Source: Hemiscyllium ocellatum (taxonomy: Eukaryota). Taken from it: a DNA stretch of 64,000 bases. The DNA is taken from NCBI RefSeq assembly GCF_020745735.1, contig NC_083445.1:7068001-7132000 (forward strand). Reading direction: 5' to 3'. This document shows, in pieces, positions 1 through 64,000 of the stretch (the first letter of the stretch is position 1; every line of letters starts with the position of its first letter). The notes beneath the pieces were generated by a model, which had not been told where the DNA came from, ran no database searches, and saw only the letters and a program-made list of their open reading frames with translations. The position numbers and the translations under genes are program-made.

Positions 1-111
1 CAGAACAGTTGTTAAACAGCTCACTGGTACTCTACAAAGCATCGAGTCACTCACATACTTCATTGTAATAAAACAAAATAACTTGAAGAGTGGATACTGA
101 AGGAGCATTAC

Positions 112-245
112 CTGTGTTTTAGGAGCAGGGAAACCCAGAATAAGGCTGCCACAAAGAAAAACCCAGACATCACTAGATACAGCAGAGGCAGGGGGAACTC
201 GCCAGCTGAAAGGTAGGTCCTCGGATTCCTCGCCGTTATGTCAAT
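112..245 (-). CDS. GPR108: GPR108-like exon 9 (IDITARNPRTYLSAGEFPLP...TM1...LLKH+R)
   Basis: cacag acceptor, gtaatg donor, NP..YLSAGE.PLP motif plus first TM helix. Confidence 0.93.
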
Positions 246-3200
246 CTGTGAAGGAAAGTCTGAAGTGCTAAAGTACAGACTGTTGACTTTAAGGAAAAAA
301 AATGAATGACAATAGCAAATAATAAGAACCATCTGAGCTCCACTTATGCGCTGCCCGGTGTGTACCCAAGCTGGAATATAGTAGGTTTGAGCTTTTCAGG
401 AAGTTACTTTGATTAGCATGCCATCTGGACTTTGACACACTATCCTCACAACAGTACTTCATCTCATCTCAACTCACTAGTTTTTCAGCCCCAATACCTC
501 CTATGTATTTCTGTTACAAATACAAATAACAAGTTATTTTCAAACAAGATTATATAGGTCATTCAGAGTTAGAGTGTAGTTTCATTACAGATCACCCAGG
601 GAGTCAGAGTTGCTGTATTTGACATGTATATGTAGTCTGGGGGATGGAGAGATCTAAAAATGTTCCTTTACCTCTACCTCTCTCCCCCCGCCACAACGTG
701 GATAACCAGGAATCTCTCTGGTCTTACCACCTGCTGTTGGAGTGTTGGAAGAATTTGCAGACTGATACTCAACATGTTCGGCACGTTATATGTGGACCAT
801 CCTTGGCCATCATGGTTGGGCTTGGACTTGAGCTCCAAAAGGCTCGAGCTCAAGGGCACTACCACTTATCCACACAACCCTGCGTAGCTGGCACCAACAA
901 TTAAGAGTCAACCTTCGGAAAACTAAGATTACCTGATGTTGGCACCTGTCACAGTGAGAAGCCAATTAAGCGTGTTTTATTTAACATGCACATTCCAATT
1001 TGCATGAACTGCAAAGACACTAACTAGGAATTGAGCAAAAAATTTTATGGAACACAAGAGGCAATGGTGGGATCATAGGCAGCCGCTCAACCCCCCCCCC
1101 CTTGAGCTTACTCCTGTATTCAACCCGACCAGAACTGATCCGTATTTTAATTCTATCTACCTTCCTTGGTTTGTTGGAAAGCTAGAAATTTAAAGGCAAT
1201 TGAGGAGAAATCGATCTCCCATTTCCCCTTCCCCGTGACCTTCAACAAACATACTTACTGTCATGTCAAATGCAACAGCGTGTTTTTTCTCTGAAGGGAT
1301 CTTATGACAGTTGTGGAAGCTGAGTGTATAAAGACCTTCCTCTGCTGGGCTTAGAACCTTCACGAAGAACTGCGTGGAAGAATTACAAAATGGTACTAAG
1401 ATCGATACATATCTCTGGAAGCAATCAAGTTTTGTGAAGAAAAGATTCTTACATTGAAGGTGTAGCTTGCATTTACGTAGAGCAGTTCAAAAACTTCCTC
1501 GTTCTTTTCAGCTTTGCTCTGCAGAAGAAACAAATTTGATATAAGATACTGCAAAACACTTAATCCAGCACAGAAACTGACAGAACCACCATCCTAACTT
1601 TGTTACTGAAGCAAATAATCAGGGAGCAAACGGGTGACTGCACTATGGACAACTGCCACACACCCAACTTAAGGGTAAAAAGTGAGGTCTGCAGATGCTG
1701 GAGATCAGAGCTGAAAATGTGTTGCTGGAAAAGCGCAGCAGGTCAGGCAGCATCCAAGGAACAGGAAATTCGCCGTTTCGGGCATAAGCCCTTCATCAGG
1801 CTTATGCCCGAAATGTCGAATTTCCTGTTCCTTGGATGCTGCCTGAGCTGCTGCGCTTTTCCAGCAACACATTTTCAGCACACACCCAACTTAAACCTAG
1901 CCAAGCCCTTCGAACAGAAAGGTCACCCACTTCACCAGCTTTAGAGACTAACATTCAAAATGCATCAACAAGAAAACTGATGATCTACTGTTTACCTCAG
2001 CGCTGCTTTTGGTATCTTGCCTTATGCAATATCCCTACATTATGAAGCAATTGCATTTCGAGACACACAGTATTTTATTGAACTATAGTGAACTTCATAG
2101 ATTTCAAAGAAGTCTAAGAGGGGAGTTTGTTTCTACAGCTCAGGATCCCCCAGGTTCTCATCATTAATTAAAAGGAGTTATGTATTACACCTACACCACA
2201 CCAATAAAGTTCAACCTGGTATTAATAAAAAAACTGCACTGACAATTTCAATCTGTACTCCCTACTAGAATGCTAATTAGGCTCCACTGCTACTCCCTTC
2301 AAAGCTTTCTTGTTCTGCTCTGGCTCCAGCTCTCCACATCCTGAGAGAGGGTGAGATTGTAAAGGAGAGAGCAAGGGAGCACTTTCACAAACCAGACGAA
2401 TGCATACATACTCAACTCAACTATTGTCACTTTGTGGGTCAAAAGGCCTCCTCCAGTGCCGTACATTTTTATAACTCAAGGACCTAGTCACAGCTATGCC
2501 CATGCAAATGAATCTGACCCGCTCACTTCCTTCAGCTTGGAAATACTCATCCACAGAGACAATTCCCAGCTCCACTGCCAGACGAGGAGACGTACCAACC
2601 CAAAACATTTCCAAGTCTGGAGGCGGTAAAACGAGGCTAGTAATTCCACACAGTGTCTCTGTGACTCCCCTCTCCTGCCTTTCTCTGACACATCAGAACA
2701 ACCCTGCTCCCCCATCCTCACCCACCACCATATTTTCCACAAATGGTAACTTTAAATATCTGGTCAGTGCCATCTTTCCCAGGCAACCCCTTCCAATAAC
2801 AGCACCCATATATAATCTGCAGACAACCATCAAATTTGACCAAGGACCTCATGAAAACATTGATTTGACTTAATCAGTCACAACAAAATCAAGAAACCCC
2901 AAGAACTATTTCATACAACAGGACAGATTCTCAGATACAAATGAACAGTTGGTTAGGAAAAGCTATCTCCCTAATCTGGTAGGTGTCAGGGTCACTAGTT
3001 TGAGTCCAACTGCATTCTCTGGTTAGATAGAAGGTAACCATGCCAGTGCTGATACTCAGAGTAACCATTTTCTCTGAAGTAGAATTTGAACCTAAACATT
3101 TGATGCAATTGTAACGCTGCAGAGACCAACCTCTTTAACCGGCTGCACTTTTCCTTTTGACGCTTCTTTGGCCTTGCTTTGATCGGTTTCTCTTTTCCGT

Positions 3201-6200
3201 CTCGTCTTTGAACCTAGTGAAACACAATTTCAGCATGATGCCATACCTCAAACATGAGCAAGGTGACAAGGAGAATAGCTAGGCCAGGCCTAACCAGCAA
3301 CTTTAAATCTGGACGCTAGCAAGCGATAGAAAAGCTAACCAGCAAACTCCTCCAGCTTCTTCGGGCGCCAGGTACACAGAGACAGCGTGGAAACAAACCC
3401 TTGGCTCCAACTTGCCCATGCCAAACAAATATCCTACATTAATCTCACCCCATTTACCAGCATTTGATGAGAACTCATTGACTGAGGTAAAAAAAAAAGG
3501 AAAATAGAGGTCCCCTTGTTGGGAGTTTTCTATAGGCCTCTGAATAGTTCCGGAAACGGAGAGAGAGGAGAGGATTCTGGTTAAGAGTAAAAGAAACAGG
3601 GTAGCTGTTAGAGGCCCAACTTTCCAAATATGGACTGGAAATGCTACGGTTAGACTACTTTAGATGGGTCAGTTTTTGTCCAAGGTGTGCAGGAGGGTTT
3701 CCTGACTCAGTATATAGACAAGCCAAAAATAGGCGTAGCCACATTACCCAGTACCAAATCCAACGAACCAGGCCAGGTGTTAGATTTGGATGTAGGTGAG
3801 CACTTCGGTGATAGTCACTACAATTCAGTTATGTTTAGTGATGGAAAGGGATAGGTACATAACGCAGGGAAAGATAATTATGATTAAATTAGGCAAGTTT
3901 TGGGATGCACAAGATGGGGAAGGAAACCCAGGGGATGGGCACAACAGAAATACGGAGCTTGTTCCAGGAACAGCTGCTGCGTGTCCTTGATAAGTCAGGC
4001 AGAGAGGAAGTGGCCGAGAGAGTGAGCTGTGGTTTACTAAAGTTGTGGAATCTCTTGGCAAGAGGAAGGAGGCGGCTTATGTAGAGAAGAGGTGTGAAGG
4101 CTCAGCTAGGCCACTTGAAAAGTTACAGGTTAGCCAGGAAAAAGAGTGCCAAGAAGAGCCAGACGGGGACATGAGAAATCTTTTGCAGGTAAGATCACGG
4201 AAAATCCTAAAGCTTTGTATAGGTATGTCAGGAATAAAAGAGTGACTAGATTAAGATTAGGGCCAGTCAAGGACAGCAGTGGGAAGTTGTGCGTGGAGTC
4301 CTAAGAGATAGGAGAGGCGGTAAATAAATATTTTTTGCCGTTTTCACACAGGAAAAAGACAATGATGCCGAGGAGAATACGGAGATACAGGCTACTAGAC
4401 TAGACAGAATTGAGGTTGATAAGGAGGTGGTGTTAGCAATTCTGGAGAGTATGAAATAGATCAGTCCCCTAGGATTTATCAAAGGATTCTTTGGGAAGCT
4501 AGGCAGGAGATTGCAGAGTCTTTAGCTTTGATCTTTATGTTGTGGTTGTCTACAGGAATGGTACCAGATGACTGCAGAATAGCAAATGTTGTCCCTTGTT
4601 CAAGAAGGGGAGTAGAGACAACCCTGGCAATTATAGACCAGTGAATCTTACTTCGGTTGTGGGTGAAATATTGGAAAGGATTATGAGGGGATTTATCATC
4701 TAGAAAGGAATAAGTTGACTATGGATAGTCAACATGGTTTTGTGAAGGGTAGATTTTGCCTCGAGTTCTTTGAGATGGTGACCAAACAGGTGAATGAGGA
4801 TAAAGTGGTTGATGTGGTGTATATGGATTTCAGTAAGGCGTTTGACAAGGTTCCCCATAATAGGATATTGCAGAAAATACAGAGTCATGGGATTGAGGAT
4901 GATTTAGCAGTTTAGATCAGAAATTGGCGAGCTGAAGGAATACAGAGGGTAGTAGTTGATAGGAAATGTTCACCCTGGAGTTCAATTACTCATTGTGTAC
5001 TGTTTTGGGGCCACTGCTATTTGTCATGTTTATAAATGACCTAGATGAGGACTTAGATAGGTTAGTACATTGCAGATGACAAAATTGGTGCAGTGGTGGA
5101 CAACGCGGAAGGATGTTACAGAGAAACAAAGATAAGCTGCATAGCTGGGCGGAGAGATGGCAAATGGAGTTTAATGCCAAGAAGGGAAGGGTTTCTCTTT
5201 GGAAGTAGTAACAGGGGTAAAGAGTCCTAGGCTAATGACAGGATTCTTGGTAGTGTGGATGAGCAGAGAGATCGGTGTCCATGTGCATAGATGCCTGAAA
5301 GTTGCCAATCTAGTTGATACGCTTTCTTAACAATCTTATTGTGTGTTAGCTTTTATTGGTAGAGGGATAAGTTTCAGGGCCATGAGGCCATGTTGCAGTT
5401 GTACAAAACTCTGGTCCGGCCACACTTGGGAGTATTGCGTACAGTTCTGGTCACCGCATTATAGAAAGGATGCAGAAACATTGGTAAGGGTGCAGAGGAT
5501 ATTTACCAGGATGTTGCCTGGTATGGAGGGAAGGTCTGGAGGAAAGGCTGAGGAACTGGAGGTGACTTAATTAAGACACAGAAAATGATCTGAGGATTAG
5601 ATCGGGTGGACAGTGAGTGCCTTCTTCCTTGGATGGTGATGGCTATCACGAGGGCTGATAGAGAAAGGACAGAACGGTGTCACAGTGGTTAGCACTGCTG
5701 CCTCACAGCGCCAGGGACCTGGGTTCAATTCCTGACTCAGGCGACTGACTGTGTGGAGTTTGCACGTTCTCCCCGTGTCTGCGTGGGTTTCCTCCGGGTG
5801 CTCCGGTTTCCTCCCACAGTCCAAAAATGTGCGGGTCAGGTGAATTGGCCATGCTAAATTGTCCGTAGTGTCAGGTAAAGGGTATATGTAGGGGTATGGG
5901 TGGGTTGTCGCTTCGGCGGGTCGGTGTGGACTTGTTGGGCTGAAGGGCCTGTTTCCACACTGTAAGTAATCTAATAAAGGGCAGCACGGTAGCACAGTGG
6001 TTAGCACTGCTGTCTCACAGCGCCTGAGACCCGGGTTCAATTCCCGACTCAGGCGACTGACTGTGTGGAGTTTGCACATTCTCCCCGTGTCTGCGTGGGT
6101 TTCCTCCGGGTGCTCCGGTTTCCTCCCACAGTCCAAAGATGTGCAGACCAGGTGAATTGGCCATGCTAAATTGCCCGTAGTGTCAGGTAAGGGGTAAATG

Positions 6201-9200
6201 TAGGGGAATGGGTCTGGGTGGGTTGCGCTTCGGCGGGTCGGTGTGGACTTGTTGGGCCGAAGGGCCTGTTTCCACACTGTAAGTAATCTAATCTAGATGG
6301 CAGAGGTAGGTTCTTCAGAGAGCAGTAAGGGCGGGGAATCTCCGGCCTGTAACAATAGTAGACTCAACAACTTTGGGAATCGACATTTCAAGCATAAGCT
6401 CTTCATCAGGAATTCCTCATTCCTGATAAAGAGCTGATGCTTGAAACATCGATTCTCCTCCTCCTTGAGCAGCTGGGCTTTTCCAGCACCACACACTCTA
6501 CTCTGATCTGCAGTCCTCACTTTCTCCCTCACCAAATGTAAGGGCATTTAAATGGTCATTGGATAAACATATGGATGATAATGGAACAACGTAGGTTAGA
6601 TGGGCTTCAGATTGGTTTCACAGTTGACAACATTGAGGGCTGATGGGCCTGTATTGCACTGTAATGTCCCGTGTTCTATTTGGCCCATATCCCTCTCACC
6701 CCTTCCTGTCCAAGTACCCATCCAGATGCCTTGTAAATTGTATCCACCACTCCCTCTGGCACCTCATTCCACACAAACACCACCATCTGCATGAGTAGAC
6801 TGGCCATTAAGTCCCTTTTAACTCTTTCTCCTCTCACTTTAAAACTTGTCCCTCTAGTTTTGGATTCCCCAGCTTTGCAAAAACGACCTTGACTATTCAC
6901 CCTATCCATGCCCCTCACGATTTTATATACCTCTATAGAAGTCATCCCTGGCCTCCAGTACTTCAGGTTAGGTGTTAGCGAGGTTCAGGTATCAATCTCT
7001 CATCAGTGTTCAGAATTACTAAAATTGCTACAGTGTGGAAACAGGCCAGTCGGTCCATCCTGTCCATACCTAGAACCACTCCCTTCCCTTCTCTCCATAG
7101 CCATGTGTATTGTGTTCTTTCGGATAAAACAAATCCCTTGGAGTTGAGACCCCTATTTCTTAACTTGTACTAAGTCCTGGTCCTCGATCGCTGCTGGGTG
7201 CTGGTCTTGATTTTAAAAATTCTCAACCTCGCTTTCAAATCCCTGTGTGGTTTTGTGCCTCCCTAATCTCCTCCAGCACCACAACCCTTCACGACATAAT
7301 CATTCCTCTAAAGCAGAGGTGTTGTGTATCCCTGAACGTAATCGTTTTACCATTGGTGGTCATGTCATCTGATTAGACTCCAAGCCCTGGAATTCCCTTC
7401 CATCGCATCTCCACCCCCACCTTATTTGCCTCCTTTTAAACATTCCTCAAAAAACTACTTATTCAAGCTTTATCTCCTCACAAGGTTTGTTTTATAATGC
7501 TCCTGTGAGCACCTTCAGACCTATCGGTATGTTAAATTTGCTATATAGATTCTTGCAGCCACGGTAAATGCCTCAGTAGAGTATTGTGGGACACAGCCTG
7601 GGTACCATCTTCTACAAAACATTCAATAGCAGTCCATCTATGGTGGACATGAGAGACTTCGTGCACTGCCCCTTGTCCTCCTTGAACAGTCTCTCAATAT
7701 CATGGCAAAACATTAGCCAACACTACCAAAATGAATTAGGTGGTCACTGATTCACCTTGCTGTGGGCAGGAACTTCCAGTGTACAATTTGGTCACTATGT
7801 CCCTGCAGTAGCACATGTCAAAAGTATCATACTGCCTATGAAAACATTGAGACATCCTGAGAACATGAAAGACATGAATAAAGATGCAAACTATCTCTTC
7901 CCTTTTACACCTAGTATGAAGTAAATGTTATCCAGTGAACTATTGTTGAAGGACAAGAGCAAAGTCAGTATTTTCTGCTCATAAATTAGGATCAGCCATT
8001 CACATTAACACAATTGCATGACCACAGTAACTGCTAGACATTCTTTGTAATATTCACAACAACAGTGGATTACTGCTCGTGAATCTGGGTCATGGCAAAA
8101 GACTACCACAGTCAAAGGAGAGCTAGCACCTCTGAGAATTTAATGTCTTGTGGAATTCCCCAGCACTACTTTGCTCGATTACAGCACTGGAGCAGGATGC
8201 AGAAACCCCGCTACATCTCATGCATTGAGGGAGATTGCGGCATCCGAAACTTACAACACTGCATGCTATTCCTCACTGTTGATAGAGAGACTGCCAGAAT
8301 CCAAGAGGCGACTGGTAGTGGTTTTCACACAAGGTCATTGTACTTCTTTTTTAAAATGTCCAATTTAATTGCAATGCAGCCATGATTTAGAAACTCCACC
8401 CCCAGATCAAAGCTAAGTTAACATTTCAAGTTTCCTCCAAATATATCAATACTGCTTCAAACAAACTGCTGCACACATCAGCAACTGAGAGAGGGGAATA
8501 AAAAAATTAGAGCCTGTCTGTGTACTTTCTTTCTTGGAAAATACAAGTCATAAATCTGATGACCAGATTTACCATTCTTGTCTTTTTGGTCTGTTCCTTT
8601 TGACTCCTGGCTCTTTGCCTGTTTATCATCTTTCTTCGCAGCCGGTGCATTTTTCGTTTCAGAGTTCTGTTGATAATCCGGTCCCACTATCCACAGCTTT
8701 TTCTGTCCACCTTGTTTCTTCATGAAAACTCTGTTGACATAGGATTTCAGCATTTGACTTTCAGCATTATTAATACCAACTCTGACACAACACTTTGACT
8801 TTCAATGTTTTTTTTCACCATGGGGATAAGACTCAGGGAGATGGTGATCCAGTTGTGATGTCAATGGAAGTGTGAATCTAGAGACACAGTTAATGCTCTG
8901 AAAATAGGGTTTAAAACAAATTCTACCAGTTGCTTTAATTGAAGTTCAATTAATAAATTTGCAATGTAAAGATGTGGGGTGGGAGAACAATACTTTAAGG
9001 ATGGGTGGGGAGGGGGGAGCGGTGGAGAGAGAAACCCTGTCAAGGCTAAGAGGAGGAGAAATCTCTTCATCCAGAGTGGTGAGCCTCAAGCTTTTAAAAG
9101 ACGGAATCAGAGAACAGGCCTTCTTTCCACAAGAAGTCAAATGTATCACCACATCAAGTCAAAACACTTAGAAGACATGACTAAAGTGTCCAGAGTATAG

Positions 9201-12200
9201 AATATACAGAGGAACCTCGATTATCCGAACGACACGGGCAGGGAGTGTTATGTTTGGATAACAGTTTAGCCAAGCATCGGGACCTTGTTCGGATAATTCG
9301 AATGCCAGATGATCAAGGTTCCTCTGTAATCCCTTCCACATGGAATACAGACAATTTTCGCATGAGGCAGAACTTACTTTTTCTGTGTTAGATCAAATTT
9401 GAAGAGGGTGAGGGAATCCCCGGAAGAACTGTTGTATTTCTCGAGCAAACACGCATCAGACTCATCTACCTGTACCAGAAACATAACCTTGTTATTTCAG
9501 GCAGACATGTTAGAAAAGTATTTGAAATTACCATCAGGCCTGCAAAGCCTTTTTTTCCATTGTCAGAAAGGAAAGTTACTGTTGGAGGTGGGACTATCGG
9601 GTCCGGAAAGTTCACCTGAAACAACTGCAGCTCATGCAGTGGACTAAGTGGCATAAGCAACAAATGACATTGTACAGCACTCAGTAAACCCTCACTGCCC
9701 TTAAAGCAGACAGTCGCATCAATTTTAACGAAGGCTCGTTTAGTGAAGTAATGCCAACAATTTAGAGAGTGCCAGCTGTCGTTCGGTGAGGTAGGTCCCA
9801 CTTAAAGTCAGAAGCCTACGAAATCAAGTTGCACTCAGAGGTTGGAACACAACCCACTGCCCTAAGTCACAAAGAATGTGGTGTATAAGAACTTCCTTTA
9901 ACAATACTCACTGTATACGCAGCCACACCATCAGTCTTCGTTTTTGAAAGGCTAAACCCCATCTGGTGTATGAAAGGAGTCAGAAAACAATCAGCAAGAT
10001 AATTTTTTTAAAAAATCAAACACAGATACGAGATCATCTTGCTAGTGGTCGAGAAATCATATTTAGCACAAAGGTCATTTTCCACATGAACCGAAGCAGA
10101 CCCAGCCTCCCCAAATTGAATTTGCATCTTGTAACAATATTACTCAAGGAAGGACACAGAGAGACAAGAGCTGTGGGGCTACGGTCTAACCTTGCAATTT
10201 ACCAACTTTAATAACACCGAAGTGCGGGAAGATCAAGAAAGGAGGGGGAGTCACTTGGTGGGCAGGGATAGAGAAACCCTGAGGAGAAGCAGTCCGTAAA
10301 GGTGTGATGAAAGGGAGTCGAATTATGCAAGTTTGTCTTCAGGACGGTCAAGACAGACCTGATAGGTCAAGTGGCTTTGTATTGTGCTGTGGCAATTTTA
10401 TAACCGAGCTGCTGCTGATCTTTCCTTCATGATTCTCTCACTTGCATTACCCTTGAATGTTTGCCCTTCCATTCGGACTGGCCTACCTCTGTCTTTCTAA
10501 CATGGATCTTTAGTTTCTGTGCCTCACCATTTGCATCCCCAACTATCTCCTATTGCTCCGTCATAATGACTTGTTGACTTTCGATTACTAAAACACACTT
10601 TTGTAACAACAATTTCTGAAACCTCTGCTACCAGGTCATGACCAGACTGACAATCCCTTCTCCTTCTGGGGCAGTTTGTGACACATTCACAAACTCTGCT
10701 TCCCAACCAACGACCTGCCAGGTTGAAGTCTAGTGAAAGATCATGCGATGATCTGACCTCTTTCTTCCCAGGTTGGATGGCCGTGGGACCGAGGCCCATG
10801 CTTCACTCTGATCAAAAACGAAAAGGCTGACACCTCAGCATAGTGCTGATGAGAGTGCTGCTTCTCCAAAGGAGATACTATACAGATGATGAATGTTGAA
10901 GATCCCATGGCGAGTGGTTGCACAGCCACACGGAGGGTCTGCGTTTTGAAATGGTACTATTTCTAAAAGCTGAAAATGTGTTGCTGGAAAAGCGCAGCAG
11001 GTCAGGCAGCATCCAAGGAGCAGGATGCTGCCTGACCTGCTGCGCTTTTCCAGCAACACATTTTCAGCTCTGATCTCCAGCATCTGCAGAGCTCACTTTC
11101 TCCCACTGTTTCTAAAAGCCGACATTTAAATAGGGATTTTCATGTTCACCGGATATCTCAAAGGATTTTTACAGACAAGGAGTTACTCTGAAACATCACT
11201 GTAGTTATGTTGGAAATGACTAAGATGTACAAGCAGAAGGTGGTCCTTTGGCCCCGTCTCAACATTGCTTTCTTATCTTTTCGCCATAATCAGTCAGGGA
11301 ATTGATGGTTAAAAAAAAATCTCTCAGCCTTGAAGAAACCGAACAGCCCAATCTCTCTGATAAAGAAATCCCTGAAGTGTTGCCACAGCTGTAACGTAGG
11401 AAACAGCATGCAATTTACACAGAGCAAACGTCCACAATGGGCTAAGGACAAGGAGCGAGCAATTCAAAGAAAATTAAACAAACTCTCCTTGGTGCCTTGG
11501 CAAAGTCACCTCTGAATCAAGATGACTAAGAACAGAATCTCTAGTTAATTTTCACGTTGTTGTTTGTGGGCGTTTGCTGTGCACAAAATAGATGCTGCAC
11601 TTCCTATGGCACCTTGTGGAAGGCAATCACTTTCATTAGTTAAGATCTTTGACCATTTTTGAAAGTTGCTATATTACAAAAATGCAGATTTTCTTTTGTT
11701 CCAACTACTCACTTTCAGATTTGACACATTTCCAAGCTTCCTTCTACCATTTGCTATTGTAGCCTTTGATCAACTTTATCCCCATACCAGCACTCACCAC
11801 TTGGAGGCAGGGCACTCTATAGCATCCTGTATCCACACAGCTCAGATGGACCAACAGGTAAGCGTGCATGCACGCACACAAACTTTGGGGATTGCATTTA
11901 AACTGAAGTACACATTCTCCAAACAAAGTGGAACTGGAGAGCTAGCAACAAGCAATTCTCTTTTCTGTCTGAATAAACCAACCAACAGGATGGTGGCCAA
12001 AGACCTCCCTGAGCAAATATTGAACCCACAATTACTGGCCAGCTAGCCTGCAGGGAAATATGCTTTCAGTATACAAGGGGTGCTTGTCAAATTTATGAAC
12101 ATTTGACTTATGGACACTTGCACTTACAAATTCAACCCCTTGTAAGGGGTGCAATTTTGAAGACCCTACACCCAAACAGTTCCTGTACTTATAAACAGCT

Positions 12201-15200
12201 GCCTTTCATTATCCTGCATTCTGTTCCAACAACTCGGGTACAAATACTCTTGCAAACAGAGTCCAAGATGGAGCCCATTCGCAAGCCAGGGATGGCCTGT
12301 ACACTTTTCTCACACAGCACGAGTTTCCAGAAGCTTGAGGGTGTATGGATTAGGTAGAAAAGATCGCTTTATTTTTGTACAACCCTTCGTGCTCATTTTC
12401 AATTGCAACTCTGGCACATGGGGCTCCAGGGATACAACGAGGTAACATTGCAAGGCCAAATTAAAGTTTGACTGCTTCCAGTACCAACCACAGAAACCAG
12501 TTGGAACCAATGTCTCAGCCAGGGCCTGAATTGGGATGACCAACCACTCCAATCCTTGGTAATGTTCGACTCAATACATCAAGAAGTGAGGACAGCAGGT
12601 GCTGGAGATCAGAGTGGAGTGTGGGGTGCTGGAAAAGCACAGCAGGTCAGGCAGCACCTGAGGAGCAGGAGAATCGATGTTTCGGGTATAAGCCCTTTGT
12701 CAGGAATTCTTGAAGAAGGGCTTTTGCCCGAAATGTCGATTCTCCTGCTCCTTGGATGCTGCCTGACCTGCTGAGCTTCTCCAGCAACACACTCTCGACT
12801 TCCTCAACAAGTCAGCTTTGAAAGCTTAAAATAGGGAATCAACTCTTGGCTACACCCAAGTACAGTGATCAGAAATGGACTACATTTAGCTCCAAGTCTG
12901 CTATGAACTCCACCAGAGTCTAACAACTAATGGGGGAATATTAAATGACACTTCTTGCCAACCCAACTGTTTAGTGACTTCCATGCACACTTCTACATAT
13001 CGTGTTGTATGAGAACAGTGTGGGGAAATCCAATCTTTCAAATTGCTTTTATGGCTATAATTCAAAATGGTTACTTTAGGCAAAATACAAGCGCATAACA
13101 TTCTTCTCCTGAACAGGATGAACCAAGTCAGGCATTTTACTTTTTAATTCTTTGAGGGTACAGCATCAGCAGTTGTTACCTAATGCCCATTAAGCCTGGA
13201 GAAGATGGTTGTTAGCCATTTACAGGACTGCCCAGCAGCAGGGGGAAGCTTGGACAGGGGCAGGGAGGTCATTTCAAACTAAGCTTCGAACATTCGAGTA
13301 AGTCAGGACATTATTACTGTGGCACAGCGTTGAGATGGATTTCTAAACTACATTGCATTTCACCAAAACAACTCACTATGATCTTCCTCAAGTCAAGAGC
13401 TGTCTTTAATCGAAGATTCGTGAGGTTGACCTCCAAAGTCCCATTGGTGTTGAAGCCAAAGGTGTTCAAATGAACTTTCGATCTGGTGTCATCCTGAAAC
13501 GAGTAAAAATGAGATTAGCCCAGGGAGACATACTTATAGACTCGAAATATCATGCAATTCAAGGCTATCGGCCAAATGCAGATAAGTGGAATTGGTGAAA
13601 TTCAGTCAAATGGCTGAAACTCTTCTGCGCTGTATGACTCTAGATCATAGCATTTTAACCTGGATTTCATAGCCTCTAAGGGTCAGACAGATCGAGAAAC
13701 TCAATTCCATTTCCAAGAGGGATCGGCTGAGAAAGCTAGTCAGGAGAAAGCCACTTTTTTTTTTAAAATATTAACTGATAAATAACATTGAACAATCTCT
13801 CTGGTTCCTTAAAAATTCATGTTATGACTGCAGAACAAAAAAGAAAATTGATGCGGAAAATTTCTGTTTCCCCCTAGCCCTGTGGTTCCTTCGAAGTGCA
13901 CCATTTTCAATCAGATTTATTTTTCATTCCTTTGTACGACCTCATTAGGATTCCGCATGTCTCAGTGAGGATGGTCCAATCAGGTGGAGTCTCGTACCTT
14001 GTCATGTTCACAGTCACCCTTCAAGGTCACCACACTGGATCAGGTGCCAGATCTGTCTCATTTTGATGGATCTCAAGTTTACAGACAGTAAATCCACTGA
14101 CAACTTTGAAGGAACGCACAAAAACAAATTGCTGGAGAAATCCAGCCGGTCTGGCAGGCTCTGTGCTGAGAAAACAGTTCGCGTTTCCAAGTCCGGTGAC
14201 CCTTCAAAATGTTGACTGATTTTTCTCCACAGATGCTGCCAAACCTGCCGAAACTCTCCAGCAATCGCAGTTCTTTGCTTTACTTTAGATAAATTTAAGG
14301 AGTGTCTTGAAATGTAGCGTAGTGGCATGGTTAGGAAAGAATTCCAGAACATCAGGTCTAAGCTGCTGAAGGCATTGGTAGAGATTTTAAAATTGGACGT
14401 GTACAAGAAATAACAGAGTTAAAAATCACAACACCAAGTTATAGTCCAACAGGTTTAATTGGAAGCACTAGCTTTCGGAGCGACGCCCCTTCATCAGGTT
14501 CTGTGTTACGATCGAGCCCTCCACAATCACCTGATGAAGGAGCGTTGCTCCAAAAGCTAGTGTGCTTCCAATTAAACCTGTTGGACTATAACCTGGTGTT
14601 GTGTGATTTTTAACTTTGTACACCCCAGTCCAACACCGGCATCTCCAAATCAAGAAATGAGGCCATGGCTTCCAAACCGAAATGAGAATTTTTAAACTGA
14701 AGAGGCATCAGATCAGGAGCTAACGGGAATCAACGGTGACGGATGTAACAAGTGAACTGGACTCGATAACAGTCAGGATATTAGCAGGTGAGAAACGGAG
14801 GAGATCAAGTTTACATGGGGAAGTCAGAAGAGAGAAAGAGAATGGTATTTGATAGAAACGTCTCACTCATCCCCCAGAACAGGCTAGCCGAAGGGATTTC
14901 CACTGCTGCTGTTGGTTTGCGTTCAGATCTTAAGGAAGAGCAGGACTCGACTTGGTGACAAGACCCCCAGACTCGTACTCTGCTGTCACATCATCTAGAT
15001 TTAGGAATAGCCTTGTGGCGTTACCACAATAAAATTCCTGTAAACATGCATCACCATGAAAAGCACCCACGTCCACTTCCACAACATCACCCAATACCAA
15101 CACTGCCTCAGCTCAACCAAGGCTACAAATCTCATCTGTCATCTTGCTGTTTGAAGACCTGACTGTTCCTAGACACTCTCAGATTAGTTTGACTCTTTAC

Positions 15201-27000: not shown

Positions 27001-30000
27001 TCTCCCCCAACACACACCCCTCCCCCTCTTCCACACCCCCACACACACACCCCTCCCCCTCTCCCCCCCCACACACACACACTCCTCCCCCTCTCCCCCC
27101 ACACACACACCCCTCCCCCCTCCCCCCCCCCCCCACACACACACCTCTTCCCCCAACACACACCCCTCCCCCTCTTCCACCCCAAACACACACACCCCTC
27201 CCCCTCTAACCCCCCTACACACACACCCCTCCCCCTCCACACCCCTCCCCCTCTGCCCCCCCACACCCCTCCCCCTCTCCCCCCACACACACACACACCC
27301 CTCTTCCCCCCCCCACACCCCCTCCCCCCCCCCACACCCCTCCCCCCCCACACCCCTCCCCCTCTGCCCCCCCACACCCCTCCCCCTCACCCCCCACACA
27401 CACCCCTGCCCCTCTCCCCCCCACACACACACCCCTCCCCTCTACCCCCCACACACACACACCTCTCCCCCCACACACACACCCCTCCCCCCCCACACAC
27501 ACACCCCTCCCCCTCTCCCCCCCACTCACACCCCCCCACTCACACCCCTCCCCCTCTTCCCCCCCACACACACTCCTCCCCCTCTCCCTCCCACACACAC
27601 ACCCCTCCCCCTCTCCCCCCCACACACCCATCCCCCTCTCCCCCCACACACACACCCCTCCCCCCCACACACACCCCACCCCCCCACACACACCCTGCCC
27701 CTCTCCCCCCCACACACACCCCTCCCCTTCTCCCCCACACACACACCCCTCCCCCTCTCCCCCCCACACACACACACCCTACACACACCCCCCCACACAC
27801 ACACTACTCCCCCAACACACACCCCTCCCCCTCCCCCCCACACACAGACACACCTCCCCCTCTCCCCCCACACACACACACCTCCCCCTCTCCCCCCACA
27901 CACACACCTCCCCCTCCCCCCCCACACACACACCTCCCCCTCTCCCCCCCCCACACACACACACACCCCTCTTCCCCCCCTCCACACACACACCCCTCCC
28001 CCTCGCCACCCCCCCCACACACACACCTCCCCCTCTCCCCCCAACACACACCCCTCCCCCCCCACACACCCTCCCCCCCACAAACACTCCTCCCCCTCTC
28101 TCCCCCCCACACACACCCCTCTCCCCCCACACATACCCCTCCCCCCCACACACAACTCCGCCTCTTTTCCCCCCCCACCACCCAAACACAGACACACACA
28201 CACACACCCCTCCCCCTCTCTTCCCACCCCACACACACACCCCTCCCCCTCTCTCCCCCCCACACACCCACCCTCTCCCCCCCCCCACACACACCTCTCC
28301 CCTCCACACACCCCCTCCCCCTCTCCCCCCCCCACACACACACACCCCTCGCCCCCCCAAACACTCCCCTCCCCCTCACACACCCCCTCCCCCCACACAC
28401 ATCTGTCCCCCACCCCTCTCTCTCCCCCACCCACACATATCCCTGCCACACACCCTTCCCCCCAAACACCCCTCCCCCTCCCCCCCCCACACACCCCACA
28501 CCACTCACACACACCCCTTCTCCCCCCACACATCCCTCTTCCCCCCACACATCCCTCCTCCCTCCCCTGGACACATCCCCCCCCCTTCCCCCACACATCC
28601 CCCCCCCCTCCCCCCAACACATCCGCCCCCTTTCCCCCAACACATCCGCCCCCCCATCCCCCAACACATCCGCCCCCCCATCCCCCAACACATCCGCCCC
28701 CCCATCCCCCAACACATCCCCCATCCCCCAACACATCCCCCATCCCCCAACACATCCCCCATCCCCCAACACATCCCCCATCCCCCAACACATTCCCCCA
28801 TCCCCACAAACACACCATTCCCACTTCCCCCCCACACCCCTTCCACCCCTTCCCCCCACACCCCTTTCTCCCCCCCCACACCCCTTTCTCCCCCCCACAC
28901 CCCTTCCCCCCCCCCCCACACCCCCCTTCCCCCCCCCCACACCCCCCTTCCCCCCCACACCCCCCTCCCACCACACCTCCCTCCCCCCTCCCACCACACA
29001 TCCCTCCCCCCTCCCACCACACATCCCTCCTCCACCCCCACACCCTTCCCTCCCCCACACCACTCCCCCACCTGAGACACACCCCTCGCACCACAGACAC
29101 CTCCCTCCCTGCCACATACCCCTCCCTCCCCCCACATCCCTCCCCCTCTCCCCACACATCCCTCCCTCTCCCCCCACACATCCCCCTCTCCCCCCACACA
29201 TCCCCCTCTCCCCCCACACATCCCCCTCTCCCCCAGCACATCCTCCCTCCCCCACACACACCCCTCCCTCACTCCCTCCCCACACACACCCCTCCCTCCC
29301 CCACACAAACCCCTCCCTCCCCCACACACACCCCTCCCTCCCTCCCTCCCCCCCACACACCCCTCCCTCCCTCCCCCCCACACACCCCTCCCTCCCTCCC
29401 CCCCACACACCCCTCCCTCCTTCACCCCCACACAGCCCTCCCCCCCCACTCAGCCCTCTCCCCCAACACACACTCCCCCCCCCGCACACATACACACTCT
29501 TCCCCCCCCCCCCCGCACACACCCCGTTCCCCCCACGCACCCCCATTCCCCCCCACACACACACCCCGTTCCTCCCCCCCACACACACACACACACACAC
29601 ACCCCATTCCCCTCTCCCCCACACACACCCCACTCCCCCCACACACACACTCTGCTCCCCCCCACACATCCTGTTCCCCCCACACACAGCCCCTCTTCCC
29701 CCACACACACACCCAACCCATACACACACAGCCCCCTCCCCCCCCACACATACCCCATTCCCCCCCACACATCCTGTTCCCCCCACACACAGTCCCTCTT
29801 CCCCCACACACAGTCCCTCTTCCCCCACACCCACCCCTACACACACACACACCCCCCACACACACACACCACCTCCCCCACATACAGCCCCTTCCCCCAC
29901 ATACACACCCCACTTGCCCCACATACCCCAAGCACCTCCCCCACGCACCACCTTCCACATTTGCCCCCCACACTCTCCAGCAAACACTTTTACTCCATCA

Positions 30001-30770
30001 ACGTGCCTCCTCCCCACATACCTCTACAACACCCCTCCACACTAACTCCACACCCATACCGACACACTAACCCTCACACTCCTCCTGCAAACACACCCCC
30101 ACTCACCCCCCCCACACACCTCCCCAACGCCCCCCATAGTAACCCCACACGCACCCCTTCCTCCCAGCACACTCAGCCCCCACATTTCCCTTCCCCCCCA
30201 CCCCACACACTCCCCACATACACTTCTACCTCCTCCCCAACACTAACTCCACACCCACACAGCCCCATTCTCCCACACACACATTAACCCCCACACTTGC
30301 ACCATACTCCCCCTGTAAACACACGCTGCTGCTGGGCTGCCTCCATTGACACTCCCCCCACCCCCCACCACCACCGACACATTCACCTCCCCCTGATATG
30401 TTCCTCTCCCCACCACACATTTTCCTCTTTCCCCCCCTCCCCCATTTCAGACACACACCACATATCCTGTCCACACACAATCCCCCCATCCCCCCCAAAC
30501 ACAATGACCCATACATCCTCTCCTACTCACTCCCCGAGCAAATACCCCCACATATTCACTCACCCCTCCTCCCCACACATGCCCCTCCACCTACACACCC
30601 CCACCACATTGGTTCCCCCTTCCCCAAACGCACCTTCCCCCACACGTACTTCCCCATGCCCCCCCATTCCTTCCCTCCTCCACGCATTCCACTTCTTTCC
30701 CCACCCCCAATTTTCACTTCATCCATCCCCCATTGCACCTCATCTTTCCCACCCCTCCTTGCTATTTCCC
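24009..30770. repeat. ~6.7 kb C-rich low-complexity minisatellite, unit approx. (CA)nCCCCTCCCCCTCTCCCCCC, degenerating to the right
   Basis: Almost no G on the + strand; recurrent ~25-30 bp unit; sub-arrays such as CCCCAACACATCCGCCCCCCAT (~28610-28800). Confidence 0.97.
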
Positions 30771-31305
30771 TGAGGGCATCGGAGGCTGAGGGTGACCTTA
30801 TCGAGTTTTTTTCAAATCGTGAGGGTCATGGACCGGTTGAATAGCCAATATCTTTTTTTACCCAGGGTAGTGGAGTCCAAAACTACTGAACGTTGATTTG
30901 AGATGAGAGGTGAAAGATACAAAAGCAATCTAAGGGGCAGCTGTTACACTCAGGGTGGTGTTTGTGTGAATGCATTCCTGATGAAGGTCTTATGGCCATA
31001 ACGTTGGTTCTCCTGCTGCTCAGATGCTGCCTGACCTGCTGTGCTTTTCAAGCACCACACGTTTTGACTCTGATCTCCAGCATCTGCAGTCCTCACGATC
31101 TCCATAGTGCATGTGTGGACTGAGCTGCCAGAGGAAGTGATGGAGGCTGGTACAATTGCAACATTTAAAAGGCATCTAGATGGGTATATGAATAGGAAGG
31201 GTTTAGAGCGATATGGCAAATAGGACGAGATTAGTTTAGGATATCTTGTCTGCATGAATGAGTTGGACCAAAGGGTCTGTTTCTGTGCTGTACAGCTCTA
31301 CGACT
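30770..31305 (+). mobile_element. CR1 3' end interrupted by a Penelope-like fragment (~30975-31097)
   Basis: CR1 tail gagctgccagaggaagt...gggtctgtttctgtgctgtacagctct. Confidence 0.8.
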
Positions 31306-32017
31306 GACTCTGTGACCTCCGTCTCTCCATCTCTGTTCCTCTTCCTTCCTCTCCACTCACTTCCTGAGGGCACTGGGGGTCAGCCCAGAGCAGGTGAACT
31401 GCAGCAGTTCAGTAATGCAGCCCAGCAGCACATTCTGAAGGGGAGTTATGGACTGGCAGACACCCATATCTCATATACAAATAAAATTAATCTCTCCAAG
31501 TTAAAAATGCCCTGAGTTTCTTTCTGGGTCAGTTAGTCTTGAATGTTGAGCATCGTTGTAAGGTTACAAAGCTGGAGAAGAATGAGGCCATGGATTGATT
31601 GGAAAACCAGGGTGTGTATCAGTTTAAAAAGGCCAGGTTTTACATATATGGTCCACTCACTGCATTGAGTTTCACAAGATTTGTTTGTTTTGTTCATGGA
31701 ATCAGATGTTTTTTTTTGTTAGTGTTATTTTCTCTATAATAATAAATGTGCCTTCGTTTTCCACTGGTGAGATGTTATGTTTTAATATCTGATGTTTTTG
31801 CATTTTTCTCTAGGATAGCAAGACCGTATTAAATTCCTTCCTTAATCTCTAAACCAAATGTTCTTCGTATTTTGGTTTTGGACTCGAACTGGATTAAATA
31901 CTATTGTTTTGATAAAACCATTTCATGTTGATTTGGTGCATGCCCACCTTTTTAGGAAAAATCGCGTCTTTGTTTTAAAGAAAAAAACTTTGGCCACTTT
32001 ATGGGGAATAAAGCACT

Positions 32018-32240
32018 ATGGCCTCAGCTTCAGGTAGTAGCGATGATGACTTAACCATTCCAAGAGCTGCCATCAACAAGATTATCAAACAGATTCTACC
32101 AAATGTCAGGGTAGCAAATGATGCCAGAGAAATGGTGGTGAATTGCTGCACTGAATTTATCCACCTAGTATCCTCTGAAGCTAATGAAATCTGCAATAGA
32201 TCGGATAAGAAAACCATCTCACCAGAACATATCATGCAAG
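32018..32240 (+). CDS. DR1: DR1-like coding exon 1
   Basis: actATGG start, CAAG|gtatgt donor, histone fold. Confidence 0.95.
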
Positions 32241-35200
32241 GTATGTGTTAATCTATAGAAATACACTTTGGAATTGCAGCAATGTTTTCTCCCTGCCTTC
32301 AGCTCACAACTGAAGTTTGTGTATGATTATTCATGCCATCACCCATGTGACCATTCTTCAGCTCAATGTCAGTAACAGCTTCAGAGACAGAAATCATGCA
32401 AGTTAACAGGGAATGCTGTACTTTTGAAGATGTCACACATCAAAGTAAACATTAAGGTTAAGGTCCGTGTACCCCTGTTGCGTGGGTGTGAAAGTTTCCA
32501 TTCATTGAACAGACCTCCCTGGTCAGTATTTATCCTTTAACCAGTGCCTGATGGATGACAGCTGATCTGATTCTTTCCAGTTTGTGGGAGCTTGCTGCCC
32601 AGTGTGTTACTATATTTCCTATGTTGCAGCAGTGACCACATCTCAAAAGTTTTTTTTTTAAATTCATTCATGGGATGAGGGTGTCAAAGGCTGGGTAACA
32701 TTTATTTCCCATTCCTCATTGCCCAGGATTCAAATTTCACCATCTTCCATGGTGGGATGTGAACCCGGGTCCCGCGAACATTACTCTAGATTAACAGTCC
32801 AGTGATAAGTCCAAACAGTGTCAGCAGCTGTTAGGTTGTTAGGTTCCCCAGAACTCAATCACTGGATATTCAGTCTAACAACAATACCACTAAAGTCATT
32901 GCTGTCCCTGTGGCATTAAGTTTATCAACTTGGCATACTTCAATAGTCTTCTACACCTTATTGTGCAGCTGGACACAGAGGGGGAAATAATTCTGGTTAT
33001 AGTCTGCACTTCATGTCCTCTCAACCTAACAGCTGCTGACACTGTTTGGACTTATCACTGGACTGTTAATCTAGAGTAATGTTCGGGGGACTCGGGTTCA
33101 AATCTGACCACAACTTTGAATTCCGTAACAGTTAAATCCTAAAACCATATGGTTCACTAATGTCCTTCAGAGAAGGAAACTACCACTCAACGGCAGCAAT
33201 GTAATTGACTCTGAAATGGACAAGAAAGCCATTGACTAGAATTCAACCAGTCTCAAAAAATAAATGAAACTGGACAGACACAGGCCATCTGGAATCCCCT
33301 AAGGCTCAGAAATGATCACAATAAAGCCTGGTGTCCCTGTAAAGTCCTCCTTTCTCACATCTGGGCTTAGTACTAAAATTGGGAGAGTAATCTCTCAGGT
33401 TGGTCAAGCAGCAGCCTGACATCATACTCTCGGAATCATCCCTTACAAAGTCCCTGACAACACTGTTGACATCCATTCCTTTCCCAGGGGCAGGACAGAC
33501 CCAGGAAGGCTGATGGCTGTGGTGCACAGTCTACAGGGAGTTGCCCTTGGAGTCCTCCAAACCTGACTCCAAATCCCATGAATTCTCATCGAACCAGGTG
33601 GGGAAGGTAGTGCAATTGGGCTCAGGCATAGGAATGATCACAATAAAGCCCTGATGTCCCTGTAAAGTTATTCTTACAAACCTCCGGGTGCTCCGGTTTC
33701 CTCCCACAGTCCAAAGATGTGCGGGTCAGGTGAATTGGCCATGCTAAATTGCCTGTAGTGTTAGGTAAGGGGTAAATGTAGGGGTATGGGTGGGTTGCGC
33801 TTCGGCGGGTCGGTGTGGACTTGTTGGGCCAAAGGGCCTGTTTCCACACTGTAAGTAATCTAATCTAATTTGGGGTGAATACTAACCTCGGATGATTATG
33901 GATAGTATGTACATTCTCCCCGTGTCTGAGTGGTCTCCTTCCCTAGACTAAGGAGCTAGAAAGATCAGCTTGTGTTCTCGATTCAAGTTGTAATTTGGTG
34001 ACTCCGTTGACAGTGTGGAAATCGAACGAGGATAGGATCTAATCTGGCTGTACTGCCCTCAAAATGTTTTGTTGGCACTGTCATAAGTTCGCATAATGGT
34101 CACTTGGGTAAGATACTGAAGATAGCTTATACACTTGGAATGACCACAGCTGAAGTGTTTTGGAAAGGCAAAATGCCAGAAGAAAGTGAATGAAATGAAT
34201 TTGAAATGAAACTGAACACAGCTGGTTCTCTACATGAATATGAATAGATTTTGATATCCAACTGTTGAGTTTAAATCAATACCCAACAAAAGTGTAGAAT
34301 TAAATCATAAACCCGTCTGTGAATACAAAGATTTTGATATCGGATTTGTCAGGTCTAAATTAATATGCAGCAGAGATCTTTTGCAGAGCCAGGGGAATGT
34401 CACAACATGCTTTGTGTTACCTTGTGCAACAGCCTTGCAAAGTCTAGGCTTTGGATCGTACATAGCGGAAGTAAAGGAAGTTCTGCGGGAATGCAAGAAA
34501 GTTGCCTTAGAAAGGAGAAAGGCGAACGCTCGCTTAGAGAACCTTGGCATACCAGAGGAGGAACTGCTACGCCAACAACAAGAGTTGTTTGCAAAAGTAA
34601 GGAAACCTGCTCAATATTTTTGACATGTATCACTACGTTTCAAGTAAGTTGCCCCCAACTTTACAAAATTGGAGCTTATAACCAACTATACCACACTCAG
34701 CCCCACTTGCGTTCACCTTCTAGGCAGACTGTAAAATCTGAGTTTGACTGTTAATCAATTGTTCTTTATTTCACCTGCCTCATAACCAAAATTGATACGA
34801 GAGGCATTATACAGAATTCATCTAGACTTCTTGCCTTGATTATCACTGAAGGCAAAGCCCATCATTAAGAGACTTTTGAGGAAATATGATGACTTGAAAT
34901 GCCTCATGTTCTGGAGAGGCTGTGTGTGTGTTTGTGTGTGTGTGTGTGTATCTGTGTGTGTGTCTCTCAACTCTACCATGACTGTTGTCTCATTTTTTTT
35001 CAACTACTGGGGCAACTGAATGGGTTGTCCTGGCTGGATTCATTTTGACCTGGTGAAAGAGAAGTATTTAATACAATTACACATCACAGGAAGCCATATT
35101 TAGCTCATCATGCCTGGGCTGGCTCATTGAAATAATTTAGTCCTACTCTCCTGCTCTTATCGCACAGCCCCACAAGTTTCTGTTTTTGAGTGTTTATCTT

Positions 35201-38200
35201 ATTCCCTTTGAAAGTTACCAAAGAATCTGCTTCCAGTACCCATTTCAGTCTCTGAATTCCAAATCAAAACTCAGTGCCTTTTAAGAAAATATTTTCCATC
35301 ACCTCTGCTTCTTTGTTTATTAATTTAACTCTGTGTTTTCTCGTTGGTGACCTCCCTCCGAGAGCCAACAGTTTCTCGGGAATTACTCAAATTACCGTGG
35401 GCGGCACGGTGGCACAGTGGTTAGCACTGCTGCCTCACAGCGCCAGAGACCCGGGTTCAGTTCCCGCCTCAGGCGACTGACTGTGTGGAGTTTGCACGTT
35501 CTCCCCGTGTCTGCGTGGGTTTCCTCCGGGTGCTCCGGTTTCCTCCCACAGTCCAAAGATGTGCAGGTCAGGTGAATTGGCCATGCTAAATTGTCCGTAG
35601 TGTTAGGTAAGGGGTAAATGTAGGGGTATGGGTGGGTTACGCTTCGGCGGTCGGTGTGGACTTGTTGGGCCGAAGGGCCTGTTTCCACACTGTAAAGTAA
35701 TTTAATGTAATCTAAAAAAACCCTTCCTATAAAGTTGAGCATTAGAACTTTGCGATTCTTCTCTGATTCCTGAAGAACAATGCCAGTTCCCAATCCTTCA
35801 AAACATTCAAAGTCCCTCCTCATTTTGTTTGAGCTCCTCTACACAAGTGTCAGGGATTTTGTTGTGAAGAAAGTTACTCAACAAGAATCTGCATTTATAT
35901 AGCTACGTTAGCTAATATAATATATTGAAGCATTTTAGCGGAGTGAAATTTGACATCAAGCCTCATAAGGATAAAGTGACCAAAAACTTAGCCAAGAAAC
36001 ATCTTAAAGGAGTTGAATAGAGAGATATTTGTTTAGATATGAAGTGCAAATCCCTAAAGCCGAGCAATAGCCTCATTTGTTGAGTTTAAGGTGATTAGAT
36101 CACCACTCAATCTGTAGCAGGAACACTCCTCAGTAATGCATTGTATTGTTTGTGTCTCTCCACATGTGGTTAAGGTGATTGTACTGAGGCCCCAATGGTA
36201 GACTTAGCTTTCTTACCCTCAACTGGTTTAGTATGAGCCACTCTTGCCATCATAACCTGCCACTGACAGATTGGATTTGTCACAAGCAACGTCGTATTGA
36301 CCTCTGGTGTTTCCCATTTCTCGATGCTAAGGATATTTGCTGTTAGATCTTGCTCAGGAAGGTAGCTTCAAATTGGGCGCTGAGATGGAAGTTGCTGGAT
36401 TGAACAGGCCATCATGGAGTGGATAAATGAGGTGCTGGAGGGGTGATTGCAACCAGTATGTGAGTTTGTCAGTCAACATGTGATTTTCAGTATTTGGGAC
36501 TGGGGCAGCTGAAGGCCACCAGTTGTGCAATGAAGTTGGATGTAGAGGAGACCAGAATTGGAGGAGCACAAAGTTATTGGAGGGTTGTGAGACTGGAGGC
36601 ATTTCAGAATTGGAATGGAGTGAAACATTTCAAATGACGGCTTACTCACCTGCTTTCTGTTTTGTAAGGCAATGGTTTGCGTTGTGGTGGTTAACTGTAT
36701 TAAGCATTGCCTCGTGTGGACCAGCAGGCTCTGCCAGCTTTCTCTTGATGCAGAGAACGACAGTGAACTGAATGGTGCAAGATTTTCAGGTCAACATAGA
36801 TGAGCAAGGCAAGGGGTGATAGGTGAATAGTCAAGTTGGAATATAGGCAGTAGGGCTTTGACTTGGTGAAGCCAAACAATTTCATACAATTATGGGTACA
36901 AGATATTCAGTGCGACGATAAGACATTGGAGCAGAAATTGGGCCATTCAGCCCATCACGTCTGCTCCGCCATTCAACCATGGCTGACACGTTCCTCAATT
37001 CCATTCTCCTGCTTTTCCCCCCTAACCCTTGATCCCCTTGACAATCAAGAACCTATCTATCACCTCTGGATTAGTCCAGTTTAACAGCAATGACGTAGAT
37101 GAATTAAAGCAGGGGATGCATTTGGTCAAGATATTGGAAGTGAAAGAAATTAATGAATTTGCCGTCAGAAGTCTATCTTGGAGTCAGATAGGGCCAAGTT
37201 GTAAATGGTCTGGTTCAGTCACAGTGACAGGGAGCAGGTGAGAGTCTGTGTGTACGGAACAAGAGTCGGAACTTGAATCAAAGTTCATTCCTTTGGTCTC
37301 TAGTATTTAGCTGGAGGATAGTTCTACCCATCCAGGACTGAATGTCAGATAATCATGTAAAAATTAAGCAAAGATTATTTCTTCTCAAGACGTGAAATAC
37401 AAAATTATCAAACTTTAAACACTGCAGCAAGCTCTGAAATGCATCCAAACAGTGGTATTCTATATTCTGATTATCACCATTATCTGTCTACAGTTTCCTT
37501 TTAACTCTATTTTTTGCTGAGCAGCCAGACTCTCTGGAGTCCACAAGCCGCTATCAATGCGGCAAACTGTTTCTTGCTTCCATATTATTTAGATGACCAC
37601 ATATCCAAAGGGTAAGGCAACAGCGTGTTTTGAACCACAATAGTAGTGTCAGCTGTGACCCATGGTGCTGGAAATCAGGTCAAACACTTGTCTAAATGAT
37701 TTGGCAGCTTTTAAAAAAAGAAGTTGCAAAGCAAATTTAATTAACTCGTTTCCTTACCCATCTTAGATTGATATGCTACACACCATTTCCCAGGTAAGGT
37801 TCCTGTGTGCAGTGCAGCACATTGTCATTAGTTGTTGGGAGGTAGGTGTGAGGGTTGACGACTCACTGCATTTTCCAGCCTTGCTTCCTCCAACTCCACA
37901 CCTTCCAGCTGGTTTGGTCAAGCCATGTTGAGCAACTTACAGTACAACGTTTTCCACTCCTAGCTGTTGACTTCTTCCTCGGTTGACTGTCAGTTCCTTG
38001 AACTGTCAACTGATCCACCGGTTGGAAGACTCTTTCGACTGCAGACAACGTCCAAACATTACAGAAAGGCTGGATGCTGAGTGAGCGAGGAGGAGAAATC
38101 GGAAAAATGATTGGGGCCACGGGGAGCCAATGGCTTGATCAAAACAAATGGAGGGTACGAAAACAAAATAAAACTATCAGGCAGGTAAATTTTGGAAGCA

Positions 38201-39849
38201 ACTCCCAGATTATGGGGTTTAAAAAGAACATGCTGTGCAGGTGTAGGCCATTTGGCACAGCTGGTCCATATTGGTGTTCATGTTGTATGTGAGTGCCCTC
38301 CCATCCTTAACTCCTCTCGGTCATTCTGTCAGCATTTTCTTCCTTCTGCAGGTACCTGTCTAGCTTCCCTTCAAAAGTGTTTAATCCAGAATTTAGAACA
38401 GGCAAGAAGTGGATGGTGGGGGGCTGTCATGATTAGAGTGGTGCTGGAAATGCACCGTAGGTCAGGCAGCATCCAAGGAGCATGAAAATCCTGATGAAGG
38501 GCTTTTGCCCGAAAAGTTGATTTTTCCTGCTCCTCGAATGCTGTCTTACCTGCTGTGCATTTCCAGCACCACTCTAATCGCCAGCATCTGCAGTACCCAC
38601 CTCTGCCAAGAAGTGGATGGTGTCAGAGTAGCAGAGAGTTTAACAAAGATTTAAAGTTGAGGAAGATGGATGTGGTAGGCTTGAGTGAAATCATGAAGGG
38701 AGTTGTTTGGGATTTTGTAATTAGTTTCTTGGGGTCAAGAAAATCATGGAATCATTTCAAAGGGAAGAACTAAGCTTGAGTCATGGCATTTTGACGGAAT
38801 ATTACTTTTAAAAACTAGCAAGAAGAGTATTTTGATGGTAATGCTGAAGGTAATAGTAGCACAAAGTAGACAGTGATTGCCAGAACATAGTTAACACTTC
38901 CCAGGAGGACATTAGCAGTGATGAGGAGCTGCTGGGTAAACATGCTGAGAGAATCAGTTGTGCTAGAATTGGAAAGCATGCTACAGACCAAGGTTTCAAC
39001 TTGAGACATTACTGATATGTTCGCTCACTCTCCCCCCAATGTTGAAGTTACTCACTGTAACCAAAATAAGGAGCTCCGAAATCAATCTGTCCCTCTCCCT
39101 GTCATAGATTTGTACCTGTTGAGCAGGTTGAGCTTCTCTGGTATTCAGAATTGTGAAAGTGAGCTGTCACTGTTACGAGAGAATTTCAGTCTGCGTGCTC
39201 ATCCAGCATTTGCAGATGTCTATCCGCGACTGGGATTTGATATCCTCACCTGTGACTGAGGCAAGAGAGAGTGCTTCACACTGACCCATGGCTGAAAACT
39301 TGAAGGTACGGCACTAGTGAAATTTCATCTCAACACAAGATAATTGAATGAGGACAGGGGCAAGGAATTGAGAGGAATACTCAGATTTCGAGTTGACCCT
39401 AAGGTGATGATGGAGGCTGCTTTGTAACTTCTATCTGGAAAGTATTGCCTCCTTGTAGACCTCATACTCTGTGTAATAAGTCACATAAGTCCCTAAAGTA
39501 CATATCGCAACCAAACTGGATGCATGCTAGAGTGGCAATTTCAATAGGTTTCTCATCAATATTATTTGTGTCAAGGAGGGTGGAGTTAGATATAGAGCGA
39601 GATCTCTCCCACTGTTTTCCCCACTCCACCCCCACCCAAACAAGATTCCCGTCCCACCCACCAGGGAGATTTACTTTGAACCCCAGCCTGACTTTCTCCA
39701 TTTGCCCTCAGGCTCGCCAGCAGCAGGCAGAACTGGCACAGCAAGAATGGTTACAGATGCAACAAGCTGCCCAGCAGGCACAGCTCGCAGCAGCATCCGC
39801 CAACAAGGCTGGCTCCTCTCAGGACGAGGAAGAGGAGGAGGACCCCTAG
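32018..39849 (+). CDS. DR1: DR1 / NC2-beta family histone-fold TBP repressor, 174 aa; join(32018..32240,34433..34596,39712..39849)
   Basis: 223+164+138 nt, GT-AG introns, no internal stops. DDDLTIPRAAINK...NCCTEFIHL...|ALQSLGF...RLENLGIPEEELLRQQQELFAK|ARQQQAELAQQEWLQMQQAAQQAQLAAAS...QDEEEEEDP*. Family is certain; may be a paralog rather than the orthologue. Confidence 0.95.
33681..33868 (+). mobile_element. 5'-truncated V-SINE
   Basis: Matches the 3' half of the 35399 copy. Confidence 0.85.
34433..34596 (+). CDS. DR1: DR1-like coding exon 2
   Basis: caacag acceptor, AAA|gtaagg donor, 164 nt. Confidence 0.95.
34921..34963. repeat. (TG)n microsatellite
   Basis: Interrupted TG run. Confidence 0.9.
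35399..35712 (+). mobile_element. Full-length V-SINE (HE1-like) in DR1-like intron 2
   Basis: gggcggcacggtggcacagtggttagcactgc head, V-domain, tail. Confidence 0.9.
38419..38606. mobile_element. Palindromic Penelope-like element, family A variant, 16-bp TSD
   Basis: caagaagtggatggtg at 38403-38418 and 38607-38622. Confidence 0.78.
39712..39849 (+). CDS. DR1: DR1-like coding exon 3 (Q/A-rich repression domain, acidic tail)
   Basis: ctcag acceptor, TAG at 39847-39849. Confidence 0.95.
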   Translation, partial: ARQQQAELAQQEWLQMQQAAQQAQLAAASANKAGSSQDEEEEEDP

Positions 39850-40252
39850 AACCCAGTTCAGGATGTCTCACTCCCCTTCCATCTACCCGTGTCCTGCGAT
39901 ATTCACAGTGGCAACATAGATGGTCATCAGTGGACATCTATTCATGTCCACAACTGGAGACTGAAATGTCAGCTGTGAAATTTTAATAGACCAGCCTAAA
40001 ACAGGAGGAAAAATAACGTGGTTTCAGTCTTTGGTCTTCAGACTTGCTGGATTTAAAAAGTGACATGGTCTGAGATGGACAATATACCCTCCTGGATCTT
40101 CAGGCCATAACATGGATTTTTATACATGTGAACTTTTGGTTAATTGGAGTGAAATATTAAACAGATAATGTTCCTGTTGAACATGTATTTTGTGGGTTTC
40201 ATTAACGTGTTAGGTAATTGAAGATGAAGTTGCCTTGTTTACAGGAATGAAA

Positions 40253-40258
40253 AATAAA
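40253..40258 (+). terminator. Probable polyadenylation signal of the DR1-like gene
   Basis: AATAAA ~400 nt after the stop, followed by T/GT-rich sequence. Confidence 0.6.
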
Positions 40259-41429
40259 AGAGAAGTAGACATTCCTTTGTGTCTGTAACACTTTTTTTGC
40301 AGCTTTTCATTAGTGTTTAATTACATTCTATCTTTCCTTTTATAACGAGCATTTCTGAATTGTTTCTTGTGATGCTGAGTCATGCTTGTCCTTAATTTGC
40401 TGTCTGAAGGGGAGCATTGCTTTGCAGTTACTTTGTTGGGTTGATGGGGGATGCTGGATTTCTTTCAGAAAACATTATGGTTTGCTGGGCCCATTGAGAG
40501 TTGCGAAGGCTCCCTTCCCTGAAGGACACTAGGTCTGCATTTGGTGCTAATTGGGCAGCATTCAAGGCTGCTCGTTGGATGCTGCCTGAACTGCTGTACT
40601 CTTCCAGCACCACTGATCCAGAATCAAGGCTATCTGTAACCAAGGGAGAACAGTCCCTGTATCTGTGGGTGGGACAGTACCTGTCGACAGTCTCACCTGT
40701 AACACTGCATCCTTGATATCGGAAGGATAATGATAGTGGTGGAAATTAAAAATGTTAAGCAGTCTTTACCCCTCATTAAGTGGAACTCAAACACCCAGAG
40801 GAAAAGACTTATTTTGTAGCTGGTACAACCTGCTTTTAAGTTCCACTGAAGTACAGCAGAGGAAACTAGCTATTTTAAACGTCACGTCAAAACTATAATT
40901 CCATTTCAAATTGTTTTTATGCCTTTTAATTGACTTCTAAATCATTGAATGTTTCAGTAAGCAGTGGGAATTAACTGGAAGGCTATAATTAATCCTTGTC
41001 AATATTTTAATTTCCATCTAAGTTTGCAGAAATTACAGGGGAGCCGATTTTTATTTTTCTTTTGGCTTTTCATTATAAGCAGCAGGTAGCTCCTAAATCT
41101 CAGCTGCCAAGAGCAACATTTAGCCCTGCTGTGCTGACCAGACAGCTTCCAGTTGGAATCCCCAGTGCTGAGTTTGCTGATTTCTCAAGACAGCAGTTGA
41201 GAGTTTACTCTTGCTTTCGGAGTATCCCTGCCCCTGTAGGTGCCAGGGAGTTTCTTGCGTTCCAACCTTTTTGCTCCGATCAGCCAACACATAGTGCAAT
41301 GAGTGCTACAAGTGAGGAGTATGAAGAGCATAAGGCTCCAAATGATAGCCTCTACCCCTGAGGAGGAGATGAGAGAACGCCACCACCACGTGCAAGTTTC
41401 CCTTCAAGCCACCAACCACTCAGCTTGGA

Positions 41430-44380
41430 ACAGGGAAGACCAATAAGGAGCACTTAATGAACTTGGACACAATCCTTGGATATTTCTCCGAGGTAGGCAT
41501 ATGCCTTCGAAGAGAAAAATGTGTGTTCCAGCCACCTCATGTGACCTACTTGGGCTACAGAGTTGACAAAACAGGGTTACACCTGTTGGAAGATAAAGTG
41601 ATGGTGATCAAAGGTGCCCTCACTCTCACATCTGTACCAGAGCTTAGGTCTTTCCTTGAGCTGGTTAATTATTACAGAGTTCATGTACCATCTGGCCTCT
41701 ATCCTGGCATCTTTGCATCAACTCAAAAGAGGGTTAGCCTTAGCAATAAGTTAAAAATCCCACAACACCAGGTTTAGTCCAACAGATTTAATTGCAACTA
41801 CTAGCTTTTGGAGTGCTGCTTCTTCATCAGGTGGTTGTGAGCAGTGCTCTGAAAGCTCGTGCTCCCACTTAAACCCGTTGGATTATAACCTGGTATTGTG
41901 TGATTTTTAACTTTGTACACCCCAGTCCAACACCAGCATCTCTAAATCAAGCCTTGGAATGGGTTGTGTGGTCAAGCCATCACTTTCAGGGAAATGAAGG
42001 AACAGTTATCATCCTCCAAGATGTTGGCAAGCTACGATCCTAAGTGAGATTGTGGTATTGACATGCTCGGTTCCCCCTGTACTGCACTGGGGTAGTATTA
42101 GCTCATGAGTGGCCCAATGGAGAGGAATGCCCAATAATGTATGCATACCGGACTTTGGCTAATGCAGACCATAAGTGCACCCAAATAGAGATGGAGGGTT
42201 TGGTTTGTAGTCAGGACGTTCCACCCATACCTTGTAGTGGAAGTAAATTTGTAATAACAGGCCACGTACCCCTGCTAGGTTTACTTAAAGAGGACAAGGC
42301 AGTGCCACCCATAGCTTCAGACCTCAGTAAGCTGTAACATAAAGTGTGTAAAATTATAAGTTGGAACATCATCTGGGAGTACATGTAGCAAACGCAGATG
42401 CCCCACCAGTGGTACTGACACTGGAAGAGTCCATGATGCTTTAAAATTTTCTGCGCACACTTCGGGTTAGAGCTGACGATATCGACTTTGGATCCAGAAA
42501 GGTCCGCTTCTGGCAAAACTGAAACAGCTGGTGGTGGATGGGGGAAACCAAAGGGCCATCACAACCAAAACTGAAACCTTTCTGGACCTTGGCAAGACCA
42601 GATCAGAGTAGAGGATGGATATTGTTATCAGGAGGAGGAATGACTGTCTCGAGCAAAGGTTGCTGCCAGATATTGCTTGAACTCCACCAGCATCAACCCG
42701 GGACTTCTGAAATGAAGCTATTAGCGAGAAGGTGGCCAGGATTGGGTGCAGATGTAGCTGGATTGGAGGGGCAGTGCCCAGAGCGCCAACCAGGACAAAA
42801 ATTACTGCCAGCAGCTCCCCCATATTAGTGGCAATGGCCAGCTAAACCCTAGACTCGGTACCATCAACTATGCAAGTTCGTTCGTGGGGTCAATGTTCTT
42901 CGTCATTGTGGATGCTCACTCAAAGTGAAAGGATGTGTGTAGAGTTCATTTGTCAAACACGGGGATGGCGATAGAAAACCTATGTGCATCTTGTGTAAAA
43001 CACTGACTCCCAGAAGTGTTGGTCACAGATAATGGGCCATCGTTTACTGGTGGTATGGTGTTTGACATGTAAGGATAGCTCTGTAACATCATCATCTGAT
43101 GGCCTGGCAGAAAGAGCAGTCCAAAGGCAGGTTTAAAGAAACAGCCTACACCCTCCCTACATACCAAACTGTCCTGGTTCCTTTTTGATTATAGGACCAT
43201 TCCTCATGCAACTACAGGGAGAGCTCCAGCAGAGTTGCTAATAGGGTGAAGACTCCGCACCAAGTAAAATCTGATTTTCCTGGACCTGAGGAGGATGAAA
43301 CTGCATTAGAAACACCAACGTCAAGCTCACAACTCTGCTAAGTGAGGGAGATGGTTTACTTCAATGTAGGAACCAAGGAATGGGGGAGAGGTGTGGTTGA
43401 CCCAAGATCAGATCCAGTGACATGCAAAGTTTAGGGTAGCTGCGAAAGTCCTGAGCAAGCAGGTGGTCCACGTGAAAGGTGCAAATGGAGTGGGAGCAAA
43501 ATGTGCCCAACTCCTCCAAAGCCTTTCCGACTGTTCCAAAACCCGTGGGGTTGAACGTTGAAGTTACCTCAATATCCGAGATAGACACAGTGGGTGTCGC
43601 TGCCTCAACACCTTTGCCACCTGAAAAAGAGTGAGTTTTTTCCAAGACTCTCCAAGTGCAAGAGGTACGCTCCTGTGTGTTACACGCTGCCCATATCAGA
43701 GGCAGGGTCAGAGGAACCTGACCCGGTGCTGGAATGCCCCCGGCTGAATTACAAAACAAAGAACCGGCCTATGTCCTTGGACTCAGAGGAGGAGGGATAT
43801 AGTGATTGTAACGAGGCCAGCTAGGTGGAACTCATAGAATATGAGTTCCCTGATTGAACCAGGTTAACAGCCCCAATCAGGGAGCCTTGGCTAACAGATA
43901 CAAACAGGCTTTGGAGCATCGCCCTCTGAGAAGGGCACTGCTTGTCACAGGCCACTCGGGTGTTTCCTTTCTTCCTGGTGGTGGAAATTGAATAAAGATT
44001 TGTATTTGTGTTGTCTCTCACTGTGTCCTATACCTGCACACACACAATATGGGTTCTGGGGAAAATACAAGTACTACTGCAGTTAAGCAGTAGTGTGGGG
44101 GTAAAAAAAAAATTTAAATAGATTTAGAATCTTCTCAGAAAAAAAACCCAGGATTTAGAAGTGCTCGTGTTGGGTACATTAAGTTAAAAATCAACAACAC
44201 CAGGTTATAGTCCAACAGGTTTATTACAAACAGGAGTATCAGAGGATCTGTTCACTCTGACACAGCTCGCTCAGAGCCAGCTCTCAGTGTCAAGGAAATA
44301 AAGGGTTATCCTCCCAATAACCATATCCACGTGTAAGCAAAGGGTGACTTGGAGATACCAGCCTCTCTGGAGTTATTTCA
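41430..44380 (+). mobile_element. Decayed, 5'-truncated Ty3/Gypsy LTR retrotransposon: RT thumb, RNase H, integrase, polypurine tract, 3' LTR
   Basis: REKCVF..VTYLGYRVDK..VPELRSFLELVNYY; AYRTLANADHKCTQIEMEGL; LLELHQHQPG..MKLLARRWPGL (integrase zinc-finger remnant); VIVDAHSK; TDNGPSFT. Polypurine tract 43785-43797; LTR ~43798-44380 ending ttatttCA. Confidence 0.85.
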
Positions 44381-47300
44381 CTTTGTAGTCAACAAGTCTA
44401 TTGATGCTGACTGCCCAGGCTTATGCAAGAAATGACTTCTCCCCGAGGATCATGGGTACCTATTGTATATGTAGAGGGCGATAGAAATATTTATAAATTA
44501 AACCAAATGTTGCTGTGAGAAAGATCTGGAAGTTGTATGTCTGAAGGAACTGGATTCTCGTGAATGAGTGCACTTTTACTGCACACCATTAGGTGGCATT
44601 AAGTATACAGACTGTGAAGTTCCTTTTGAATACATCCTCATAGTTTTCTGGGTTTATTTAAACATATGTTGAACAATCATTGCTGGATGGCGTGCAGCAA
44701 TCAGCACATATTAAACTGATTATATTCTGTGCATGAAATACTGAATGATACTTACAATAAATTCCAAGCATATCTGTGGAAGTACTAATTATTGTACATC
44801 ATAGCTCAAAAATGCTGTTTATGATATACCAGTTCTTTATATTGTGTGTGAGAGAGGCCAGGCAGACTATTTTACTTTTGGTACAACAATGAAAATTCAT
44901 ACACGTGTACATTCCAGCATTAACAATCAAAGATGGTAAAACCTCCTCCCTTTTGCCTAAGGACTACAAGCCAATGATTACACTAGCCCTGTAATCTCAG
45001 CCAGCTCCTCACTACCTGAAACTGTCCTTGTGCTGCACTAAATGGTTTTGTTGCATTTACTTGCTGGGGAACCCAAAACAAATCTTACACTAATCTGTAA
45101 TGAGCTGTTACCCGCAATGCAGCCAAATAACTGTGCAATGACTATTGAGGTTAATTTCAGATGTACATTACACCAACCAGGCCAGGAGTTAGATCTTCTT
45201 GTTTCCCCCCCCCCCCCCCCTTTAAAATGTTGGTTAGGTGGGTTTGTTTTATGACAAAGATGTGGTAGTTTCATGGTCATCATGTCTAATATGACTTTTG
45301 TTATTCCAGATTGATTTAATTAATTGAAGTTAAATTCCCCAGCTGCTCCCTTTTTGAACTCATTGCTGATTCATTAGTACAAAGCTAAGGGATTATTGAT
45401 CTGCTGACATAGAAATTATACCATCGAACATTTTACGTACTTCCCAATCTCACCTGTGGCTGCTGCTTGTAACTGTACTGACCAAGGAATGGGTACCTTC
45501 TCGTCTACCTATTCAGAGATGTTATGACACATTTCTAGAGCGTGCAGGATTTGAACCTAGACCTCCTGGTTCAGAGGAAGAGACACTACCAATGTGCCAC
45601 AAGAACCCTTGCTGTAATGAAATGTCACATTTGTCTGTTTTGTGCCACCCTAAGCCACAATCTCAGTGAATATTGGAGAAAATTCAATGGCTGAAAGGCC
45701 TATGTCCAATCCTACAACTTATGCTCACACAGCCAGCATGGCTCTTCTGCAACCATGGAGTCATACAACACTGAAGAGACCCTTCAGTCCATTGTACCTA
45801 TGCTGACCTATCTACACTAATCCCACTTTCCAACATTTGTCCTATAACCTTGAAAGCTATGACATTTCAAATGCCCACCCAACCAATTCTACAGATTGTG
45901 GGGTTTTCCTGCCTCAGGTCGCATCCGATGTAGTCTGGAATGGTATGTAGGCCACACCAGGTAAGGATAACAGCTTCCTTCCCTCAAGGACATTAGTGAA
46001 CCAGATGGATTTTCCTGACAATTGGCAGTGGATTCATGATCATCACTAGACTCTTAGTGTCAGATTTTTATTGAGTTCAAATTCCACCATCTCCTGTAGC
46101 AGGACTTGAACCTAAGCCATCCTCTGTCTTCAGGATTACATCTGTTACCTTTTGTTATCATTTGTTCAAAATAGACAACTTACTGACTTGTTCCAGGCTT
46201 CACTCTAGTCTCTTCCAACGTATTCCTACGAACTGCAATTCTTTTTATCCATTCGCTGACATTCTTACCACGCGGTGGTTAAAAGTTCCTTCTGGATTCC
46301 CTGTGTAATGTCGCAGGGTCATAACTGCGTGGAATCTATGATGGTTGTATATAGACTGATCCAATCAGTCCTATTCTCCAACTATATATCCATAGACCTG
46401 TGGGTTTATTTCCCTCAAACACCCATGGCATTTCCTTTTGCAACACAGCTCCAGAATATGAGGCTGTGGAATTGATTTCCTCGTCATTACTGTTAATCTT
46501 GTAACAACCATTCGATGAAGGAGAAGAAGCAAAGTCAATCTTTGCTCAGTTTCGATTTATATAGCTCCCAAACTTTCTTTCGACTCCACTGTCAGTCAAT
46601 ATCTCTTCCTATTTGCTCAAAAGTGATTTTCTGGTGCAGTGGTAGTGTCCTGACCTCTGCACCAGAGGGTCCAGATTCAAATCCCACCTACTCCCTATCT
46701 GAAAAGGTTGGTTAATTCTTCCTCAAAGAACTATATTTGGTCAAATATAGAATTCCTTTCACCTGTTTATCCTGACTCAACATTTATGCAATTACCAAGT
46801 ATCAATTGTCTCTATCTCTCTCACATATTTCTCCACCTCAAACATATCTTCACCCAAAAATTTAAATCTGTGGTGCCGAGTCATTCTACCTTGATTGATG
46901 GGAAATTTGTGTCTTTGTCCACCCTTTCTCAGCTTATCACAATCTTGTACACCTCTATCAGGTCTCCCTTTGTTCAAAAAAAAAACAAACCTAGCTTCTC
47001 CAACCTAACCTTGTAACTAAAATCCCTTATCCCTGGAACCATCTTGGTAAGTCTGTTCTGCACAGCCCTACCAAATTAGACATCCTTTCAATATCTTGTG
47101 ACTATTTATATTTAAGTTTACTTGTCTATACATTGTGAGAGATTACTCTGTTCACTGTTTTGATGTTGTTCTTTGTGGCAATCTTAGACCATAATCAAGT
47201 CTACAGTCTATCCTACTGTATCTGCAACATATAGGCAACTTATAAGCTACTTCCCACTTCTTCTGAGATATAATTAAGGAAAGTATGTAGATTATCATGA

Positions 47301-47996
47301 CAGCCAGGCAGGTATAACGACCACAGAGTGTCTCTTGCATTCCTGACGCTGTTGGGATGTTGTGTATAATCCACACTGAGATGGACTGCGGGGATTGTGA
47401 ACAGAAATGAAAGCCCATCAATGATGGGAGAATTCACGAGCTGTCACTTTCCCTTGCACCCGTGCACTTTAAAAAGGATGTTAAGTCTTTGGAGAGAGTG
47501 CAGCAGAGATTTAACAAGCAACGAACGCTTTTGGTTGTCTGCAGAGATTTTTAATTGGAATAAAAACAGAAAATGCTGGAAATACTCAGCAACTCAGGCA
47601 ATACCTGTGGAGACAGAAACTGGTCAGGTCAATAACCTTTCAGCAGACATTAGATTTGATCTCCTTGGACAGGCGAAGGTTAGAGGGATTGAAGAAAGGT
47701 GTCTAAAATCTGGAAAGGTTTTCACAGAGATGATCGAAAGATACTGTTTCTACTGAAAGTGAGAAGGCTATTTCAGATTCCTGCAACTTCCACAGTTTGG
47801 CTTCCATTTAGCACAGCAGAACTGAGTCAGAAAATTGAAAATTAACAAGGTAGAAAGGACTAACTAACACTGAGACGAGACAGTCTGTTATGTCTTCCCC
47901 CACCCACAGCCAAGCAATCTCCTGGGAATAGCAAGTCAAAACAGGGGTAAACCCAAACCCCATTGTGGGGGATGAGGGAAAAATATACTCAGGGAG

Positions 47997-48163
47997 AAGT
48001 CCAAAGATGTGCGGGTCAGGTGAATCGGCCATGCTAAATTGCCCGTAGTGTTAGGTAAGGGGTAAATGTAGGGGTGGGTTGCGCTTCGGCGGGTCGGTGT
48101 GGACTTGTTGGGCCGAAGGGCCTGTTTCCACACTGTAAGTAATCTAATCTAATCTAACCTAAT
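47997..48163 (+). mobile_element. 5'-truncated V-SINE
   Basis: 3' half with (taatc)n tail. Confidence 0.85.
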
Positions 48164-48379
48164 CAATCCTCTCTGACCTTGCTGTCAGTATTAATTCAGA
48201 AGATTTCATGATGCAGGTGATGTTGGTGAATATTTGTCTTTTATGTGGCGTGGGCTCATTTGACAGTGGCAGTGCCTTACCTCTGAGCCAGGAGGCCCAA
48301 CTGTGCTAGGGTGAGGGTGTCCCTTTAACAACACCAGCCGTGTACACCTTGCTGCAGATAGGGTGCTTGTTGTGTTAGT

Positions 48380-48490
48380 GTGATACTGCAGTGAGGCGCA
48401 GTTGAGCTGTCTCTGAGGCGGGCTGGTGCCGGTGACGCGGGACTACGCAGCGCAGGGAAAGTCGCAGCTTGGAATGAACCAGGGGGCTGG
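48380..48490 (+). promoter_or_regulatory. Candidate promoter / 5' end of the TRIP10-like gene
   Basis: Local CpG/GC cluster (gaggcgggctggtgccggtgacgcgggactacgcagcgc) ~200-300 bp upstream of the MEWGSELW exon in an otherwise CpG-poor region. Confidence 0.5.
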
Positions 48491-48678
48491 AGAAATGTTT
48501 ACAGTTTAAAGGATGCCAAGCACACCATTCATATAGGGAGCAGTTTCTGTAATCAAATTCAACCATAGGACAAGAGACCGGACCAAGTGAGTGGAGAAAC
48601 AAAAAAGGAAATTAACAAAGAGACTGCTGAGCAATCTTCTCTCTCCCCAGCCTGAATTAAAGGCAGAGTTAAAACATC

Positions 48679-48702
48679 ATGGAGTGGGGTTCGGAGCTTT
48701 GG
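48679..48702 (+). CDS. TRIP10: First coding exon (MEWGSELW) of an F-BAR gene, TRIP10/CIP4-like (FNBP1/FNBP1L family); no further exon identified in the window
   Basis: atcATGG Kozak, 24 nt, then a perfect gtgagt donor. Matches the family's 8-codon first exon (TRIP10 MDWGTELW, FNBP1/FNBP1L MSWGTELW). CpG-richer patch just upstream; synteny with GPR108. Confidence 0.78.
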
Positions 48703-49869
48703 GTGAGTGTTACTTTTTTAAAAAAAAATATATACTGAGAAACCCTGGGGATGTTGATGGTGAGGTTTTTGGGGAGGTGTATTGGATTTGGCAAGATTGA
48801 GAAAGGGAGCATTTACAATTTACTCCCATCCAGAAACGAGTTGGGAAAGTTTTTTTTTCAACTGGGTCCCAATTATTTTCTTTAAAAGTTGTAATGACAA
48901 AAGTTGTTTCTTCCCTGTTCTCTAATGTCTGCTGGTGCATTTGTTGTAGGAGAGAGTGTTTTAGTCTTTACTTGTGAGGATAGAAAGGGTTGGCTCTCTC
49001 TCTCTATCTATCTCTATCTCTCTGTGCTGTTTCAGATTTTGGCTCTTTTTTTTAAGTTGGGAGTGGGATCGAGTTCCCAACTTCCCCCAAGTGCATGTTT
49101 GTTTTTGGTGGGGGGGTGGGAGTGAGGAAATTCTCCTCGATCCTCTCGCCTCCCTCCTGCCCAGTCCAGTTGTGTTTGCTATTAACCAACGTGAGAAAAA
49201 GCACAAGTCGCTTTTTGCAATTTCTTTTTATAAAACAAAAAGAAACGATTTGCTTTTTTTTAATTTTAAAGCCCCCTCTGTGATACACGAGCGTTTCCCA
49301 GTTCACGGGTTTGAATGGGGCTGGACATAATGCGAGATTTCGACGCCTCTGTCTGGGGGAGCCCTGCGATTCTCCCCTTGCCCAGTCTCTCCTGCAGCAG
49401 ACCTTTTGTGAGGAAGCTGTATCACTGTAACTGCGTTACCTTTTTTGTTTCCCCTTCTGGTGGAGGAGCTGAGAGATGAATCTTTATTGAGATTCACCTT
49501 GACCAGCCCTGTTTTTAATCACAGCCATATTTATCAAGGCTTTTACTGAGCGTGGTTGGGGGTTGGGGGGGTTTGGGAGCTCAGCTTTTCGGGTGTATCC
49601 GCTGAACCGCAGATCCATGCAGTTGCCTTCTTATAATCACAGCACAAAGGGAGCCCTTTCGGCCCGTCGTTGATTGTGCAAGCTCGTTTAATCTGACCAG
49701 GCAGCTCTTTTCCCCAGAGCCTGGCTTGAGAAATCCCAGGACCAAATCCTCAGCAGAGGAATTCACTGGCATTTGTCCTAGTCTTGTTGTTGTCAAATAT
49801 CTGTACGTCAGACTTTGAGGAGGTTAATCATGTGTCTGTGTTGGCAATGTCTTCAGACAGATGAACAAG

Positions 49870-50215
49870 ATACAATTGAGGTGTACAAGATGATTAGGGG
49901 TTTAGATAGAGTTGACAGTGAGAATCTTTTTCCGCTAATGGAGTCAGCTGTTACTAGGGGACACAGCTTTAAATTAAGGGATGGTAGGTATAGGACAGAT
50001 GTTAGGGGTAGATTCTTTACTCAGTGGGTTGTGAGTTCATGGAATGCCCTGCCAGTAGCAGTGGTGGACTCTCCCTCTTTATGGTCATTTAAGCGGGCAT
50101 TGGATAAGCATATGGAGGTTATTGGGCTAGTGTAGGTTAGGTAGGCTTTGGTCGGTGCAACTTCGAGGGCCGAAGGGCCTGTACTGCGCTGTATTTTTCT
50201 ATGTTCTATGTTCTA
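49870..50215 (+). mobile_element. Relatively intact CR1 3' end
   Basis: IEVYKMIRGLDRVDSENLFPLMESAVTRGHSFKL...WNALP, with (tatgttc)n tail. Confidence 0.88.
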
Positions 50216-50695
50216 ATTTCAGTAGGTATTTGTAGGTAGTACATTGTATTTGGGGCATGATACAGGCCATTTGGCTCAACTTCCTTTTACTTCTTTTATG
50301 AAGCATTGCTAGCTTGACCAGCCCATCCCTAACAGACCTGGTGGAGGCAAGCTGCCTTGTTGAACAGCTGCAATCCATGTGGCGTAGGTGTACCTTTTAC
50401 TACAGTTCGAGGTGATGTTTCAGGACTTTAACCCAGTAACAGTGACAGAGCAGCAATTATAGTTCCAAGTCAGGGTAGTCTGTGACTTGGAGAAGAACTG
50501 GTGCTGGTGTTCTTGTTAATTTACTGCAATTGTCCTTCGAGGGAGTGGGGATTATGCTTTAGATTGTTCTGTCGAGGGAGCCTTGGTAAATTTCTGCCAT
50601 GCATCTGGTACATGCTGCTGCCGAGTGTCAGTGGTGGAGGGTTTGGATTCTGTGGGTGCGGTGCCAATTAGATGGGCTGCTTTGTCCTGGATGGT

Positions 50696-51117
50696 AGATT
50701 AGAGTGGTGCTGGAAAAGCACAGCAGTTCAGGCAGCATCCATGGGGACATGACTTGTCCTACCGGCCTATCCTCCTTTCCACCTATCCACTCCATCCTCC
50801 TCTCTGACCGATCACCTCCATTCCCACACCCATTCACCCATTGTACTCTTTGCTACCTTCCCCACCCTCCTCCCTGCCCTATCACCTTCATCCCTACCCC
50901 CACTCACCTATTGTACTCTTTGCTACTTTCTCCCCATCTCGACCCTCCTGACATTTATCTCTCCACCCTGCAGGCACTCTGCCTCTATTCCTGATGAAGG
51001 GCTTTTGCCCGAAACGTAGATTTTTCTACTCCTCAGAAGCTGTCTGAACTGCTGTGCTTTTCCAGCACCACTCTAATCCAGAAACTGGTTTCCAGCGTCT
51101 GCAATCATTGTTTTACC
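50696..51117. mobile_element. Penelope-like element with inverted 5' piece and pyrimidine-rich 3' region, 14-bp TSD
   Basis: ttgtcctggatggt at 50682-50695 and 51118-51131; CTGATGAAGGGCTTTTGCCCGAAACGTA core. Confidence 0.78.
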
Positions 51118-52509
51118 TTGTCCTGGATGGTGTTGAGCTTCACGAGTATGTTGGGAGTGTTCCATCACACTCCTGACTTGTGCCTCATCAGCTTTGAGGA
51201 GAGAGGAAACAGGGGACTGTTCACACTTTTCCTAGTCTCTGACCTGCTCTTGCTGCTGTAGTTAAATTAATGGTCCAGTCTGTTTCAGGTCCATAATGAT
51301 TTTGAGGTTGTTGATTAGTCCGGGACTATGGTAAGATCATTGGGTGTCAAGGGGAGACGGTCAGTTATCTCTTTGACCATTTGTTCCAAGGGATATGGAT
51401 GTATGAATTTCCATCCCTCATTGGAAATAATGGTGGGTTGCTTTGAACCACTGTTTCAGGTAATAGTTGCCAGGAACTTGTGTGACACAAATGTTATTTG
51501 TCTAGTGCTCAGAGTAATCCAGGTTTTACCACATACAAGCACTAACTGTTCAATGTTGGTATTTTTGCTCCATGTGAATTCCTCCCACCCTTTTGATCTC
51601 ACCCTATCAGTTACGCCGAATGTTCTTGTCTCCTCCATGTGGTTTTTCTAGTTTCTCTTCAAATATTATTTCTCCCAACTACTTCCTGTGAGAGGGAGTT
51701 CCATTTTCTCTCTACTCTGTGTAAAGACATTTTACCTGATTTCCCATTATTAGTGATGATCTCACTTAGATCTGGTCTGACCAGCAAGGGGAAATATCCA
51801 CTCTTTGTCAATCCTGTCAAAGCTGATTTGTCATTTTGACACTTGCTCCTCCATTGTCTGTTTTACAGATAAATGAATCATTCACTCTTTCCTGACAGAC
51901 GCTCAATTGTTGTGACCATTTTTTTGCATATATCCAGTGCCCCTGCATCCCATTTATAATCTGAGCACCAGGGCAGTTCGCAATCCTGAGTTTGTCTAAC
52001 CCAACTTTAATGCAGTACTCTGCTTTCAATTCAACCTGTTTCTAACTTTAGTGACTTCTTTCTCTACAGCCCGAGATCCTTCCGTTTCCTATTTAAATGC
52101 TTACTTTTCCTACCAAAAGTGTTTAATCTTACATCATGTTAAAATATATTTGCCATTATGGGTACATTCTGCAAGTTTGTTAATGTGTTTGTGTTATCTT
52201 GTAGTCCTCCACATTAACTATTCCCTTCAATTTCGGTTACACCTGCAAATTTTGAAATTGCGTGCCAGAATCGTAATCGCTGTTCCCAGGATCAATCCTT
52301 ATGGAATGCCACTTCCTATTTTTTGCCAGTGGCTGAGTAACTACTTGTGGGCCTGCCCTGTTATCCGTCGCCTCACAATGCATGTTGTCACAACAAGATG
52401 AGGAACAGTTGTAAAGAGAAAGGATTAATGAGTGTTGTGGGGGAAGGGGAAGGAGTGATGATGGCCTCAAATTTCCGCCTGTGATGGTTATCACTGAAGT
52501 CAGGTAAAT

Positions 52510-53048
52510 AGAGTCAGAGAGCTGTATAGCACAGAAACAGACCCTTCGGTCCAACTCGTCCAAGCCAACCAGAAATCCCCACCTGCCAGAACCTGGCCCA
52601 CATCCCTCCAAACCCTTCCTATTCATATACCCATCCAAATGCCTCTTAAATGTTGCGATTGTACCAGCCTCCACCATATCCTCTGGAAGCTCATTCTATA
52701 CACGAGCCACCCTCTGCATGAAAGAATTGCCCCTTAGGTCTCTTTTATATCTTTCCCCTCTCACCCTAAACCTATGCCCTCTAGTTATGGACTCCCCCAC
52801 CCCAGGGGGAAAAAAAACCTTGTCTACTTACCCTATCCATGCCCCTCGTGATTTTATAAACCTCTGTAAGGTCATTCCTCATGAATCTGACGCTCCAGGG
52901 AAAACAGCCCCAGCCTATTCAACCTCTCCTTGTAGCTCAAATCCTCCAACCTTGGCAACATCCTTGTAAATCTTTTCTGAACCCTTTCAAGCTTCACAAC
53001 ATCTATCCAATAGGAAGGAGACCAGAATTGCACGCAATATTCCAACAG
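52510..53048 (-). mobile_element. CR1 3' fragment
   Basis: VEAGTIATFKRHLDGYMNRKGLE on the minus strand. Confidence 0.88.
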
Positions 53049-55154
53049 TGGTTTTCATTCAATTTCTTTTTGTTTATATGTTTGCATTTGTGTTTTTCAT
53101 CTTTTTAACCAATCTCTGCACTGACTCCAGCCTGCCCTCCCTCTCCTTTCCTGAACACACTGACTCCGGGGTGCTCTATTCTAGTCTCCAGTGTTTTATC
53201 AGTGTGATTATTCCGCTTGGTTAACCTTCATCCTCAACCAACATCACTAGAACAGATAATCTGAATGTGTGATCTTGTACATAGGATTGGGAAAGGTGTT
53301 TGAGTTCCCTTGCGAAAGTCCTCAGGACAACTTAAAGATGAACAAATAAGCCTTGAAGATTCAAATGGTCCACATTAATCTTTGTAGTCCACGTGAGTTT
53401 CCCCTCTCCCTAGTACCCGTACCCCTCTATTCCTTCTCTCTCAGTTAAACATCCTGGCGACCAGAGTAACTGGAAATGGAGCAACACCTGTTTTATTGAT
53501 TTATAATTTGAAGTGTTTAGATCAGAGTGGTGCTGGAAAAGCACAGCAGGTCAGGCAGCATCCGAGGAGCAGGAAAATTGACGTTGAGGGCAAAAGCCAG
53601 TGACTGAGGCCCAGGAATGTTCTAGCTTTGATTTGTCAGTGGGTGTGGAACGCTTTTCCGATGTGACAGCGGACCTGTCTCAATAGTTAAAAATCACACG
53701 ACACCAGGTTATCGTGCAACAGGTTTATTTGGTAGCACTAGGTTTCGGAGTGCTGCTCAAAGCTAGTGCTTCCAAATAAACCTGTTGCTCTATAACCTGG
53801 TGTCGTGTGATTTTTTTTTTACCTTTGGACATCCCAGTCCAACACCGACTCCTCCAAACCATGGCGTGGATATAGAGTGGGAGGAGGTGGGTTCAAAACT
53901 GAGCTGGGGAGAAAATACTTCTTTCAGAGGGCAGTGAATCTGTGGAACCCGTTGCTCCAAAATGGAGACAGAATCAGTCAACAGATTCAAGATAAGAATA
54001 GATAACGTTGCTGATGAGCAGCTGTATTAAGGGCTATGGAGAGCAGGTAGGAGAGTAGAGGTGAGACCAGGATAAGGTCATGGTCATGTTAAATGGCAGA
54101 GCAGGCTTGTAGGGCTGAATTCCCTACTCCCGCTCCTAATCCCTCTGGCTTTGTGTTATTCCAATGTTCAAATCCCATGGCACATGACGGAATTTGAATT
54201 CAATTTTGTTTTAAAAGGCGAACAATGTGAAACCATTGTTTATTGTACTAAAATCCATCTGGTTTAATAATGATGTGGAGGTGCCGGTGTTGGAATGGGA
54301 TGTACAAATCTCACAACACCAGGTTAGAGTCCAACAGGTTTATTTGGAAGCACGAGATTTCAGAGCGCTGCTCCTTCATCAGGTGGGTATGGAGAATAAG
54401 ATCGTAAGGCACAGAATTTATAGCAAAGGTTTACAGTGTGATGATGTAATGAAACAATTGCCCCTTAGGTCTTTTTTATATCTTTCCCCTCTCACCCTAA
54501 ACCTATGCCCTCTTGTTCTAGAATCCCCGACCACAGGGAAAAGACCTTGTCTATTTATCCATGCCCTAGGGGAGTAGCTTTGTTACTCCATTCACAGGAA
54601 ATTGGGGGGTGGGGGGTTGTGGTGGTGGAGGAGCAGACAAGAGATAGGTTTATAAATTAAAGCATTCGGTTAATTCAGAGGTTTCACAGATTCGTCCACG
54701 TGAGCTGTGACTTCTTGAGATTATTGGACAACAGTATGTTCCTCAGTGTTAAGTCTCTCACCTTATTGTCTCGATAGAATTGTGTGCTCTGGGTTAGGGA
54801 GGGGAACCTGACGGGGAGCTTTCTCTCCTTGTTATATAACACCCTGAAATCAAGTAGGTTGGGTGTGATTCGGGGTTGACCTGAATGGGTGGGGAATCTA
54901 CAGACTCTCGGAAACAACTTGCATTGATGTAGCGCCATTTATAACCATGGCTGCTTCACAGCAGAGGAAGTACTTTAGGAGTGGAGTCCCTGTTATGACA
55001 TAGGAAACACGGCAGTCAATCTGCACACCATAACCTCCCGTGAACAGCACTACGGTTATGGCTGGATTGTTTGTTCCCGTGATGTTGGTTGAGGATGAAG
55101 GTTGAACAGGCAGAATAGTCACACTGATAAAACACTGGAGACTAGAATAGAGCA

Positions 55155-55302
55155 GGAGAAAGTGAGGTCTGCAGATGCTGGAGATCAGAGCTGAAAATAT
55201 GTTGCTGGAAAAGCGCAGCAGGTCAGGCAGCATCCAAGGAACAGGAAATTCGACATTTTGGGCATAAGCCCTTCTTCAGGAATGAAGAATTAGGAATGAA
55301 GA
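55155..55302 (-). mobile_element. Family A single arm, 14-bp TSD
   Basis: actagaatagagca at 55141-55154 and 55303-55316; the empty site is visible in the paralogous copy near 53173-53186. Confidence 0.82.
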
Positions 55303-55439
55303 ACTAGAATAGAGCACCCCGGAGTCGGTGTGGTTCAGGAGAGGAGAGGGAGGCAGGCTGGAGTCGGTGCGGAGATTGGTTAATAAGATGAAAAACACAA
55401 ATGCAAACATATAAACAAAAAGAAATTGAATGAAAACCA

Positions 55440-55978
55440 CTGTTGGAATATAGTGTGCAATTCTGGTCTCCTTCCTATCGGGAAGATGTTGTGAAGCTTG
55501 AAAGCATTCAGAAAAGATTTACAAGGATGTTGCCAGGGTTGGAGGATTTGAGCTGCAGGGAGACGTTGAATATGCTGGGGCTGTTTTCCCTGGAGCGTCG
55601 GAGGCTGAGGAATGACCTTACAGAGGTTTACAAAACCATGAGGGGCATGGATAGGGTAAATAGACAAGATCTTTTTCCTGGGGTGGGGGAGTCCATAACT
55701 AGAGGGCATAGGTTTAGGGTGAGAGGGGAAAGATATAAAAAAAGACCTAAGGGGTAACTGTTTCACGCAGAGGGTGGTACGTGTATGGAATGAGCTGTCA
55801 GAGGAAGTGGTGGAGGCTGGTATAACTGCAACATTTAAAAGGCATCTCGATGAGTATATGAATAGGAAGGGTTTGGAGGGATATGGGCCGGGTGCTGACA
55901 AGTGGGACTAGATTGGGTTAGGATATCTATATCGAGTTGGACCGAAGGGTCTGTTTCTGTGCTGTACAACTCTATGAC
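55440..55978 (+). mobile_element. CR1 3' fragment (inverted duplicate of 52510-53048)
   Basis: EYSVQFWSPSYREDVVKLESIQKRFTRMLPGL... Confidence 0.88.
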
Positions 55979-55984
55979 ACTCAA

Positions 55985-56220
55985 ACCACCAAAGAACTGC
56001 GGATGCTGTAAATCAGAAACCAAAACAGAAATTGCTGGAAAAGCTCAGCAGGTCTGGCAGCATCTGTGGAGAGAAACCAGAGTTAACCTTTCAGGTGCAG
56101 TGAGCTTTGCTCCAAACTGGACAATTCTGAACAGTTCTGAGGAAGGGTCACTGGACCCGAAACGTCAACTCTTGAGTTCTCTTCACAGGTGCTGCTGGAC
56201 CTGCTGAGCTTTCCCAGCAG
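55985..56220. mobile_element. Palindromic Penelope-like element, family E (related copy ~14120-14275)
   Basis: gctggaaaagctcagcaggtctggcagcatctgtg arms inverted; intact hammerhead core inside. Confidence 0.72.
56133..56170 (+). ncRNA. Minimal type I hammerhead ribozyme motif
   Basis: AGUU-CUGAGGA-A-GGGUC(ACUG)GACCC-GAAA-CGUC-AACU; stems I and II pair fully; stem III is reduced to the ACGU palindrome. Confidence 0.72.
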
Positions 56221-57308
56221 CTTGAGGAACTGAATGATTTTGGTAACAGATTGGGGAGACTGCCTTTGTTGAGTTTCACAGACCCTCTTATCAATGGATC
56301 CGTTTCATGGGTCCTGCTTTCTGAGACTGAGGTCAGCAGGTCTTTTGTTGGGTGAGGGTGCCAGTTACTTCACAGCAAAGATGAGTCGATTGAGTTGTGA
56401 TGCAGATCAGATTTCATCAGGCAGACCAGGCTTGAAATGTCAGCTGGGGTCTTGCAGCTAACTCCATGTGAAGGTAAATGATTAAAAAACTTATGAAAGA
56501 TGTCTTTGCTGATGTGTTGGGCACTTCTCATAAACGATTAATTTTCTGTAGTCTTATTCTATATGATTGTTCAGTGTAAGAGTTGAGAGTGACAGGCAGC
56601 ATCCGAAGTGCAGGAGAATCGACGTTTCGGGCTTCCTGGACAGTTTAGGCCCGAAACGTCGATTCTCCTGCTCTTTGGATGCTGCCTGATCTGCTGTGCT
56701 TTTCCAGCACCACATTGTTGACTCTAATCTCCAGGATCTGCAGTCCTCATTTTCTCCGCTGTAAGCAGTTTTGAGATTTTTGAGTTCATGTGGAGTCCAG
56801 TGTTTTAACAAATTTACTGTGAAAAATACGCAAAAGAAAGAATGTTCATTTATATAGCAACCTTAATGTCCTTGGAATGACTCGATTGGAGGATTTGAGC
56901 TATTGGGAGAGGTTGAATAGGCTAGGGCTGGTCTCCCAGAGCAACGGAGGCTGAGAAGTGACTTTATAGAGGTTCATAAAATCATGAGGGACATAAATAG
57001 ACAAGTTTTTTTTTCCCCTAGGATTGGGGAGTCCAGGATGAGAGGGTATAGGTTTAGGTTGAGAGGGGAAAGATATAAAAGGGACTTAAGGGACAGTGAT
57101 TGCATGCAGAGGGTGGTGCGTGTGTGGAATGAGCTGCCAGAGGAAGTGGTGGAGGCTGGTATAACTGCAACATTTAAAAGGCATCTGGATGGGTATATGA
57201 ATAGAAAGGGTTTAGAGAGATATGGGCCGGGTGCTGGCAAATGGGACGGGATTAATTTAGGATAGTTGGTCAGCATGGACGAGTTGGACTGAAGGGTCTG
57301 TTTCTGTG

Positions 57309-57527
57309 GAGGAGAAAGTGAGGTCTGCAGATGCTGGAGATCAGAGCTGAAAATGTGTTGCTGGAAAAGCGCAGCAGGTCAGGCAGCATCCAAGGAACAG
57401 GATATTTGACGTTTCGGGCATAAGCCCTTCTTCAGGATTCCTGAAGAAGGGCTTATGCCCGAAACGTCGAATCTCCTGTTCCTTGGATGCTGCCTGACCT
57501 GCTGCGCTTTTCCAGCAACACATTTTC
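57309..57527. mobile_element. Palindromic Penelope-like element, family A, 15-bp TSD, nested in a CR1 tail
   Basis: gggtctgtttctgtg at 57294-57308 and 57528-57542; near-perfect hairpin. Confidence 0.85.
57436..57473 (+). ncRNA. Minimal type I hammerhead ribozyme motif
   Basis: GAUUC-CUGAAGA-A-GGGC(UUAU)GCCC-GAAA-CGUC-GAAUC. Confidence 0.72.
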
Positions 57528-58109
57528 GGGTCTGTTTCTGTGCTGTACATCTGTATGACTCTATAACTGCCCTAAAAGTAATGTCACAGGCAAGTACTCA
57601 TCCCACGGTCTGAACACAGCAAGATCCCACTAGCAACAGTGAGATGTTGTAAATAATTGGATAATCTTAATTTGGTGGTTGAGGGCTGAATGATGGCAGG
57701 TGCCCTAGGTGAACTGCAAAGGATCTCTGAGCTTTGTTGCAAGTTAAATGGACTTCAGTTTAATAACTCGTCTGAAAGATCACACTTCTTGAAGCATTAC
57801 ACTACCATAGCATAGCAGTGGAGGAGTATCAGCCTAGATAATGTGCAGTAGGTTTGGAGGTGAGGACGCTGCCATGGGGCAAGACTGACACATAGGTTCT
57901 GCACTTGTCCTCAACCTAGGTTTCTCACAGGGAGGAGTCTGTCCTGGGCTACCACTAGCTTGATGCTCCTTTTAATGTCTTAAAGTGCAGGAAGCACTGG
58001 AAAATCTCATCAGTCACCATCTGCTGAGAGAAAAACAGTTCATGTTTTGAGTCCATTATGAGTCCCAACAGTTCTGAAGAAAGTGCCTAGACAGAGGGAG
58101 AATGGGGTT

Positions 58110-58400
58110 CCCTCAACTCAGCACCGCCCTCCTAACCTGCAATCTTCTTCCTAACCACTCCGGCCTATCACCCTCACCTTGACCTCCTTCCACCTATCAC
58201 ATCTCCATCGCCCCTCCCCCAAGTCCCTCCTCCCTACCTTTTATCTTAGCCTGCCTGGCACCTTCTCCTCATTCCTGATGAAGGGCTTATGCCCAAAACG
58301 TCGAATTTCCTATTCCTTGGATGCTGCCTAACCTGCTGTGCTTTAACCAGCAACACATTTTCAACTGTGATCTCCAGCATCTGCAGACCTCATTTTTTAC
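58110..58400 (+). mobile_element. 3' end of a family A Penelope-like element (non-palindromic)
   Basis: Pyrimidine-rich region, then attcCTGATGAagggcttatgcccAAAAcgtcgaat and the family tail. Confidence 0.72.
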
Positions 58401-58820
58401 CTGAATTTAAATTATGACCGCTTTTCCCCTCTTAATCCTAAAACCGTAATGTATTGTTTGATTTATTTATTCTTTTCACTGACTATGATAGGCCAAAGGT
58501 TTCCTGAAAATTTAATTTTTGCATTCCAATTTCTGAAATAAACACACAGCAGAAACCCTTTTCGAGGTGAAATTGACAAATTTAACAAAATTAATTATTA
58601 GCAAAATTTACAAAGCACTGGGGGAGTTGCTTTGTTCCTCCATTCTCAGGAAATTGCAGGGGGAGAAGCAGGACAGGAGATATTTTATAAATTAAAGCAT
58701 TTGGTTAATTCAGAGGTTTTACCAATCCGTCCACATGAGCTGCGACTTCTTGAGATTATTGGACAACAGTAAATTCCCCAGTGATCGGCGTTCCTCCTTG
58801 CAGCCAAATATGAGTTTCTT

Positions 58821-59284
58821 GTTGTGGTTCTGTTCGCCGAGCTGGGAGTTTTTGTTGCAAACGTTTCGTCCCCTTTCTAGGTGACATCCTCAGTGCTTGG
58901 GAGCCTCCTGTGAAGCGCTTCTGTGCTGATTCCTCCGGCATTTATACTGGTTTGAATCTGCCGCTTCCGGTTGTCAGTTGCTGTCCGCTGCAGTGGCCGG
59001 TATATAGGGTCTAGTTCAATGTGTCTGTTGATAGAATTTGTGGATGACACATTGAACTAGACCCTATATACCGACCACTACAGCGGACAGCAACTGACAA
59101 CCGGAAGCGGCAGATTCAAACCAGTATAAATGCCGGAGAATTCAGCACAGAAGCGCTTCACAGGAGGCTCCCAAGCACTATACATGTCACCTAGAAAGGG
59201 GATGAAACGTTTGCAACAAAAACTCCCAGCTCGGCGAACAGAACCACAACAACGAGCACCCGAGCTTCAAATCTTCTCACAAAC
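58821..59284. mobile_element. Palindromic Penelope-like element, family D, 12-bp TSD
   Basis: ~200 bp inverted arms plus short tail; tatgagtttctt at 58809-58820 and 59285-59296. Confidence 0.85.
58857..58896 (-). ncRNA. Minimal type I hammerhead ribozyme motif
   Basis: GCA-CUGAGGA-U-GUCACC(UAGAAA)GGGGAC-GAAA-CGUU-UGC. Confidence 0.62.
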
Positions 59285-59484
59285 TATGAGTTTCTTTTCA
59301 GCCAGCAACTTATAGGTATAGATAGAGAGTCCGAGGCAGGAAGCCAACTCAGCCTGGAGTCAAGCCACAACTGACTTAATCCCAGATTCAACCAGCTCTG
59401 ACTTCAGTCATGTGACAAGGACAGGCATTTCAGGTGCACATGGTCCATCTCAGTGAGTTATTTGGAAGGTCAAAAAGCCAACAG

Positions 59485-59517
<33 letters not shown>
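59485..59517. repeat. Poly-C tract
   Basis: About 33 consecutive C. Confidence 0.9.
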
Positions 59518-59660
59518 ATTACAGTCTGCAATGCAAGGTGACGAGTTAATTTCAAGCATTAGTGCTCATTTTAACATCGTTGGTCTTGATGCTTTCCTTT
59601 GTCTCAAGCTGCCTGGAAGCAGATAGCTCACCTCTAAGACATTTCTCTCCACTTTCATAG

Positions 59661-59985
59661 AAATTCATAGAATCCGTACAGTGTGGAAACAGGCCCTTCG
59701 GCCCAACATGTCCACACCGACTCTCTGAAGAGTACCCCACCCACACCCATTCCCCGACTACTCTACATTTACTCCAGACTAACGCACCTAACCTACACAT
59801 TCCTGAATGCTATGGGGCAATTTAGCATGGCCAATTTGCCTATCTTTGGATTGTGGGTGAAAACTGGAGCACCCAAAAGGAAACCCATGCAAACTGCACA
59901 TAGAGAGTCGCCCGAGGCTAGAATCGAACCCGGGTCCCTGGCGCTGTGAGACAGCAGTGCTAACCACTGAGCCACCATGCTGCCA
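59661..59985 (-). mobile_element. Older V-SINE, minus strand
   Basis: Diverged reverse complement of the head, V-domain and tail. Confidence 0.75.
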
Positions 59986-60148
59986 TTAATGTCTGTAAAA
60001 TATAGGGGTTCAGATGCTGTTGGAAATATGATTGGCCTTGGCCATTTTCTGAGCCCAGGAAAATGTCAGTTTTACGAAGGGATCAAATCTAAAGATACAA
60101 AGACTAGCTTTTTCCTTGGGGACTTTCTTCTTGACTTCTGGCCATGAC

Positions 60149-60328
60149 TGGGTGCTCCGGTTTCCTCCCACTGTCCAAATAATGTGCAGTTAGGTGAATT
60201 GGCCACGCTAAATTGCCCGTAGTGTTAGGTGCAGGGGTCAATGTAGTGGAATGGGTCTGGGTGGGTGCGGGTCGGTGTGGACTTGTTGGGCCGAAGGGCC
60301 TGTTTCCACACTAAGTAATCTAATCTAA
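60149..60328 (+). mobile_element. 5'-truncated V-SINE
   Basis: 3' half of the family sequence. Confidence 0.8.
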
Positions 60329-60702
60329 TTTAAACACCATGCAGATGACATTTGCAGGACTTAGTTTGTTATTTTGGTTCCTCAACTCTTTTTTTAATTA
60401 AATTCACGAATCAAGCTGTCCAGCATATCTTCGAAGCAAGTGGTACAGGCCTCTTGGTTCAGAGGTAGGTGCATTACAACTGTGCCGTGAGCCCAAGAGT
60501 GAAAGCCTCAATTGGAAGTCAGCAAAATTGACCAATGGACATTGGGAAATGGCTGTAGATGACATGTGTCATCCAGAGCCCCATTCAATTTATCATTGTT
60601 CCTGTGGGTTCAGATAATGATTCTGAGCAGGATGTTTAAGACTTAGAAAATATTGCCCAGTCTTTGCCTCATCCAATGGCTTCATATGTCCAACTGTGAT
60701 TG

Positions 60703-61148
60703 TAGAGTCATAGAGATGTAAAGCACAGAAACAGACCCTTCGGTCCAACCCGTCCATGCCAACCAGATATTCCAACCCAATCTAGTCTCTCCTGCCAGCA
60801 CCCGGCCCATATCCCTCCAAACCCTTCCTATTCATATACCCATCCAAATGCCTCTCAAATGTTGCAATTGTACCAGCCTCCACCACTTCCTCTGGCAGCT
60901 CATTCCATACACGTACCACTCTCTGCGTGAAAAAGTTGCCCCTTAAGTCTCTTTTATATCTTTCCCCTCTCACCCTAAACCTATGCCCTCTAGTTCTGGA
61001 CTCCCCGACCCCAGGGAAAATACCTTGTCTATTTATCCTATCCATGCCCCTTATAATTTTGTAAACCTCTATAAGGTCTACCCCTCAGCGTCCGATGCTC
61101 CAGGGAAAACAGCCCCATCCTTTCAGCCTCTCCCGATAGCTCAAATCC
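60703..61148 (-). mobile_element. CR1 3' fragment
   Basis: ORF 60782..61045 is the CR1 RT C-terminus. Confidence 0.88.
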
Positions 61149-61980
61149 TTTTTCTGCTTTTCCAGTCTCTAGACTACTCAGTGCTGTTGTAGAAATGTCT
61201 ACCACCATTCAGCCACTGAACACATGATTAGCACACACTAGGGTTTATGTAAGAATGGGGGAGGGGGCCATCCTGTTCCCAGAACCTGTTCTACCATTCA
61301 ATCAGATCATGACTGATTTTAGCCGAGAACGTTGGATGCATTCGCAAACTGAAGCCTTCCATCTGTCCACGTTTCAGGAAGCATCCAAGATTATTGCAGT
61401 AAGCTTCCGAGCTTTTCTGTTTAGCTCCTTTTCAAATGGATATAACCCGATGATGAAACTGAAGGCAGTGCTGGAGATCTGAAACTCTTTGTTTCACCTT
61501 CCCACCCACGTATGATTCACTAATCGTTCTCTCCTGGAAGCCTTACAAGGACATGAAAGGAGAACATTCTTCTGTTTTTATGGGCATGGGTGTTGGCCAA
61601 GAAGCTTGGATTGTTCCTTGATGTCGGGGTTGGAGTCCTTTAAAACTGCAGAATCGCACTGAAATTAGGGCGGAATTTGCAAAGATGAAGTACTTACAGC
61701 ACAGAAACGGGCCATTCAGTCCAACTGGTTCACCTGCTCCACATGACTTTACTCCCATTTCTGTCCATTTTGTCATGTCTGCTCCTTGTGTGTTTATCCA
61801 CTTCCTGTTAGTGCATTTACACATCCACCTCCAATAATCCTCACGATCACGAGTTCCACATTGTCACCAGTAAGATATTTCTCCCGATTGGATTTATTAA
61901 TTATTGCTTAGTATTTAAGGCTGTTAATTCTGTTCTCCTCCATAAGTGGAATTATTTTCCCTTGGAGTTAATGTATTAGT

Positions 61981-62297
61981 TTAGGGTGTAGGTTTGCTCG
62001 CTGAGCTGTAGGTTTGATATCCAGATGTTTCATTACCTGGCTAGGTAACATCATCAGTGGGGACCTCCAAGTGAAGTGAAGCTGTTGTCTCCTGCTTTCT
62101 ATTTATATCTTTCTCCTGGATCTCCGCCCCCATCCAGGAGAAAGCTATAAATAGAAAGCAGGAGACAACAGCTTCGCTTCACTTGGAGGTCGCCACTGAT
62201 GATGTTACCTAGCCAGGTAATGAAACATCTGGATATCTAACCTACAGCTCAGCGAGCAAACCTACACCCTAAACCTCAACCTGAGCTACACACCTTG
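61981..62297. mobile_element. Palindromic Penelope-like element, family C, 12-bp TSD
   Basis: ~140 bp inverted arms plus tail; taatgtattagt at 61969-61980 and 62298-62309. Confidence 0.85.
62193..62232 (+). ncRNA. Minimal hammerhead motif with the stem III palindrome decayed (ACGU to ACAU)
   Basis: CCA-CUGAUGA-U-GUUACC(UAGCCA)GGUAAU-GAAA-CAUC-UGG. Confidence 0.55.
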
Positions 62298-62423
62298 TAA
62301 TGTATTAGTGTGGATCCAGGAGTGGTTAACACACAGAAGGCAGAGAGTTAGGCTTAATTGGTCTCTTTCAGGTTGGAAAGGCTAATAGTGCCACAACGAT
62401 CAGTCCTAGGGCCTCAGTTGATT

Positions 62424-62835
62424 TAGAGTCATGGAGCTATATAACACAGAAACAAACCTTCTTGTCTGACTCGTCCATGCCCACCAGATATCTTTTAAAT
62501 TATCTAGTCCCATTTGCCAGCATTTGGCCCATATCCCTCTAAACCCTTCCTATTCATATACCCATCCAGATGCCTCTTAAATGTTGTCATTGCATCAACC
62601 TCCACCACTTCCTCTGGCAGCTCATTCCGTATACTCACCACCCTCTGTGTGAAAGAGTTGCCCCTGAGGCCCCTTTTAAACCTTTCCCCTCTCACCTTAA
62701 ACCTATCCCCTCTAGTTCTGGACTCCCTCCACCCCAGGGAAAAAGACCTTATCTCTTCACCCTATCCATGCCCCTTCATGCATTTATAAACCTTTAAAAG
62801 GTTGGCCCTCAGCCTCCAGTGCTCCAGGGAAAAAT
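62424..62835 (-). mobile_element. CR1 3' fragment
   Basis: ORF 62504..62695. Confidence 0.85.
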
Positions 62836-62999
62836 ATCCGCCTATCTATAATAATAACTTGGATAGGTTGATTGCAATGTAAGTAAAAACAAGGTAAAAC
62901 CTGATGAAGGGCTTTTGCCCAAAACATCGATTTCGCTGCTCCTTGGATGCTGCCTGAAGTGCTGTGCTCTTCCAGCACCACTAATCCAGAATCTGGTTG

Positions 63000-64000
63000 C
63001 AATGTATCTGATTTTGCTGACGATACAAAAATAGGTCAGCGGCCATATTGTTGTGGGGACAAAGGAGTAAAGGGATTTAGAGGGGTCAAGTGAACGGGCA
63101 GAAACTGGGGAGATGGTCTTTAAGGTAGGAAAGTGTGGGGTTGTGCACATTAGCGGGGATAATGAAAAAGGGAACTCTTTCAAAATGGAGGAAGAGAACA
63201 AAGTGTAGCATGGATGGACCGAGGTGTTCTTTGTGCTTCCATACTGATTTTGGTGTTTGAAAAGTACACGAATGAATACTTGAAGTTTCATAACATTCAA
63301 GACTGTGTCTAGTGTGGAAGAGTGGTTCCAATGTAGGTGGTAGTATATTTTTGCAGTACAGAGTTGATGGGCTGAAGAGCCTCTTCTCTACCGTATGATT
63401 CTTTGATTCAATTCTTTGATATGCAGCAAGTAATTAAGAAAGCAAATAGAATTTTGGCCTTCGTTCCTAGGGGGTGAAGTTTCAAAATAGGGAAATCCTG
63501 TTACAACTGTACTGGTTGGTGAATCTGCACAAGGAGTGCTGTGTATAGTTTTGGTTCCTGCATTTAAGACAGGATGTATTGGCACTGGAGATTAGTTGGG
63601 TTTATTCCTGAGATGGAGAGGTTGACTTAAGATCAGCTAAGTTCTTTAGAGCTTAGAAGAATGAAGGCTAATCACACTAAAATGTAAAGGATTCTGAAGT
63701 GGCTTGACAGGGTTATTGTTGTCACTAGTGGGAGATTCTTGTTGTCTCGAGGAATTAAGGGCTACGGGGAGAACGCTGGTAAATGGAGTTGAAATGCCCA
63801 TCAGCCATGATTGAATGGCAGAGTGGACTCAATGGGCCGAATGGCCTTACTTCCACTCCTATGTCTTATGGTCTTAATCTCAAGCTAGGAAATATAGTTA
63901 CAGAATAAGGAGATAGTGACTTAAAAATGAGATAAGAAGGAATTTCTTCTCTGAGGGTAACAAATGTCTCGAGCTCTCAATCCCAGAGAGGGTTTTGAAT
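63000..64000 (+). mobile_element. Decayed CR1 RT/3' fragments
   Basis: FADDTKIG remnant (ttttgctgacgatacaaaaataggt) and CR1 tail gggccgaatggccttacttccactcctatgtcttatggtctt. Confidence 0.7.

What the first reader, a model, noticed from the sequence alone, without database searches (positions are those of the whole stretch)
112..48702. Intact ancestral GPR108(-)/DR1(+)/TRIP10(+) triad: probably a second DR1 (NC2-beta) ohnolog that mammals lost
Seen: a GPR107/108 gene on the minus strand, an intact DR1 on the plus strand, then an F-BAR first exon (MEWGSELW) on the plus strand. Established (human gene order, from memory): GPR108 is head-to-head with TRIP10 (19p13), GPR107 is head-to-head with FNBP1 (9q34), and the single DR1 lies upstream of FNBP1L (1p22) with no GPR107/108 beside it. 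Inference: these are whole-genome-duplication copies of one three-gene block and this shark locus keeps all three. The DR1 here would then be a retained paralog on the GPR108/TRIP10 segment, giving cartilaginous fishes an alternative NC2-beta subunit for the NC2 and ATAC complexes.
Basis: partly seen in the sequence, partly recalled or inferred. Interest (0 to 1): 0.85.

Follow-up and report, generated by a model that had tools for sequence, protein, structure and literature searches.

The report
Second DR1 gene kept by sharks
Sharks, rays and chimaeras carry a second, intact copy of the transcription regulator DR1 (NC2-beta) between GPR108 and TRIP10, under strong selection; it is probably an ancient genome-duplication copy that no bony vertebrate protein seen here matches, and databases list it only as 'Dr1-like'.

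Summary
The window contains the 5' half of a GPR107/108-family gene (minus strand), an intact three-exon DR1 gene of 174 aa (plus), and the 8-codon first exon of an F-BAR gene (plus).

- **Two DR1 genes.** The genome has exactly two. The window copy (DR1a) is identical to RefSeq 'protein Dr1-like' of Hemiscyllium ocellatum. A more human-like copy (DR1b) lies on contig C9, directly upstream of FNBP1L.
- **F-BAR gene is TRIP10.** It groups with teleost trip10b (96/92). AU tests reject FNBP1L (p 0.006) and FNBP1 (p 0.011).
- **Three paralogous blocks.**
  - C188: C3-like/GPR/DR1a/TRIP10/SH2D3.
  - C9: DR1b/FNBP1L/SH2D3.
  - C56: GPR/FNBP1/SH2D3.
- **Distribution and constraint.**
  - DR1a occurs in more than 20 chondrichthyan species, including the chimaera Callorhinchus.
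  - dN/dS is 0.06-0.09.
  - It is seen as spliced mRNA in a skate.

Synteny therefore supports a retained genome-duplication copy. The short DR1 protein tree does not confirm this: it weakly prefers a duplication within cartilaginous fishes (91/84), and the older split is not rejected (AU p 0.15-0.23). GPR108 identity rests on position only. The two assembly gaps lie in GPR intron 1 and touch no exon. The scan had already noted this DR1-like gene on the same window (s1-172632).

The parts
111..245 (-). GPR108-type gene, exon holding the end of the luminal domain and TM1 (…YLSAGEFPLP…)
   Evidence: Open exon with an AG acceptor and a GT donor. The gene continues left of the window with GOST_TM hits and eight further open exons.
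1259..1369 (-). GPR108-type gene, luminal-domain exon (…EEGLYTLSFHNC…)
   Evidence: AG/GT-bounded open exon.
1453..1518 (-). GPR108-type gene, luminal-domain exon
   Evidence: AG/GT-bounded open exon.
13377..13493 (-). GPR108-type gene, exon 2 (…KVHLNTFGFNTNGTLEV…)
   Evidence: AG/GT-bounded, in phase with exon 1.
22807..22896 (-). GPR108-type gene, exon 1: start codon and signal peptide
   Evidence: ATG, a hydrophobic leader and a GT donor. Head-to-head with DR1a, 9.1 kb away.
20392..22650 (.). Two assembly gaps (21245-21512 and 22352-22650) with a 99-100% inverted repeat around the first; lies inside GPR intron 1
   Evidence: No exon lies here. Probable assembly artefact.
24012..29910 (.). 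About 6 kb of C-rich minisatellite (period about 29-30) in the GPR/DR1a intergenic region
   Evidence: Tandem Repeats Finder score 3423, GC skew -0.98. It explains the spurious 2108-aa ORF at 23744-30070.
32018..32240 (+). DR1a (NC2-beta paralogue), coding exon 1: most of the histone fold
   Evidence: ATG to GT donor. 129 bits to 1JFI_B.
34433..34596 (+). DR1a coding exon 2: end of the histone fold, the ERRK motif and the helix that contacts TBP in canonical NC2-beta
   Evidence: AG/GT borders. 87 bits to 1JFI_B.
39712..39849 (+). DR1a coding exon 3: Q/A-rich region, acidic tail and stop codon
   Evidence: AG acceptor and TAG stop. The whole product is identical to P0473, 'protein Dr1-like [Hemiscyllium ocellatum]'.
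48679..48702 (+). TRIP10 (CIP4) coding exon 1, MEWGSELW
   Evidence: ATG, 8 codons and a GT donor. Joins exon 2 at C188:7203787 in frame, giving a 329-aa F-BAR region with all GT/AG borders. Typed as TRIP10.

Best explanation
The window holds the 19p13.3-type paralogous block of a cartilaginous fish. The gene order is complement-C3-like genes, GPR108 (minus), DR1a (plus), TRIP10 (plus) and an SH2D3-family gene (minus).

DR1a is a second NC2-beta gene. It most likely arose when an ancestral GPR-DR1-FBAR-SH2D3 block was copied by the early vertebrate genome duplications. Cartilaginous fishes kept DR1 in two of the three surviving blocks: DR1b next to FNBP1L and DR1a next to TRIP10. Bony vertebrates kept only the copy next to FNBP1L.

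Shown here:
- two intron-bearing DR1 genes with identical intron positions;
- their equivalent positions in paralogous blocks;
- presence of DR1a in sharks, rays and a chimaera;
- strong purifying selection on DR1a;
- spliced DR1a mRNA in a skate.

Inferred, not tested:
- DR1a still pairs with NC2-alpha (DRAP1) through its histone fold and clamps TBP on DNA through its conserved exon-2 helix.
- It therefore gives an alternative NC2 (and possibly ATAC) subunit.
- Its fixed changes (about eight residues, including KRRK to ERRK) may alter import or partner choice.
For: Copy number and structure:
- Exactly two DR1 loci, each with three coding exons. Intron positions are the same in DR1a of four species and in DR1b.

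F-BAR (CIP4-family) genes:
- Three such loci exist.
- C9 is FNBP1L, 80-100% identical per exon to a catshark FNBP1L.
- C56 is FNBP1, the best match for every exon of a frog FNBP1.
- C188 is TRIP10 (tree 96/92, AU tests). Its PDB matches to human CIP4 exceed those to FBP17.

Flanking genes:
- SH2D3-family exons lie convergent to all three F-BAR genes.
- Only two GPR107/108-type loci exist, next to TRIP10 and FNBP1.
- ANATO (C3-like) hits lie on C188, 100-260 kb beyond GPR on its strand. This matches the published tetrapod order C3 / GPR108-TRIP10-SH2D3A / VAV1 (PMC11118497).

Other species:
- The GPR/DR1a/F-BAR triad is annotated in Amblyraja.
- GPR/DR1a is annotated in Carcharodon.
- Callorhinchus has both DR1-then-F-BAR pairs.
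- DR1a-type proteins occur in more than 20 chondrichthyan species, and each species checked also has canonical DR1.

Selection and expression:
- dN/dS is 0.093 against Stegostoma and 0.056 against Amblyraja. Synonymous sites between DR1a and DR1b are saturated and nucleotide identity is 74%.
- An uninterrupted 525-nt DR1a-type ORF sits on contigs of about 2.1 kb from 88 run assemblies.
Against: - The DR1 protein tree joins chondrichthyan DR1a and DR1b against bony-vertebrate DR1 (97/90; 91/84). This is the topology expected for a duplication inside the chondrichthyan stem. It rests on about 3-4 sites, mostly in the low-complexity tail. The alternative topology is not rejected (AU p 0.146 and 0.229), so the tree does not support the 2R date.
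- No invertebrate or lamprey DR1 was available to root the tree.
- The single hemichordate F-BAR locus examined has neither DR1 nor a GOST gene within 10 kb, so linkage before the duplications is not shown.
- Absence of DR1a in bony vertebrates rests on limited evidence: ranked hit lists, one grouper trip10b locus, and a paper that does not mention DR1.
- Expression in this species could not be tested at read level.
- Binding to NC2-alpha and TBP was not tested.
Confidence: 0.7

Rival explanations
1. DR1a is a lineage-specific duplicate. In the stem of cartilaginous fishes, a DNA-level copy of DR1 alone, with its introns, landed between GPR108 and TRIP10. It has been kept since. Bony vertebrates never had it.
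For: The DR1 protein tree places DR1a as sister to chondrichthyan DR1b (97/90; 91/84). No DR1a-type protein from a bony vertebrate appeared among the best hits.
Against: - The copy would have had to land, in the same orientation, exactly upstream of the paralogue of the gene that follows the parent copy. Both DR1 genes lie directly upstream of, and on the same strand as, a CIP4-family gene that is itself followed by an SH2D3 gene.
- A joint DR1+FNBP1L duplication is excluded, because the F-BAR gene is TRIP10.
- The tree signal is 3-4 tail sites and the alternative topology is not rejected.
- Synonymous sites are saturated.
Confidence: 0.2
2. The GPR gene is not GPR108 but GPR107 or a third GPR107/108 genome-duplication copy, so the block is mislabelled.
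For: No GPR107/108 reference proteins could be fetched, so no tree was built. The transmembrane exons are very conserved and resemble both human genes as recalled from memory.
Against: - Only two GPR107/108-type loci exist in the genome.
- One is head-to-head with FNBP1 on C56 and the other sits next to TRIP10 and SH2D3, with C3-like genes beyond it.
- This matches the published GPR108 neighbourhood (PMC11118497).
- From memory only, several diagnostic residues (INYYFI, AALAFTKSIS, FHNC, QWQW) match human GPR108.
Confidence: 0.07
3. DR1a is a decaying or unexpressed copy, or an annotation artefact.
For: Read-level expression in this species was not obtained. The two run assemblies of this organism that hold its 3' exon are only guessed to be RNA.
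Against: - The frame is open and splice sites are canonical in four genomes.
- dN/dS is 0.06-0.09.
- The gene has been conserved since before the shark-chimaera split.
- Spliced mRNA contigs are found in 88 run assemblies of a skate.
Confidence: 0.02

Closest known systems
Human DR1 / NC2-beta (PDB 1JFI chain B; subunit of the NC2 and ATAC complexes)
   Same: - Histone-fold protein of the same length class.
- 129 and 87 bits to 1JFI_B over exons 1 and 2; about 87% identity over the first 143 residues to a mammalian DR1.
- Same three-coding-exon structure as the genome's canonical DR1b.
- Most of exon 2 is unchanged from canonical DR1 (ENLGIPEEELLRQQQELFAK is identical), and the Q/A-rich region and acidic tail are kept.
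   Different: - Lies next to TRIP10 rather than FNBP1L.
- About eight clade-wide substitutions: M21I, T25I, L38M, E62D, V71I, I72M, Q92R and K100E, the last turning KRRK into ERRK.
- One extra N-terminal residue and a 3-residue shorter tail.
- Evolves faster than the near-invariant canonical gene.
RefSeq models named 'protein Dr1-like' in sharks, rays and chimaera
   Same: The window's product is identical to XP_060711149.1 (P0473). Orthologues occur in Stegostoma, Rhincodon, Chiloscyllium, Carcharodon, Scyliorhinus, Heterodontus, Heptranchias, Pristiophorus, Pristis, Amblyraja, Leucoraja, Rhinoraja, Mobula, Hypanus, Hemitrygon, Narcine and Callorhinchus.
   Different: These are automatic names that carry no statement of origin. 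The paralogous-block reading given here was not found in the searchable literature.
Canonical DR1 of the same genome (DR1b, C9)
   Same: Same exon structure, 86% protein identity, and the same position relative to a CIP4-family gene and an SH2D3 gene.
   Different: - DR1b is 98-100% identical across chondrichthyans and about 96% identical to tetrapod DR1 in exon 1.
- Its gene spans 28 kb, against 7.8 kb for DR1a.
- It has no GPR107/108-type neighbour.
The three vertebrate CIP4-family genes (TRIP10, FNBP1, FNBP1L) and their neighbours as 2R paralogons (human 19p13 / 9q34 / 1p22; human positions from memory)
   Same: The shark has the same three F-BAR genes, each followed by an SH2D3-family gene. 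Two of them are preceded by a GPR107/108-type gene.
   Different: The TRIP10 block here also carries a DR1 gene, which the published tetrapod GPR108-TRIP10 neighbourhood does not list.

Membership tests
DR1 / NC2-beta | Histone-fold domain of the CBFD_NFYB_HMF type, closest to NC2-beta rather than NF-YB or POLE3 | tested here: met
   1JFI_B scores 129 bits against 44-47 bits for the next hits (yeast Bur6/NC2 and NF-YB). Precomputed Pfam PF00808 on the identical protein's cluster.
DR1 / NC2-beta | C-terminal extension beyond the histone fold: the helix that contacts TBP in 1JFI, then a Q/A-rich region and an acidic tail | tested here: met
   Exon 2 aligns to 1JFI_B residues 78-131 with the segment ENLGIPEEELLRQQQELFAK unchanged. 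The Q/A-rich region and acidic tail are present. That this helix contacts TBP is from memory of the 1JFI paper.
DR1 / NC2-beta | Forms a heterodimer with NC2-alpha (DRAP1) and binds TBP-DNA | not tested
   Inferred from sequence conservation only. No complex prediction or assay was run.
DR1 / NC2-beta | A functional gene: open frame, canonical splice sites, purifying selection, transcription | tested here: met
   frames and splice sites in four species; dN/dS 0.06-0.09; spliced mRNA in a skate. Transcription in this species itself was not shown.
2R ohnologue retained in one lineage | The two copies occupy equivalent positions in paralogous blocks whose other genes are accepted ohnologues | tested here: met
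   DR1a-TRIP10-SH2D3 on C188 and DR1b-FNBP1L-SH2D3 on C9, in the same order and orientation. The third block, GPR-FNBP1-SH2D3, is on C56. The same two pairs occur in Callorhinchus.
2R ohnologue retained in one lineage | The gene tree dates the split before the divergence of cartilaginous and bony vertebrates | tested here: inconclusive
   The best tree joins the two chondrichthyan copies (97/90 and 91/84). The 2R topology costs 2.5-3.3 log-likelihood units, AU p 0.146 and 0.229. Hagfish was the only outgroup.
2R ohnologue retained in one lineage | Absent from the other lineage (bony vertebrates) | tested here: inconclusive
   No bony-vertebrate protein with the DR1a signature appeared among the 120 best hits. 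There is no DR1 beside grouper trip10b. This was not an exhaustive genome search.
TRIP10 / CIP4 orthologue (downstream gene) | Groups with named TRIP10 and not with FNBP1 or FNBP1L | tested here: met
   Clade with eight teleost trip10b proteins, support 96/92. AU p 0.006 (with FNBP1L) and 0.011 (with FNBP1). No tetrapod TRIP10 was in the tree. The link to human CIP4 comes from PDB scores. The HR1 exon scores slightly higher to Xenopus TOCA-1.
TRIP10 / CIP4 orthologue (downstream gene) | F-BAR (FCH), HR1 and SH3 architecture, with an SH2D3-family gene convergent downstream | tested here: met
   Exons for all three domains were found. SH2D3 exons at C188:7265152-7274804 are 54-72% identical to the gene that flanks grouper trip10b.
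GPR108 orthologue (upstream gene) | GOST_TM seven-transmembrane domain of the GPR107/108 type | tested here: met
   Pfam hits. Open transmembrane exons. The neighbouring product in Amblyraja and Carcharodon carries GOST_TM and is 556 or 566 aa long.
GPR108 orthologue (upstream gene) | Groups with named GPR108 rather than GPR107 in a tree | not tested
PDB has no relative. The Atlas search on one exon was uninformative.
GPR108 orthologue (upstream gene) | Conserved neighbourhood C3 / GPR108 / TRIP10 / SH2D3A | tested here: met
   against PMC11118497. The only other GPR107/108-type locus pairs with FNBP1.

The most novel reading that the evidence does not exclude
DR1a is not a redundant spare. 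It is the beta subunit of a distinct, chondrichthyan-wide NC2 (or ATAC) variant. Its fixed changes (KRRK to ERRK, four core histone-fold substitutions, a shortened tail) would alter nuclear import or partner choice. That would give cartilaginous fishes a second TBP-regulating complex with its own tissue or developmental role, one that existed in the first jawed vertebrates and was lost in the bony-vertebrate line.
Probability: 0.25. Interest if true: 0.6.

Novelty: new member of a known kind. Interest (0 to 1): 0.45.

Why it matters
NC2-beta is treated as a single-copy, nearly invariant general transcription regulator in vertebrates. A second copy kept under strong constraint since before the shark-chimaera split shows that the early jawed-vertebrate toolkit for controlling TBP was larger than the mammalian one. 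It also offers a natural variant, ERRK in place of KRRK plus histone-fold core changes, for probing NC2 import and partner specificity.

For genome evolution, the locus is a compact and clean example of a paralogous block. Four gene families (GPR107/108, DR1, CIP4-type F-BAR, SH2D3) lie in three copies with complementary losses. This helps to anchor the 1p22 / 9q34 / 19p13 paralogon in cartilaginous fishes.

The gain is modest. Ohnologues kept by sharks and lost by mammals are a known class, and this gene is already in RefSeq under an automatic name.

Tried and rejected
- **Genome DNA allowance.** The C9 and C56 paralogues could therefore be typed only from coordinates and per-exon identities, not from their sequences.
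- **Expression reads.** The single read-laying run was lost to a filter, so there is no read-level expression or splice test in this species. The two small run assemblies of this organism that hold the DR1a 3' exon are only guessed to be RNA.
- **GPR typing.** The PDB has no GPR107/108 relative. An Atlas search with one 44-aa GPR exon returned ion-channel fragments and was uninformative.
- **F-BAR references.** The representatives search with F-BAR exon 2 returned mostly exon-sized fragments and no TRIP10 cluster. TRIP10 references came only through a mis-modelled turbot protein. An alignment of all F-BAR exons to that protein (A1) was misaligned and discarded.
- **Synteny look-ups.**
  - The Stegostoma DR1-like locus is collinear with window 31561-48289, but a tandem repeat fills its last 1.5 kb, so TRIP10 exon 1 was not reached.
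  - The hemichordate F-BAR locus has no DR1 or GOST gene within 10 kb.
  - The cavefish dr1 locus shows no F-BAR gene within 10 kb.
  - Look-ups of two teleost trip10b isoforms found no record.
- **Readings rejected.**
  - The C9 copy is not a retrocopy. Its 176-aa open frame is a coincidence, and the copy has two introns.
  - The C54 hit is an NF-YB-type gene, not DR1.
  - There is no third GPR107/108 ohnologue.
- **Not attempted.** The middle luminal exons of the GPR gene were not traced.
Full report
**What is in the window.**

The window is G000:C188:7068001-7132000.

- **DR1a.** On the plus strand an intact DR1 gene has coding exons at 32018-32240, 34433-34596 and 39712-39849, all with GT/AG borders, and a 174-aa product. 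The product matches human NC2-beta (PDB 1JFI chain B) at 129 bits for exon 1 and 87 bits for exon 2. This is far above the NF-YB-type hits.
- **GPR gene.** On the minus strand lies the 5' half of a GPR107/108-family gene. Exon 1 with the signal peptide is at 22807-22896 and exon 2 at 13377-13493. Later exons are at 1453-1518, 1259-1369 and 111-245. The gene continues left of the window with eight further open exons and Pfam GOST_TM hits. The middle luminal exons were not traced.
- **F-BAR exon.** The first F-BAR exon (MEWGSELW, then GT) is at 48679-48702.

**The assembly gaps.**

Both N runs (21245-21512 and 22352-22650) fall inside GPR intron 1. Exon 1 ends in phase 0 and exon 2 follows in frame. 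The first gap is the centre of a 99-100% inverted repeat (20392-21233 against 21513-22351). The second gap begins exactly where the right arm ends. This looks like an assembly artefact. It makes the intron length unreliable but touches no coding sequence.

**How many DR1 genes.**

Searching the whole genome with DR1 exon 1, and then with a full skate DR1, finds exactly two DR1 loci and one NF-YB-type locus. The second gene (DR1b) lies at C9:96250149-96250370, 96228546-96228725 and 96221989-96222150, on the minus strand. It has the same three-exon structure and encodes a 177-aa protein identical to the 'protein Dr1' of Chiloscyllium and Rhincodon. It is clearly the more human-like copy: 96% identity to tetrapod DR1 in exon 1, against 84% between the two copies.

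**Typing the F-BAR gene.**

- I followed the gene rightwards. Nine exons from 7116679 to 7218790 give a 329-aa F-BAR region with every border GT/AG. HR1 and SH3 exons follow, ending at 7245474.
- The genome holds three genes of this subfamily.
- The C9 gene (95988729-96081808, minus) is 80-100% identical per exon to a catshark FNBP1L.
- The C56 gene (54412588-54564856, minus) is the best match for every exon of a frog FNBP1.
- The window's gene matches neither closely (48-56%).
- In a maximum-likelihood tree it joins eight teleost proteins named 'thyroid hormone receptor interactor 10b / cdc42-interacting protein 4 homolog' with support 96/92. AU tests reject placing it with FNBP1L (p 0.006) or FNBP1 (p 0.011).
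- Against solved human domains, its F-BAR exons score higher to CIP4 than to FBP17 (55 v 33, 50 v 45 and 44 v 41 bits). Its SH3 exon finds only CIP4 (72 bits). The HR1 exon is slightly closer to Xenopus TOCA-1 than to CIP4 (60 v 55 bits).
- The gene is therefore TRIP10.

**The paralogous blocks.**

- DR1b lies directly upstream of FNBP1L on the same strand, about 140 kb away. DR1a lies 8.8 kb upstream of TRIP10 in the same way.
- Downstream of TRIP10, on the opposite strand (C188:7265152-7274804), are exons 54-72% identical to the SH2+RasGEF gene that flanks grouper trip10b. A search with one of these exons finds exactly three loci, each convergent to one of the three F-BAR genes: C188:7271802, C9:95943328 and C56:54337040.
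- A transmembrane exon of the GPR gene finds only one paralogue (86% identity). It lies at C56:54687876, head-to-head with FNBP1. So there is no third GPR107/108-type gene.
- ANATO-domain exons, as found in complement C3, C4 and C5, lie at C188:6778220 and 6933505 on the GPR strand. A published synteny analysis places GPR108, TRIP10 and SH2D3A between C3 and VAV1 in amphibians, non-avian reptiles and mammals (PMC11118497).
- The three blocks therefore read:
  - C188: C3-like / GPR / DR1a / TRIP10 / SH2D3.
  - C9: DR1b / FNBP1L / SH2D3.
  - C56: GPR / FNBP1 / SH2D3.
- The simplest history is one ancestral GPR-DR1-FBAR-SH2D3 block copied as a whole, followed by complementary losses.

**Distribution.**

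- The database holds DR1a-type proteins, automatically named 'protein Dr1-like', from orectolobiform, lamniform, carcharhiniform, heterodontiform, hexanchiform and pristiophoriform sharks. It also holds them from skates, stingrays, a sawfish, an electric ray and the chimaera Callorhinchus. Each species checked also has canonical DR1.
- One of these proteins, XP_060711149.1 of Hemiscyllium ocellatum, is identical to the window's product. It sits on a contig of 33,323,899 bp, which is the length of C188.
- The whole triad is annotated in the skate Amblyraja: a 556-aa GOST_TM gene, DR1-like, and a 555-aa FCH-HR1-SH3 gene. GPR/DR1-like is annotated in the white shark.
- In Callorhinchus, DR1a is followed after 2.4 kb by a 540-aa F-BAR gene. 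Canonical DR1 is followed after 9.9 kb by a 558-aa F-BAR gene. The upstream neighbour of DR1a there is an importin-like gene, not GPR.
- Both DR1-then-F-BAR pairs thus predate the shark-chimaera split.

**Is it functional?**

- DR1a has the same intron positions in four genomes.
- dN/dS is 0.093 against Stegostoma (dS 0.24) and 0.056 against Amblyraja (dS 1.18).
- Between DR1a and DR1b, synonymous sites are saturated and nucleotide identity is 74%. This argues against recent gene conversion.
- A DR1a-type protein is encoded as an uninterrupted 525-nt ORF on contigs of about 2.1 kb from 88 public run assemblies. Since the genomic gene has two introns, these contigs are spliced mRNA. The protein belongs to the skate cluster.
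- The whole clade shares M21I, T25I, L38M, E62D, V71I, I72M, Q92R and K100E (KRRK becomes ERRK), one extra N-terminal residue and a shorter tail. The segment after the histone fold, ENLGIPEEELLRQQQELFAK, is unchanged.
- I infer that DR1a still dimerises with NC2-alpha and acts on TBP, perhaps with altered import or partner choice. None of this was tested.

**The weak point.**

- The DR1 protein tree does not give the topology expected for a 2R split. Chondrichthyan DR1a and DR1b join against bony-vertebrate DR1 (97/90 with 20 rows; 91/84 with 37 rows).
- The signal comes from three or four sites, mostly in the low-complexity tail. Hagfish is the only outgroup.
- The 2R topology is only 2.5-3.3 log-likelihood units worse (AU p 0.146 and 0.229). 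The tree is therefore inconclusive.
- A duplication of DR1 alone in the chondrichthyan stem remains possible. It would need the copy to land in the same orientation at the equivalent position of a paralogous block. I put that at about 0.2, against 0.7 for the block-duplication origin.

**Comparison with what is known, and verdict.**

DR1a is a member of the DR1/NC2-beta family by fold, extension and gene structure. It is already present in RefSeq as 'Dr1-like'. Searches of the literature library found no paper describing a second vertebrate DR1 or this block. It is a new, well-supported member of a known kind: an ohnologue kept by cartilaginous fishes and apparently lost by bony vertebrates. 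The GPR108 label rests on position alone.

Noticed in passing
window 24012-29910: About 6 kb of C-rich minisatellite (unit about 29-30 bp, CCCCCCCCACACACACCCCTCCCCCTCT; almost no G on the plus strand, GC skew -0.98) fills most of the 9-kb interval between the GPR and DR1a starts. It creates spurious ORFs of up to 2108 aa on both strands.
   Followed up: partly
window 20392-22351: Near-perfect inverted repeat (655 nt at 99% plus 188 nt at 100%), symmetric about the first N gap and ended by the second. Probably a fold-back assembly artefact inside GPR intron 1.
   Followed up: yes
C188:7265152-7274804 (right of the window; loci L021-L022): Exons of an SH2+RasGEF (SH2D3-family) gene on the minus strand, convergent to TRIP10. 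Exactly two paralogous loci follow FNBP1L (C9:95943328) and FNBP1 (C56:54337040).
   Followed up: yes
C188:6778220-6778327 and 6933505-6933609 (left of the window): Two ANATO-domain exons on the minus strand, suggesting one or two complement-C3-like genes beyond GPR. Further ANATO hits lie at C56:51452288 and three places on C113.
   Followed up: no
C9:96228546-96228725 (locus L027): Canonical chondrichthyan DR1 has cysteine where other vertebrates have glycine or alanine (LGFCSY rather than LGFGSY or LGFASY), in all three species aligned.
   Followed up: no
window 34433-34596: The basic KRRK motif of canonical DR1 reads ERRK in nine of the ten DR1a proteins aligned (Narcine keeps KRRK). Another first-stage note calls KRRK the import signal; I did not check that role.
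   Followed up: partly
C188:7116702-7203787: TRIP10 intron 1 is 87 kb long. An additional exon at 7226968-7227129 aligns to the optional linker segment of FNBP1L and FNBP1 and may be alternatively spliced. The exon or exons between 7240607 and 7242790 were not resolved.
   Followed up: partly
locus L033 (Callorhinchus milii, MU249859.1): In the chimaera, the gene upstream of DR1a is an 886-aa importin-beta-like gene rather than GPR108. The whole DR1a gene spans only 1.2 kb, against 7.8 kb here.
   Followed up: no
window 5597-6277, 16815-17060, 57341-57550 and many others: Numerous short ORFs recur in both orientations (motifs such as …LLGCCLTCCAFPATHFQL… and …WNELPEEVVEAGT…). They look like fragments of interspersed repeats that fill the introns and intergenic DNA.
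   Followed up: no
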